Source of the DNA: a virus | Taxonomy: Duplodnaviria; Caudoviricetes | Length of the DNA: 53,011 nucleotides | Direction: 5' to 3' (one strand) | Virus record (IMG/VR): IMGVR_UViG_3300020725_000001 | Span: 1 to 53,011 of that record | Shown: piece after piece, positions 1-53,011 of the stretch | Position numbering within the stretch: position 1 is the first letter of the stretch | Layout: the number at the start of each line of letters is the position of its first letter | Made by a program: the position numbers and the translations under genes | The notes under the pieces: generated by a model | Seen by the model: only the letters and a program-made list of their open reading frames with translations | What the model was told of the DNA's origin: nothing | Database searches by the model: none

Positions 1-189
1 CTCCTTAACAATTTCATGGATACGGGTTGCAGGAACGCGCAAAGCAATAGCCAAGGCGTTGACGCTCATATCCAGCGGAATCAAAAATTCTTCTCGCAGA
101 ATTTCGCCAGGGTGAATGGGGCGCATCCTGTTTCCGGTAGTGACATCGGAAAAATCCATACTGGCCATGTCTTCAATGTGAATGGTCAT
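1..189 (-). CDS. higA: HigA/VapI-family HTH antitoxin, truncated by window edge
   Basis: Manual translation MTIHIEDMASMDFSDVTTGNRMRPIHPGEILREEFLIPLDMSVNALAIALRVPATRIHEIVKE; PIHPGEILREEFL is the HigA signature; absent from ORF track. Confidence 0.85.
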   Translation of the reverse strand, partial: MTIHIEDMASMDFSDVTTGNRMRPIHPGEILREEFLIPLDMSVNALAIALRVPATRIHEIVKE

Positions 190-198
190 AATAAGCCC

Positions 199-531
199 CT
201 AGTACGCCAACTGCGCCAAAGAAATACCCAACGCTGTCGCCGCTTTTTCCAGCGTGGCCTTGCGTGGGCGTTTGGCAGATTCGATTTGTGCATAACCAGC
301 TTGAGTGATGCCCATACGCTCCGCCATATCAGTTTGTGTCAACAGCAAGTATTCACGCCAAGCTTGCAACATGCTCATATCTTCCATGATGCGCTTGCCG
401 ACGACAGCATTTGGAATCATGCCGGGAGCAATTGCTCCTGGAATTTTTACAAAATCGGCATAAGGCATCACAACAAACGCTGGCCTGCCGTCTGCTCCGT
501 TAATCATTTGGTAGTTAGTAAGTGCTTTCAT
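199..531 (-). CDS. Xre-HTH antitoxin (HigA-like, cognate of upstream toxin)
   Basis: LQAWREYLLLTQTDMAERMGITQAGYAQIE HTH; N-terminal DGRPAFVVMPY motif; overlaps toxin stop. Confidence 0.85.
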   Translation of the reverse strand: MKALTNYQMINGADGRPAFVVMPYADFVKIPGAIAPGMIPNAVVGKRIMEDMSMLQAWREYLLLTQTDMAERMGITQAGYAQIESAKRPRKATLEKAATALGISLAQLAY

Positions 532-772
532 CACGTTTTTTCACCTCTTCAATGTTGATAATATGAACATCGCCGTCGAACTCGAAAAACACTCGGTAAT
601 TGCCAGCCCGCAAGCGGTAGCTGTATTCATGGTTGACCAGCTTTTTTACGCCCTGACAATGTGGAAAATCAGACAAGGCTTGCGATTCAGTATAAACACG
701 CTTTCGTGCCTTACTATCCTTGATCTTTTCTATTTGCTTAAGCGCTTTAGGATTCCAGTTAATTTCGTTCAT
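515..772 (-). CDS. RelE/ParE-family (HigB-like) toxin
   Basis: MNEINWNPKALKQIEKI...YRLRAGNYRVFF...IEEVKKRDE; start moved to ATG at 772, downstream of a TTTACA-16-TATAAT promoter. Confidence 0.85.
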   Translation of the reverse strand: MNEINWNPKALKQIEKIKDSKARKRVYTESQALSDFPHCQGVKKLVNHEYSYRLRAGNYRVFFEFDGDVHIINIEEVKKRDESTY

Positions 773-821
773 AGCAGCAATTATAAGTATTTTATAAGCA
801 TTGTAAATAATTGTGTAAATT

Positions 822-850
822 TTGACAAAGTTACGAACCCCAGCTATCAT
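822..850 (+). promoter_or_regulatory. Sigma70 promoter of c4-rha operon
   Basis: TTGACA (822-827), 17 nt spacer, TATCAT (845-850). Confidence 0.75.
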
Positions 851-955
851 TTACCCACTGCCCCACATTGGGCAGGCGGGTTTGGTAGCTCGTGTAAGAC
901 AGGCGCAGAAGTTACGCGCCGAAAGGTTCGTGGCTTTTTTTATGCCCTTCACTTT

Positions 956-1035
956 ATGGTGGGTGGTGTATTGGGAGGCTTAACGGCCTGTCGGGTCCTG
1001 TCTCCGATCTACCAACCTGATACATTACCCACCGC
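956..1035 (+). ncRNA. C4-like antisense RNA (P1 c4 / P4 CI type)
   Basis: Closing stem GGTGGGTGGTGTAT/ATACATTACCCACC; internal CCTGTC (997-1002) and CTACCAA (1009-1015) are complementary to flanking GACAGG (898-903, 1076-1081) and TTGGTAG (882-888, 1043-1049). Confidence 0.75.
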
Positions 1036-1089
1036 CCAAAGTTTGGTAGCTTCGGTCGGTGGTTTAAATCCATTAGACAGGAGTTTCAA

Positions 1090-2094
1090 ATGAATAATCA
1101 ATCTCAAGTTACAACCGAATTACGCCCAGACGTTGCTGAAATCAATGGCGTTATCAAAACCACTTCACTTAAAGTTGCTGAATTTTTTGGCAAACGCCAT
1201 GACAATGTTATCAAGGCCATTAGAAATTTAGACTGCTCAGTCGATTTTGCTAAACTCAATTTTGAGGAGTGCCAACGAATCAACGAGTTAGCTAATGGTA
1301 AGCCTGAAATTTACTATGAGATGACTAAAAACGGCTTTATATTTTTAGCGATGGGCTTCACTGGCAAAGAAGCGGCTAAATGGAAAGAGTCGTATATCAA
1401 TGCTTTTGATCAACTAGAAGCTAAGCTTCAACAACTCCAAAAACCCCAATACGGCCTAAAGTCACTCGCCTCTCCGTTTATCAGCGAAGCCGAAGCCGCA
1501 CAGTTTAAAAAATCCATTGAAGCGTTCTGCAAAAGCGATGGTAAAGCTTATCCAATTTTGTATCGCAAGATTTATGAGCATTACGGTATCACCACTTACA
1601 AAAACATCCCTGCAGGTAAATTAGCAGAAGCAGCGCGTCTTTTAGGCATGAAGTTACTACCCCTAAAAAAGCAAGCCATTCCAGCCGAACCCCTTAAGCT
1701 GGAATTTACCCCCGAAGAACTCGAAGACTTAGTGGCAGAACGCATCAAAACCGTAGCCGGAGAAATTATGCCCAAACAACCCGAAGAGCCTGTGCAACAC
1801 AATAGCATCGCCATCAATCTTGTGCCGTTAGAAAATGGAGAAACTAGACGCTGGATAGTTACCCAAATGGCATCCGAAATAGGTATGTTTCACTCTATTC
1901 CTTCTGATCAATTGGTTCAAAGCAAAGCGAAGTTTATGGCTGACATAGGCGGGAGTAAAGAGTCGCTACAAGAATTGATTAGCAACCATATCCCTCTTGA
2001 GCTATTGCCTTGGTTGATTAATTTATCCAGTGAGCGCATGGGCGATTGTATTCAGAGTTTAACCATCAACACAACTGTTGCCGCTGCGGCTTAG
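1090..2094 (+). CDS. rha: Rha-family phage regulatory protein with extra C-terminal domains
   Basis: TTSLKVAEFFGKRHDNVIKAI...YEMTKNGFIFLAMGFTGKEAAKWKESYINAF. Confidence 0.9.
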   Translation: MNNQSQVTTELRPDVAEINGVIKTTSLKVAEFFGKRHDNVIKAIRNLDCSVDFAKLNFEECQRINELANGKPEIYYEMTKNGFIFLAMGFTGKEAAKWKESYINAFDQLEAKLQQLQKPQYGLKSLASPFISEAEAAQFKKSIEAFCKSDGKAYPILYRKIYEHYGITTYKNIPAGKLAEAARLLGMKLLPLKKQAIPAEPLKLEFTPEELEDLVAERIKTVAGEIMPKQPEEPVQHNSIAINLVPLENGETRRWIVTQMASEIGMFHSIPSDQLVQSKAKFMADIGGSKESLQELISNHIPLELLPWLINLSSERMGDCIQSLTINTTVAAAA

Positions 2095-2287
2095 GGAGTT
2101 TGGGGATGATTAAGTTAGCAAGTCTTAAAAGTAGTTTGACTAATGTGGCAATAACAGCAGCTTGCGCAATTAAAGCACCTGTTACCCATTTAATTAACTC
2201 GACTTTTAACTCAGACATGCTGACTTTCATCTCTTGTTTTAAGCTTTCTATGTCTTGCTTAGTCGCTAAGTCTGCTTTGCCTTGCAT
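2066..2287 (-). pseudogene. DUF1640/CCDC90-like paralog lacking its N-terminal head; normal stop after LVKLL lost
   Basis: ADLATKQDI...LKVELIKWVTG...ATLVKLL, then reads through the conserved spacer GCTAACTTAA. Confidence 0.65.
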
Positions 2288-2293
2288 AGGACG

Positions 2294-2566
2294 CTACGAT
2301 GGAAAAAATGACTTTAACACTAGTGACATGACACCGGCAATTAAAATGCCTAGCATCCAGCGATTAAGCTTTAGTTCGCCATCGATGCGCTCAAAGCGTA
2401 CATCAATATCTCGGCGTAAGTCGCTAATGTCGCGCTTACTAGCTAAGTCTGCTTCGCCTTGCGCATCACTAAAAGCGTCTGCGAAAGCTTCCGCCTGTTC
2501 TTCTTCAAGTCCGGCTGTCCTTAGTTTACGTACAAATTTATGGGTGTCAAAAGTGATGGTTGCCAT
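2294..2566 (-). CDS. DUF1640/CCDC90-like membrane-anchored coiled-coil protein
   Basis: TITFDTH head, LASKRDI neck, C-terminal TM ending KSFFPS. Confidence 0.85.
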   Translation of the reverse strand: MATITFDTHKFVRKLRTAGLEEEQAEAFADAFSDAQGEADLASKRDISDLRRDIDVRFERIDGELKLNRWMLGILIAGVMSLVLKSFFPS

Positions 2567-2599
2567 AGCTGTTCCTAGTGAAGTTAAGTTAGCGGGTTA

Positions 2600-2863
2600 T
2601 CAAAGTAGTTTGACTAGTGCAGCGATAACAGCAACAGCGACAGACAGCATCGTGCCCATTTTTATGGTTAAACGTAGTTCTAGCTCTTTTAGGTCGCGTT
2701 TAGTAGTGACGTTATCCAAATCATATTCATGCTTGGCTTGCTCAAGCGTAGATACGATAGCCGCTTTTTGTAAGCGCGTGATCGTTTCGGCCTGTTGGTC
2801 ACTAAAGCCTGATGACTTGAGTTCGTTAAAAAATTCGTGCGTATCAAAGTTGATGGCGGCCAT
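2600..2863 (-). CDS. DUF1640/CCDC90-like protein
   Basis: INFDTH...SGFSDQQAE...VTTKRDL...TM ending LVKLL. Confidence 0.85.
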   Translation of the reverse strand: MAAINFDTHEFFNELKSSGFSDQQAETITRLQKAAIVSTLEQAKHEYDLDNVTTKRDLKELELRLTIKMGTMLSVAVAVIAALVKLL

Positions 2864-2884
2864 TATTATTCCTAATGAGGTGAA

Positions 2885-3154
2885 TTATGAAGGGAAAAAG
2901 GCTTTTAATACTAGCGAGATAACGCCTGCTAACATTAAACCTATCATCCATTTGATAACTGCTAAATCAGTACGTATGGGCGCTAATTCTTGCTGGAGCT
3001 TAATGTCAAGATGCTCTTTGGTCACTAGTTCTTTAAGATTTACCTCAAGGGCTTCTGATAAAGCCTCTGCCTCAGCTTCTGCTTGTTTATCAGGTACGCC
3101 TGCTGATTTAAGTTTATTAGCAAATTTTAGCGTATCGAAAGTAATAGTGGCCAT
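2885..3154 (-). CDS. DUF1640/CCDC90-like protein
   Basis: TITFDTLK...AGVPDKQAEA...LVTKEHL...TM ending KAFFPS. Confidence 0.85.
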   Translation of the reverse strand: MATITFDTLKFANKLKSAGVPDKQAEAEAEALSEALEVNLKELVTKEHLDIKLQQELAPIRTDLAVIKWMIGLMLAGVISLVLKAFFPS

Positions 3155-3187
3155 GATGATTCCTAATGAAATTAAGTTGGCTGATTA

Positions 3188-3490
3188 TCAAAGTAGTTTA
3201 ACCAGTGCAGCAACGATGCCGATGGAGAAAGCCATAAGCGCACCTAGCTTAATGGTTAAGCGTTGCTCCATCTGGACAAATCTAGCATCTATATCACGAC
3301 GTAGATCATCAATATCGCGGTGTAAATCTTTTTGGGTAGCCAATAAGTCTTCTTTAGTGACTAACTCTTTAAGGTTAACTTCAAGTGCTTCTGCTAAGAC
3401 TTCTGCCTCAGCTTCTGCTTGTCTATCAGGCACGCCAGCAGCTTTAAGTCTATTAGCATATTTTAAAGTATCAAAAGTAATAGCAGCCAT
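3188..3490 (-). CDS. DUF1640/CCDC90-like protein
   Basis: ITFDTLK...AGVPDRQAEA...LVTKEDL...TM ending LVKLL. Confidence 0.85.
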   Translation of the reverse strand: MAAITFDTLKYANRLKAAGVPDRQAEAEAEVLAEALEVNLKELVTKEDLLATQKDLHRDIDDLRRDIDARFVQMEQRLTIKLGALMAFSIGIVAALVKLL

Positions 3491-3567
3491 AAGTAATCCT
3501 AGTTATTTTAATTTTTATACCAGTTTACCACGCTTAAAAACAATTTAATCAATCTAAAAAGGAAAGT

Positions 3568-4023
3568 ATGTCTATTAATAAGTGCGTTTTCATGGGCAAT
3601 TTGGGTGCTGATCCTGATCTGCGTTATTTACCCACTGGCACGGCTGTCGTTAATTTTTCGATAGCCTGTTCTAAGCGGTGGACAGATAAAGCCACTGGCG
3701 AGATTAAGGATAAAACCGAGTGGATTAGGTTGGTTAGCTTTGGTAGGCGGGCAGAGGTGATTGCCGAGCACTTTAAAAAAGGCAGTCTGATATATGTTGA
3801 GGGTGAGCAGTGTACTCGTAGCTATGAAAAAGACGGCGTTAAGCATTGGGTGACTGAGATAGTGGTATCAGAGTTTCAGTTTTGTGGACAGCAAGGTAAT
3901 AGTGGCAATGATGCTAGAGCCAGTCAGCAAGCAAGCGCTTATGGTAAGGCACAGCCTAATAATCCAACGATGCCGCCAGTGCCACCTGCTTATGAAGACT
4001 TTAATGACGATATACCTTTTTGA
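3568..4023 (+). CDS. ssb: Single-stranded DNA-binding protein
   Basis: INKCVFMGNLGADPDLRY OB fold; acidic tail DFNDDIPF. Confidence 0.97.
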   Translation: MSINKCVFMGNLGADPDLRYLPTGTAVVNFSIACSKRWTDKATGEIKDKTEWIRLVSFGRRAEVIAEHFKKGSLIYVEGEQCTRSYEKDGVKHWVTEIVVSEFQFCGQQGNSGNDARASQQASAYGKAQPNNPTMPPVPPAYEDFNDDIPF

Positions 4024-4026
4024 TGT

Positions 4027-4446
4027 ATGAAAGTCATAGGCATTGATCCAGGTCGCCACACTGGAATTGCTCTTTCAGACAATGGCAAGCTAACCGAGGT
4101 GTTTGAAACGGATTTTTGGGGGGCAATTCAGGTTATCGATAACTTTAAGTATGCCGCTATCGTGGTTGAATTACCCTCCAATAAGCATGTTTGGCATAAC
4201 AAAGCGGTAACAAAGGGCGCAATACAACGTACCGGTGTTAATGTCGGTTCATGTATTAGAGAAGCAGAATTATTAATTGCCTACCTTGCGAATAAAGATA
4301 GGCAAGTAATTATAGAAAAACCAGCCGGAAAAGTTAATAGCGCTGCATTTAAGGCATTAACAGGCTGGGAGAAGCAAACTAACCAACACATGCGCGATGC
4401 AGGCGTTATGGCGCATAAATATAGATACTTATCCCCTGAGGAGTAA
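4027..4446 (+). CDS. RuvC-like RNase H-fold nuclease (putative resolvase)
   Basis: VIGIDPGRHTGIA, VVE and NQHMRDA acidic motifs. Confidence 0.7.
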   Translation: MKVIGIDPGRHTGIALSDNGKLTEVFETDFWGAIQVIDNFKYAAIVVELPSNKHVWHNKAVTKGAIQRTGVNVGSCIREAELLIAYLANKDRQVIIEKPAGKVNSAAFKALTGWEKQTNQHMRDAGVMAHKYRYLSPEE

Positions 4447-4687
4447 ACAAAAATGAATACAGAGGTATTAATAATAGTTGTAACTACGGTATTTTTTACA
4501 GGTTATCTAATGTATATGGCCGCGAAGAATAACAGAGAATGATTGATATAGGTGTGATCGTGGTAAAGATTATAAATTTCATTGAATTCATTGTCTTAGT
4601 TTTAATGCTGCCGGTATTGATCTATGACATCTGCAAAAAAGATAGTCGTTTTTGTAAGTCCTCAAAATCAAGAGAAGAAGATAATTA

Positions 4688-4954
4688 ATGAATCGCTACA
4701 ACTGTAAGAATGGAATGATGGAATATTACACAGATCCTGATGGTTATTGGGTTACTTATGAAGATCACAGCAAAGCCTTAGATAGTGTTGAGCATGCACT
4801 TGATAATGCTTTAGAGGATGTGTTTGATCAGAAATATCTTATATCCGACATAAAATCAAAGCTTTCAAGCTCAAATAAACTAGTGACTAAACTACTTATA
4901 GTCATTGTGTCTTTATTAGCCTTTCAATTTTCAAAATACACAGGATTAATCTAA
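4688..4954 (+). CDS. Hypothetical protein with C-terminal TM helix
   Basis: ORF; DGYWVTYED motif; hydrophobic C-terminus. Confidence 0.6.
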   Translation: MNRYNCKNGMMEYYTDPDGYWVTYEDHSKALDSVEHALDNALEDVFDQKYLISDIKSKLSSSNKLVTKLLIVIVSLLAFQFSKYTGLI

Positions 4955-5203
4955 ATGAAACGATACAACCAAGGATTTTATAAGTTTGGCGCTATGGAGC
5001 AATGCGATACAGGGGAGTGGGCAAGGGTTGAGGATTGTTATGATCTTATAAATCATGAAAGGGAAGATTATTATTTTTGATATTCTGAATTAGCAAAAGA
5101 AATGTACCAAGAAAATAGCGCGTTATTGTTTAAGTTAAAAGTAGTTACCGCAGGGCTTATTGTCTCTTTTGTCACTAATGCAATGCTAATAGCGGTCATG
5201 TAA
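4955..5203 (+). pseudogene. Paralog of upstream gene interrupted by in-frame TGA (5078-5080)
   Basis: MKRYN...TGEWARVED resembles MNRYN...DGYWVTYED; frame continues after TGA to a C-terminal TM. Confidence 0.55.
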
Positions 5204-5311
5204 AGAGTTGGTATTTAACGTAGTTGTGAGGGGTTTAAGGCAGGACGACTAATAGTCTTCTGACGAAATTGAGAGAGTTGTAAACATGCCGCTTTTTTAT
5301 GGAGACTAGTA

Positions 5312-5842
5312 ATGGATATTAGCTATTTTAAATATGACGGGGCTTTGGGCGATTACTTTACTTGTCCAAAAGGATTAGGCACTTATTCAACTGATTTTTG
5401 TGCACGAATGTATACGGAGGCTATGTCTCCTGTGGGTTTAAAAGAAGGACTTAGATTTACATGCAAGTCATGCCAAGTCGGCGCTAAACATGCCGGTGCT
5501 TGCAGTAATTCAACATCCTGCTTTCTGGGTAAGCTATTGTGCTCAAGATGCCAAAAAGGTGCAAATCGATTAATTCGTGGCTCAATCTGCGTAAGTTGTT
5601 ACAACCGTGAGCGCGAAGTTTTGATAGGCAAAAATGCAAAAGGTTCGCCGCCTATTTTTTGCAAGGAAGTGGGCTCTGCTTATGTCTCATGCGCTATTGA
5701 TGCAGGTGAAACCACTCAAGTTAGAAAGCTTGATAAGGTAACGTCGCTAATGGAAGTCTATTTATCTATTTTACGGACTGCACCTAAGGCTGTTTGGTTT
5801 GGTATGGTTAACCCAACTCCTATCGCTGAGGCTAGTTATTGA
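5312..5842 (+). CDS. Cys-rich putative zinc-binding protein
   Basis: CKSC, CSRC and CVSC pairs; GGAG RBS. Confidence 0.6.
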   Translation: MDISYFKYDGALGDYFTCPKGLGTYSTDFCARMYTEAMSPVGLKEGLRFTCKSCQVGAKHAGACSNSTSCFLGKLLCSRCQKGANRLIRGSICVSCYNREREVLIGKNAKGSPPIFCKEVGSAYVSCAIDAGETTQVRKLDKVTSLMEVYLSILRTAPKAVWFGMVNPTPIAEASY

Positions 5843-6144
5843 TGGGATGGGAATTAATTGATCATGTCTGCAAGCATTGTGCAGGTCGTATTATTGAGCA
5901 AATGACAGATGAAGGAGAGTTTCGGTACCGCTGTACAAATTGCGGTGCTGAGGTGATAGGTGAGCATACCGAATTATGCTGGTGCGGGGCGTCTGTACAA
6001 AAGTATGGTCATGTCTTTGAGTGCTTTGTTAACCCAAAAAAATCAATATCAATGCCGCAAGAGGTTTTGATTAGAGAACGTGTGTTGCAGCCATTTACAC
6101 CATCTCTTTTTAGACATGCAAGTATTGATGACGACTATAAGTAG
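5842..6144 (+). CDS. Zinc-ribbon hypothetical protein
   Basis: CKHC, CTNC, CWC motifs; coupled to upstream stop. Confidence 0.6.
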   Translation: MGWELIDHVCKHCAGRIIEQMTDEGEFRYRCTNCGAEVIGEHTELCWCGASVQKYGHVFECFVNPKKSISMPQEVLIRERVLQPFTPSLFRHASIDDDYK

Positions 6145-6163
6145 GGCGTAGGAGTGGATATAG

Positions 6164-6190
6164 AAAAGCCTCGTTAAGGGGCTTTTTTAT
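6164..6190 (+). terminator. Intrinsic terminator separating early from late genes
   Basis: AAAAGCC-loop-GGCTTTTTT. Confidence 0.75.
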
Positions 6191-6202
6191 TTGCATTGAT
6201 TT

Positions 6203-6219
6203 GGTAGTGACAGCACGCT
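6203..6219 (+). promoter_or_regulatory. Putative late promoter (variant GGTAGTGAC-AG-CACGCT)
   Basis: One-mismatch copy of the recurrent motif, between terminator and terS. Confidence 0.6.
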
Positions 6220-6249
6220 TTGTGCATTAGAAGCTTATAGAGTTTAGAA

Positions 6250-6813
6250 ATGGCATATAGTGAAAAGGATTGGGAGGTTGTTAGGGCTTATTATCAGCAA
6301 GGACTATCCCTAGCAGAAATTATTGAAACGCCTGAGGTAAAGAAGATAGGCATTACCGATAGAAGCGGCATAAGCAAGAAAGCTAAAAAAGAGGGCTGGC
6401 TAAAAGGAAAAAATTCAACACTTGTTGAAAAAGTTATTCAATCTAAACAACTAGATAAAGAGATAGAAAAAGAAAAATCAACCTTTAATTCAACAGAGCT
6501 TGATATTTTCAACAGCATTGTTGACAAAAAGCTCCGTGATCTTGAATTGTGCGATAAGGCGCAAAGGCTGGTTATAGATATGACTATTAAAAAGCTTAAA
6601 CAGATTGGCATTGATAATGTTTCTTTTCAGGACATTAATGCTGCTGGATCTGCGATTCAAAAGTCTCGTGATGGTTTGGTTGGTAAAGAGCCTACTACAG
6701 TGATTAACAACAGCAATACGGCTATTGCACAAAGTCATTCAGTGTCATTGGTCAATATCCCTGCGCATGAACTTAAGCTGGCTTACTACGGCGAACTAGA
6801 TGATGAATATTGA
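6250..6813 (+). CDS. terS: Terminase small subunit
   Basis: N-terminal HTH (WEVVRAYY...ISKKAKKEGW); overlaps terL start. Confidence 0.75.
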   Translation: MAYSEKDWEVVRAYYQQGLSLAEIIETPEVKKIGITDRSGISKKAKKEGWLKGKNSTLVEKVIQSKQLDKEIEKEKSTFNSTELDIFNSIVDKKLRDLELCDKAQRLVIDMTIKKLKQIGIDNVSFQDINAAGSAIQKSRDGLVGKEPTTVINNSNTAIAQSHSVSLVNIPAHELKLAYYGELDDEY

Positions 6814-8413
6814 TAGAAAAGAAATTGATCTTAAAGCCAGATTGATTAACGAATTTGATTTTTTTATAAGGTATTTCTTTAAGCATCAATTTGGGCGTAA
6901 ATTCATTATGACGCCTCATTTTTATGAGATCATTGATGCGTTGGTTGAGGTGGTAAAAGGTAATATTACTCGACTTATTATCAATATCCCCCCTAGATAT
7001 GGGAAAACAGCCGTAGCCGTTAAAATGTTTGTGGCATGGGTATTGGCTAATAATCCGGGCGCTAAATTTATTCATTTATCGTTTTCTGATGATCTAGCGC
7101 TAGATAATTCAAGTGAGATAAGAGAGCTAATCAAGTCTGAAGAGTACCAGCGTATATTTGGGGTGGCTATTAGAACTGATTCGGATAGTAAAAAGAAATG
7201 GTACACGATGGCAGGTGGCGGCTTGTATGCAACGTCTACTGGTGGGCCAATTACTGGATTCGGAGCTGGCGCTAAAACTCGTGAGAGGGCGGGTACAAAT
7301 AGTCCGTGTGATGGTTTTGAGGGTTGTCTCATACTTGATGACCCATTGAAGCCCGATGATGCATTCTCAGATACAATGAGAAGCCGCATTAATACCCGCT
7401 TTAATAACACTATTGCTTCGCGTGTTAACTCACCAACAACACCAATTATAGTGATAATGCAGCGTTTGCATGAAAATGATATGACAGGTTTTTTACTAGA
7501 AGGTGGTAGTGGTGAAGAATGGCATCATGTTTGTTTATCGGCTATTAAGCCTGATGGAACTGCTTTGTGGCCTGAGATGCACACTATAGAAAAACTAAGG
7601 GCAATGGAGCAAGCAGATCCCTATACATTTGCTGGCCAGTATATGCAGATACCTTCGCCTTTGGCGGGTGGTATTATCAAGCCGGACAATATTAGCGTTG
7701 TGCAGGCTATTCCGCATGGTGTGACCGAATGGGTGAGAGGTTGGGATTTTGCAGCTTCTACAACGGGTGATTTTACTGCTGGCGCTAAGATTGGACGCTT
7801 AGCTGATGGTCGGTGCATTATCGCTGATATGGTGCGCATAAGAGTGTCGCCTGATGAGCGAGATGCTGCATTGGTTAATACAGCGGCTCGTGATGGTGAT
7901 AACTGCCGCATATCTATTCCGCAAGATCCTGGGCAAGCGGGATTAACTCAGGTTAAATATTTGGTGCGTAGTCTGTCTGGATTTTCAGTTAAGGCTACAC
8001 CTGAGTCTGGTAATAAGGTGGTAAGGGCTGAGCCGTTTGCTGCTCAGATCAATGTCGGTAATGTGGTCATGCTTAAGGCTGATTGGAATGATGCGCTTAT
8101 CAGTGAGATGCGTATGTTTCCTAATGGTACGTTTGATGACCAAGTTGATGCGCTTTCTAGGGCGTTTTCAATGCTTATTGGCAATGAGCCCGCTATGATT
8201 TTCATTCCTGACGTAAGCAAGCCGGTTAATCCAGTGCAGGCACGCATATCAAAAGAAATGCCTGGGCTGCCTAGTGGTGTTATTGATGCAATTCAAGTGC
8301 CTGATGGAAACTTTTGCGGAAACTGCTCTGCGTATAGCGAGGGAAAGTGTTTAGATCGTGGGTTTTTGGTAGCTGTTCGTGATGTTGGGTGTCAATCATT
8401 TATACAAAGATAG
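6800..8413 (+). CDS. terL: Terminase large subunit
   Basis: INIPPRYGKT Walker A, LILDDP, IMQRLHENDMTG, RGWDFA, DDQVDALS nuclease motifs. Confidence 0.96.
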   Translation: MMNIDRKEIDLKARLINEFDFFIRYFFKHQFGRKFIMTPHFYEIIDALVEVVKGNITRLIINIPPRYGKTAVAVKMFVAWVLANNPGAKFIHLSFSDDLALDNSSEIRELIKSEEYQRIFGVAIRTDSDSKKKWYTMAGGGLYATSTGGPITGFGAGAKTRERAGTNSPCDGFEGCLILDDPLKPDDAFSDTMRSRINTRFNNTIASRVNSPTTPIIVIMQRLHENDMTGFLLEGGSGEEWHHVCLSAIKPDGTALWPEMHTIEKLRAMEQADPYTFAGQYMQIPSPLAGGIIKPDNISVVQAIPHGVTEWVRGWDFAASTTGDFTAGAKIGRLADGRCIIADMVRIRVSPDERDAALVNTAARDGDNCRISIPQDPGQAGLTQVKYLVRSLSGFSVKATPESGNKVVRAEPFAAQINVGNVVMLKADWNDALISEMRMFPNGTFDDQVDALSRAFSMLIGNEPAMIFIPDVSKPVNPVQARISKEMPGLPSGVIDAIQVPDGNFCGNCSAYSEGKCLDRGFLVAVRDVGCQSFIQR

Positions 8414-8420
8414 GAAAAGC

Positions 8421-8678
8421 TCAAAGTAGCTTAACCAGGGCTGCAACAATTCCGATAGCAAAAGCCATTAATGCGCCTTGTTTAATAATTAGTCGTTGTT
8501 CCATTTGAATTAAGCGCGTGTCTATATCTTTACGTAAATCGTCTATATCTCGTTTAGTTGATAATTCATGCTGTGATTCAACAATAACGCGTACAAAGGC
8601 ATCAGCCTGTTCTTGTGTAACGCCAACTGATTTTAATTTAATGACGGCTTCTTGGGTATCAAAAGTAATAGTGGTCAT
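8421..8678 (-). CDS. DUF1640/CCDC90-like protein (moron)
   Basis: MTTITFDTQE...LSTKRDIDDLRKDID...AALVKLL. Confidence 0.85.
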   Translation of the reverse strand: MTTITFDTQEAVIKLKSVGVTQEQADAFVRVIVESQHELSTKRDIDDLRKDIDTRLIQMEQRLIIKQGALMAFAIGIVAALVKLL

Positions 8679-8728
8679 ATTTTCCTCGAAGTTTTAATGA
8701 CAGCATGATCTTGTTAGGTATTATTATA

Positions 8729-8745
8729 GGTCGTGACACTACGAT
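8729..8745 (+). promoter_or_regulatory. Putative late promoter GGTCGTGAC-AC-TACGAT
   Basis: Recurrent intergenic motif upstream of portal. Confidence 0.75.
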
Positions 8746-8777
8746 TACCAGAATAAATAATTTTCTGGTAATCAACT

Positions 8778-11372
8778 ATGTCAGACAACGCGCAATCAGT
8801 CGCATTTAACGAAAATGCCCCACAAGACGAACGCAATGATGCGCTTGCTGAATTGCAAAAGTCCCATAAAACAAATGCTTTAAGCGATCTTATTCCAGCA
8901 GAGGCTGTTAGGGAGGTGATTGCTCATATTCACGAAGGCTATCAGGATGAAGCTATTCGTAAGGCGATGAATCCTAATATTGTTCCATTTCCAAGCAAAC
9001 ATGCTAAGCGCAGAGAAAAAGGTATGCAGTCAATCCAGTTGGATGACTGGCAGCTGTCAGTCAATGGCGACTTTTGGGAACGTCCTAGTGCATTAGGCTT
9101 TGATTCTTTACGCATGATGGTAGAGCAAACGCCTATACTAAATGCTATTGTCATGACTAGGGTAAGGCAGGTACAGCGCTTTGCTAGAGTGACAGAAGAT
9201 AATAGGGATGCGCCGGGCTTTGAAATTAAGCATATTGATAAGTCACATCAACTTAATGATGCTGAGCAAGGCTCTATTCATCAGTTAAACAGATTCATAG
9301 CTAATTGCGGGTGGGAATTTTCACCACGCAGGCGCAAAGCTTTAAGGCGTGATTCATTTGCTCAGTTCTTGGGCAAGGTAACTCGCGACACTTTAATAAT
9401 GGATTCTGTCGGCATAGAGACCGAGTGGAAGCGTGATAAAGCCCAAGGAATGGATGGCTTTTACGCTGTTGACGGTGGCTCAATACGTTTATGTACGGAA
9501 GATGGTTATCGTGGCGATGATGAAATATTTGCGCTTCAAGTTGTGCAAGGAAGAGTCAGTGCAGCTTATAGCTTTGATGATTTGATTTATGAGCCGCGCA
9601 ATCCAAGATCTGATGTCTCTGTATGCGGCTATGGTCTGCCAGAAACAGAATTGCTGGTGCGAGTGGTGACAGGCTATCTAAATGCTTTAACCTATAACAT
9701 TAAAGGCTTTGATCAGAACGCTATTCCTAAGGGTATGTTGCACTTATCTGGCAACTATACTAATCAAGATATAGATGCCTTTAAGCGCTACTGGAACTCG
9801 ATGGTTAAGGGTATCAATAATCAATGGTCATTGCCGGTCATGGTTTCAAAAGATCAAGAGTCTAGGGCGAGCTTTGAGAAATTTGGAGTAGATTATGACG
9901 AGATGTACTTCGGCAAATGGATGACCTTTTTAACCTCTATTGCTTGCGCCATTTATGGTATGTCGCCATCTGAGATTAACTTTGATTCGTTTACTGCCGG
10001 TAGCTCCTCTGCGCTAGCTGGCTCTGATACTGCTGAAAAGCTAGCGGCGTCTAAGGACAGTGGCTTGCGGCCTGTATTAGCTTATTTTGAAAACCTAATC
10101 ACTGATTACATTGTTTCTGATTTTTCAGATAAGTATGTTTTTCGATGGACAGGGCTTGACCCTCAAAACGCTGATGAAAAGTTTGAGCTGCGTAAGCTGT
10201 TATTGACAGTTAATGAGGCTAGGGCAGAGGAGGGCTATGAGGCTATAAAAGGTCCTATGGGTGATGCGCCTTTAAATCCGCAATTAGTAGGGCCATGGAT
10301 GCAATTAACCCAGCAGCAGCCTGAACAGCCAGACTTTGGACAGCCTAGTCAAAGCTCTAGCAATGATAATCAAGGTGAACAAAAAAGCGATACAGTTGAG
10401 AAAAAGCCCGATAGCGATACAGTAGAGCCTGCTCAAGAAGAGCAAGCGGCTGAACCAGCTAAGCCTGCGCAGCCTGCTCAAGGTGCTGAATTAGCAAATG
10501 GTGATGAGGGATTGAGTAAATCATTTGAAGGTCATAAAGGCAGACCAGGGCATCAAGGCGGAAGTCAGGCCAAGTCTTCAACTGATAGTGATGAGGATTA
10601 TTCGGCTCATTTACCAGATTCATCAAAAATTAGCTCACTTGAAGAGGCTGAAAAATACTTTAAAGATAATATTGAAGGAAACTGGGCTATCACCATTAAA
10701 AGAAAGGCTGGGTTATTTGATGCAAAGCTAAATTTTAAGCAAAATCAGGATCATGCTTATACTAAAAAAAATAATGAAACTAATAAAAGGGAGTTTGAGG
10801 CTAAAAGAGCTTCTATGATGCAGTATATGGTGGACTGTATTGCTGATCCAGATGCTATCTTAGAAAACGGTGATAGGGAGATATTTGTAGAAAAAAATAT
10901 TAATGGCGTTAATTATGTGGTTATTCTTAGTTGGTTTGAAAAAGAAAAGGAGTATCGCTTTAGATCGGCTCATTATTGGAGTAATAAGGAATTTGATCAA
11001 AATCGTAAATATTACAAAATGCCAGCTCCAAAAGGCAGGAAGTCCACTAAAAACAAAGCCCCTGAAAGGCTTAGTAAGTCTTTAGGGGCTTTAATCAAAG
11101 ACACTGAAAATTTTGATAAGTCTTTAGTGTCTGCATCCGCACGGTTTTTAGACCTTACGGCCCCGCCCTTACCGATTTACCCGGAATCGCTCCAGCACCT
11201 ATCAGATAGGCTCGATTGGGGACTTGACAGTGACGGCATCCCCCACGAAAGTAATTTTAGATGTATGGCTGATTTTGTCAAGTCTTTGGGTGGTTGGAAT
11301 GAATTTGATTTTGAAAAAACAGAAGAGCTGGATTTTGGAACGCCTACACAAGTTATTTACACGATTGAATGA
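8778..11372 (+). CDS. Portal protein with C-terminal appended putative BECR/PBECR RNase domain
   Basis: Follows terL; YAVDGGSIR, GYGLPETE, PKGMLHL, LTVNEARAEEG portal motifs; acidic linker, then GHKGRPG and HAYTK...R...DPDAIL...FRSAHY. Confidence 0.88.
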   Translation: MSDNAQSVAFNENAPQDERNDALAELQKSHKTNALSDLIPAEAVREVIAHIHEGYQDEAIRKAMNPNIVPFPSKHAKRREKGMQSIQLDDWQLSVNGDFWERPSALGFDSLRMMVEQTPILNAIVMTRVRQVQRFARVTEDNRDAPGFEIKHIDKSHQLNDAEQGSIHQLNRFIANCGWEFSPRRRKALRRDSFAQFLGKVTRDTLIMDSVGIETEWKRDKAQGMDGFYAVDGGSIRLCTEDGYRGDDEIFALQVVQGRVSAAYSFDDLIYEPRNPRSDVSVCGYGLPETELLVRVVTGYLNALTYNIKGFDQNAIPKGMLHLSGNYTNQDIDAFKRYWNSMVKGINNQWSLPVMVSKDQESRASFEKFGVDYDEMYFGKWMTFLTSIACAIYGMSPSEINFDSFTAGSSSALAGSDTAEKLAASKDSGLRPVLAYFENLITDYIVSDFSDKYVFRWTGLDPQNADEKFELRKLLLTVNEARAEEGYEAIKGPMGDAPLNPQLVGPWMQLTQQQPEQPDFGQPSQSSSNDNQGEQKSDTVEKKPDSDTVEPAQEEQAAEPAKPAQPAQGAELANGDEGLSKSFEGHKGRPGHQGGSQAKSSTDSDEDYSAHLPDSSKISSLEEAEKYFKDNIEGNWAITIKRKAGLFDAKLNFKQNQDHAYTKKNNETNKREFEAKRASMMQYMVDCIADPDAILENGDREIFVEKNINGVNYVVILSWFEKEKEYRFRSAHYWSNKEFDQNRKYYKMPAPKGRKSTKNKAPERLSKSLGALIKDTENFDKSLVSASARFLDLTAPPLPIYPESLQHLSDRLDWGLDSDGIPHESNFRCMADFVKSLGGWNEFDFEKTEELDFGTPTQVIYTIE
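11047..11281 (-). ncRNA. Putative antisense RNA unit 1 (promoter, ~200 nt structured RNA, terminator) inside portal 3' end
   Basis: Minus-strand TTGACA (11281-11276), 16 nt, TAAAAT (11259-11254); several hairpins; terminal hairpin 11055-11092 followed by TTTGTTTTT on minus. Confidence 0.55.
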
Positions 11373-12004
11373 TAATGAAAAAAACTAATTTACAACAAAA
11401 ACTACCCATACAAAGCCGAAATGTTATAGATGGCGATGTGCTTTATTTTAAACATCCAGAGCATGGCGCATTATCTGGAAAGGTTCATGCTGTCGGTCAG
11501 CATGGCGTTCAGGTTCTTCATGAAAGCGGCGAGGATGGAGTGGTGCGCGTACCTTGGGCTGATGTGTTGGGGCATAAAGAACGTAGAGCCAGAAAGCTTG
11601 TTTTAGTTGAACGTGGCGAAGATGGCGCTATTGCTGAGGATGAAGATGGTAATCGTGTTTATGTCGAAGGCGAGGTGCCAGAGGAAGAAAAACCACTCAA
11701 TAAAGCATTGCCTAGTGGTGATATTTCAGTGTTTGCGTTGAAAGAGCAAGCGGCCATTGATGCTGCGCTTATTTCTGCTGGATTTGTTCCGTCGATTGAG
11801 TACATACGCAAATCTTATGGTGAGCATTGGAACGAGCCACAAGTGAGTGCAGAAACGATTGCAGAAGCTCCTAAAGTAGACCTAGAGCCGTTGATTAAAG
11901 CGATTGCAGAGATTAAGGCTCATGCTGATATGGCTATTACTAATTTGCGTTCAGAACTAGCGTTAAAGTTAGCGCTTGGGGAAGGGAATGGCGCTGCTGA
12001 TTGA
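11369..12004 (+). CDS. Hypothetical head-associated protein
   Basis: ORF coupled between portal and MuF-like gene; SH3/KOW-like GDVLYF...GKVHAVGQHG. Confidence 0.65.
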   Translation: MIMKKTNLQQKLPIQSRNVIDGDVLYFKHPEHGALSGKVHAVGQHGVQVLHESGEDGVVRVPWADVLGHKERRARKLVLVERGEDGAIAEDEDGNRVYVEGEVPEEEKPLNKALPSGDISVFALKEQAAIDAALISAGFVPSIEYIRKSYGEHWNEPQVSAETIAEAPKVDLEPLIKAIAEIKAHADMAITNLRSELALKLALGEGNGAAD

Positions 12005-14201
12005 TATATCAAATATTCCAGAGTGCTCTTGTGATGGCGCATTAGAGCATCTACACAAAGCACTGAATGATGAAGACGGTTTAGCGCATGATATTTGGGC
12101 GCAACATGAAAGCCCATTTATACGTGAGCTAATCGAAAAGTTTACTGATCGTGGCCTATTTAAGATTGCTAAGGTTCAGGAGGAGTTGAAAAAGTGGCTG
12201 GCAGGCGATTATTACGTTCCTGCTCTAAGGCACACAACAGTTCCTGTAGGTTATATGGGTCGTTGGACACAAGCAGAGCTTGATTTAGTTTATACCTATT
12301 TGCAAAACATACCGCCAGATTTAATGACGCTAAATGATTGGTCTATGCTGATTGATTATACAGTACAGCGATATTTGCCGGCTGATCAACTTAATGAAGA
12401 GGCTGAGTGGCTAGCGGTTAAGTCGGGATTAATGGGAAAGGCGCAAGTGCACATGGACAATATTGATATTGCTGCAGCTGCAACCATTGTTGAGGCATTG
12501 CCTTCGACTGTAGTAGAAGCGGTAACGATGTTTAACCTATCTCCAGCTGCTGAAGCGATTATGGAATATGGCAAGCTTTATGGTTGCGAGAATGTTCAGG
12601 CTGTTTCTGATGGGTTTAGGCATAAGCTTAAGAAGGTCATTTTAAATCATGAGTCAGCTAAGCTATTGAATGATGAGTCGTCTAATGCTCAGACGCTAGA
12701 ACAAGCTTTATTTGATACGTTTTCATCTGCAAATAGAGACTGGCGTAGGATCGCGCTAACAGAAGCCGGTGAAATGGCTAATCAAGGCGTTATTGCTTCA
12801 TTGCCTGCTGGGTCTAAAGTTAGGCGCATGGAAATGTACAGAGGCGCCTGCCCATTTTGTAAAAAGATCGATGGGCGAATTTTTAGCGTGGTTGATCCGT
12901 CCTCTGAAGACAAGGACGGCACTAAGGAAGTTTGGGTAGGTAAAACCAATATAGGCCGATCATCGTCCCCACGAAAGCGTAGCGGTGATGAGTTGGTCGA
13001 GCGACTGCCATCTGAATTATGGTGGGTAGGTGCGGGAGTAATGCATCCCCATTGCTTTATTAATCCAAGGGTTCTAATTTACACAGTGCAGGGTTATAAG
13101 CCAATTTCAGATATAAAAGTTGGTGATTTAGTCTTGACTCACAAAGGAAGATTTAAGCCTGTAAATTGGGTTCTTAGTGGAAAGAAGCATACGGGCAACG
13201 TGATCGGCCTAACATTGGGTACTAAAAATAAAAAGAGAATGCCTTTTACAACTCCAGAGCACCCTTATTTAACATCGAGGGGATGGATTAAGTCAGGAGA
13301 TATAGTTGTTGGCGACAGAATTGTTGCTCTTTCTAAAATATGCCAAGGTTGCGGCAAGCCATTTGTTAATTTAAAGCACCCAAATGTTAATAATTGTGGG
13401 AAATCTTGCGTAGAGCCTAGTGGAAGTAATCAATTTTCTGAGCCAGACACAAGGGACGAGGCTAGGCAGGTTACTTCAGAAGCCAATAAGAAAAGAATGC
13501 GGCTAATGACTGTTGAGCAAAGGAGAGATCTTACTAAAAAGGCAAGAATTTCAGCCAAGGAAAAAGGGTATGAGTGGTTAAGAAGTGACGACGTTAAAAA
13601 AAGATCTGCAATTTCAAATGCAAATAAAAACTATACTCCCAGTGGCATTGAGTTATCTATACACAGAGAGCTTTTAGAGCTTGGTGTAGAGCCTACGCTA
13701 CAACACAGGGTTCTTTCTGGAATGAAAGACATCTCTGGAAGGGTGCGTTACTGGTGGTTAGATATAGCATTGACAGAGCAAAAAATAGCCATAGAGATAG
13801 ATGGCGCTGCTTGGCACAGAAGAGGCGAATTTATCTCAAGAGATGATCGTAGGGATAATGATCTTACTAGCATGGGGTGGACTGTTATGCGATTTGATCA
13901 TGAATTAGCAAAAGCTAACCCTAGTTTTATTGCCCAAGAAATAGCAAGATTGGCTATGAATCATTCTGGTGATTATGTGTTTTCAGACATAGAGGTTACT
14001 GATATTTGTGAAAAGGAGGTTGCAAATAAAAGGCTTTATAACTTTGGTGTTGAAGATGATGAGTCTTACATTATTGGCGGTGGAATTGTAGTGCATAATT
14101 GCCGTGGCCAGTGGGTGGCTATGGATTCGTCAGCTTTTGGTGATGATCCTGAGTTTGCTAGCTTTTTATCCAATTTGTTTAGTCATCAAGAGGGATTGTG
14201 A
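11988..14201 (+). CDS. Head morphogenesis (MuF/gp7-like) protein containing an intein
   Basis: RDWRRIALTE, CPFC and HPH|CRG motif split by an intein. Confidence 0.85.
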   Translation: MALLIDISNIPECSCDGALEHLHKALNDEDGLAHDIWAQHESPFIRELIEKFTDRGLFKIAKVQEELKKWLAGDYYVPALRHTTVPVGYMGRWTQAELDLVYTYLQNIPPDLMTLNDWSMLIDYTVQRYLPADQLNEEAEWLAVKSGLMGKAQVHMDNIDIAAAATIVEALPSTVVEAVTMFNLSPAAEAIMEYGKLYGCENVQAVSDGFRHKLKKVILNHESAKLLNDESSNAQTLEQALFDTFSSANRDWRRIALTEAGEMANQGVIASLPAGSKVRRMEMYRGACPFCKKIDGRIFSVVDPSSEDKDGTKEVWVGKTNIGRSSSPRKRSGDELVERLPSELWWVGAGVMHPHCFINPRVLIYTVQGYKPISDIKVGDLVLTHKGRFKPVNWVLSGKKHTGNVIGLTLGTKNKKRMPFTTPEHPYLTSRGWIKSGDIVVGDRIVALSKICQGCGKPFVNLKHPNVNNCGKSCVEPSGSNQFSEPDTRDEARQVTSEANKKRMRLMTVEQRRDLTKKARISAKEKGYEWLRSDDVKKRSAISNANKNYTPSGIELSIHRELLELGVEPTLQHRVLSGMKDISGRVRYWWLDIALTEQKIAIEIDGAAWHRRGEFISRDDRRDNDLTSMGWTVMRFDHELAKANPSFIAQEIARLAMNHSGDYVFSDIEVTDICEKEVANKRLYNFGVEDDESYIIGGGIVVHNCRGQWVAMDSSAFGDDPEFASFLSNLFSHQEGL
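13053..14099 (+). mobile_element. Intein (349 aa) with DUF559/Vsr-like homing endonuclease
   Basis: Starts CFINPRVLIYT...KPISDIKVGDLVLTHKG, TPEHPYLT block B, ends YNFGVEDDESY...VVHN followed by Cys; internal LDIA...IAIEIDG..WH...GWTVMRF. Confidence 0.92.
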
Positions 14202-14905
14202 TGCTTAAAAAATGCTTAGCAATGGCAGTATTATGTCTGCCATTAACAGTGAGTGCAAAAGGAAGTCATAAGCTTGATACGACGCCAGAGGTTGCAGTTG
14301 GCGCTGTAACTGCTCAAATTGAAGATAACTATTATCACAACACCAATTCATTTGATAGTAATGGTAATTTATTGCCTGTTGATACTGACTATATTAATGC
14401 CACAATTGGTTATTCATTTGATTTTGGGCTGACTGTTCAGGCGGCCACCTATAACTGTCCTATATTTGGTAGAGGTGCTCAAAACTTTGAGTGCGATACT
14501 TACATTAATATTATTCAGCGCTTCAATTTGACAGAGCATTTTGGTGTAAATATTGGATCTCAAAATGGCACAGTCTTTGGTGCACTACCACAATGGCATC
14601 ATGTTGATTTTGGCTTGCTGTCTTATCAAGTCACTAATGATATAGAGATTCATTCTGGCAGTTATTTTGTTAATAGTTATTTGGCAACTATTCCTGTTGA
14701 TGTGATCGATGTAACAACAGGCTTTGTTGTTAAGTTTAATGAGAAATTTAGCTGGGAAATGGATTACTTTGGCGGACATAATAACTTATCAGGTGCGCAG
14801 TTAAACTGGTTTTATAAAAGTTACTATTTGGGTGTGATCATACCTGAATCAGGCTCAGGCAATCAGTATGCAGGTGTAGTAGGTATGCGAATTACATCGT
14901 GGTAG
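14198..14905 (+). CDS. Putative outer-membrane beta-barrel protein
   Basis: Signal peptide MLKKCLAMAVLCLPLTVSA; alternating beta-strand pattern; C-terminal aromatic (GMRITSW). Confidence 0.6.
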   Translation: MMLKKCLAMAVLCLPLTVSAKGSHKLDTTPEVAVGAVTAQIEDNYYHNTNSFDSNGNLLPVDTDYINATIGYSFDFGLTVQAATYNCPIFGRGAQNFECDTYINIIQRFNLTEHFGVNIGSQNGTVFGALPQWHHVDFGLLSYQVTNDIEIHSGSYFVNSYLATIPVDVIDVTTGFVVKFNEKFSWEMDYFGGHNNLSGAQLNWFYKSYYLGVIIPESGSGNQYAGVVGMRITSW

Positions 14906-14919
14906 TTTTGCTTTATTTT

Positions 14920-14936
14920 GGTCGTGACAATACGAT
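14920..14936 (+). promoter_or_regulatory. Putative late promoter GGTCGTGAC-AA-TACGAT
   Basis: Recurrent motif 16 nt upstream of tRNA-Asn. Confidence 0.75.
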
Positions 14937-14952
14937 TAGTCTTGTTAATTAT

Positions 14953-15027
14953 TCCTTGATAGCTCAGTGGTAGAGCGGTTGACTGTTAATCAATTGGTCG
15001 GTGGTTCGAGCCCATCTCAGGGAGCCA
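14953..15027 (+). tRNA. tRNA-Asn(GTT)
   Basis: Cloverleaf TCCTTGA/TCAGGGA, anticodon loop CTGTTAA, TTCGAG T-loop, encoded CCA. Confidence 0.93.
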
Positions 15028-15096
15028 AAAAAAACGGCAATGCTGGAAGTCGGTAATGACCATGCGGATTCATGGACAAAGACAGTGTAATTTATA

Positions 15097-15172
15097 GGGG
15101 TCATAGCTCAGCTGATAGAGCGCTTGCCTTGCACGCAAGAGGTCGGGAGTTTGATCCTCCCTGGCTCCACCA
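15097..15172 (+). tRNA. tRNA-Ala(TGC)
   Basis: GGGGTCA/TGGCTCC acceptor with G3:U70, anticodon loop CTTGCAC, encoded CCA; atypical A19/U56. Confidence 0.88.
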
Positions 15173-15200
15173 TTATTAAAACTATTTATGACATATAAGT

Positions 15201-15401
15201 TTGTTAAAGCTCCTGATGAATATCCAGGGAAGATTTATACATGCGGCAAAAAATAATGACAGGAGCTTGAACTATGAAATAGTTGCAAGGCTTGAAGCGT
15301 CTCTTACAGTTGGGAATGATTTTGAGGGACTAAGTCCTGAACAAGCTCAGGCTGTAAAATTAATTATTTCTCAATTTAAGCAGGTCAATCCTGCTCAATA
15401 G
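15201..15401 (+). CDS. Arc-family ribbon-helix-helix protein (start uncertain, possibly frameshifted)
   Basis: AAKNNDRSLNYEIVARLEASL. Confidence 0.6.
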   Translation: MLKLLMNIQGRFIHAAKNNDRSLNYEIVARLEASLTVGNDFEGLSPEQAQAVKLIISQFKQVNPAQ

Positions 15402-15429
15402 ATGCTCGAAACATTTGGGGTGCGTCAAA

Positions 15430-15681
15430 TTAAAGCAACTTCACCAATGCCGCAATTACAGCCACTTGCGCCATCATTAAAGCGCCTACCCATTTAACAA
15501 TATCAACTTTAAGTTCAAGAAGGTCAGTCTTAGAGGCTAGTGGTGCTATATCATTCTTAGTAGCTAACTCGCTTTGCGATTTTTTAAGAACAGCAATCAC
15601 TGTTTCTGATTGTTTTCTAGTAAATCCACTAGTTTCAAGTTCGTTAACTAATTCGTTGGTATCAAAAGTAATCGTTGTCAT
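15430..15681 (-). CDS. DUF1640/CCDC90-like protein (moron)
   Basis: MTTITFDTNE...SGFTRKQSE...LATKNDI...IVKWVG...AALVKLL. Confidence 0.85.
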   Translation of the reverse strand: MTTITFDTNELVNELETSGFTRKQSETVIAVLKKSQSELATKNDIAPLASKTDLLELKVDIVKWVGALMMAQVAVIAALVKLL

Positions 15682-15790
15682 CGCTATAGCTCCTTAAGAT
15701 AATTTTATCAACATACCGAAACGGTTGTGGGTTGTCAAATATCCACGTCCTACCATTTTATGTTTTGCATTTAATTGTTAGCTTGTCTTA

Positions 15791-15807
15791 GGTCGTGACA
15801 CCAGAAT
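15791..15807 (+). promoter_or_regulatory. Putative late promoter GGTCGTGAC-AC-CAGAAT
   Basis: Recurrent intergenic motif. Confidence 0.75.
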
Positions 15808-15828
15808 TTAACAAATCAATTAAATTTA

Positions 15829-16113
15829 ATGGGTAGTGTTATGGCGACTGAAAGAGCAGTGGATGTTTCAAAAAAAATAGATTCTAAGTTTAAGGCTGGG
15901 GTAAGTGGTAATCCGCTGGGCAGACCTAAGCAGACCGAAGAAATTAAAATGGCTAAGGTTAGAGATGCTTTAGATAAAAACATTGTCGCAATTTTTTATA
16001 AGGTTTTAGATAGTGCGCTTGCTGGCGATATTCAGGCGGCAGGGTTAATATTTGAAATTTATGGCTTATCAAATCGTATTTTAGATGTTAAGCCTGACTT
16101 AAACGCGAAATGA
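15829..16113 (+). CDS. DUF5681-like (TerS-type) small protein
   Basis: KFKAGVSGNPLGRPK motif; ALAGDIQAA. Confidence 0.65.
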   Translation: MGSVMATERAVDVSKKIDSKFKAGVSGNPLGRPKQTEEIKMAKVRDALDKNIVAIFYKVLDSALAGDIQAAGLIFEIYGLSNRILDVKPDLNAK

Positions 16114-16117
16114 TATT

Positions 16118-16519
16118 ATGAGTAATTCATCAGAAAAAGATCATCCTTTTGTTGTAGGCAAGGCAGATTGCAAGGGAAATCCTGAAAAAGCATCGTCATT
16201 AAAGTTTGCTGGCCGCGAGTATCATGCCTCAGGCAAGTCCGGCAAATCAATTCACGACGATACACCGGTGCGTGAGTTTGAGCATGAAAGCGGACATAAG
16301 GTCTGGATGGATGATGCTGCGCGTGTTCATGCTAATAATGAGGATGAAGTTGATAGCTTGCGCCAAGATGCAGATAAGGGGCTGACTGAAGATACTAGCA
16401 AAACTGACAGCCAAGTTGATGGCAAGCGTCCAGGTAAAGACATTCCAGAGAAAATGACAAAGGCTTTGTTCTTTATGTCTGCTGATCAATCAGAGTTGTT
16501 TTTAAATCTGATTGATTGA
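16118..16519 (+). CDS. Hypothetical protein (putative head-internal)
   Basis: ORF; C-terminal MTKALF motif. Confidence 0.55.
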   Translation: MSNSSEKDHPFVVGKADCKGNPEKASSLKFAGREYHASGKSGKSIHDDTPVREFEHESGHKVWMDDAARVHANNEDEVDSLRQDADKGLTEDTSKTDSQVDGKRPGKDIPEKMTKALFFMSADQSELFLNLID

Positions 16520-16523
16520 GTTT

Positions 16524-19500
16524 ATGGCGCCCTTGATACTTTTATTTAAGTCCCACGTCAAAGGCTATACGCGTAAGGATGGGCATTATGTTAATCCTTA
16601 TACAAAAGATAACTCAGGAAGGCATGGGGTTCAGCACAGAGTTCCAGTAAAGAATAGTGTGCTTCAGTGGGCTGGGTTGGGCTTAAATCCCGTTGTTGCA
16701 GATTATTTTAAATTGCATACAAAGCATTCTGATCAATTTCCTGACGAAGCCTCTATGAGATCTCATGTTCAGTGGGTTATGGAGCATCCGCATGTATTTA
16801 TGCCAGCTACAAAAGATGGATATGTGATGTTTGTTCGTCGCGGAGCTTTAGACAAGTGTGTAGTTATTAACCCTGTTGTCAAGGGTGGGGCGAATGGATA
16901 TGTAGTTAGGTCAGCGTATATAATGAATGAGGATCAGCTAAAATCTTACATTAAAGCAGTATTCAAGTATCGAAAATATAACGTAAAAATTAGAAAGTCA
17001 ATCAGCGTCGGGGCGCTAAGTCCGAGCTTCTTGTCCGGTTCCGAATTATCAGAGCGATCAACAAGGTGGCTCCCCATTTCTCACGAAAAGGTTCAACTGA
17101 TTGCAAAATGCAATTTACCTGAAGATAGCAATTTAATCAAGTGGATGATTGAAAGCGGAATTAATTATAAAAATACAAGCTTTACTAAATCAGATATATC
17201 AATGGATAGGTACAGTTCACCATATGAGCTATCAGAATATCAAATAAAATCAGGCAATTATAAAAAACGATCAATTTCGTGGAATGGTTTGACTATCAAG
17301 ATAGAGAATGAGGCCGGGTCAGTTCGTAGCGGCCAAGATCCTAATGGCAAATTATGGGAAGTTCGCATGATTTACCCTTATGGTTATGTTAGTAATTCAA
17401 CGGGGGTTGATGGTGATGAGGTTGATATATATTTGGGCTTTAATCTTAATGCGCCAATAGTTTACATTGTTCACCAGCGAAAGGTGGGGGACTGGTCGGA
17501 ATACGACGAAGATAAGTGCATGATCGGCTTTGATTCTGAGGATGACGCAAGACAAGCATTTTTGCATCATTATGATGATCCTCGTTTTTTGGGCGAAATA
17601 ACAGCTATGTCTGTTGGCGAATTTGTTGATAAAGTAAAAGCCACCAACAAAAAACCAGCTATGATTAAAGCTTTGCCTGTAACTTTGTCAGAAAGGCTTG
17701 CTAAGGCTGGCTTTATCTGGCGTGAAGTACCCTTTACTCGTGAGTCATGGGATGGCGAGTTCCCAGGCAATATGGTTAAGTCGTTCATGGGTGATTTGAT
17801 AGAACTTCTCCCTGAAACGCTAGATTATCCTGACTATGGCTCATCACTCATTGGCGCATTAAAGCCAACAATAGAAAGCCCATTAATTATTCATCATGAG
17901 GTAGGTCAGGCTTCTTTTTTTCGAGCAATAATTAACGCAGACGGCTCAATACTAGGCTACTCTAAAGTAACGCTATGGAAAGGTTTTTCTCGTGTTGAGA
18001 TTATTCAAGATTTACCGGCTCTTGAAGGGTGTATTGACCATGGCATTAATGTCATTGCTGATTTCGTTGATGAGGGTCATGCCGTATTTAAATGCCTATC
18101 GCTGGGTAAATTTCTTGTCACTGATTTTGGTATCGCTTCACATTTAATGGATTGGGGTGTTGAGTTCTTTAAGTCTGATCATGGCGCTATACCAGATGGC
18201 GCAAGATGGATAACGGTTCATCCAAACGGCGAAGGCTCTAAAGGTGTTCCAATATTGGTGCAGCCTGCCAAGGATAATTCAGGTACGTTCCGAGTGGTGG
18301 GCGGCGCAGGTGGCAAACTTAATATGCTTAAGTTACGCGGTGTTAAGTCTGAAGCTGATTATAAACAGGAGCATTCAGAGCGTGCGCACAATAAACGATT
18401 AGTCGACAAAGAGCGTATAAGGCGTGATAAAGAGCTAGGCATACATGATGCAAAGACTCAGGCCAAAGAAAATATTAATGCTCAACGAAAGAAGTCGCAA
18501 AAAGATTTTATCAAAACTGTTGCTGATGCTATGGGTTGGAAGCATGAAGAAACAGAGCTAAATACATCCGGATTGTCAGAGCAAGCCGCTAAAAAGGCAG
18601 AGCTTAAGCATCATGCGGAATTATTGACCAGGGCTAAGGAAGCTGTCAATGTACAGCGTAAAATGCTGGTTGATAATGCTGATGCGCGGGCAGCTGCTGG
18701 TCTGGGCGTAATGCCGCTACATGATGAAAATGCGGCTTTAATTTCTGCTGATGATCTTGATCCGGTTCGTTTAACTGACAAGTCGGGTATTTCTCAAGAT
18801 TTTAAAAAGCGCGCTGAAAATGCTGGGCTGACGCAAGATAGTCTTGATTCAAAAGTCAGCGAAACCAAGACGACTGGCAAGACGGATGCACAAATTGAAA
18901 GAGGCCAGATAGCGCAAGATATTAAAGACGAGTTATCAAAGCTGCCAAAACCTGACTTAAATGCAAAAATAGTTGATGCTAAAAAAGCTGTTGAGCTGAT
19001 CAAGGCGCAAAAGAAATTAGCGGCCATGGAAAAAGCTGCGCGTGATGCAAACAAGGAGGTTAATAAAGCGACTGTAGAGCCTAAAGCCTATGTGTTAGCA
19101 ACCTCTGAGCCTGATGATAAGGTCGCGCTTAAGGCGATACATGACGATTTAAGTACATCTAAGGCCAAGGCCTTTTTAGCAGGTGTGCAAGCAGTAGGTG
19201 GAGAGGAGTCAATAGAAAGTCATGTCTCTACGGGCGCATATAATGTTATTAATGCGTTATCCCATGCAGTAGGCGGTGATTCTCTAATGGATAGATCAGT
19301 TATCGACGTGTTAGGAATTGCGGGCGCTGCTCAAGTGCTTGCAAGGCGTTTGCATTCTGATTACAAAGATAAGACTGATGATATTGCCAGCGGCGTTGAG
19401 GAATATCATGTGGCACATGCTCCGGAGTTACAGAGCGAAGCCCTAGCACAGGCTCAAGAGCTGCAGGACATAGCTAACAAGATTGAAATGGATCAGGCCG

Positions 19501-22500
19501 CAAACTCGCAAGACTTTGCTCATGCCTCTGGGCTGAATCATCAACGTAAAGAGCATTTAGCAACAGCACGTAAAGTCATGGGGCAAGCTCTAGGAGAAAT
19601 GGAAGCAAATGCGGCTATTTCTGCGGCACTGCGCGGTGGTAAGCGTGACTTTGTTCAGGTGTCCTTGGGCAAGTCTACATCAGAATCAGCTGTACAACAG
19701 CTATGGGCTTTGGGCTTAAATAATGACGACTTTAATCTGGATAAGGTGGCCGGAAATACTTTTGCAACCATTAAAGCTTCTGGCATGGACAAGCTTGCTA
19801 AACCTATCGACAAAGAGAATATGCAGCGTATAGATCGCAATCTATCTATTATGCGTGGTGATGAAGATGAGGATGATTGGCTGCCGCAAGGCTTCTCTAA
19901 GCGCCCTGACTTGGGTCTTAATTTTAAAGCTGGAGTTGCTCCGCAGCTATCGCAGCCTTTTGATGCTAAAGGTTCTAATTTAGCAGATTCAGTGCGTGAG
20001 TATATTGGTGGTCGCATGGCTGATGGGGATAGACCAGCTGATATATTGTCGGATCTAAATTCCTTGCCCTTTATGCTATCGGTGGGTGCTGATCGAGCTT
20101 CTGAATACAGAAAAGCCCTTAATGAGGCTATCCCTACTAAGAATTTTAATGGTAAGTTAATGCGAGTCGAGCATTTAGAACCCATATTTCAGCAATACGC
20201 TGATGATTATGTGGCTTCTAAATGGGGCGGTACGCGTTCAACGCTTAATAAACAAACCTTTGAGCCTGATGCGATTGCACAAGATGCGCTGCATAGGGCA
20301 TTAGCGTCTGAGCCTGCCGGTAAGATTGCTTATAAGCCTATTGGTGAGCTAACAGCGCAAGATCGATCAGCCTTGCGCAATTGGTTTTATAAAAATGTTG
20401 CTAAAGAATCACCAGAGCAAGCAGGGTTGCGTGAAAAAGCTGACAATCTTCAAAAGAATGAGCCCATTAAATTTACTGAGGATCTGTTTGGCGAGGTTTC
20501 GGAAAATCCAGCCTGGAAAGCATGGAAGAGTGACTACGATGAAGCGAGTGCAGTTGCGGCTGATGCGGGTTTAGATTGGGGTAAATACTCGCATTTAATG
20601 CGAGGTAGTGTTAGGGCTTTTGAGTCTATACAAGATTTAATCCGCTCAAAAGTCTCAGAGAGCTTTGCGCAAAACTATAATACACAACGTCCTGATGCTG
20701 CGTTAAAGATCGGCAAGACTATTGTAAGAAACAATCTTAATCATCTTGATGCTGTTGATCCTACTGAGCGTGAAAAGCGGCTAAAGGCTGAGCGTTCACT
20801 TATTGATTCTTTACGAGAGCGAGTACAAGGAAAATATTCGTCTGGATCTGTAGGCGACAAGATAGAGCAAGCCAAAGAGAAGCAAGCGGCTTATGGTCAA
20901 GCGCAGATGTCTTTATTTTCGTCTGAAGAAGATGACAATAAGGAGGCGCTAGCTTTAAAAGCGGATGAACGCAAAACCATAGGCCACGCCGCTGAAAACA
21001 TGATCAACAAAATGATGGGGGTAGTCGGTGCTAATTTTGAGCCTAATAAGCCAGTCAAGTTATTTAATCCGTCGATGTCCGGACCTGATGGCGTAAAGCG
21101 ACAAAGAGCCATCAAGCTAGTCGAAGCCAATAAGCGCGTAATGCTTGGGGCCGGAGTGGGTTCAGGCAAATCAGCTATGATGCTGGGCGCATTTTCTAGC
21201 CTGCATTCACAAGGCAAGATAAAAAAAGGCGTGATCTGCTGCCCAAGTATCGTGCAAGGACAAATGGGTGCTGAAGCCTTGCGCTTCTTAGAGGCTGGTA
21301 AATACAACTGGCATTGCAATCCTGGCGATTCCTTTGAAAGCCGTCTTGCTTCTTATAAAGATCCAGATAACCATTTTACCGTAGTCACACATCAATCTTT
21401 TCGTGATGATCTACTAAAAATGGCAAGTCTAAAGACCGGCGAAAGCACTGATGTAATTGCTGACAAAATGGGCGGCATGACGCAAAAGGAAAGGGCGAGC
21501 TATACCAAGGATGTGCTAGATCACCACGGCATTAACTTTGATTTCTCTGCGGTTGATGAAGGGCATAACCTGTTAGATCGTGAAGGTAAAGAAAACTCAC
21601 GCATGTCTAATGTGATTGGTGGGGTAACCGATAATACGCCTTACCATATTTCAGCAACAGCTGATCCTGTTAAAAATGATGCTTCTGAGGCATTTAGTGC
21701 GCTACAAAAGATGGACGGCGACCGTTATAACGATCGTGATGCGTTCATGCGGCGTTATGGTAGCGATACCCAAGCCGCTAAGCAGGGTTTGCAGAAAGAG
21801 TTAGCTAGGCATTTGTACGCTATGGAAGTTAAGCCAGATATTAGTGTGAACAAGCAACAGATTAAGGTGCCACAAACCGAGGCGCAACAAGAGGCACTGA
21901 AGACCGTAGAACAGCAAGCCGCTAGCTTACGCATTGCTAAAATGACTAATCAAGTCGATATAAAGACAGCTCAAGCTTTTGCACCCGCCATGTTTGATGG
22001 TGTACCAGAAGACCAGCATGAAGCCGTTGCAAAAAAGGTCGCTGATTCAGTCGGTATCATGAAGCAATCAGCTATTCGCAAGGTGCTAGATAATCATCCT
22101 GCTGCAGGAAAGCTTAATAAGTTGATTGAGATAGCTAATGGTAAGAAAGGACAGCAAGGCGTGGTCTTTGCTCACTCACTAGAGGCGGTCGAGAGCATTA
22201 GAAAGCGTTTAGAAGCAGAGGGTCATCGAGTCGTGACTATCTCCGGCAAGGATTCAGCAAAAGATAAGGCGGCAAAGATACAGGCCTTCAATCCTGATAA
22301 GGGCGATGCCAAAGCCGATATTATTGTCTGCTCTGATGCAGGAGCTACTGGCGCAAACCTTCAATCTGGTCGTTGGCTTGCGCAATATGATATTCCTCAG
22401 ACTGCTATGAACCACGCGCAACGTCAAGGCCGTATCAATCGAATTGGTCAAAAGAACGACATTGATTTAATTGATCTGGTTTCAGACCATGAATCAGATA

Positions 22501-22646
22501 AACGCGCACAAAGCCGACTCTCTAATAAGTACGCGCTACGAAATTTAATGACTACACCGCTAGATGCTATGGATGACAGCGGCTTAGGCTATTATTTAAA
22601 GCAACAAGGCATAGGTGCAGCTAAGCCACAAAGTGATTTATTTTAG
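16524..22646 (+). CDS. Large polyvalent protein: putative BECR RNase, InPase domain and C-terminal SNF2-like helicase (DarB-like)
   Basis: HVKGYTRKDG; YGY...GVDGDEVDIYLG...DEDKCMIGF pyrophosphatase-like motifs; GVGSGKS, VDEGH, SATADP, GANLQ, QRQGRINRIGQ helicase motifs. Confidence 0.85.
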   Translation: MAPLILLFKSHVKGYTRKDGHYVNPYTKDNSGRHGVQHRVPVKNSVLQWAGLGLNPVVADYFKLHTKHSDQFPDEASMRSHVQWVMEHPHVFMPATKDGYVMFVRRGALDKCVVINPVVKGGANGYVVRSAYIMNEDQLKSYIKAVFKYRKYNVKIRKSISVGALSPSFLSGSELSERSTRWLPISHEKVQLIAKCNLPEDSNLIKWMIESGINYKNTSFTKSDISMDRYSSPYELSEYQIKSGNYKKRSISWNGLTIKIENEAGSVRSGQDPNGKLWEVRMIYPYGYVSNSTGVDGDEVDIYLGFNLNAPIVYIVHQRKVGDWSEYDEDKCMIGFDSEDDARQAFLHHYDDPRFLGEITAMSVGEFVDKVKATNKKPAMIKALPVTLSERLAKAGFIWREVPFTRESWDGEFPGNMVKSFMGDLIELLPETLDYPDYGSSLIGALKPTIESPLIIHHEVGQASFFRAIINADGSILGYSKVTLWKGFSRVEIIQDLPALEGCIDHGINVIADFVDEGHAVFKCLSLGKFLVTDFGIASHLMDWGVEFFKSDHGAIPDGARWITVHPNGEGSKGVPILVQPAKDNSGTFRVVGGAGGKLNMLKLRGVKSEADYKQEHSERAHNKRLVDKERIRRDKELGIHDAKTQAKENINAQRKKSQKDFIKTVADAMGWKHEETELNTSGLSEQAAKKAELKHHAELLTRAKEAVNVQRKMLVDNADARAAAGLGVMPLHDENAALISADDLDPVRLTDKSGISQDFKKRAENAGLTQDSLDSKVSETKTTGKTDAQIERGQIAQDIKDELSKLPKPDLNAKIVDAKKAVELIKAQKKLAAMEKAARDANKEVNKATVEPKAYVLATSEPDDKVALKAIHDDLSTSKAKAFLAGVQAVGGEESIESHVSTGAYNVINALSHAVGGDSLMDRSVIDVLGIAGAAQVLARRLHSDYKDKTDDIASGVEEYHVAHAPELQSEALAQAQELQDIANKIEMDQAANSQDFAHASGLNHQRKEHLATARKVMGQALGEMEANAAISAALRGGKRDFVQVSLGKSTSESAVQQLWALGLNNDDFNLDKVAGNTFATIKASGMDKLAKPIDKENMQRIDRNLSIMRGDEDEDDWLPQGFSKRPDLGLNFKAGVAPQLSQPFDAKGSNLADSVREYIGGRMADGDRPADILSDLNSLPFMLSVGADRASEYRKALNEAIPTKNFNGKLMRVEHLEPIFQQYADDYVASKWGGTRSTLNKQTFEPDAIAQDALHRALASEPAGKIAYKPIGELTAQDRSALRNWFYKNVAKESPEQAGLREKADNLQKNEPIKFTEDLFGEVSENPAWKAWKSDYDEASAVAADAGLDWGKYSHLMRGSVRAFESIQDLIRSKVSESFAQNYNTQRPDAALKIGKTIVRNNLNHLDAVDPTEREKRLKAERSLIDSLRERVQGKYSSGSVGDKIEQAKEKQAAYGQAQMSLFSSEEDDNKEALALKADERKTIGHAAENMINKMMGVVGANFEPNKPVKLFNPSMSGPDGVKRQRAIKLVEANKRVMLGAGVGSGKSAMMLGAFSSLHSQGKIKKGVICCPSIVQGQMGAEALRFLEAGKYNWHCNPGDSFESRLASYKDPDNHFTVVTHQSFRDDLLKMASLKTGESTDVIADKMGGMTQKERASYTKDVLDHHGINFDFSAVDEGHNLLDREGKENSRMSNVIGGVTDNTPYHISATADPVKNDASEAFSALQKMDGDRYNDRDAFMRRYGSDTQAAKQGLQKELARHLYAMEVKPDISVNKQQIKVPQTEAQQEALKTVEQQAASLRIAKMTNQVDIKTAQAFAPAMFDGVPEDQHEAVAKKVADSVGIMKQSAIRKVLDNHPAAGKLNKLIEIANGKKGQQGVVFAHSLEAVESIRKRLEAEGHRVVTISGKDSAKDKAAKIQAFNPDKGDAKADIIVCSDAGATGANLQSGRWLAQYDIPQTAMNHAQRQGRINRIGQKNDIDLIDLVSDHESDKRAQSRLSNKYALRNLMTTPLDAMDDSGLGYYLKQQGIGAAKPQSDLF
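16985..17140 (-). ncRNA. Putative antisense RNA unit 2 inside the SNF2 polyprotein gene
   Basis: Minus-strand TTGATT (17140-17135), 17 nt, TAAATT (17117-17112); closing inverted repeat CAATCAG (16999-17005)/CTGATTG (17097-17103); U-rich tail. Confidence 0.45.
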
Positions 22647-22662
22647 GTCGTGACTAAATACT
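22646..22662 (+). promoter_or_regulatory. Putative late promoter GGTCGTGAC-TA-AATACT
   Basis: Recurrent motif upstream of methyltransferase. Confidence 0.7.
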
Positions 22663-22694
22663 ATCCCATTAAATAATATTATGGGGTTTACGGT

Positions 22695-23441
22695 ATGAGT
22701 ATGCAGTTAATACACGGTGATTGTCTGGTTGAAATGGCTAATATGGCGGATGGTAGTGTGGATTTAATCGTAACTGATCCGCCTTATTACTCTACTGAGC
22801 TGGCATTTGATAAAGCGCCTAGAATCGACTACAAACAATGGTTAATCGACTGTAAGCGAGTTTTAAAAGATACGGGCGTTCTAGTTTCGTTTTGTGATTT
22901 AAACCTACTGATTGAGCTTAAGGGCTATAAAGTTTTTAAAACAGCTTATGAAATTGTCTGGGAAAAGACAATGCCTGTTGGTTTTTTAAACGCAAATTTA
23001 CGGCCAATGATGGCGCATGAATTTATTGTCGTGATGACTAACGCGCTTAAAAAATCGACTTATAACCCGCAGAAAGTAGCGGGTAAAGCCTATACTGCTA
23101 CGCATAAAGCTGACCGTCATAGACACGTATCGAAACATAAAGGGTGTACTACGATTAACACTGGCGACCGTCACCCTAGATCGGTGCAAAAATTTAGCAA
23201 CAATAACCATAAATCATTACACCCTACACAAAAGCCCATTGATTTATGCCAATGGTTAATTAATTCCTATTCAAATGCAGATGATGTGGTGCTGGATTGT
23301 TTTATGGGGGGGGGTAGCGTGAAAGTTGCAGCCCAGCTAACAGGCCGCAGATTCATAGGCATTGAACTTGACGCTGGCTATTTTGAAATAGCCAAAAACA
23401 GAATTGAAGGCGCTCAAGGTAAAGAGGTAGAGGCGGCATGA
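22695..23441 (+). CDS. Orphan N6-adenine/N4-cytosine DNA methyltransferase (beta class)
   Basis: TDPPY, HPTQKP, VLDCFMGGGS, FIGIELD. Confidence 0.93.
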   Translation: MSMQLIHGDCLVEMANMADGSVDLIVTDPPYYSTELAFDKAPRIDYKQWLIDCKRVLKDTGVLVSFCDLNLLIELKGYKVFKTAYEIVWEKTMPVGFLNANLRPMMAHEFIVVMTNALKKSTYNPQKVAGKAYTATHKADRHRHVSKHKGCTTINTGDRHPRSVQKFSNNNHKSLHPTQKPIDLCQWLINSYSNADDVVLDCFMGGGSVKVAAQLTGRRFIGIELDAGYFEIAKNRIEGAQGKEVEAA

Positions 23442-23445
23442 TTAA

Positions 23446-23721
23446 TCAGGCTACCTCTAATAATATTTCAGGGTATTTTTCTGCTACTCTCAGCAGAGTT
23501 TTAGCTGCCCCTGATGGTTGTTTACGGCCTTGCTCCCAGTCTTGCAATGTACGTACTGACACGCCTAATAATTTGGCAAATTCAGATTGCGATAGTCCTA
23601 GAGACTTGCGGGCGACTATGGCAGGGGAATGTACTATAACACCTTGCCCTGCTGCCATTTCTTTTGCGGCTGCTAATAGCTTTTCGCCTAGTTCTTTGCC
23701 AGTCATAAAATCGTTATTCAT
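23446..23721 (-). CDS. Xre-HTH antitoxin (HigA-2/NadS-like), orphan
   Basis: ARKSLGLSQSEFAKLLGVSVRTLQDWEQGRKQPSGAAKTLL. Confidence 0.88.
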   Translation of the reverse strand: MNNDFMTGKELGEKLLAAAKEMAAGQGVIVHSPAIVARKSLGLSQSEFAKLLGVSVRTLQDWEQGRKQPSGAAKTLLRVAEKYPEILLEVA

Positions 23722-23755
23722 GTTTAAATGTGGGCAATTCGATTATGGTGTACAT
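23714..23755 (-). pseudogene. 13-codon stub of a deleted HigB-2/RelE toxin
   Basis: MYTIIELPTFKHE* between promoter and antitoxin; resembles RelE/HigB-2 N-termini. Confidence 0.55.
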
Positions 23756-23762
23756 AACCGCA

Positions 23763-23790
23763 ATTATACGGTTAAGCCGTATAGAGTCAA
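23763..23790 (-). promoter_or_regulatory. Sigma70 promoter with overlapping palindromic operator
   Basis: TTGACT-16-TATAAT on minus; inverted repeat TATACGG-N5-CCGTATA (23765-23783). Confidence 0.75.
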
Positions 23791-23812
23791 TCAATTTACA
23801 GTGGGTTAATCT

Positions 23813-24046
23813 ATGGATATTGAAAAACTAAGAAGTTCACTAGCCGAAAACGACTCTATGATGAAAAAGTCATTAGATTACGACGATAATTTAAGGCGTC
23901 ATGCCGAAGATGAGTTGAGTAGGGTCGATGTAAGACTACAATCATTGCCTTATGGTCATGTGGCCCATGATAGCGCAACAGCTTATGAGTACAGGCGCTT
24001 GCTTGATGAAAAGGCTAGGCTACTAAACTTGGTTTCAGGATATTAG
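23813..24046 (+). CDS. Hypothetical protein
   Basis: ORF; MKKSL motif. Confidence 0.55.
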   Translation: MDIEKLRSSLAENDSMMKKSLDYDDNLRRHAEDELSRVDVRLQSLPYGHVAHDSATAYEYRRLLDEKARLLNLVSGY

Positions 24047-24059
24047 CTTGGTGGGGCAG

Positions 24060-24189
24060 TTAAAACAAAAGCTTTGTCAATAGGGCAATCGTTCTTGTTG
24101 GCAGGGCTATTGATATGCCTACCATCCGGCGTAACAATTTTAATTCTCCGTTATCGATGATCAAGCATGTTAAAAGTTATAGTAGTTAT
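24060..24189 (-). pseudogene. Decayed DUF1640 remnant
   Basis: ITTITFN head fragment joined out of frame to DNGELKLLRRMVG...ALLTKLLF*. Confidence 0.55.
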
Positions 24190-24213
24190 TTTTGTAGCTT
24201 CTGTAGGTTTAAA

Positions 24214-24322
24214 TTAGAGCAACTTAATCAGTGCAGTAATCATAGCAAATTGGCCTAAAGCTAAGACAATTCCCCATTTAACCATTAATGAATTTGTGAG
24301 TGTCGAAGGTAATAGTCGTCAT
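24214..24322 (-). pseudogene. Internally deleted DUF1640 remnant
   Basis: MTTITFDTHKFI joined out of frame to LMVKWGIVLALGQFAMITALIKLL*. Confidence 0.7.
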
Positions 24323-24397
24323 AAAAAATCCTAAATTATTTTTTAATAGTGCACCTGATTTGATCGCTAAATTTGTAGATTAATTACCGTTTTGTTA

Positions 24398-24414
24398 GGT
24401 CGTGACAAAATAAT
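24398..24414 (+). promoter_or_regulatory. Putative late promoter GGTCGTGAC-AA-AATAAT
   Basis: Recurrent motif; ATG at 24422 with no room for a Shine-Dalgarno, suggesting a leaderless mRNA. Confidence 0.75.
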
Positions 24415-24421
24415 AATAGCT

Positions 24422-25318
24422 ATGAAAATAGATTATTTATCAACTGAAGATCGTGGATTGCTAGATGCAGTGCCGTCTTATCTAAGCATTACCCAAATGC
24501 TAAAAGCATCGCCTGTTACGGAGGGAGTTGATCGCTTTATTTATCTGGAAGCCTCTAACGAGTCGTTAGATCAGCAGAATGAAGTAGTGCTTGCAAAAGC
24601 GCTTGAGGAATCGGCAGCTTATTACCTAAAGTTTGGCAATCTTGATATAGATCATTTCACTCAAATTGGTGCAAAAGCCGGGATTCCTAATTATGAATTA
24701 TTTGAAATTGGCCGTCCTGTTGATGTGGCTGTACGCGACGGGGCGACCTTTGTTAAGGGGCAAATCTATTCAGGTTCTGGATCAGCTGCCGAGCGTGCAA
24801 ATTCTTTCTGGTCATCATTAACCGAACTTAACCCTCCTGCTCGCTGGTATCCCTCTGTGGGCGGCTCAGTCATTGCTAAGTCGGTGATTATTGATCCTGA
24901 AACTAAAGCAAAGCGTGCCGTTATCAATAAAGTTAGGTGGTCAAACATAGGTTTCTCAAAAACACCGGTTAACGCCAACCTAGCTACCGTATCTACTCTT
25001 CCTTTTGGCGCATTAGCAAAATCTTTGTGCGCTGAAGGCTTTGACTTCATCAAGGCCATTGAAGCGGGTTATGGAACAGATTCCGCAGCGCTATCAGGTG
25101 GTAGTGCATTGCGTAAACAAAGTTTGGAATCGAATCTTCTTAGTTACTGGGACTTTCGAGACCATCTTGCGGATGCTATCCGCAAAAAAAGAGTCAGTGG
25201 CGCCAAGCCTGCTGAACTTGTTAATTTCGCTCATAAACAGTTTGGCATGTCGGTTGATGTTGCCGCAGCTTCTGTTGAGCGTTTTCTAAGTGACCTAAAA
25301 AGAGGCTTGAAACAATGA
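24422..25318 (+). CDS. Prohead protease
   Basis: EASNESLDQQNEVV, GNLDIDH, IGRP, PSVGG, KTPVN motifs; position before scaffold and capsid. Confidence 0.8.
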   Translation: MKIDYLSTEDRGLLDAVPSYLSITQMLKASPVTEGVDRFIYLEASNESLDQQNEVVLAKALEESAAYYLKFGNLDIDHFTQIGAKAGIPNYELFEIGRPVDVAVRDGATFVKGQIYSGSGSAAERANSFWSSLTELNPPARWYPSVGGSVIAKSVIIDPETKAKRAVINKVRWSNIGFSKTPVNANLATVSTLPFGALAKSLCAEGFDFIKAIEAGYGTDSAALSGGSALRKQSLESNLLSYWDFRDHLADAIRKKRVSGAKPAELVNFAHKQFGMSVDVAAASVERFLSDLKRGLKQ

Positions 25319-25944
25319 GTTTTGAAAAACTATTGGGCGAACTGGAAGAACTCCAGTCCATGCATAAATCTGAACCTGCTAATGAAGATAAAGGCGGCGG
25401 TGATGAGGATGATAAAAAAATCGCGGAAGCGGCTGAATTAAATGACCAAGAAAATCATGATGAGCCTGCTGACGATAAAAATGAAAATGAAGACAAAGAC
25501 AAAGATGATGAGCCTATGGGCAAGTCATTTAATTTCAAATTAGATTCTGGCGAAGAGATTGATGCTGTTGATGGCACAGAATTTATTAAATCGTTAATGT
25601 CAAAAATTGATGGTCAAGAAGTATCTGTGAAGAAGTTTATGGGTACTGCGCTGGATCTTATTAAATCTCAAGGTGAGCAAATTAGCGCACTTAAAACCGA
25701 AATTACGAAGCTTGGCTCTGAAGGTCGTGGTCGTAAAACTGTTGTTTCAATAGCTGAAAAACCTGCTGCTGGAACAATGGCAAAAAGTGAGCCTGAAGGT
25801 TTATCTGCCGAAGAGTTTATGGCGAAAGCGTTAACAGCACAAGCTGCTGGCCGCTTAACCGCACTCGATGTGTCGATAGCCGAGGCTTCATTCCTAAAAG
25901 GTCTGCCCGTTCGTGCCGACATTGTTAATAAAGTTCTAGTGTAA
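25315..25944 (+). CDS. Putative scaffolding protein
   Basis: Acidic N-terminal region, coiled coil, multiple xxKS motifs; between protease and MCP. Confidence 0.6.
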   Translation: MSFEKLLGELEELQSMHKSEPANEDKGGGDEDDKKIAEAAELNDQENHDEPADDKNENEDKDKDDEPMGKSFNFKLDSGEEIDAVDGTEFIKSLMSKIDGQEVSVKKFMGTALDLIKSQGEQISALKTEITKLGSEGRGRKTVVSIAEKPAAGTMAKSEPEGLSAEEFMAKALTAQAAGRLTALDVSIAEASFLKGLPVRADIVNKVLV

Positions 25945-25957
25945 CTAAGGAAAATAT

Positions 25958-27406
25958 ATGTTAAATCCTGCTCTGTTGCCCAGTGTCGCCAATGGGCAAT
26001 CTGTTTCTGGCGAAATGTCATTTGGTGAAGTTGGTGAACTAAAGAAAGCTCTTGAAGCTGGCTATGGTTCTGATGTTGCTCAATTGCAAGGTGCTGGTGC
26101 ATTACGTATCCAGTCTCTTGAGAAAACCATGTTATCTACCATTCAAGAAAACAAGCATTTTGCTTTGTTTAATGAGATGGCAAAAACTAATGCTACTGCA
26201 ACTGTTGACGAATGGACTGAACAGTCTGGAGTTGGCGGCTTTTTGGGCGGCTCAACTAACTCTGAAACAGGTATTATTGCCGGTGCTCAAGGTCAATACA
26301 ATCGTAGGGTTGGCTTAGTTAAATACTTAATGACTCGTCGTGAGGTATCTTTCGTTTCTACTCTGCAAAATTCAATTGTAGAAGCTGAAGCAGTTGAAGC
26401 GCAAAACGGTGCTTTGCAGTTATTGACTGATGCTGAATTCTTAAGTTTTGAGGGCGATAGCTCAATCGTTCAAACTGAATTTGATGGTATTTATTCACAA
26501 ATCGCCTCTTTGGGCGACAGTGAGCATATTATTGATGCAGCGGGCGAGCCATTAAATAGCATTAGTGCTATTGACCAAGCGGCAGCATTGATCACTGGCT
26601 TTGGTAACTTTGGTACTCCAACGCATTTGTTCATGTCGCAATTAAATCAATCTGATTTCAACACCCATCTTGATCCTGCTTTCCGTGTTTCACTGAATGG
26701 CACATCTCAAGAATTGATGTTAGGCGCACCTGTTAAAGGTATTTCTACATCATGGGGCGATATTAAAACAATTCCTGATGTATTTATCCGTGATGAGCGC
26801 CAACAAAAGCCTTTTGAAGTTGAGTTCCCAACTGTAGCTTCTCAAAATGCACTTTTCAAGCCTGCTACCGTAACTGCTGTTGCAGATGCTGGCGGTGCTG
26901 ATTCTAAATGGAAAGCAAGCCAAGGTGGCAATTACTATTATGCAGTTGCTGGCGTTAATGCTGCTGGTCAGTCAACCGTAGTTGTTACAGGTCAAATTGC
27001 TGTTTCTGCTGGTGATGCAGTTACTTTAACAATTGCTCGTTCTGCTTCTGGTGCTGAGACTGGTTATGCGATCTATCGTGGTCGATTGAATGGTTCTGAT
27101 GCTGTTGATGATTTGCGTTTGATGTGCCGTATTCCTGCATCAGGCGCAACAACTACTTTTGTAGACAAAAATCGCAAGATACCAGGTACTACAAAAGCAT
27201 ATTTATTGAATATGTTGCCAGGCCAGCAAGCAATTACATGGCGTCAATACTTGCCTATGACTAAATTCCCATTGTATCCAACTAATGCAGCGACCGTGCC
27301 ATGGGCGCAATTGTTGTTTGGTTACCTAAGAATCGGCAAGCGCAAGCATCATGTTGTTATTGAAAACATCGTTCCATCAGGTGCTTTATGGAAGCCTTTC
27401 GGATAA
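25958..27406 (+). CDS. Major capsid protein
   Basis: KALEAGYG...GALRIQSLE N-terminus like SPO1/K-type capsids; FEGDS...EFDGI; followed by terminator. Confidence 0.88.
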   Translation: MLNPALLPSVANGQSVSGEMSFGEVGELKKALEAGYGSDVAQLQGAGALRIQSLEKTMLSTIQENKHFALFNEMAKTNATATVDEWTEQSGVGGFLGGSTNSETGIIAGAQGQYNRRVGLVKYLMTRREVSFVSTLQNSIVEAEAVEAQNGALQLLTDAEFLSFEGDSSIVQTEFDGIYSQIASLGDSEHIIDAAGEPLNSISAIDQAAALITGFGNFGTPTHLFMSQLNQSDFNTHLDPAFRVSLNGTSQELMLGAPVKGISTSWGDIKTIPDVFIRDERQQKPFEVEFPTVASQNALFKPATVTAVADAGGADSKWKASQGGNYYYAVAGVNAAGQSTVVVTGQIAVSAGDAVTLTIARSASGAETGYAIYRGRLNGSDAVDDLRLMCRIPASGATTTFVDKNRKIPGTTKAYLLNMLPGQQAITWRQYLPMTKFPLYPTNAATVPWAQLLFGYLRIGKRKHHVVIENIVPSGALWKPFG

Positions 27407-27431
27407 CTGATGTGATTGGTTAGCGCAAAAT

Positions 27432-27463
27432 AAGTGCCGTGAAATAAGTAGCGGCACTTTTTT
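27432..27463 (+). terminator. Intrinsic terminator after MCP
   Basis: AAGTGCCG/CGGCACTT stem plus T-run. Confidence 0.75.
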
Positions 27464-27522
27464 AGCATCTGAATTTGAGTCAATAAAGGCAAATGCCTTT
27501 GTTCTGGATTAGAGGAATAGTT

Positions 27523-27774
27523 ATGCCGCAAGTTATTTGCACTTTACCTAATGCCGCTGATGTCATTAGCGGTTACAAATTTTTACAACATCCAGAAGGA
27601 AAGATCTCTGAAGATTTGCCAGTGGATGTTGCCAATCGTATTTCTTCAATTGCTGGCTATAAGCTGGCAGATAGCAAAGCTACGCCTAAACAATCCCAAG
27701 TAGCTCAAAAGCCTAGCGTTGATGACGTTATTCATGCTGATGAAGTTACATCGGCACAACCAGCAAAAAAATAA
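27523..27774 (+). CDS. Hypothetical small virion-associated protein
   Basis: ORF with GAGG RBS after MCP. Confidence 0.55.
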   Translation: MPQVICTLPNAADVISGYKFLQHPEGKISEDLPVDVANRISSIAGYKLADSKATPKQSQVAQKPSVDDVIHADEVTSAQPAKK

Positions 27775-27787
27775 AATATAAATTTTT

Positions 27788-27819
27788 AAATGCCTAATTT
27801 TTATTAGGCGTTTTATTTT
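27788..27819 (+). terminator. Intrinsic terminator
   Basis: AAATGCCTAAT/ATTAGGCGTTT stem plus T-rich tail. Confidence 0.6.
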
Positions 27820-27823
27820 GCGT

Positions 27824-27888
27824 GGTCGTGACACGATGATGTGAATCGAAAGCAACGAGTGTCCTATTAATGGTCGTGACGAGAGTAT
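27824..27888 (+). promoter_or_regulatory. Tandem pair of putative late promoters (27824-27840, 27872-27888)
   Basis: GGTCGTGAC-AC-GATGAT and GGTCGTGAC-GA-GAGTAT. Confidence 0.72.
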
Positions 27889-27892
27889 ATGA

Positions 27893-28183
27893 ATGAGTAT
27901 CACAGAGAGCTTGGTATTAGATGATGGTCTAAGCCTAGTCCTGGATAGTGTCGAGCTTTATAGCTCACCTGGAGATTCCGTAATTAGATATGCCTTTACG
28001 GACTCTATGGAGTGGCTAGTTCAGCACAATAAAGGCACCTCTTTATTTATAGAGAGGCTTACAGATTTAGATGGATATAGGTTTATGGCATCCACAAAAA
28101 TAATTGATGACAATTCGTTTGTTGTGGAATTAACAGAAGCTACAAGTGGATTTGTCGATGTTATTTTCAATACAACATTCTGA
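27893..28183 (+). CDS. Small protein with fibre-associated WxVxHN domain
   Basis: WLVQHNKGT...IIDDNSFVVELTEATSG resembles WTVTHNFNT...IVDLNTIKIELSEAMTG in 31494. Confidence 0.6.
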   Translation: MSITESLVLDDGLSLVLDSVELYSSPGDSVIRYAFTDSMEWLVQHNKGTSLFIERLTDLDGYRFMASTKIIDDNSFVVELTEATSGFVDVIFNTTF

Positions 28184-28395
28184 TGGAGCGACGAATGGAT
28201 AAGTTTTCATGTAAGGAGTTACACCTTGCTGCATTTATAAAAAGTAATGGCGCAGAATTTTTAGGCTTTGAGAGCGGATCGTTTGTTTTCGAGAGCGATA
28301 AATCATTAGGCCAGTGGAGAGTGGAGCACAGCAATAGCTGTTGTCGCCGAGTGGATCAAGAACTTATTAACCTTCGCAAATTTTTAAAGAGATAA
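28183..28395 (+). CDS. DUF5659-like small protein
   Basis: KELHLAAFIKSNG...FVFE pattern. Confidence 0.5.
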   Translation: MERRMDKFSCKELHLAAFIKSNGAEFLGFESGSFVFESDKSLGQWRVEHSNSCCRRVDQELINLRKFLKR

Positions 28396-28399
28396 AAAA

Positions 28400-30760
28400 A
28401 TGGCACAATTTCCAAGAATTCACGGCATTAACCTTGCTAATAATAGCTGGATCGAAAATCTTAACGTAGAGCGTTTGGCAGCTGATCCAGTTCCCGCTCA
28501 GCCTGGTAGAGTCTGGTTTAATACAGCTGAAAGAAATTTTAAATATTCATCATTAGATGCAAATGGTGCGGTAATTATACGCGCATTTATTCTTGATTCT
28601 GATGTTGCTAGCGCATTGGCATCAGCTGAGTCATATACTGATACAAAAATTGCTCAGTTAGTAGATGCAGCTCCTGCATTATTAGATACTTTGCGTGAAC
28701 TTGCTCAAGCAATTGCTAACGATCCTAATTTTGTTACTACAATCTTAAATGATATTGCCCAGGCAAAAGCTGATTTGCAAGTTGAAGTTGATGGCTTATC
28801 GGCTGCTTTGGCTGCTGAAGTTGCTCGCGCTTCTAATGAAGAAAGCGTTTTGCAAGTTGCTATCAACACCGAAGAATCACGCGCTATATCTGCTGAAAGC
28901 GCATTAGATTCTCGCGCTACTTCATTAGAAGGTCGCGCAACAAATCTTGAATCAGGTTTGGCTGCAGAGGTTTCTCGTGCAACTGGCGCTGAAAATACTC
29001 TTCAAAATAATCTTGATGATGAGGCTGCTACTCGTTTAGCTAATGATAACACTCTGCAATCTAACTTAAATAAAGAGATTGCTGATCGTTCGTCAGCTAT
29101 TACTGCTGCAACAAATTCATTAAACGCAGAAGTTGCTCGCGCTACAGCTGCTGAAAACCAAGTTGCTTTAGATTTATCTAATGAAGTAACTCGCGCAACA
29201 GCTGCTGAGGCTGGTTTAACTGCTGCCGTTGCATCTGAATCAACTCGCGCTCAAGCTGCTGAAAGCAATTTATCTGCTGAGATTGCTTCTGAGACTTCGC
29301 GTGCTCAAGGCGCTGAAAACCAGCTAACAACTAATCTGTCTGCTGAAGTTGCTCGCGCTCAATCAGCTGAGTCTGCAATTACTTCTAACTTAACTGCTGA
29401 AGCTCAACGTGCAACAACTGCTGAAGCTGGCTTATCTGCAAGCATTTCTACTGAAGTATCGCGCGCTCAATCTGCTGAAAATACATTAACAAGTAATTTG
29501 GCTGCTGAAACTTCACGCGCACAAGGTGCGGAAGCCAAATTAACTTCTGACTTATCTGCGGAAGTAACTAGAGCTACTGCAGCGGAAGGCGTCTTAACTA
29601 CTGGCTTAAATGCTGAAGTTATTCGTGCAACTGCAGCTGAATCTGCGTTAGGTCAACGTATTGATAATGTTATTTCTAATACTGATCCTGCCGCAATTGA
29701 TTCTATTTCTGAGTTATTGTCTTTAATCAACAAAGACGATGCTGACTTATTGGCGTCAATCAATACGATGTCTACAAGCGCGGCTTCTGCACTTGCTGCT
29801 GAAGTAGCTCGCGCTAAAGCTGAAGAAGCTACACTACAAGGCAGTGTAAATGCAGAAGTGATTCGTGCGACTGCAGCTGAAGGTATTTTAACTGCGGCTT
29901 TAGCTCAAGAAGTTCTTGATCGTACTGCTGGCGACTTAGCTAATTCTAATGCAATTTCCGCTGAAACAACTCGTGCAACAGCTGCAGAAGGTGTTTTAAC
30001 TACTGGCTTGACATCTGAAGTTACTCGCGCTCAAGCTGCTGAAAGCAATTTATCTGCTGAGATTGCTTCTGAGACATCTGCTCGTATTGCTGTCGACTCT
30101 GCTTTAGACACTCGCGTAACGACTGTTGAGGGTCAAGTTAACGGCAAAATTGGCGACCTAACTACTTTAGCAACTAATGCTAAAACTACTTTAGTAGCTG
30201 CGGTTAATGAAGTAGATGCATTAGCTTTACAAGTTAAGTCTGATCTTGCAGCAGAAGTAGTTAGAGCAACGACTGCAGAAGCTTCTGTACAAGCAGCAGC
30301 TGCGGCTGATGCAACAGCTAAAGCTAGTGCGGCTCAAGCAGCAGCGCAAACTTACGCTGATGGCTTGGCTGCAAATGAAACAGCTGCGTTGCAAGCGGCT
30401 AGCTTGGCTTTGACTAACGAAATCAATAACGAAGTTACCAGAGCAACTGCTGCTGAGGCAACTTTGACAACTGGTTTGTCTAATGAGGTTGCGGCACGTA
30501 CTGCTGCTGATACTCAGATCCGTTCTGACATCAATGCAAACATCTTTACATTCCAGTCAGGTGTTTCTGCAACTACTCACGTTGTTGCTCATAACCTAAA
30601 TGCTGATTTTGTAGACTTTACTGTACTTACTCAAGGCGCAGATGGCGTTTATAGAAATGACATCGTTTGCGTTGAAGAGACTAATGGCAATACATTGACT
30701 GTTTATTTATCAGATGCTTCAAAAGTTAAGGTTGCTGTACAAGCAATAAAATCTATTTAA
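28400..30760 (+). CDS. Long coiled-coil fibre protein with ~18-residue AEVxRAxxAE repeats
   Basis: Many ExxRAxxAE repeats; APALLDTLRELA knot; C-terminal VAHNLN domain. Confidence 0.8.
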   Translation: MAQFPRIHGINLANNSWIENLNVERLAADPVPAQPGRVWFNTAERNFKYSSLDANGAVIIRAFILDSDVASALASAESYTDTKIAQLVDAAPALLDTLRELAQAIANDPNFVTTILNDIAQAKADLQVEVDGLSAALAAEVARASNEESVLQVAINTEESRAISAESALDSRATSLEGRATNLESGLAAEVSRATGAENTLQNNLDDEAATRLANDNTLQSNLNKEIADRSSAITAATNSLNAEVARATAAENQVALDLSNEVTRATAAEAGLTAAVASESTRAQAAESNLSAEIASETSRAQGAENQLTTNLSAEVARAQSAESAITSNLTAEAQRATTAEAGLSASISTEVSRAQSAENTLTSNLAAETSRAQGAEAKLTSDLSAEVTRATAAEGVLTTGLNAEVIRATAAESALGQRIDNVISNTDPAAIDSISELLSLINKDDADLLASINTMSTSAASALAAEVARAKAEEATLQGSVNAEVIRATAAEGILTAALAQEVLDRTAGDLANSNAISAETTRATAAEGVLTTGLTSEVTRAQAAESNLSAEIASETSARIAVDSALDTRVTTVEGQVNGKIGDLTTLATNAKTTLVAAVNEVDALALQVKSDLAAEVVRATTAEASVQAAAAADATAKASAAQAAAQTYADGLAANETAALQAASLALTNEINNEVTRATAAEATLTTGLSNEVAARTAADTQIRSDINANIFTFQSGVSATTHVVAHNLNADFVDFTVLTQGADGVYRNDIVCVEETNGNTLTVYLSDASKVKVAVQAIKSI

Positions 30761-30787
30761 ACAAGTCCCGCTGTAGTAACAGCGCCG

Positions 30788-30982
30788 GTGGTAATTCCAC
30801 CTGTTGTAACAAAAACAGCGGTCTCTGTGGAGACTGTATATATAGGATGGTTATCTGCTGCCGATCAAGCGGCACTCCATCTTAAATATGACACCTATCA
30901 TCCTAATGGTAGTGTTAGTTGGTCTCCATATTGGATAAAGAAAACAACGTATAGCGATGGATCAATTTCCTACACTATATAA
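30788..30982 (+). CDS. Hypothetical protein
   Basis: Short ORF only. Confidence 0.35.
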   Translation: MVIPPVVTKTAVSVETVYIGWLSAADQAALHLKYDTYHPNGSVSWSPYWIKKTTYSDGSISYTI

Positions 30983-31007
30983 GTTAATGTTCAAAAAATA
31001 AGGTTAG

Positions 31008-31041
31008 ACGGTGGGTTGGGCAACTTGCTCACCGTTTTTTT
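31008..31041 (+). terminator. Intrinsic terminator
   Basis: ACGGTGGG/CTCACCGT stem plus T-run. Confidence 0.65.
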
Positions 31042-31065
31042 AAAAGTGCTTGTGACTGTGCTGTT

Positions 31066-31272
31066 ATGAAACAAATGCCGAATGTTTGGTTAGACACTTT
31101 AACCACTTTTGATGACGCTTTAGTACATATTGAGGGGTGTCTTAATACGCTCAAAGAAAACGCCATTGAGGCTGATTTTTATAAAAAGCCAGTCAGAGAG
31201 CAGTTTAAAAATGACGTTATTTTTATGAAGCAGTTTTTTGAAAAAGCTGAATCCTTGTCAAGGGCGAATTAA
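31066..31272 (+). CDS. Hypothetical protein
   Basis: ORF coupled (TAATG) to next gene. Confidence 0.5.
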   Translation: MKQMPNVWLDTLTTFDDALVHIEGCLNTLKENAIEADFYKKPVREQFKNDVIFMKQFFEKAESLSRAN

Positions 31273-31475
31273 TGAAAGAACACCACTTAAATCATCATAT
31301 ATATGGATGGCTAGAGAAGATCCAGGAGAATATTGATACGTTTAAATTAAGGAGCGATGTAACTGATACTGAAAAATTGACGTTTATTTCTCATCAATAT
31401 CATTTGGTCATGCTGATTTATAAGACGCTTAACGGGCAAGCAATTTATGTTGGCGCTAAAAAACCAGCATCCTAA
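31272..31475 (+). CDS. Hypothetical protein
   Basis: ORF coupled to previous gene. Confidence 0.5.
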   Translation: MKEHHLNHHIYGWLEKIQENIDTFKLRSDVTDTEKLTFISHQYHLVMLIYKTLNGQAIYVGAKKPAS

Positions 31476-31493
31476 TAAATAAAGGAAATAAAT

Positions 31494-33599
31494 ATGTCAA
31501 TTCGTGTTTTAGGTGACTTAGAACTTTCCGGCGTACTTCGTTGGAAAAAGAACCTTTCTGATTTTCCGTTAAACCCTGAGCCCTATACGCTTATCACAAA
31601 AGACGGTATTCCGTACTTTTACACTGAGCTTGTTAATAATTCAGGTTTTTTCTCATGGCAACCTATTGGCATTAAGCAAGCATCTTACTTGCATGTTCAA
31701 GGTGTTGCTTCATCGTTGTGGACAGTAACCCACAATTTTAATACAACAGATTTTGCTTATTTTATCTATGACAGCAACCACAATTTAATGATTGCGGATA
31801 TTGCTATTGTTGATCTAAATACCATAAAAATTGAGTTATCTGAGGCAATGACGGGAACGGTTGTTCTTTTCTCAATGCAATATTTAAACTCAACAACTGT
31901 TTCTGCAACACAGCAATTAAACCTAGGCTCTGCCGTGTTAACCAGTAATGCTGGCGTGCTAGAGATTAATAACAATCCCGTTGCATTTACGCAATATGTT
32001 GATGCTCAAGATGCAGTGCTAGGCGCTAGAATCGATAATTTGGTTAGCAATGCTGATCCTTCTGCAATCGACAGTTTATCTGAAATTGTTGCAGCATTTA
32101 GTAATGCTGATGGTGATTTAAGTGCGGCTATTTCATCAATGAGCACTAGTGCTGCTTCTGCTCTGGCTGATGAGTCTACAAGAGCACAAATAGCTGAAAA
32201 TTCATTACAGAGTGCATTAGATATTGTCAATTCTGTTCTTGTAACTAAGGCTGATTCAGCTATTGTTGATGCGCAGATCTCAGCATTAGAGGCTCAAATA
32301 CTTTCAAATATTCAGGTTTCTAACTCTTCATTATCTAATAGTATTCCAACAGCTGTTAGTCAATTGATTAATGATGCCAATTATCAAACCGCAAGCAATG
32401 TCAGCGCCTCAATTGCTGCAGGAATCTCTGGCAAAGCTAATGCGTCATCTTTAGCTACAGTTGCAACATCTGGTTCATATTTGGATTTGATAAATAAACC
32501 GACCATACCTGTTGTTCCAGTTAATGTTTCTGCATTTATTAATGATGCTGGTTATCAAACATCAGCTCAGGTTGCCAGTGCTATTGTTTCAGCTTCAGCT
32601 TCTGCTACTGGTAGTTCCTCAAATAATTTTGCTGTAAATACATTAACCGTGTCAGGCAACATTATGCCTGCGGTATCTGGGGTGTCTAATATTGGTTCGC
32701 CGACTGATAAATTTGATGCGATCTATACTAAAGAGCTTCATTTAGATGCCAATACTTTGTATTTGAATGGCGTTCCTGTTCTTGGTTCTACTGCAGCAAC
32801 AATGAATTTTACTGCTGATGTAAATCAAGGCATTACTATTTTAACAAGTGGTACAGGTGAAACAGTTCTTAATTCACAAGCGGCCACTATTATTCAGGCT
32901 AACGGTCAAAATGCGGATGTAGTTGTACAGTCTGGCGGCCAAGGCTCAATGACGCGCATATCATCATCAACTCAAGTTGTTTTGACCGCTCCTGTCGTCA
33001 ACATTCAAGGTGATCAAAGTATATCAGGTGCATTAACTGTTGCCGGCAACTTTTCCGTTAATGGCACAACAACTTTTGTTAATACGGCAAATATGTCAAT
33101 TAAAGACAATATTATTACTGTAAACAAAGGAGAGGCTGGATCTGGCGTCTCGTTGCGCTATGCCGGTATTGATGTTGATCGCGGTGATTTGGCTAGGCAA
33201 AGATTGGTATGGGATGAAACTGTTGGTAAGTGGGTTGCCGGGCAAACAAACCAAGAAGTTGCATTGGCAACTGAGCCATTTGTGACAGCTGCTATTGCCT
33301 CATCAACATCTAGCGTTTCTAAATCAAGTCTAGGCTTAAGTAATGTAGACAACACCTCGGATGCCAATAAGCCTGTATCAACTGCCACTGTTGCAGCTAT
33401 TTCAGCAGAAACATCCAGAGCAGTTTCTGTAGAGAGTGCGTTGAGAAGTGATTTGAATGCTGAAATCACAAGAGCAGAAGCAGCTGAGGCTTTGTTTTCA
33501 CAGCAAGCTAATACTTACACTAAATCAGAGGTTGACGCAGCTATTGCTGCCGCAATTACAAAGGCATTGTCTGATTTTGCAGCTACTTTATACGATTAA
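31494..33599 (+). CDS. Fibre protein (modular)
   Basis: WTVTHN domain, DPSAIDSLSEI knot, LATVATSGSYLDLINKPTIP, LTVAGNFSVNGTTT, LGLSNVDNTSDANKPVST fibre motifs. Confidence 0.8.
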   Translation: MSIRVLGDLELSGVLRWKKNLSDFPLNPEPYTLITKDGIPYFYTELVNNSGFFSWQPIGIKQASYLHVQGVASSLWTVTHNFNTTDFAYFIYDSNHNLMIADIAIVDLNTIKIELSEAMTGTVVLFSMQYLNSTTVSATQQLNLGSAVLTSNAGVLEINNNPVAFTQYVDAQDAVLGARIDNLVSNADPSAIDSLSEIVAAFSNADGDLSAAISSMSTSAASALADESTRAQIAENSLQSALDIVNSVLVTKADSAIVDAQISALEAQILSNIQVSNSSLSNSIPTAVSQLINDANYQTASNVSASIAAGISGKANASSLATVATSGSYLDLINKPTIPVVPVNVSAFINDAGYQTSAQVASAIVSASASATGSSSNNFAVNTLTVSGNIMPAVSGVSNIGSPTDKFDAIYTKELHLDANTLYLNGVPVLGSTAATMNFTADVNQGITILTSGTGETVLNSQAATIIQANGQNADVVVQSGGQGSMTRISSSTQVVLTAPVVNIQGDQSISGALTVAGNFSVNGTTTFVNTANMSIKDNIITVNKGEAGSGVSLRYAGIDVDRGDLARQRLVWDETVGKWVAGQTNQEVALATEPFVTAAIASSTSSVSKSSLGLSNVDNTSDANKPVSTATVAAISAETSRAVSVESALRSDLNAEITRAEAAEALFSQQANTYTKSEVDAAIAAAITKALSDFAATLYD

Positions 33600-33635
33600 T
33601 TTTTTAGATAACTTACATCAATTTAGGAACATAAA

Positions 33636-34535
33636 ATGAGTACAACAATTGTAACAAGAGCATCAAAGGGAAGCCGTTTATCTTTTACTGAAATGGATAG
33701 CAACCTTACTAATTTGCAAGCTACTGCAGATGCGGCTGCATCTCAAGCGAATACTTATACAAAAACACAGGTAGACGCTAATGTAGCTGTAGTTGCTGCC
33801 AGTGTTTCTGCAGAAACAAGTAGAGCAACAGCGGCTGAAGCATTAAAGGCTCCTTTGGCGTCACCAACATTTACCGGTACTGTTAGCGGTGTTACTGCAG
33901 CAATGGTAGGCTTAGGTAATGTCAACAATACGTCCGATACTGCTAAGCCTGTCTCTACTGCTACTGCTGCAGCGATTGCTGTTGAAACATCAAGAGCCCA
34001 AGCAGCTGAGGCACTATTAGCGCCACAGGCGACTACCTATACTAAAACCGAAACTGACGCCAAGATCCAAGCTGTTGTCGGCGCAGCTCCTGCTGCTTTA
34101 GACACATTAGTTGAGATCGCTACACAGCTTTCTTCTGATGAGTCTGCTGCTGCGGCTTTGACTACTGCTGTTTCTTTGAAAGCACCTTTAGCGTCACCAA
34201 CATTTACAGGCACAGTATCTGGCATTACTGCCGCCATGGTTGGGTTGGGTAATGTTAATAACACGTCTGATTTAGCAAAACCTGTATCTACTGCTACAAC
34301 TACAGCAATTGGCGTTGAAACTACAAGGGCGACTGCGGCTGAAGGTACTTTAACAACAAATCTAGCGGCTGAAGTTTCAAGAGCTCAAGCTGCAGAAGCT
34401 TTATTGGCTCCACAAGCGACTACCTATACTAAAACGCAAGTAGATTCTGCGATTGCAGCTCTTTATACAAAAGCTCAAGTTGATGCGGCTATTGCCACAG
34501 CTATTACTAACTTTGCAGCAACTTTATACGTTTAA
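33636..34535 (+). CDS. Short fibre protein
   Basis: TRASKG..LSFTEMDSNL N-terminus; KAPLASPTFTG and VGLGNVNNTSD repeats; APAALDTLVEIA. Confidence 0.8.
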   Translation: MSTTIVTRASKGSRLSFTEMDSNLTNLQATADAAASQANTYTKTQVDANVAVVAASVSAETSRATAAEALKAPLASPTFTGTVSGVTAAMVGLGNVNNTSDTAKPVSTATAAAIAVETSRAQAAEALLAPQATTYTKTETDAKIQAVVGAAPAALDTLVEIATQLSSDESAAAALTTAVSLKAPLASPTFTGTVSGITAAMVGLGNVNNTSDLAKPVSTATTTAIGVETTRATAAEGTLTTNLAAEVSRAQAAEALLAPQATTYTKTQVDSAIAALYTKAQVDAAIATAITNFAATLYV

Positions 34536-34857
34536 TTTTTCCCGAGTGGGTAGCAAGCTACCCACTCCATTCTCTATTATTGGAGCCTAAAAATGAGTAC
34601 AACAATTGTAACAAGAGCGTCAAAAGGTGGCCGATTATCTTTTACAGATATGGACAACAACCTTATTAATTTACAAGCTACTGCAGATGCAGCTGCTCCT
34701 AAAGCCTCCCCAACATTCACTGGCACTGTTTCAGGAATTACAGCAGCCATGGTTGGGTTGGGTAATGTTAATAACACGTCTGATTTAGCAAAACCTGTAT
34801 CTACTGCTACAACTACAGCAATTGGCGTTGAAACTACAAGGGCGACTGCGGCTGAAG
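34233..34857 (+). repeat. Exact 112-nt direct repeat (34233-34344 and 34746-34857)
   Basis: GCCATGGTTGGGTTGGGTAATG...GCGACTGCGGCTGAAG identical in two adjacent fibre genes. Confidence 0.85.
34544..34567. other. Perfect intergenic hairpin without U-tail
   Basis: GAGTGGGTAGC-AA-GCTACCCACTC. Confidence 0.6.
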
Positions 34858-34949
34858 CAACACTAACTACTGCTCTAAATGCTGCTGTAGCGCGTATTAC
34901 CGCTTTGGAAAATGCATTGTTGAGCATTACTTGGTCAACATCAATCTAA
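34593..34949 (+). CDS. Mini fibre protein, paralog of 33636
   Basis: Same MSTTIVTRASKG N-terminus and one repeat unit. Confidence 0.75.
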   Translation: MSTTIVTRASKGGRLSFTDMDNNLINLQATADAAAPKASPTFTGTVSGITAAMVGLGNVNNTSDLAKPVSTATTTAIGVETTRATAAEATLTTALNAAVARITALENALLSITWSTSI

Positions 34950-34967
34950 TTAATTGAGGGGTTATAG

Positions 34968-36056
34968 ATGCCAATTATTAGAGATCAAGATCAAACTGTA
35001 TCGCTTACCTTACGTTCAGGCGGGGCTGCGATTACTATTGATCCTACAGCATCTGTAACTGTTCAGTTATTTGCGGCCAACGGAACTACGTCTATTTCTG
35101 GCGTGGTTTCTGTTGATCCGTATGCGATAGGGGCTAATTGGGCGCATGGTATTGTGGTCGTTGATTTGACGGCTGAGGATACGATTAATGTTATGCCTCC
35201 GTCTGTTGTTTTCTTAGTTACGGCCAAGATCAATGGACATACTAAAGTGTGGTCTGCTTCTGTGCAGTCTATAGATAGTGCGCCTGTTGTTATGTCTGCA
35301 TTAAGTGATAAAACGACAGCCATTAGTAGATTAAGATCGGCTTTAATGCTAGGTGTAGCAAGTAAGCTCAATGTTGATACTTCGTTAATTCTTGATGATG
35401 AATTATGGGATTATTGGAATGCTGCTGAGGCTGACGCGCAAAGACGATTAGCCGTCCCTTTGCAACCTACACAAATATTTGATCATCAACCGACTCAGGA
35501 TGAGATTAGCTCATTGGCGGGAATGCCTTATATGGTTGAGCCTGGCTATGATATGCCACCCGATTTTTTTGGATCGCAATCTTGGGGAGCGATTAAGTTA
35601 CGCTATTGCCCTGCGATTCAGGTACAGAGAGTAAGGCTTATTTATCCTTCAATGGAAACGCAAATGTTCGAGATTCCGTTGAACTGGATTAAGTTAGATA
35701 ACAAATACGGAATGATACATATTATCCCGGGTCCAAATCTAAATACTGCGCCATTGTCTATTTTTATGATGCAGGCGATAGCTTCAGGTGTGCAAATACC
35801 ACATGTGTTACGCATAACCTATCAAGCTGGCATTAATGGACAAAGCCCTGAGTTTTACGATTTAGCTGACTTGGTTAAGCAAATGGCGTTACTGCGTATT
35901 ATGCAAAATGCTTTTGCACCTATGTCTGGTTCAATATCGGCTGATGGTTTGAGTCAGTCCTATTCGATGGATATTATCAAATTTCAAGATGATATTGAAA
36001 GGCGTTTAAGCGTTATTCGTGAGCGTTTAATTGGCCCTACTTGGGGTGTTTTGTAA
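34968..36056 (+). CDS. Head-tail adaptor/neck protein with extra N-terminal domain
   Basis: AEADAQRRL, ITYQAG, SISADGLSQSYS motifs; position. Confidence 0.7.
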   Translation: MPIIRDQDQTVSLTLRSGGAAITIDPTASVTVQLFAANGTTSISGVVSVDPYAIGANWAHGIVVVDLTAEDTINVMPPSVVFLVTAKINGHTKVWSASVQSIDSAPVVMSALSDKTTAISRLRSALMLGVASKLNVDTSLILDDELWDYWNAAEADAQRRLAVPLQPTQIFDHQPTQDEISSLAGMPYMVEPGYDMPPDFFGSQSWGAIKLRYCPAIQVQRVRLIYPSMETQMFEIPLNWIKLDNKYGMIHIIPGPNLNTAPLSIFMMQAIASGVQIPHVLRITYQAGINGQSPEFYDLADLVKQMALLRIMQNAFAPMSGSISADGLSQSYSMDIIKFQDDIERRLSVIRERLIGPTWGVL

Positions 36057-36685
36057 TGAGGCTTAGTCCTAGCGCATTTAATTCACATTTAAATGTAATG
36101 GGGCAGTCATTTGGCTGGCGCAAGGCTTTTGCTTGTCCTTGCATTAATCCACACTCTGGAGCAGCTAAGCCTAATTGTCCTTATTGTGGGGGTAAGGGCA
36201 GGCTTTGGTCTGATTCTGTCGATGGTAAGGCGGGTATTATTGGTAGAGATGCTTTAAAAGATTTTGCCTCATTTGGCGTTTGGGATCAGGGCGATATTAT
36301 GCTATCGATTCCTTCTGATTCGCCACTTTATCAAATTGGTCAATATGATAGAGCTATGCCAACTAATCGTAGTGAGCCTTTTTCTATCAATATGACCAGA
36401 GGTCAAAATGATATTATGAGAACACCAGTGCTGTCGATAGATAGGGCATTTTGGCTAGATAGCAATAATATTATTCAAGAGGCAGGAACTCCTGCTGTTG
36501 GGAAGGACGGTGTATTGACATGGAATACCAATGCGCCGCCTGTGGGAGCAACTTATTCTTTAACCGGTCGTCGCCGTCAAGAATATTTTGTTTATGCAGA
36601 GATGCCGTTTGATAGACCTATTCATTACGGCTTAACCTTACCCCGTCGTGTCGTTATTAGACGATTTGATCTCTATGGAAAATAA
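36056..36685 (+). CDS. Head closure/neck protein
   Basis: WRKAFACPC...CPYCGGKG motif; coupled to adaptor. Confidence 0.65.
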   Translation: MRLSPSAFNSHLNVMGQSFGWRKAFACPCINPHSGAAKPNCPYCGGKGRLWSDSVDGKAGIIGRDALKDFASFGVWDQGDIMLSIPSDSPLYQIGQYDRAMPTNRSEPFSINMTRGQNDIMRTPVLSIDRAFWLDSNNIIQEAGTPAVGKDGVLTWNTNAPPVGATYSLTGRRRQEYFVYAEMPFDRPIHYGLTLPRRVVIRRFDLYGK

Positions 36686-36687
36686 AT

Positions 36688-37185
36688 ATGTCCCACGAAA
36701 TGAAGCACTCTATCACTGAATTTATTGTGATACCTGATCATGAAAAAAGAACTGAATCGGCATTGTTTGCAAAGAATAAAAGAACGCTAGTTAAGCAGCT
36801 TGATCTGCCTTGCTGGGTATGCGGTAGTCGTGATTCTCGTGAGGTTCACCATTTGCATGAGTGGGCTTTATGGGGCGCACTTGATCCTGAAAAAGTATTA
36901 GACACCTTGCATATTTTTGATCCTTATGGATACACGCACAATATGGGTGAAAAAGACATTGAGTCTCCTGATGATATTCGCAATCTGCTTGTGTTATGCG
37001 GGCATTGTGAGATTGATGGTATTCCTGTTGCGGGCGGTCATCATCGAGGTGTTGATGCTGGTATTCATGATTTAACATTTCCGACATGGATAGCTCAACG
37101 AGCCACTAAAGATGGAATCTCTATCACTAAGGCTATTTTGCATGTTAAAAATCTTGATTCTAAACTAGCTAATAAGCATGACTAA
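36688..37185 (+). CDS. HNH-like protein
   Basis: CWVCG...EVHH...NLLVLCGHC...HH...GIH. Confidence 0.6.
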   Translation: MSHEMKHSITEFIVIPDHEKRTESALFAKNKRTLVKQLDLPCWVCGSRDSREVHHLHEWALWGALDPEKVLDTLHIFDPYGYTHNMGEKDIESPDDIRNLLVLCGHCEIDGIPVAGGHHRGVDAGIHDLTFPTWIAQRATKDGISITKAILHVKNLDSKLANKHD

Positions 37186-37972
37186 ATACAATGTTTCTAT
37201 AGATCTGTCTGAACTATATGAGGCTAACGGCGCTATTGCAAAGGCTATTTTCGGCAATGTGGCAACTTCAGTTAAGTCGGTAGCTCATGAGGGTGCTTAT
37301 AAATGGAAAGATTCGGTCAATAAGGCTAAGCTTTGGTCGGGTGAGAAAAAGCCTTATATCAAGTCAATCAATGTAGTTAGTACCGGTGATTTTTCAGCTG
37401 AAATTAGCTCTGAATATGAGTATGCTGCTGAAATAGAAAACGGTAGGCCGCTCAAAGATTTAAAGCGAATGCTTCAGACTTCGCAAAAAACTCGCGTATC
37501 TAAAAAAGGCAATAAATACCTTATTATTCCATTTAGACATAATGTTCCTGGTAGTGATGCTCACGCTATGGATATGCCATCTTCAGTTTATGCGTCAGCC
37601 GAAAGTTTAGCGCCTTCTTATGTTTTGCCAACCATGTCAAAAAACTCGGGGCTTAGATTGTCAGCAAGCGGACATCATGTAAAAAAATATTCGTATGAAT
37701 GGGGTGGAAGATTGCCAGAAGGCTTAATGCCCAAGCTTAAAGATCATCATAAAACGGATATTTACGCGAGCATGGTTAAGTTTGATACTTCTACTCCTCA
37801 TGCTAAATCATCTTCTTATATGACTTTTAGAGTCATGTCTGAAAAATCCTCTGGCTGGATTATTCCTGCTAAGCCAGGTCTTTATTTAGCTCAAAATGTC
37901 TCTAATCAATTGCAGCCTTTGCTTGAGACAGCAATAGGTGGGGCCGTTACACTGAAGTCATTAAAGCTTTAA
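37178..37972 (+). CDS. Neck/tail-completion protein
   Basis: IENGR..KDLK, YLIIPFRH, YMTFRVMSEKS..WIIP motifs; position. Confidence 0.65.
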   Translation: MTKYNVSIDLSELYEANGAIAKAIFGNVATSVKSVAHEGAYKWKDSVNKAKLWSGEKKPYIKSINVVSTGDFSAEISSEYEYAAEIENGRPLKDLKRMLQTSQKTRVSKKGNKYLIIPFRHNVPGSDAHAMDMPSSVYASAESLAPSYVLPTMSKNSGLRLSASGHHVKKYSYEWGGRLPEGLMPKLKDHHKTDIYASMVKFDTSTPHAKSSSYMTFRVMSEKSSGWIIPAKPGLYLAQNVSNQLQPLLETAIGGAVTLKSLKL

Positions 37973-37996
37973 TGGTCTAATGGAGTTTTTTGTGCC

Positions 37997-39001
37997 TTAC
38001 AAATTAGATTTTGCCCTAGATACCATATTTCGAATTGACTCACTCATATTTACAGGAACTAACTTAGTGTCTGCATGGGAGTTCTGAAAGACTCTAAACA
38101 CTTCGTCTGAAAAAGCTTGGCCTATTTCTTCTACACCTGAAAAATCAAGTATCACTGTTTTAAATTTCTCAAATCTAAAAATTAACCGCTTGGCTTGTGA
38201 TCTTGATACCAGCTTTTCACCCTCATATTGAGCAAGCCTAACGGGTACAATAGTTTTAGCGAACGTGTATTCTTCATCCGTTGTAAACTTATCAAAGACC
38301 TCTTTGTTTGTGCGCGCAGAGTCATTAAATAACCTCATCACTACCATAGTACCCTCCGCATTATCATCACGCTCAATCAGCAGGTCATTGAGCCCATCAT
38401 CGTGCATAAAGTGCAGACTTCCTGATCTAATATCAAATAAATCAAATACCTTACTAGAAAAGAAAATGCCCTCACCGGAATGATTAGAGGGATCAGTCGT
38501 TAATTTCCCTTTGGCCAATTCAAGTATAGATTCTCTTGGATCAAATAAATTGAGTGAGCGCTGTATCTTTAAAAAAATACCGACACCATCATCTGCAATC
38601 CATGCCTGGGTAAATAGTGGATTTTTAACAACCCACACATAAACAGATTTAGCCTCTGAGTGATCGATGGCATTGTTAACCATTTCTGTGAATCCGTAAT
38701 GCCATATATCACGCACATTTACAGGGAAATCAGCAATGATAGGCGCTAAAACCTCCCGCCAGACATGATCTTCAGACAAGCCAGATCGAGTAAACTCTTT
38801 ATGAACGCGGGTTAGTTCTGCGAGACTATAGCAAAGCCCCCGCCCTTTACCATTACTCACTACAAAACCATTTTTAATAGCACTTCTTATTCTTGAGCTA
38901 GCTGCTTGTCTTGATATCCCCGCTTGTTCAGATAGCCTAGCGGCTACATTTTTCCCGCTTATCGATATTAATAAGAGCGTTTCCTTAGTTATTAAATTCA
39001 T
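37997..39001 (-). CDS. wHTH-HATPase-STAS-like (DUF4325) protein (moron)
   Basis: GISRQAAS HTH; TEMVNNAIDHS, DDGVGIF, HSGEGIFF GHKL boxes; LVSRSQAKR...LDFSGVEEIGQAFSDEVFRVF. Confidence 0.85.
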   Translation of the reverse strand: MNLITKETLLLISISGKNVAARLSEQAGISRQAASSRIRSAIKNGFVVSNGKGRGLCYSLAELTRVHKEFTRSGLSEDHVWREVLAPIIADFPVNVRDIWHYGFTEMVNNAIDHSEAKSVYVWVVKNPLFTQAWIADDGVGIFLKIQRSLNLFDPRESILELAKGKLTTDPSNHSGEGIFFSSKVFDLFDIRSGSLHFMHDDGLNDLLIERDDNAEGTMVVMRLFNDSARTNKEVFDKFTTDEEYTFAKTIVPVRLAQYEGEKLVSRSQAKRLIFRFEKFKTVILDFSGVEEIGQAFSDEVFRVFQNSHADTKLVPVNMSESIRNMVSRAKSNL

Positions 39002-39094
39002 TTTAAACCCCTATACGTAAAGTATTTTGAAATTTATTGTAAACCTTTTGTTAGTCAACCGTAAACCATTAGTTATTTTTTTGCGGCCTGTATA

Positions 39095-39111
39095 GGTCGT
39101 GACAACAAACT
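39095..39111 (+). promoter_or_regulatory. Putative late promoter GGTCGTGAC-AA-CAAACT
   Basis: Recurrent motif; ATG at 39118 (leaderless-compatible). Confidence 0.75.
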
Positions 39112-39117
39112 ATCGTC

Positions 39118-39948
39118 ATGATAGCAATGATTCAACTCATTCCAGCTGGAAACGGCTTAAAAATAATCCTACACCCGCCTGCCAAGACGGTCAGGATTCG
39201 TTTGCTTCGCAGAGACGATAGCGCCTTTACAGGGGAATCTGATCCAGCAGCGTTATTAATTAATGATGGCAAAGAAACCTATATTGTTGATACAGCTGCG
39301 CTATACAACGGCCACGTCGTTTATTACTGCGCTTATTACTTTGACGGCACCAATTGGACAGCTTCTGCGGTAGTTTCTGCTACACCTAATGCTAATTTTG
39401 CTGATATGTCATCTGATGCAATGACTGTTGTGCGCGATCGGATTGAGCTTGGCTTGCAGGTTTATGTAGATAGAGGGCTTATTACGCCATCTAGCGGAAG
39501 AATACCCGTTATGACTGCTTCGCCTTTGGTTGAAACAACACCTATGCCATTAATTACTATCCATCTAGCCAGCGATTCATCTGAAGATCGTTTTATAGGC
39601 GATATGGTGGCTAATGATATTTTCGACTCAACAGAATGGAAATGGCATTCGCAAGACGCCTATTTTTCAAGAGTGCAATTGACCATTATTGCTTGGTGTT
39701 TAAATGCTGACGAAAGAATCATTTTAAGAAACGCTTTAAAGACAGTGATGATTTCTAATTTTGCTGTTTTTGATGCAGCTGGGCTAATGCAAGTGGATAT
39801 ACAGTTTTCTGATCAGGAGGATTTTGTATCTTATGCAGCGCCCATTTATCAAGCTGTGTGTAATTTTACATGCTATGCAGCTTCTGTGGTGGACAGCGTT
39901 GATCCAGCTATCCGCGACCTTACTTCTAATCTAACCCCAATTATATGA
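39118..39948 (+). CDS. Putative tail terminator/completion protein
   Basis: Position before sheath; PLITIHLASD, IIAWCLNADER. Confidence 0.55.
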   Translation: MIAMIQLIPAGNGLKIILHPPAKTVRIRLLRRDDSAFTGESDPAALLINDGKETYIVDTAALYNGHVVYYCAYYFDGTNWTASAVVSATPNANFADMSSDAMTVVRDRIELGLQVYVDRGLITPSSGRIPVMTASPLVETTPMPLITIHLASDSSEDRFIGDMVANDIFDSTEWKWHSQDAYFSRVQLTIIAWCLNADERIILRNALKTVMISNFAVFDAAGLMQVDIQFSDQEDFVSYAAPIYQAVCNFTCYAASVVDSVDPAIRDLTSNLTPII

Positions 39949-39957
39949 GACTAAACC

Positions 39958-40206
39958 ATGGTTAATGCTGACAAACAGGGCGCTGTTATAGCGCCAGCTA
40001 TTCAAAGTGTTGTTTTAAATGCAACCTCTGTAAATGATGAGTTCCCCTTGTCACTAGACGAATTTTGCTCACGTTTATCATCATCTGATAAGCGCGTCGA
40101 AATGATTGGCGCTTTTCATCACACTGAAAAAGCAGCCGGTCGTAATAAAGATATTGAGTCAGCTTATATAGCTCGTTACTCAGATTTCATCAATCAGCCT
40201 GCATAA
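39958..40206 (+). CDS. Hypothetical protein
   Basis: Small ORF preceding sheath. Confidence 0.55.
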   Translation: MVNADKQGAVIAPAIQSVVLNATSVNDEFPLSLDEFCSRLSSSDKRVEMIGAFHHTEKAAGRNKDIESAYIARYSDFINQPA

Positions 40207-40219
40207 GAAGGGGCATAAA

Positions 40220-41929
40220 ATGAGTGTATTTTTTAATGGAAGATTATGGGTTTCGCCCGTAACTGCATCGGTTGTTGATGACTCTGCAATGAATAACACC
40301 AATGTTGGCGTAAGCAATGTCTTAGCTATCATTGGTAAATCTGAAGGTGGACAGCCTTTTACAGCGCTAAGCTTTGGTTCTGCAACAGAAGCAAGAGCAA
40401 CATTGATTTCAGGAGAGTCACTAAAAGCTATTGAGAATGCTTTTGATCCTTCTGCACAAACAACTGGACCATCAACCATCATTTTTGTACGCGTTAATCC
40501 TGCATTGCAATCCAGTTTAAATTTGTTAGATGCAAATGGTAATGTGGCAATTAATCTTGTGTCGCAAGACTGGGGTCTGCATACTAATGGCATAAAAGTT
40601 AAGATTGAATCTGCATCTTTGGTCGGCAGCAAGGTAACTAGCCAATTTGGCAATAATTATTATTCTGCTGACAATATCCATAAGAATGCTTTAAGTGTTC
40701 ATTATACTGGAGCTGCTGCTACAGCGACTATTGCTATTAATGCAGATACAGTTACTTTGGTTTATGACTCAACAACAACAGCCATTGACTTAAATACCTA
40801 TAAAACAGTTGGAAGTCTAGTTGATAGAATCAATGCAGAGGCTGGTTTTTCTGCTGCTGTATTGGATGGTAATATTGAGACGCCTGCTTTAAATGGACTT
40901 GATTTTGTAGCTGCTCAAGATGTTAAATCTACTTCATTCACTGTGACTGGAAACTTGCAAGCTATAGTTGATTGGATGAATAGCATGGGCGAAGGTTATG
41001 TAACTGCAACTCGTGCAATTAATGCTGGCTTAGTTCCTGTCAATATTCCATTCAGTTATTTAACTGGCGGCACTGATGGCATGGTAACCATGAATGAATG
41101 GCAACAAGCTTATGATGCTCTTCAATCTGTAGATGCTCAATGGGTAGTGCCTATCTCTTCAAATCCTGCACTTCATGCTATGAATGATACGCATTGTTCT
41201 TATATGTCAAACATTGCACGCATGGAAAGACGCGGCATTGTTGGTGGTGATATAGGTACAACAGATCTGCAAGCCATTGCTGCCGCAAAAATGCTGAACA
41301 GCGATAGAACTTCTTATACGCATCTAGGTTTTTATGATTATGATGTGAATGGTAATCTAACACTATACCCTCCTTATATTATGGCTGGATTGTTAGCCGG
41401 CATGTTCTCAGGTGTTAACCCTGGCACTGCTTTGACAAACAAAGAAGTAAAAATAAGAGGCATCGAGCGTAGTCTGCGCAATCCTACTGATACTGATATT
41501 TTAATTAATGGCGGTGTATTGTGTGTTGAAAACACCAAGAAAGGCTATAAGGTTGTTAAATCGATCACTACTTGGCTGATTAACAACAATTATAACCGTG
41601 TTGAGGTTTCAGTCGGTGTGGCTTGCGACTTTACATCGAGAGCAGTAAGAGATGCGGTTGATGATTTGCGCGGTGCTAAAGGTTCGCCATCATTATTGGC
41701 TGATGCTGTATCGAGAGCTGAAACAGCTCTTAGACAGCTATCTGTTCCTGAGCCTATGGGTCCTGGCGTTCTTGTTGGTGACAAATTAAACCCTCCATAC
41801 AAAAATATTACAGCGACTTTATCGGGCGATGTGTTACGTATCGAGTATCAAGCAAGCCCAGTTATTCCAGCTAACTACATCTTGTTAGTGATGCACGCCG
41901 TACCTTACTCTGGATCTGCTAGTTTGTAA
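40220..41929 (+). CDS. Tail sheath protein
   Basis: LAIIGKSEGG, YLTGGTDG, ALTNK, LINGGVLCVE, VVKSITTW; 569 aa. Confidence 0.9.
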   Translation: MSVFFNGRLWVSPVTASVVDDSAMNNTNVGVSNVLAIIGKSEGGQPFTALSFGSATEARATLISGESLKAIENAFDPSAQTTGPSTIIFVRVNPALQSSLNLLDANGNVAINLVSQDWGLHTNGIKVKIESASLVGSKVTSQFGNNYYSADNIHKNALSVHYTGAAATATIAINADTVTLVYDSTTTAIDLNTYKTVGSLVDRINAEAGFSAAVLDGNIETPALNGLDFVAAQDVKSTSFTVTGNLQAIVDWMNSMGEGYVTATRAINAGLVPVNIPFSYLTGGTDGMVTMNEWQQAYDALQSVDAQWVVPISSNPALHAMNDTHCSYMSNIARMERRGIVGGDIGTTDLQAIAAAKMLNSDRTSYTHLGFYDYDVNGNLTLYPPYIMAGLLAGMFSGVNPGTALTNKEVKIRGIERSLRNPTDTDILINGGVLCVENTKKGYKVVKSITTWLINNNYNRVEVSVGVACDFTSRAVRDAVDDLRGAKGSPSLLADAVSRAETALRQLSVPEPMGPGVLVGDKLNPPYKNITATLSGDVLRIEYQASPVIPANYILLVMHAVPYSGSASL

Positions 41930-41942
41930 TTGATTGGCATCT

Positions 41943-41970
41943 AAAAAAGCCCTCCTAGTGAGGGCTTTTT
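41943..41970. terminator. Bidirectional intrinsic terminator
   Basis: AAAAAAGCCCTC-loop-GAGGGCTTTTT. Confidence 0.85.
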
Positions 41971-42004
41971 ATTATTATTTTAATGCTTTAATTTTAGTTT
42001 AAGA

Positions 42005-42021
42005 AGTCGTGACAGCAACAT
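42005..42021 (+). promoter_or_regulatory. Putative late promoter AGTCGTGAC-AG-CAACAT
   Basis: Recurrent motif after terminator. Confidence 0.7.
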
Positions 42022-42052
42022 AATCAGAATTTATTCTTTTTATGGTGCGACC

Positions 42053-44209
42053 ATGACTATCATCCTTTTGAGCAAAGCATTTGTTAAAGAACATCAACGT
42101 CACAAAAAAGATGGTTCCGTTTATACAGTTTTGGCGCATTACAATAAGCGTGTTAAGAAAAATACCGAACATGCACCAGAACACGGTCATGATCTTAGCC
42201 ACTTAAATGATGATGACAAGGCACGTTTTAATCAAATGCACGCTGAGCAACATTTAGCTAAGCATTATGATGAGCACGCGATTAAGCAGCAGTTACAAGA
42301 CAGTAGGGCTGAGCACGACAAGCTTATTCGAGATGCTGATGTACAAGACAAGTTGGGAGATCATAAGGCTGCAACTAGGCTACGCAACAAGGCGATTAAA
42401 GTTAATCAGCACATGATGCGCTTTCAGCGGCAATTATCCAAACTAGAAGAGACAATACAAGGTATTGGTAAAATGAAGGAGAAGTTAGTCGCAGGAAGCG
42501 GTGAATTAGTTCATGATGCGGCGGCTCATGCACATTATGTGAGTAAGCTAGGAGCTAAGTTTAAAGGCCGCATTATGTTCATTAAAAAGGTCACAAAACC
42601 TAAGCAGCCTTTTATACCGACTCATACGCTATCAGATGGCGTGCCTGCCAGGCATGTTGAAGGCAATATTTATATCGATAAAGACGGCGATGAGGTGCAA
42701 GATTATTATGCTGAGCCGGTTGATAAAATAGATGATTCAAAGGGTAGCGATAAGGTAGACCCTCATAGTTTTATCACTGCGCCTGATGGCTCAAAAGACT
42801 TTGGTGAAATTACATCAGAGCAAGCTGAAAAAATAGGAAATAAATCAGGGAAAATAAGGCTACAGCAAGGATTTCATAATGATGATGACGGTAGTGGATA
42901 TGGAAAGATTCATATTGACAGGGAATTGAGGAAAGATCAGCTTAAAGACAATGGTTATCAGTCGACAGAAGAATTAGTCGATGACGTTGCTAAAAACCAT
43001 AATGCTATCTATCAAGGCAAGGGAGGTTCATATATTTTAGCTAAGCTAAATGGTAAGGCTAAAATAGCTTATGTACTGGTTAAGGAAGGTAACGATGGTA
43101 TTTTTTACAGTATTGGAAGCGGTTTAGTTACAAGAGATGGTTATCTTAAAAACAAGCCGTTGCTTTGGGAAAGGGCGCAGACCAATCAACTCAAAGAGTC
43201 CCCTAGCGCGGTCACAGGCAAAAGCAACGGCCCGAATAAAACTATACCCCAATTACCAAAAAATGCAACAGAAAAAGACAGTCCCAAAGAAGGCGAGCGC
43301 AACGCCGAGGGCTTGGTGTTCCATGATGGGCGCTGGCATAGGGAAGGCGATAATGCGGATAAGAGCGCAAGATTCCATGCAGACATTAAAGCTCTGAAAG
43401 AAACAAATTTTAAATACAAAGCAGGTGATAAGGTAATTGACAAAGAATCTGGTAAAAAATATATGGTGTTAAGCTCATATATTCAAGATGGACAGGTTAG
43501 ATATACTGTTTATCCTCCAGGCAAAAAATCATCTGTTGGCCACCATATTTGGATTAAAGAGTCTGACTTGGTTAATAGTGGGAATGATGAAGCCAAAAAA
43601 CCAGCCAAGGTTGTTTCTATCAAAGAGGTTGCTCGTAAGCCTGAAGCTGAAAAATTAGCGGATGAAGACAATCCCAATAGCCCTAACTATCGATTCCGTG
43701 ATACTGGCTATATAGGCGGCAGTCGTAAAGAAGATGCGGCGTTAATGATTAGGTCTGCGGCTAAAGGCGGGGTTTTAGTCAGATCAACAGCCATTGACTG
43801 GGACGAGATAGAAAAAAATCCACGGGAAGCGCATCAGTTAATCACTAAATCAAATTTGTTCGGCAAAGTAGATTGGGATAGTTTAAAAGTAGAGGGTATG
43901 GAGCCTAGCGCCGGATTTTTAGTTGATAGAGTCTATGCTAGCGTCGCTAAAGAACCGGAAGATAATGCGCCTATGCGTAAGGATTATGCAGTGGGTATAG
44001 AAACTCTGCGTGATCGCATGGAGGCATGCAAAACACCTGATGAAGTCGTTAAGGTGCTTGCTGAGATTAGGGGCGAATATGAAGGCACTATGCTTTCTGC
44101 TACTGAGTCAGAGGAATATCAAAAGGCCAATGATGAAGTAAACAGGCTTCGTGGCATATTAAGAGCGGCTAATGATGAAAAAGATGTTTTTTTTTCAGAG
44201 ATGGTATAG
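42053..44209 (+). CDS. Polyvalent protein, N-terminal part (putative BECR RNase, KOW-like domain); frameshifted at T9
   Basis: LLSKAFVKEH..HKKDG; IRLQQG...GYGKIHID; YKAGDKVID; ends just after T9 at 44187-44195. Confidence 0.75.
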   Translation: MTIILLSKAFVKEHQRHKKDGSVYTVLAHYNKRVKKNTEHAPEHGHDLSHLNDDDKARFNQMHAEQHLAKHYDEHAIKQQLQDSRAEHDKLIRDADVQDKLGDHKAATRLRNKAIKVNQHMMRFQRQLSKLEETIQGIGKMKEKLVAGSGELVHDAAAHAHYVSKLGAKFKGRIMFIKKVTKPKQPFIPTHTLSDGVPARHVEGNIYIDKDGDEVQDYYAEPVDKIDDSKGSDKVDPHSFITAPDGSKDFGEITSEQAEKIGNKSGKIRLQQGFHNDDDGSGYGKIHIDRELRKDQLKDNGYQSTEELVDDVAKNHNAIYQGKGGSYILAKLNGKAKIAYVLVKEGNDGIFYSIGSGLVTRDGYLKNKPLLWERAQTNQLKESPSAVTGKSNGPNKTIPQLPKNATEKDSPKEGERNAEGLVFHDGRWHREGDNADKSARFHADIKALKETNFKYKAGDKVIDKESGKKYMVLSSYIQDGQVRYTVYPPGKKSSVGHHIWIKESDLVNSGNDEAKKPAKVVSIKEVARKPEAEKLADEDNPNSPNYRFRDTGYIGGSRKEDAALMIRSAAKGGVLVRSTAIDWDEIEKNPREAHQLITKSNLFGKVDWDSLKVEGMEPSAGFLVDRVYASVAKEPEDNAPMRKDYAVGIETLRDRMEACKTPDEVVKVLAEIRGEYEGTMLSATESEEYQKANDEVNRLRGILRAANDEKDVFFSEMV
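43148..43268 (-). ncRNA. Putative antisense RNA unit 3 inside the LPD1 polyprotein gene
   Basis: Minus-strand TTGCAT (43268-43263), 16 nt, TATAGT (43246-43241); perfect 11-bp inverted repeat GCCGTTGCTTT (43156-43166)/AAAGCAACGGC (43221-43231), then TTGTTTTT. Confidence 0.55.
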
Positions 44210-45836
44210 CGCTCAGATTAATGCCAACAAGGTTGGCTATGAGCAAGAAGCTAGAAAAAGACGCAAGTGGAAGCCTAGTCCTGAGCTAGATGCGCGCTAT
44301 GCTGAATTAAGAGGTATTGAATCTCAATATAAAAAAGATTATATGGATTATTTAAGCGCACACCCAGAGCTTAAGTCAGTTCCAAGGAACAAGATTGATG
44401 GCATCTATATGAATTTTGACAATGAACTTGAGCATAATTTGCGACAAGCAAGAGGCAGGGCTAATACTATTCTTAACTCAGCTAAAGCTAAAAACCTCTA
44501 TGAAAATCCAGTAACAAGAGCGTGGATTTCTCTTGGGCCTAAGTTTCATGCGGTTCTTAATTATCGTCAATACAAAGGTTCTGGCGCTTTTGGTGGTCAT
44601 GTGACTAGCGCAAAGACTGGAAAAATAAATGATTGGTCATGGGCAGAATCAAGCGGCGCTACAAAAGCCCCTAGATCTACTGAAGCACAGGTTAAATTCC
44701 AGCTTAAAGTGGCTGATAGCTATGATCGAATCGGTGGGGCGGATATTAGTAGTGACTCAACAAGCTCGCTTAAAGACATGTTTAATTTACGTGATGTGCA
44801 GTCGGGTAATTGGGTATTAAAAGACATTAATTCAGCTAAATTTCATGTGCAAAGATCGGCAGAGGCTTTTAGTGATTTAGCTGATATCCTTGGCTCAGAC
44901 AAAGAAAAAGTGTCCATGAATGGCAGGCTTGCTATGGCATTTGGTGCGCGTGGCAAAGGTAATGCTGGCTTTGGTGGTGCAGCAGCTGCTCATTACGAGC
45001 CTGTGCAGAGAATTATCAATCTAACCAAGATGGGCGGAGGCGGATCTCTAGCGCATGAGTGGTTTCATGCTATGGATAATATGACCAGTGCCGCTGTCAA
45101 TGGAGTTGATGGCAGTGCTAAAGACTTTGTATCTGAAAACTTAGACTTGTTGCCGCAGGGTGAGTTGCGCAATGCTTGGGGCAATCTTATGCAGGCCATA
45201 AGCCATGGCGATCATTATGCCACCAAGAAAATTGCCTATACAGATAAAGACTATAGGCTAGCAATACATAATATTGATCGTCCATCACCAGGTAAATTAG
45301 CCGCAATGATTAAGGATGCGCCAGATGTCCATGCCGCTGTTAGGGCTGTTGAGAGTTATTTAGGTGACTCAACTAGCAAAAGAAGCATCAAGAACATGAA
45401 TGATTGGATAAAAGTTGCCGCTGCGTATCATGATAAGAATGCGGCCGGTGGAAGTGCTTTTGTAAAAGCCGGTGCGCCTATGTCTTCATTTGCTGCTGAA
45501 GCTAGGTCTTTAGATGGTGGCGTTGCTGGTAAGTTTTGGTCGCAGTCGGCAGAAATGGCGGCTAGAGCTTTTCAAGCCTATGTTGAAGATAAGCTTCAAT
45601 CTATGGATAGAAAGAATGACTATCTATCAGCATTTGCCGATAACAAATATTATAAAGATCCTATATTTGGCGATACCTATCCCTTCCCGGAGGGTGAAGA
45701 GCGTAAGGCTATTAATGCATCATTTGATGGCCTTATGGCGGCTATGAAAAAAGAAAATGTCTTGGCAAAGGCGGCAAATGCTTTTTCTAAACCCATGATC
45801 TTACTCAATGTCAGAGTTAGGCGGGCAGTTGCGTAA
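44172..45836 (+). CDS. Polyvalent protein, C-terminal part (HExxH and LPD1 domain)
   Basis: LAMAFGARG, AHYEP, SLAHEWFHAMD, EMAARAFQAYVEDKL, YPFPEGEERKAINASFD. Confidence 0.8.
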   Translation: MMKKMFFFQRWYSAQINANKVGYEQEARKRRKWKPSPELDARYAELRGIESQYKKDYMDYLSAHPELKSVPRNKIDGIYMNFDNELEHNLRQARGRANTILNSAKAKNLYENPVTRAWISLGPKFHAVLNYRQYKGSGAFGGHVTSAKTGKINDWSWAESSGATKAPRSTEAQVKFQLKVADSYDRIGGADISSDSTSSLKDMFNLRDVQSGNWVLKDINSAKFHVQRSAEAFSDLADILGSDKEKVSMNGRLAMAFGARGKGNAGFGGAAAAHYEPVQRIINLTKMGGGGSLAHEWFHAMDNMTSAAVNGVDGSAKDFVSENLDLLPQGELRNAWGNLMQAISHGDHYATKKIAYTDKDYRLAIHNIDRPSPGKLAAMIKDAPDVHAAVRAVESYLGDSTSKRSIKNMNDWIKVAAAYHDKNAAGGSAFVKAGAPMSSFAAEARSLDGGVAGKFWSQSAEMAARAFQAYVEDKLQSMDRKNDYLSAFADNKYYKDPIFGDTYPFPEGEERKAINASFDGLMAAMKKENVLAKAANAFSKPMILLNVRVRRAVA

Positions 45837-45839
45837 TTT

Positions 45840-46301
45840 TTAATCATCAGGCAGCCAGTCGGTAGAAAGTACATCATCGATAGACCACGGGCAGTTTTGC
45901 GGAAAGTTGTCTAGGTTGGTTTCTTTTTCTGCAAGCAATCTTCCGTCTAGGTAAGCATCATCAAAGCGATCTTCTTCAATGAAGAAAGCCTTAAGGCTGG
46001 GCGTTCTTTTAAGTCTGAGCTGTATGCGCTTTCGTTGTTCTTTTATGGTCAGTGTCCAACTGCTTGATCTGCGTTCAGGTTGATACTGGTATTTCAACAA
46101 ATGGCCGATGAGTACGGCCATTCTGTTCTCAAGTTCTCTTGCTTCACTTTTTCCCACGTCGTTTATTTCATCCGCTATATGTTCTAGGTCGAGCAGGTCA
46201 AAACGCCCTGCGCGGATAAGGTCAGCTTGCTCTCTAGCCCAAGCAACAATGTCTTGCTGATAGGTAGCTAAGGATTGTTTGTCAAAAGCTATGGTAGACA
46301 T
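45840..46301 (-). CDS. DUF29-family protein (moron)
   Basis: YQQDIVAWAREQADLIR...LDLEHIADEI..VGKSE...HLLKYQYQPERRSSSW...PSLK...FPQNCPW; GGAG RBS before ATG 46301. Confidence 0.9.
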   Translation of the reverse strand: MSTIAFDKQSLATYQQDIVAWAREQADLIRAGRFDLLDLEHIADEINDVGKSEARELENRMAVLIGHLLKYQYQPERRSSSWTLTIKEQRKRIQLRLKRTPSLKAFFIEEDRFDDAYLDGRLLAEKETNLDNFPQNCPWSIDDVLSTDWLPDD

Positions 46302-46402
46302 GATTATGCTTACTCCAATTAATTCATATTTAATGTATTGATTGTACCCCAAAAGAAACAAATTACAGGCAGTGTTTAATTAATTAATTTAACACTCAAA
46401 AT

Positions 46403-46419
46403 GGTCGTGACAGCACCCT
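46403..46419 (+). promoter_or_regulatory. Putative late promoter GGTCGTGAC-AG-CACCCT
   Basis: Recurrent motif upstream of tube/lysis operon. Confidence 0.72.
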
Positions 46420-46458
46420 TTAGACGTTCCTTTTTAACGTCTTTAGTGGAGTTGTACG

Positions 46459-46884
46459 ATGTCCTCAATAAATCTCAAAGCCAGAACTGGCAATAGAGTT
46501 ATCGTCAAATTTGATGGTATGCAAATTGGTTTAATTCAATCAGTAAGACAGTCTGATGAGTATGGTTTGGAGCCAGCCAGCGGTATAGGGGATATTCATG
46601 TCGTCGAATATGTCCCATCGATGGCTAGGCACAGTATTTCTGTATCTTCAATGGTTTTATTTGTAGGAGCTATGCGAGAGGCTGGTATTACAGCTCTTAA
46701 TGGTGACGATGTATTGCAAGGCAAGGTCTTTGATATTGTTGTTCAGTCTAAAGACGATGGCTCTGAGCTTCGTAAGTATGTGGGCTGTTCTTTTGCATCA
46801 GGTGATATTGATATTCAAAAGCATGGCATTATCGTTTCTAACGCTCAATTCAATGCGTTAGACGTTACTGGCTCAGGTCTATAG
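46459..46884 (+). CDS. Tail tube protein
   Basis: TGNRV...IGLIQSV...EYGLE...GIGDIHVVEYVP; 141 aa. Confidence 0.8.
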   Translation: MSSINLKARTGNRVIVKFDGMQIGLIQSVRQSDEYGLEPASGIGDIHVVEYVPSMARHSISVSSMVLFVGAMREAGITALNGDDVLQGKVFDIVVQSKDDGSELRKYVGCSFASGDIDIQKHGIIVSNAQFNALDVTGSGL

Positions 46885-46886
46885 TT

Positions 46887-47192
46887 ATGATGCCTAATTT
46901 CCGCAGAGGCTTTATTGCTGATTCAAGGTTATGGGTGTTATTAATTCCTGCGCTCGGCATATTGGCTGCAGATATTCCTGTCATGCTGACCTTGCTCTAT
47001 TCGCTATCAGCAATGATGGTTGTATTGGCGATGACACACTTCATGCGTCGTATTTTAATGCACTACATTGATCTTGAAGAAATGGCTGACATTGCTGCTG
47101 ATACGCCTTTAGGGGCTGGATTAGTCTTTTGTGGCGTTTGCTTAATTATTTCTGCCATTGTATTAGCTACGGCAATCTGGATAGCAAAATGA
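46887..47192 (+). CDS. Putative holin (3 TM)
   Basis: Three hydrophobic segments; directly before endolysin. Confidence 0.65.
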   Translation: MMPNFRRGFIADSRLWVLLIPALGILAADIPVMLTLLYSLSAMMVVLAMTHFMRRILMHYIDLEEMADIAADTPLGAGLVFCGVCLIISAIVLATAIWIAK

Positions 47193-47797
47193 TTCCGGCT
47201 CTTGCAAAGCTATACATTCCTGTTCTTGCATCAGTATTGACGACCATGTGGCCGTCTATGCCCGATAAGCCTTTGTTTGCTGCGCAAGTTGAACAGGAAA
47301 CTTGTGTATCTTTGACTGGCAAGGGCTGCTGGAATCCAAAGACAGAGTTAAAAACAAGTAGAGAGTATGGGTTTGGGCTTTCTCAGTTAACCATAACCAA
47401 ACAGTTTAATAATTTTACTGCCGCTAAGGGTTGGGATAAATCATTAGCAAATTGGCAATGGTCTGATCGTTATGATCCAGAGATGCAGTTAAGATCCTTG
47501 GTTGCTTATGACCGCAACTTGTTTGAGCAAATTAAGTTTGGTGCAACTGATGTGGATAGGCTGGCATTTATGTTTTCTGCCTATAACGGCGGTCTTGGTG
47601 GTGTGCTTAAAGATCGTCACATGTGCAGAACTATTAGTGGCTGTGATCCTGACAAGTGGTTTGGGAATGTTGAGAAATATTCTTTTAGATCACGAACAGC
47701 TGTAAAAGGTTATGGGCAGTCATTTTTTGATGTTAATCGTGGTTATGTAAAAAACATCATGATCGAAAGGGTTGAGAAGTACAGGGGTTTGCTGTGA
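47189..47797 (+). CDS. Endolysin, lytic transglycosylase (SLT-like)
   Basis: AAQVEQET catalytic Glu, GFGLSQ, SAYNGGLG, NRGYVKNI. Confidence 0.88.
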   Translation: MIPALAKLYIPVLASVLTTMWPSMPDKPLFAAQVEQETCVSLTGKGCWNPKTELKTSREYGFGLSQLTITKQFNNFTAAKGWDKSLANWQWSDRYDPEMQLRSLVAYDRNLFEQIKFGATDVDRLAFMFSAYNGGLGGVLKDRHMCRTISGCDPDKWFGNVEKYSFRSRTAVKGYGQSFFDVNRGYVKNIMIERVEKYRGLL

Positions 47798-48441
47798 TCT
47801 CATGGGTGTTTGGGAAATTGATAGGCTTCTCTGCTGGGTTTACAAGCCCGTTTGCATTAAAAGTCATATTTTTGGGTGTGTTTATAGTCGGTATTTTTAT
47901 TGGAGGCTGGGTCGTTAAGGGTGATTTTGATAATGCAACAATCATTAATCTTAAGGCTGAGCAAGAAAAACAATTGTCTGACATAAGAGCGCAAGAAGAG
48001 GCCGACCGAAAGGCGGTTAATGACGCTGTTGCTGCAAAAATAGCGGCTTCAGAAGCAGCTGGCAGAGTGCAAGTATCGATCCTAACTGAGCAATTGCAAA
48101 AGAAACGCAAGGCTGCTCAAAACATTCAAATGGAGATTTCCCATGAAGAAAAAATTAATCCTAATCCTGTGCTCCCTAATAATGAGCTTACTAATGACTG
48201 GGTGCGCATCTACAACGAAGCCTTGCGAGGCGACGGTATTAGCTATGAACCCACCTCAAGAATTAATGATGAAAGCGGACGAACCAACATATCTGTCAGC
48301 TCCGGCCTTTCTCAGTGGGACGCCCTCCGCGTCCACACTATTAATGCCGAAAGTTTTTCCGCGTGCAGGGCGCAATTAAACGCCTTAATCGATTTCATTA
48401 ATTTACAGGCCAAGACTAGCTCAGTGGTCAATGAGAAATAA
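47794..48441 (+). CDS. Inner-membrane spanin (Rz-like)
   Basis: N-terminal TM, coiled coil, CRAQLNALIDF; contains embedded lipoprotein gene. Confidence 0.78.
   Translation: MISWVFGKLIGFSAGFTSPFALKVIFLGVFIVGIFIGGWVVKGDFDNATIINLKAEQEKQLSDIRAQEEADRKAVNDAVAAKIAASEAAGRVQVSILTEQLQKKRKAAQNIQMEISHEEKINPNPVLPNNELTNDWVRIYNEALRGDGISYEPTSRINDESGRTNISVSSGLSQWDALRVHTINAESFSACRAQLNALIDFINLQAKTSSVVNEK
48143..48379 (+). CDS. Outer-membrane spanin lipoprotein (Rz1-like), embedded in +1 frame
   Basis: MKKKLILILCSLIMSLLMTGC lipobox; Pro-rich mature part. Confidence 0.75.
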   Translation: MKKKLILILCSLIMSLLMTGCASTTKPCEATVLAMNPPQELMMKADEPTYLSAPAFLSGTPSASTLLMPKVFPRAGRN

Positions 48442-48443
48442 TT

Positions 48444-48995
48444 ATGTTACCAGAAGCTATACAGAGTATGCCTACAGGTGGCGATCCTTTCCTTGATGTT
48501 CTCAAGTGGATAGTTGTTGCCGTTACTTTAATCGTTGTTTCGGGATCTACAATCATATCTTACATTAAAAGTGCAAAAGGTAATGATTCAGTAGAGGTTG
48601 CCAAAGATGAGGCTGAAATATTGCTTTATAGCCAACTTCAAGAACAGCTTAGAAGAATGGATGAGGATGTACAAGAGCTTACTCATCAAAAGAATAGATT
48701 GTTTGAAGAGTGGGCTACTTTAAAAGTTAGGTCAGAGTATCAAGAAAAAAAGCTTAATGAGCTATCAAAATCAGATGCAATTATTTGTAAGTTACGCGAA
48801 ACATTGGTTGAAAAAGATAAAGATATTGCCTTAAGAGATAAGGAAAACAAAAAGTTGATGCGCGATATTTTAGATATGAAAGATCGTATTTATCACCTTG
48901 AAATGCGTCTTGCTGAAGACGAAAAAAAGTTTTGTAACAATTGTCCTACTCTTAAAAAGAAAAAGCAGGCTCTGGAAAAAATACAACCGGAATAA
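48444..48995 (+). CDS. Membrane-anchored coiled-coil protein
   Basis: N-terminal TM, long coiled coil, CNNC. Confidence 0.6.
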   Translation: MLPEAIQSMPTGGDPFLDVLKWIVVAVTLIVVSGSTIISYIKSAKGNDSVEVAKDEAEILLYSQLQEQLRRMDEDVQELTHQKNRLFEEWATLKVRSEYQEKKLNELSKSDAIICKLRETLVEKDKDIALRDKENKKLMRDILDMKDRIYHLEMRLAEDEKKFCNNCPTLKKKKQALEKIQPE

Positions 48996-49001
48996 TGGAT
49001 T

Positions 49002-49229
49002 ATGGAAAGGTATGCAGATGAAATAGATCGAGCATCTGCGCTTGAGGAAGCTGAGCGCAGACACTTAATAAACAAAGCAAAAAATAGTACAACCATATTC
49101 ATTAAATCAACAGGGTTTTGTCATAACTGCAATAGTGAGTTACGACATCCATTACTTTTTTGTGATGATGAATGTGCAGAAGATTATGAGTATTTGACGG
49201 CATGTCGCCGTCGTAATGGGGATAGATAA
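49002..49229 (+). CDS. TraR/DksA-like C4 zinc-finger protein
   Basis: ADEIDRAS...CHNC...FCDDECAEDYE. Confidence 0.7.
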   Translation: MERYADEIDRASALEEAERRHLINKAKNSTTIFIKSTGFCHNCNSELRHPLLFCDDECAEDYEYLTACRRRNGDR

Positions 49230-49240
49230 AGAGGCATTAA

Positions 49241-49588
49241 ATGCGTACTGCGAAAGAGAGTGATTTTTTTATTGAGCTGACAGGAGTTGGCTTTTTTCGT
49301 TTTGGTCGCCGCACTTATGGTGATCGTTTAAAGATAAGGTCTGAGTATTTAAGGCTGGTTCGTGAATTTGGTGATGATGATCCTGATTTGTCAATGTATG
49401 CGGCTATGATTTCTTCTCATACGGTTTTGTGTGTTGAAGCGCCTAAAGGCTGGGAAAACTTAGCAGATATTGATCTTATTGCTGATGATGGAGCAGAAGA
49501 TAAGATTTATGAGCTTTATCAATTATTGAAAACACAGGAAGAGTTTTTTCGTCAAGGCCATACCCAAGCAGGCCAAACGAAAGGGTAA
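49241..49588 (+). CDS. Tail assembly chaperone
   Basis: Position before tape measure; VEAPKGW; ends near FFR slippery site. Confidence 0.7.
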   Translation: MRTAKESDFFIELTGVGFFRFGRRTYGDRLKIRSEYLRLVREFGDDDPDLSMYAAMISSHTVLCVEAPKGWENLADIDLIADDGAEDKIYELYQLLKTQEEFFRQGHTQAGQTKG

Positions 49589-49832
49589 AGAACTACATGA
49601 TACGTATTCATTTTGGTTTAGGCGTAAGTATAACTTGTCTCCTTTAGATCCTAGGTTTCTTGAATTGACTTCAGAAGATGTTGAGGCTGAGTTCTGGGCT
49701 TATTACTATGTAGATAAGCCGCCAGGTGAAGAATTTGAAGATGATGATTTTGATATTCAGGCCATTATGGATGATTTGAATGGTGGTGATATAAATGATG
49801 ATGAATGGGAAGAATTGATCAATGACCGTTAA
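49548..49832 (+). CDS. Tail chaperone frameshift extension (+1 frame)
   Basis: Frame open from 49530 with no upstream ATG: FVKAIPKQAKRKG...FWFRRKYNLSPLDPRFL. Confidence 0.65.
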   Translation, partial: FVKAIPKQAKRKGKELHDTYSFWFRRKYNLSPLDPRFLELTSEDVEAEFWAYYYVDKPPGEEFEDDDFDIQAIMDDLNGGDINDDEWEELINDR

Positions 49833-52800
49833 AATTAATGTCTCTGCTGATGTATCTGATGTTCAATCTGGACTAAAGAAAGTCCAAGATTCGGCTGATA
49901 AAATCAATAAGTCTTTATCAGGTGAGGTTGATTTTGATTTTAAGCAGGGTAAGGATGATCTAGCTGAATTAGCTGCCAATGCTAAAAAACTGACTGATCT
50001 TTTAGAAAAAGCCAAAAAAAATGGCTCTGATTTATCTGGCGTTGATTTTGATGCGGTCTCTAAAGTATTTGAGGAAGCAGCCAAATCTGCCGAGGAACTT
50101 GATAGGGCACTTGAGTACCTAGGAAAATCTGATGGGTTGTCTAAGGTCGTAAAGAGCTCAAAAGATCTGACTGAAAACATCAAAAAAGCAACCAGAGAAC
50201 AAAAGACCTTAAGGGAAGAAAATAGAAAATACATTACTGACCAAGAAAAGTACGATAGAGCAAGAAACTCAGGTGCTGCAGGATCTAGGCCTTTTAGAAA
50301 TATTTTACATGAAGATATTTTGGGCGGTGGTTGGCGTAAAGTCGATGTTGATGAAGCAGCAGCAAAGCGTAAAACAAGGAATTTTTTTGATTTTGCTGGA
50401 ATAAAAGTTCCCAAGGATTTATTTGGCAATGGTGATTCTGAAAAAGAAAGGGTAGATGCTGAAAAACAGGCTGAGAAAGAGCGCATATCTGCTGAGCAAA
50501 AAGCTGATAGAGAGCGTCAATCTGCTGCGCAAAGTAATGCTCGAAGAATAGCTGCTGTAGCAGGAGCTGTAGGAAGCTATGCGGGCAGCATGGGGCAGGG
50601 TGGCGGGATAATGGGTTCAGCAGGGCGATTAGCTGGCTCTGGTATTGGTGCTGCTGCTGGAGCAGTGGCTGGTTCACTTATCCCTATTCCTGTTGTTGGC
50701 TCTATGATTGGTGCAGGCGTTGGTGCTTTTGCAGGAAAGTTACTAGGTGGCGCTGGTTCTGCTGTTGATAGCAAGGCTGATGATGTTACTGCAGAAGGTG
50801 CAATGTATACGGATTTGCGTCATTCATTAGGCGCAACATCCATAGACTTTGAGATGTTGCGCGGTTCAGTTCGTCATTTTTCAGAAGGCTTAGGCTTGGC
50901 TTATAACGAGTCAGCCAAGTTGGCTAAAGAGTTTGCGCATACCGCTAACCTTAATGGTGAAGACGGCATGAAGGTTGGCAAGGAGGTGGGCTCTGCTGTC
51001 GCTTTTGGTCGCGGCTATGGAATTTCACCTGATCAGTCTGTGCAGTTTATCGCAACTATGCGTCAAATGGGTGTTACTCAAGATGATAAGGGTAATCGTA
51101 AGCTTGCATTACAAATAGCTGAGTCTGTCAAAAGTGGTGGCACATCGGCAAAAATGGATGAGGTATTAGCTTCATTGCAATCTTATGTGCAGACATCGAC
51201 AAGGCAATCCTTAACTTCTGCTGATGCAGGCGCTTACGCGTCTTTTATGGCTTTGCTGACTGGATCGTCAGTGCCAGGCATGAAGGGCGATCCTCGCAAT
51301 GCAGCCGCCACTATGAATGCGGCAGATGAGGCTATGCGACAGGGCGGCGCTCATGGTGAAGCTTCAAAAAATGTTAGTCTAGCAGCTTATCAGCAGCTAT
51401 TTGGCAACAACTTTAATGCGTATGATGCTAAATTTGTCAATGAACAAGGTGCATTTAACGATCTTGGTAAATCGTTTGATAATGTTATTTCTGTGGCTGA
51501 GGATCGAGGTGATAAAGGTGAGGCTGATCGATATAGAGAAATGGCTAAGGCCGGTAGGGGCAAGACTGCTTTATCAGTCAATATGGATTTTCTTGAGAAA
51601 GAGTTTGGGCATCAGCCGCTTGGTGAGTTTATTGGTTCTGGTGCAAATCATTTTGGCATGGGTGTTAATCAATTTTCAGCGCTTAATACTGCCATTAATA
51701 AGGTTGGCGGCACAAATAATTTAGAAAAAACTTTATCTGATGCTGGTGTTGATATGAGCAACATGAGTATGGATAAGGTTTCTTCGCTTGCGGCGCTAGC
51801 AACGGGAAGCAAAGATGAATTAAAGGCGCAGGCTAAGAGATTGCAGGGGCTAACTGGTGAAAATAAATTATCAGATCCAGAGAGAAGCGCACTAAAGCAA
51901 GGGCTGGATGAAGATAACGAAGATAAGATACGTAAATCAGTGCTTAATTTATCATCTAAGCACAATGCATTAGGCGATAGCGGTGAGAAAGGAAGGCAAT
52001 TACAAGCCACCGCAGACAATCTTTTACAAGAAATGGCAACAAAACTTGTGCCTTATACGCAAGCAATTAAAGAAGGCATTACTGAGTTAGTGCGCAATGC
52101 TGCGCCTGATTCAGAGTTTGTTAAGCAAATGGATGCTGAGAAGGAAAAGCAAAAGAAGGATGCTGAAAAAGCAAGTTATTTGGATGCGCAAATTGAAGAA
52201 AGAAAAAAGATGGTTGATGATCCGAGTAGATCAAGGGATCATGAAGGTGATATTAATCTTTATAATCATCTTGTTAAAAAGCGTAAAGAAATTGGTATTC
52301 CAACTGAATACAGTGAAATAGATGCGCCTACGCCTTGGGGAAATAAAAAAGACTATACTCAGTATGGGGATAGTAAGACAAAAGATTCATCTCCTCTTGC
52401 CAAAAATCAGTCTGATTTTATAGAAAAAACTAAGTCAGCTGCGGAGCGTGCGGCGACAAAAATTAACAAAGATACCGGCTCATCAATTTCAGCATCTGAT
52501 ATACAAGCTCAATGGGGTCTTGAGACTGGATGGGGTAAGTCAGTTCTTTCTGGAACTAATAATCTTGGCAATATTAAAGCCGGAAATGATTATAAAGGTC
52601 GCCATAAAATATTTAATGTAAATGAGGTTGATAAGGATGGTAAGCCTTATAAAACTGATCAGTCTTTTAGGGCTTATGATTCATTAGATGATTCTGCTGA
52701 TGATTATGCTGATTTAATATCAAGAAAATATCTAAATGGAAAGCCAGCTGCTAATGGGGCAGAATTTGCAAAAAGGTTAAAGCAGGGTGGTTATGCAACT

Positions 52801-53011
52801 GATCCAGACTATGAAAGCAAGCTTAGATCTGCAGCTAATAAAATAAATAGTAATAGCAGTATAGCTATTGCTTCCGAAGACAATAAATCTGCCAAGCCAG
52901 AAACAAAAGAAGAGAAGCAGAAAATTGTTAAGGAAGCTGTTAAGGGCAATGATGCTATAAAAAAAATACCCCCCCAAGAAAAGTTGGCTGATGCGATAGC
53001 TATGCCAGAAT
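49822..53011 (+). CDS. Tape measure protein with GH73 glucosaminidase-like domain, truncated by window edge
   Basis: MTVKINVSADVSDVQSGLKKV; Gly/Ala-rich segment; QAQWGLETGWGKS...NNLGNIKA...FRAYDS...GGYATDPDY near 52400-52830. Confidence 0.88.
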   Translation, partial: MTVKINVSADVSDVQSGLKKVQDSADKINKSLSGEVDFDFKQGKDDLAELAANAKKLTDLLEKAKKNGSDLSGVDFDAVSKVFEEAAKSAEELDRALEYLGKSDGLSKVVKSSKDLTENIKKATREQKTLREENRKYITDQEKYDRARNSGAAGSRPFRNILHEDILGGGWRKVDVDEAAAKRKTRNFFDFAGIKVPKDLFGNGDSEKERVDAEKQAEKERISAEQKADRERQSAAQSNARRIAAVAGAVGSYAGSMGQGGGIMGSAGRLAGSGIGAAAGAVAGSLIPIPVVGSMIGAGVGAFAGKLLGGAGSAVDSKADDVTAEGAMYTDLRHSLGATSIDFEMLRGSVRHFSEGLGLAYNESAKLAKEFAHTANLNGEDGMKVGKEVGSAVAFGRGYGISPDQSVQFIATMRQMGVTQDDKGNRKLALQIAESVKSGGTSAKMDEVLASLQSYVQTSTRQSLTSADAGAYASFMALLTGSSVPGMKGDPRNAAATMNAADEAMRQGGAHGEASKNVSLAAYQQLFGNNFNAYDAKFVNEQGAFNDLGKSFDNVISVAEDRGDKGEADRYREMAKAGRGKTALSVNMDFLEKEFGHQPLGEFIGSGANHFGMGVNQFSALNTAINKVGGTNNLEKTLSDAGVDMSNMSMDKVSSLAALATGSKDELKAQAKRLQGLTGENKLSDPERSALKQGLDEDNEDKIRKSVLNLSSKHNALGDSGEKGRQLQATADNLLQEMATKLVPYTQAIKEGITELVRNAAPDSEFVKQMDAEKEKQKKDAEKASYLDAQIEERKKMVDDPSRSRDHEGDINLYNHLVKKRKEIGIPTEYSEIDAPTPWGNKKDYTQYGDSKTKDSSPLAKNQSDFIEKTKSAAERAATKINKDTGSSISASDIQAQWGLETGWGKSVLSGTNNLGNIKAGNDYKGRHKIFNVNEVDKDGKPYKTDQSFRAYDSLDDSADDYADLISRKYLNGKPAANGAEFAKRLKQGGYATDPDYESKLRSAANKINSNSSIAIASEDNKSAKPETKEEKQKIVKEAVKGNDAIKKIPPQEKLADAIAMPE

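Follow-up and report, generated by a model that had tools for sequence, protein, structure and literature searches.

The stretch of DNA analysed here (the window) is the whole 53,011 nt of the Caudoviricetes record IMGVR_UViG_3300020725_000001. Its plus strand carries a portal gene of 864 aa (8778-11372; Phage_portal, E 1.1e-10; phrog_12, E 2e-45), in which profile matches place a PBECR-type domain at the C-terminus, followed by a conserved tail. Across residues 600-864 the portal homologues P0006-P0009 are 59-91% identical to the window protein. The RNase-like domain itself (about aa 610-750; 10605-11030, plus strand) scores 18.6-20.3 bits against PBECR3, under the Pfam cut-off of 30, and we provisionally assign it to the PBECR2/3 type because a relative, P0004, which is 56% identical to it, passes the Pfam gathering cut-offs for both families (PBECR2, PF18810, 40.2 versus 27.1; PBECR3, PF18812, 36.1 versus 30). 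Invariant residues of the domain family include HAYT, R and EYRF.S.H. The tail behind the domain is conserved as protein too, and part of its nucleotide conservation is therefore protein-driven. Megablast of the window against phage and plasmid records returned tRNA-Asn as its sole match, scans of viral contigs with single proteins gave no relatives for units 1 and 2 (see below), and genome contigs scanned with alignment A1 gave none.

A preliminary description of this DNA had proposed that the portal domain (unit 1) and two further RNase-like modules (units 2 and 3) are each followed, inside the coding sequence, by a minus-strand gene for a small structured RNA that inhibits the nuclease. The promoter and stem motifs quoted for the three units are all present at the positions given below. 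For unit 1, a conserved hairpin with the shape of an intrinsic terminator lies on the minus strand at 11054-11093 and is followed by TTTTT within a T-run at 11053-11045; on the plus strand this stretch encodes KAPERLSKSLGA. At -17.8 kcal/mol, it ranks second among the minus-strand terminator-like hairpins of the 53-kb window. We collected copies with a peptide scan that is blind to the hairpin, and every copy found in this way carries it; an energy scan and a covariance model added two more. In all ten relative copies examined, drawn from a limited range of metagenomic phage contigs that represent perhaps 4-5 independent lineages, the hairpin is kept, and a GC-rich stem-loop followed by a U-tract is seen in the minus-strand reading. 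The T-run stands 3' of the hairpin on the minus strand only (10/10 copies).

The stem shows covariation. Across nine aligned copies 94.4% of 144 cells are paired, compared to 26-58% in controls slid away from the true stem, and compensatory double changes are found in 7 of the 16 pairs (14 cells). None of 500 shuffles matched the observed values on all five measures. Read on the minus strand, the stem contains 11 G-U cells versus 3 A-C cells. The hairpin pattern produced two chance matches only in genome contigs (L021 and L022) and an unrelated match in viral contigs (L019), and the covariance model found a single copy in the window, with none behind units 2 and 3. A general association of hairpins with the domain-delimiting motif h-x-K-[SA] was considered and rejected (69 sites; p 0.32 on the plus strand, 0.72 on the minus strand).

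The codons that encode the stem behave differently from those of the domain. The stem codons GCC, GGG and GCT are frozen across copies, such that all three invariant four-fold residues of the stem use a single codon, versus none of eleven in the domain. The same holds for the Val codon that overlaps the -35 hexamer of the promoter described below, which is GTC in every copy. These frozen codons are rare ones (GTC makes up 11-31% of Val codons; GGG, 10-25%). The third base of a Pro codon in the stem covaries with its partner (T-A, A-T, G-C), and in two copies, L006d and L008-2, the outer stem has been rewritten by amino-acid changes (ISP...LGE) with the pairing kept; the resulting hairpins have energies of -25.0 and -23.8 kcal/mol (z -6.3 and -4.7, respectively). 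Judging from the aligned copies, some amino acids change in such a way that stem pairing persists.

Upstream on the minus strand, at 11254-11281, lies a sigma-70-like promoter, TTGACA-16-TAAAAT, the -35 of which falls inside FVK codons. It matches 11 of 12 positions of the sigma-70 consensus, which is assumed here to apply to the host. TTGACA followed at a conserved spacing of 16 or 17 nt by TAAAAT or AATACT is found in all ten copies, on the minus strand only. The score is 11/12 in the window, L004 and L005 and 10/12 in the L006, L008 and L010 copies, which share the weak -10 hexamer AATACT. Within positions 11900-15100 of L006, the unit 1 promoters are the four top-ranked promoter-like sites. 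According to the abstract of PMC3419515, antisense promoters are usually not conserved. The proposed minus-strand promoter and hairpin with U-tract of unit 1 are thus borne out, with conservation in 10/10 copies and covariation.

Promoter-like sites as such are common in this DNA. On the minus strand of the window, 334 sites score at least 8/12 (about 1 per 159 nt) and four score at least 11/12, and such sites are not enriched around the units (29 versus 33.7 expected at 8700-23500; 11 versus 14.6 expected at 40000-46000). The promoters quoted for units 2 and 3, both at 8/12, do not exceed this background, and of the three units only unit 1 is above chance for the quoted motifs. Promoter-hairpin patterns typical of AT-rich coding DNA, picked out by eye and corresponding to no genes, would account for site counts at or below expectation, for whole-RNA fold z-scores of only -0.49 to -1.99 and for the absence of any Rfam gathering-score match in the units, and they describe unit 2 well. 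As an explanation of the whole set we consider this very unlikely: chance is excluded for unit 1 because of the covariation and the frozen rare codons in 10/10 copies, and it is improbable for unit 3, with its nearly identical core and compensated stem (see below). Searched at the gathering score, Rfam 15 returned only two tRNAs and C4 from the whole window, none of them in the units; permissive scans gave sub-threshold rows for unit 1 (nine) and unit 2 (three) and none for unit 3, and none of these was credible.

The conserved promoter and the conserved terminator-like hairpin bound a predicted antisense RNA of ~200 nt (11045-11247, minus strand, the start being inferred; 170-205 nt in relatives). 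The consensus fold of three close relatives reaches -67.1 on the minus strand versus -52.7 on the plus strand, and the whole-RNA fold has a z of -1.99. A second hairpin, AGACACT...AGTGTCT (11099-11132), is present in both consensus folds and is restricted to the window, L004 and L005; the 8-codon segment that contains it is missing from the L006/L008/L010 group. Covariation is found in the hairpin, and there is little of it beyond the terminator across the two groups of relatives. No ORF is contained in the predicted transcript. As possible products of the antisense promoter, a 34-aa minus-strand ORF (11177-11281) was rejected, as it begins upstream of the inferred start, and so was a 30-aa minus-strand ORF (11012-11104), which reads through the terminator. 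Synonymous divergence was also discarded as proof of the RNA, because it is confounded by mosaicism: for codons 757-835, identical codons number 53/62 versus 364/638 in the comparison with L005 (p 5e-6), and the same codons are more diverged than the remainder of the gene in the comparison with L004.

The hairpin could also act on the sense strand or at the level of DNA, in mRNA processing, mRNA stability, ribosome pausing or as a recombination signal for the cassette, with the TTGACA in the FVK codons being incidental. It does form on both strands, and the window's own version has the lower energy on the plus strand (-20.6 versus -16.2 on the minus strand). Moreover, the nucleotide similarity between the window and L006-L010 stops exactly at the hairpin (11090/11091), the cassette is tandemly duplicated in a mosaic region, and an A-run stands ahead of the hairpin on the plus strand. 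We nevertheless hold a sense-strand or DNA role to be doubtful, given that in every copy it is only in the minus-strand reading that a T-run comes after the hairpin, that G-U cells favour the minus strand, and that the rare GTC at the -35 is always accompanied by a -10-like hexamer at 16-17 nt. The A-run is no conserved slippery site either, reading AATAACAAA in both L004 and L005. A programmed frameshift at the A-run was rejected because these two relatives lack the slippery run and because the spacer is 0-2 nt.

Unit 2 consists of a BECR-like domain at the N-terminus of a 2044-aa polyvalent protein (16635-16961, plus strand), for which 64 relatives were found. Its structural model (pLDDT 87.3) matches CdiA-CT (Z 6.5, 5.9 and 5.1), colicin D (6.4, two entries), a chain of a Salmonella toxin-antitoxin complex (5.9) and BrnT (5.5); all seven matches with a Z of at least 5 are RNase toxins or toxin-antitoxin chains, and all have a Z below 8. 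BrnT is also the top Foldseek match (probability 0.95, E 0.058), and hhalign connects the domain with the unit 1 family (E 4.1e-5, probability 70%). The promoter and RNA proposed for unit 2 lie at 16985-17140 on the minus strand. TTGATT-17-TAAATT scores 8/12, under the scan cut-off of 9/12, the whole-RNA fold has a z of -0.49, and the sole relative DNA, that of L004, is uninformative, with a single difference in 381 positions. The quoted CAATCAG/CTGATTG stem does occur in the predicted fold, as does the 11-bp stem of unit 3; the unit 2 RNA is indistinguishable from chance, and the claim of an RNA gene here is not supported. The sequences behind the domains had been characterised as linkers of odd composition; those after units 1 and 2 are conserved at the protein level and are not mere spacers. 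In L005 the entire N-terminal module of the polyvalent gene is replaced.

Unit 3 contains a BECR-like domain (42770-43165, plus strand) in a protein of 718 aa. The gene had been described as an LPD1 polyprotein; in the window there are two overlapping ORFs (42053-44209 and 44172-45836), which form one gene in a relative. The domain has no Pfam match, and its model, built from five sequences, reaches a pLDDT of only 65.1. Structure matches are again to CdiA-CT (Z 7.5, 5.9 and 5.5), BrnT (5.4), colicin D (5.2) and the Salmonella toxin-antitoxin complex chain (5.2); hhalign gives E 2.6e-4 (probability 42%) against unit 2 and nothing significant against unit 1. By profiles and structure matches all three modules look BECR-like, in line with their assignment by eye as BECR-type RNases.

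On the minus strand of unit 3, a structured element at 43156-43231 is formed by an 11-bp closing stem (43156-43166 paired with 43221-43231) around a conserved core. TTGTTTTT comes next, with a T-run there. The core (43162-43215) is identical at 53 of 54 nt to a relative, L001, and is the only nucleotide match between the two in 9 kb, the flanking protein domain being about 41% identical. The element folds alike in the window and L001, and in L001 10 of the 11 stem pairs are kept, three of them by double changes (read by eye from the alignments). The whole-RNA fold has a z of -1.59. The promoter-like site, TTGCAT-16-TATAGT (43241-43268, minus strand), is weak, with 8/12 against a scan cut-off of 9/12; L010 has TTGCTT-16-TATATT at this position (read by eye), and the arrangement was not found in L001. 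Of the proposed RNA, then, the conserved structured element and the T-run stand, and the promoter is weak. Unit 3 is probably another RNA of the unit 1 kind, unrelated to it and with only a candidate promoter. A closing stem like that of unit 3 was considered for L010 and rejected, as its arms are unused in the predicted fold.

Recent exchange between phages at module junctions could have produced both the unit 3 core and the low divergence of the unit 1 tail. The C-terminal cassette does have a history different from that of the portal body, module replacement is seen in the polyvalent gene of L005, and the unit 3 core is missing from a third relative, L010. Furthermore, P0014 retains the peptide RAQTNQ..SAV with changes, and the peptide itself is therefore under selection. 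However, the stem arms of the window and L001 have diverged and are still complementary, an exchange tract of 54 nt would be unusual as the sole similarity in 9 kb, and recombination leaves the covariation of unit 1 unexplained. We consider exchange unlikely to be the explanation.

Taken together, these observations lead us to lean towards a reading in which unit 1 is a genuine antisense unit inside the portal gene, unit 3 is probably another, and unit 2 contains no credible RNA gene. The preliminary claim that each module has its own RNA is thus reduced to an arrangement present in one of three units, because unit 2 is unsupported and the promoter of unit 3 is weak; the arrangement is plausible in unit 3. 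In our model the antisense unit would occupy roughly 80 codons behind the PBECR2/3-type RNase domain, and the host RNA polymerase would transcribe a non-coding RNA from its minus strand, ending about 170-205 nt past the promoter at the GC-rich hairpin and U-tract at the 3' edge of the domain. Given its cis-antisense position, this predicted RNA would be complementary along its whole length to the stretch of mRNA that comes directly after the RNase-coding part. It would most likely act in cis, in the manner of lambda OOP RNA or of 3'-overlapping type I antitoxins: pairing with leaky late mRNA would lead to cleavage or to blocked elongation, and the packaged RNase would thereby be kept low outside the lytic burst. 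The unit 1 RNA is probably a built-in brake on the PBECR-type domain. Less probably, the RNA would bind the RNase directly.

Lambda OOP RNA (pO promoter, tO terminator), which acts on cII, is the closest analogue of the predicted unit 1 RNA. Like OOP, the unit 1 product would be a short phage cis-antisense RNA with a promoter of its own, and Krinke and Wulff reportedly described RNase III-dependent cleavage in the OOP system. Unlike OOP, unit 1 is predicted from sequence and is contained, together with its promoter, in a single reading frame; it also trails an RNase-like domain in a virion protein, with which it has been copied up to four times in one gene. In the type I systems txpA/RatA and bsrG/SR4, the two RNAs are convergent and overlap at their 3' ends. 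Similar to these, unit 1 would make an RNA antisense to the 3' part of a toxin mRNA from a constitutive-looking promoter with an intrinsic terminator. The type I toxin, however, is a small hydrophobic peptide, whereas the unit 1 candidate is a soluble-looking BECR-like domain in an 864-aa portal fusion, and the predicted RNA overlaps the tail behind that domain.

Type III systems (ToxIN and relatives) pair an endoribonuclease with a structured RNA antitoxin, and the preliminary description had drawn on this comparison. If each folded RNA bound and inhibited the neighbouring RNase domain as a protein, one would expect the RNA unit always to accompany an RNase-like domain and to duplicate with it, as it does, and the units to lack a common sequence, as befits domain-specific partners. 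We judge this quite unlikely for several reasons. No tandem repeats occur within units 1, 2 or 3; the RNA is antisense and downstream of its domain, where a type III antitoxin would be upstream on the same strand; and the domains are BECR-like, not ToxN-like. In addition, the RNA body beyond the terminator is poorly conserved between the groups, which would be odd for a protein-binding fold. The type III comparison is therefore not upheld in repeats, strand, position or toxin fold.

Polyvalent virion proteins bring RNases, among other effectors, into the host cell, and to our knowledge no immunity proteins have been described for PBECR domains. If unit 1 is what we propose, an RNA gene in the same codons would account for the tolerance of a packaged RNase by the producer or lysogen. 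It would also mean that a protein can be encoded on one strand and a promoter, an RNA and a terminator on its complement, and that such dual coding can persist through long divergence, even to the point where amino acids are altered to preserve a stem. A class of phage small RNAs invisible to ordinary annotation would be added as well. More broadly, and rather doubtfully, PBECR-type cassettes may carry their antidote as an antisense RNA gene, with units 1 and 3 as unrelated examples. It is possible, with the same reserve, that a dedicated RNA inhibitor follows the domain whenever it is copied or shuffled, making a toxin-antitoxin system within a single frame. Unit 1 also offers a simple, testable handle on the function of PBECR domains.

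Our search found no literature that treats PBECR together with antisense. In its excerpted text, Iyer et al. 2017 (PMC5512222) reports PBECR fused to portal, MuF and large virion-packaged polyvalent proteins, and its account of PBECR contains no antisense RNA (0 uses of 'antisense'). The excerpted text of PMC7873438 gives EcOnc36 as an Hfq-CRAC candidate. The mosaic, duplicated domain architecture that the excerpt of PMC5512222 gives for PBECR polyvalent proteins is seen here as well: the unit 1 RNA element and the domain duplicate together as a cassette, with four tandem copies in one relative gene.

The preliminary description had assigned, by eye, an RNase domain to each of three genes on the plus strand, which carries nearly all genes of the window, an entire 53-kb viral contig: the portal gene (8778-11372, +; unit 1), a gene for a polyvalent protein of 2044 aa that includes InPase and SNF2/helicase parts (16512-22646, +; unit 2) and a gene for a 718-aa protein (42053-44209, +; unit 3). 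Family, fold and alignment matches make these assignments reasonable for all three domains, with membership best supported for unit 1, via a relative. The unit 1 domain (10605-11030) matches PBECR3 below threshold, and its relatives are found in other portals as well as polyvalent proteins; one of these proteins, P0004, exceeds the Pfam cut-offs for both PBECR2 and PBECR3. HAYT, an Arg and EYRF.S.H are invariant in the family alignment. Passages of Iyer et al. 2017 (PMC5512222) describe PBECR-portal and PBECR-MuF fusions. The unit 2 domain (16635-16961) has 64 relatives, many within 2000-4000-aa proteins, and matches the unit 1 family alignment at E 4.1e-5; its model (pLDDT 87) matched CdiA-CT, colicin D, BrnT and other RNase toxins at Z 5.1-6.5. 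The model of the unit 3 domain (42770-43165) is weaker (pLDDT 65), with the same sort of matches (Z up to 7.5). A hydrophobic-x-K-[S/A] motif flanks the domains on both sides in several proteins (LSKSF, RLSKSL, IRKSI; window 8778-45836) and likewise in relatives (MRKAL, MRKSF), which would be compatible with protease-processing sites.

Behind each domain, a minus-strand RNA gene had also been proposed. All hexamers, stems and T-runs quoted for these genes were found in place, and promoter-like sites were not enriched in either region (29 observed versus 33.7 expected; 11 versus 14.6). The unit 1 promoter (TTGACA-16-TAAAAT, 11281-11254, -) is the sole strong one of the three, with 11/12 matches, a score that four sites reach across the window's minus strand; the proposed unit 2 and unit 3 promoters are 8/12 sites, and sites of at least that score number 334 on this strand, or about one per 159 nt. 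Fold z-scores were -1.99, -0.49 and -1.59 for units 1, 2 and 3, respectively, and no Rfam family reached its gathering score in any of the three. The unit 1 hairpin (11054-11093, -; -17.8 kcal/mol) ranks second among the minus-strand terminator-like structures in the window. Given these promoter strengths, site frequencies, fold z-scores and the Rfam result, unit 1 alone is unusual on the window sequence by itself. With its 8/12 promoter and z-score of -0.49, nothing speaks for an RNA gene behind the unit 2 domain (16985-17140, -); the single relative DNA, contig L004, differs at 1/381 positions, and the protein relatives P0017 and P0020 indicate that the supposed linker is conserved as protein.

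Relatives of unit 1 on metagenome contigs (L003-L011) were collected by a peptide scan keyed on the domain and not on the hairpin, and an energy scan plus a covariance-model search contributed two further copies, L006d and L008-2. The ten distinct copies come from the window, L004, L005, L006 (four in tandem), L008 (two) and L010 (one). None of the ten lacks the hairpin; each also has a T-run behind it, confined to the minus strand, and a TTGACA spaced 16-17 nt from a downstream TAAAAT or AATACT. Across nine aligned copies, 94.4% of the 144 stem cells pair, with double changes in 7/16 pairs; none of 500 shuffles reached any of five measures, and slid controls paired at 26-58%. Within the stem, Ala, Gly and Ala are encoded solely by GCC, GGG and GCT, and the third base of a Pro codon covaries with its pairing partner. 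The Val codon inside the -35 is GTC in every copy. This GCC/GGG/GCT/GTC set is rare in these phages, and 0/11 four-fold invariant residues in the domain have a single codon. In L006d and L008-2 the peptide is altered (KAP...SGA to ISP/IPP...LGE), yet the stem is perfect. From these alignments, we conclude that the predicted unit 1 hairpin is under selection as nucleic acid. The hydrophobic-x-K-[S/A] peptide motif was rejected as a cause of the hairpins, since hairpins do not generally come with the motif.

A single gene in L006 (11900-15100) encodes four tandem PBECR-type domains with a period of ~730-760 nt, as is also seen in L007, L014, L017 and L020, and each L006 domain has its own hairpin and antisense promoter-like site. 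The corresponding peptides of the protein relatives P0009, P0010 and P0011 are KTPERLKKSLGV, KTPVRLTKSSGA and TPPKRLIKSLGE; their stems are predicted to contain compensated or wobble pairs, for example an Ala-to-Thr change that, together with Ala-to-Val, would turn G-C into A-U.

The U-tract, together with the conservation of the -35, leads us to propose a minus-strand RNA as the selected molecule; in the nine aligned copies, G-U cells likewise speak for that strand (11 versus 3). Stability on the plus strand is a caveat to this reading, as the window's unit 1 hairpin is more stable there than on the minus strand. The unit 1 promoter was scored against the sigma-70 consensus, which may not be that of the host, and the -10 of one group (AATACT) is weak. 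Beyond the terminator, the structure of the putative RNA body is kept among three close relatives only, with a consensus fold of -67.1 on the minus versus -52.7 on the plus strand and 3 double changes. Codons 757-835 show an excess of identical codons relative to L005 (p 5e-6), which we dropped as RNA evidence because the cassette has a separate recombination history, being more diverged from L004 than the portal body. The tail is also conserved as protein, ending DFVK..W. Relative to L004, window 11170-11215 contains two single-base indels ~35 nt apart with the other frame between them (L004 PIYPESLQHLS versus window TNLPNDLLAPE), a compensated frameshift within the putative RNA region.

The putative RNAs had been likened to type III antitoxins, a reading that we consider unlikely, as the units lack the hallmarks of such systems. 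Lambda OOP is a short cis-antisense RNA with its terminator inside the 3' part of the target coding region (PMC5869508), and unit 1 is similarly arranged, with a short predicted cis-antisense RNA whose terminator lies within its target's coding region. Because of this match, we favour antisense control, in which the putative RNA would control the message bearing the RNase domain. None of the papers covered by our literature search combined PBECR with antisense, and titles and abstract openings among the matches listed for MuF, antisense RNA, toxin and phage contained nothing relevant.

Comparison of the window with 9 kb of contig L001 gave one nucleotide match only, of 82 nt (87.8%), which includes 53/54 identical bases (43162-43215) within the unit 3 stem element (43156-43231, -); the adjoining domain has ~41% protein identity. 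Recombination rather than RNA selection is a live alternative for this near-identity. Outside the core, by our reading of the alignments, the stem arms differ between the window and L001 yet are complementary, with 10/11 pairs kept in L001, double changes at three and, on the minus strand, one G-U. The predicted folds have the same architecture, and on the minus strand each is followed by a T-run. In a third relative (L010, 4628-5074) the core is absent, complementary arms and a T-run are present, and the predicted fold does not use these arms. The unit 3 promoter (43241-43268, -) is weak; by eye, its TTGCNT-16-TATANT arrangement is also in L010 and is not in L001. The peptide is kept, with changes, in proteins P0014 and P0015. 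Judging from these comparisons, the conservation of the unit 3 element is real, and the element is probably an RNA of the unit 1 kind.

The ORF holding unit 3 and the LPD1-bearing ORF at 44172-45836 correspond to a single continuous protein in relative P0016, with 98% identity across the junction. Their overlap (window 44170-44210) is in different frames, and the frame change at a T-run there could be a frameshift, a slippage site or an assembly error.

Elsewhere in the window, a C4 antisense RNA (952-1039, +; RF01695 in Rfam, 55.8 bits) immediately precedes a Rha-family regulator gene (1090-2094, +), an arrangement that we take to resemble a P1/P7-type immunity region and that suggests a temperate phage or plasmid-prophage lifestyle. 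Within the gene at 11976-14201, a segment of ~1 kb (13055-14098) gives Hint and DUF559/endonuclease matches; L004 and L005, both close relatives, do not have it, and it resembles an intein or homing-endonuclease insertion peculiar to this phage. At 14953-15172 there are two tRNA genes, Asn-GTT and Ala-TGC; over 55 nt, the tRNA-Asn shares 96% identity with its counterpart in SSU5-like phage-plasmids of enterobacteria. Finally, in place of the polyvalent gene's N-terminal module (window 16582-17697), L005 (9286-10593) has a separate gene of 435 aa whose set of domains differs; the two have no more than the first ~20 residues in common.
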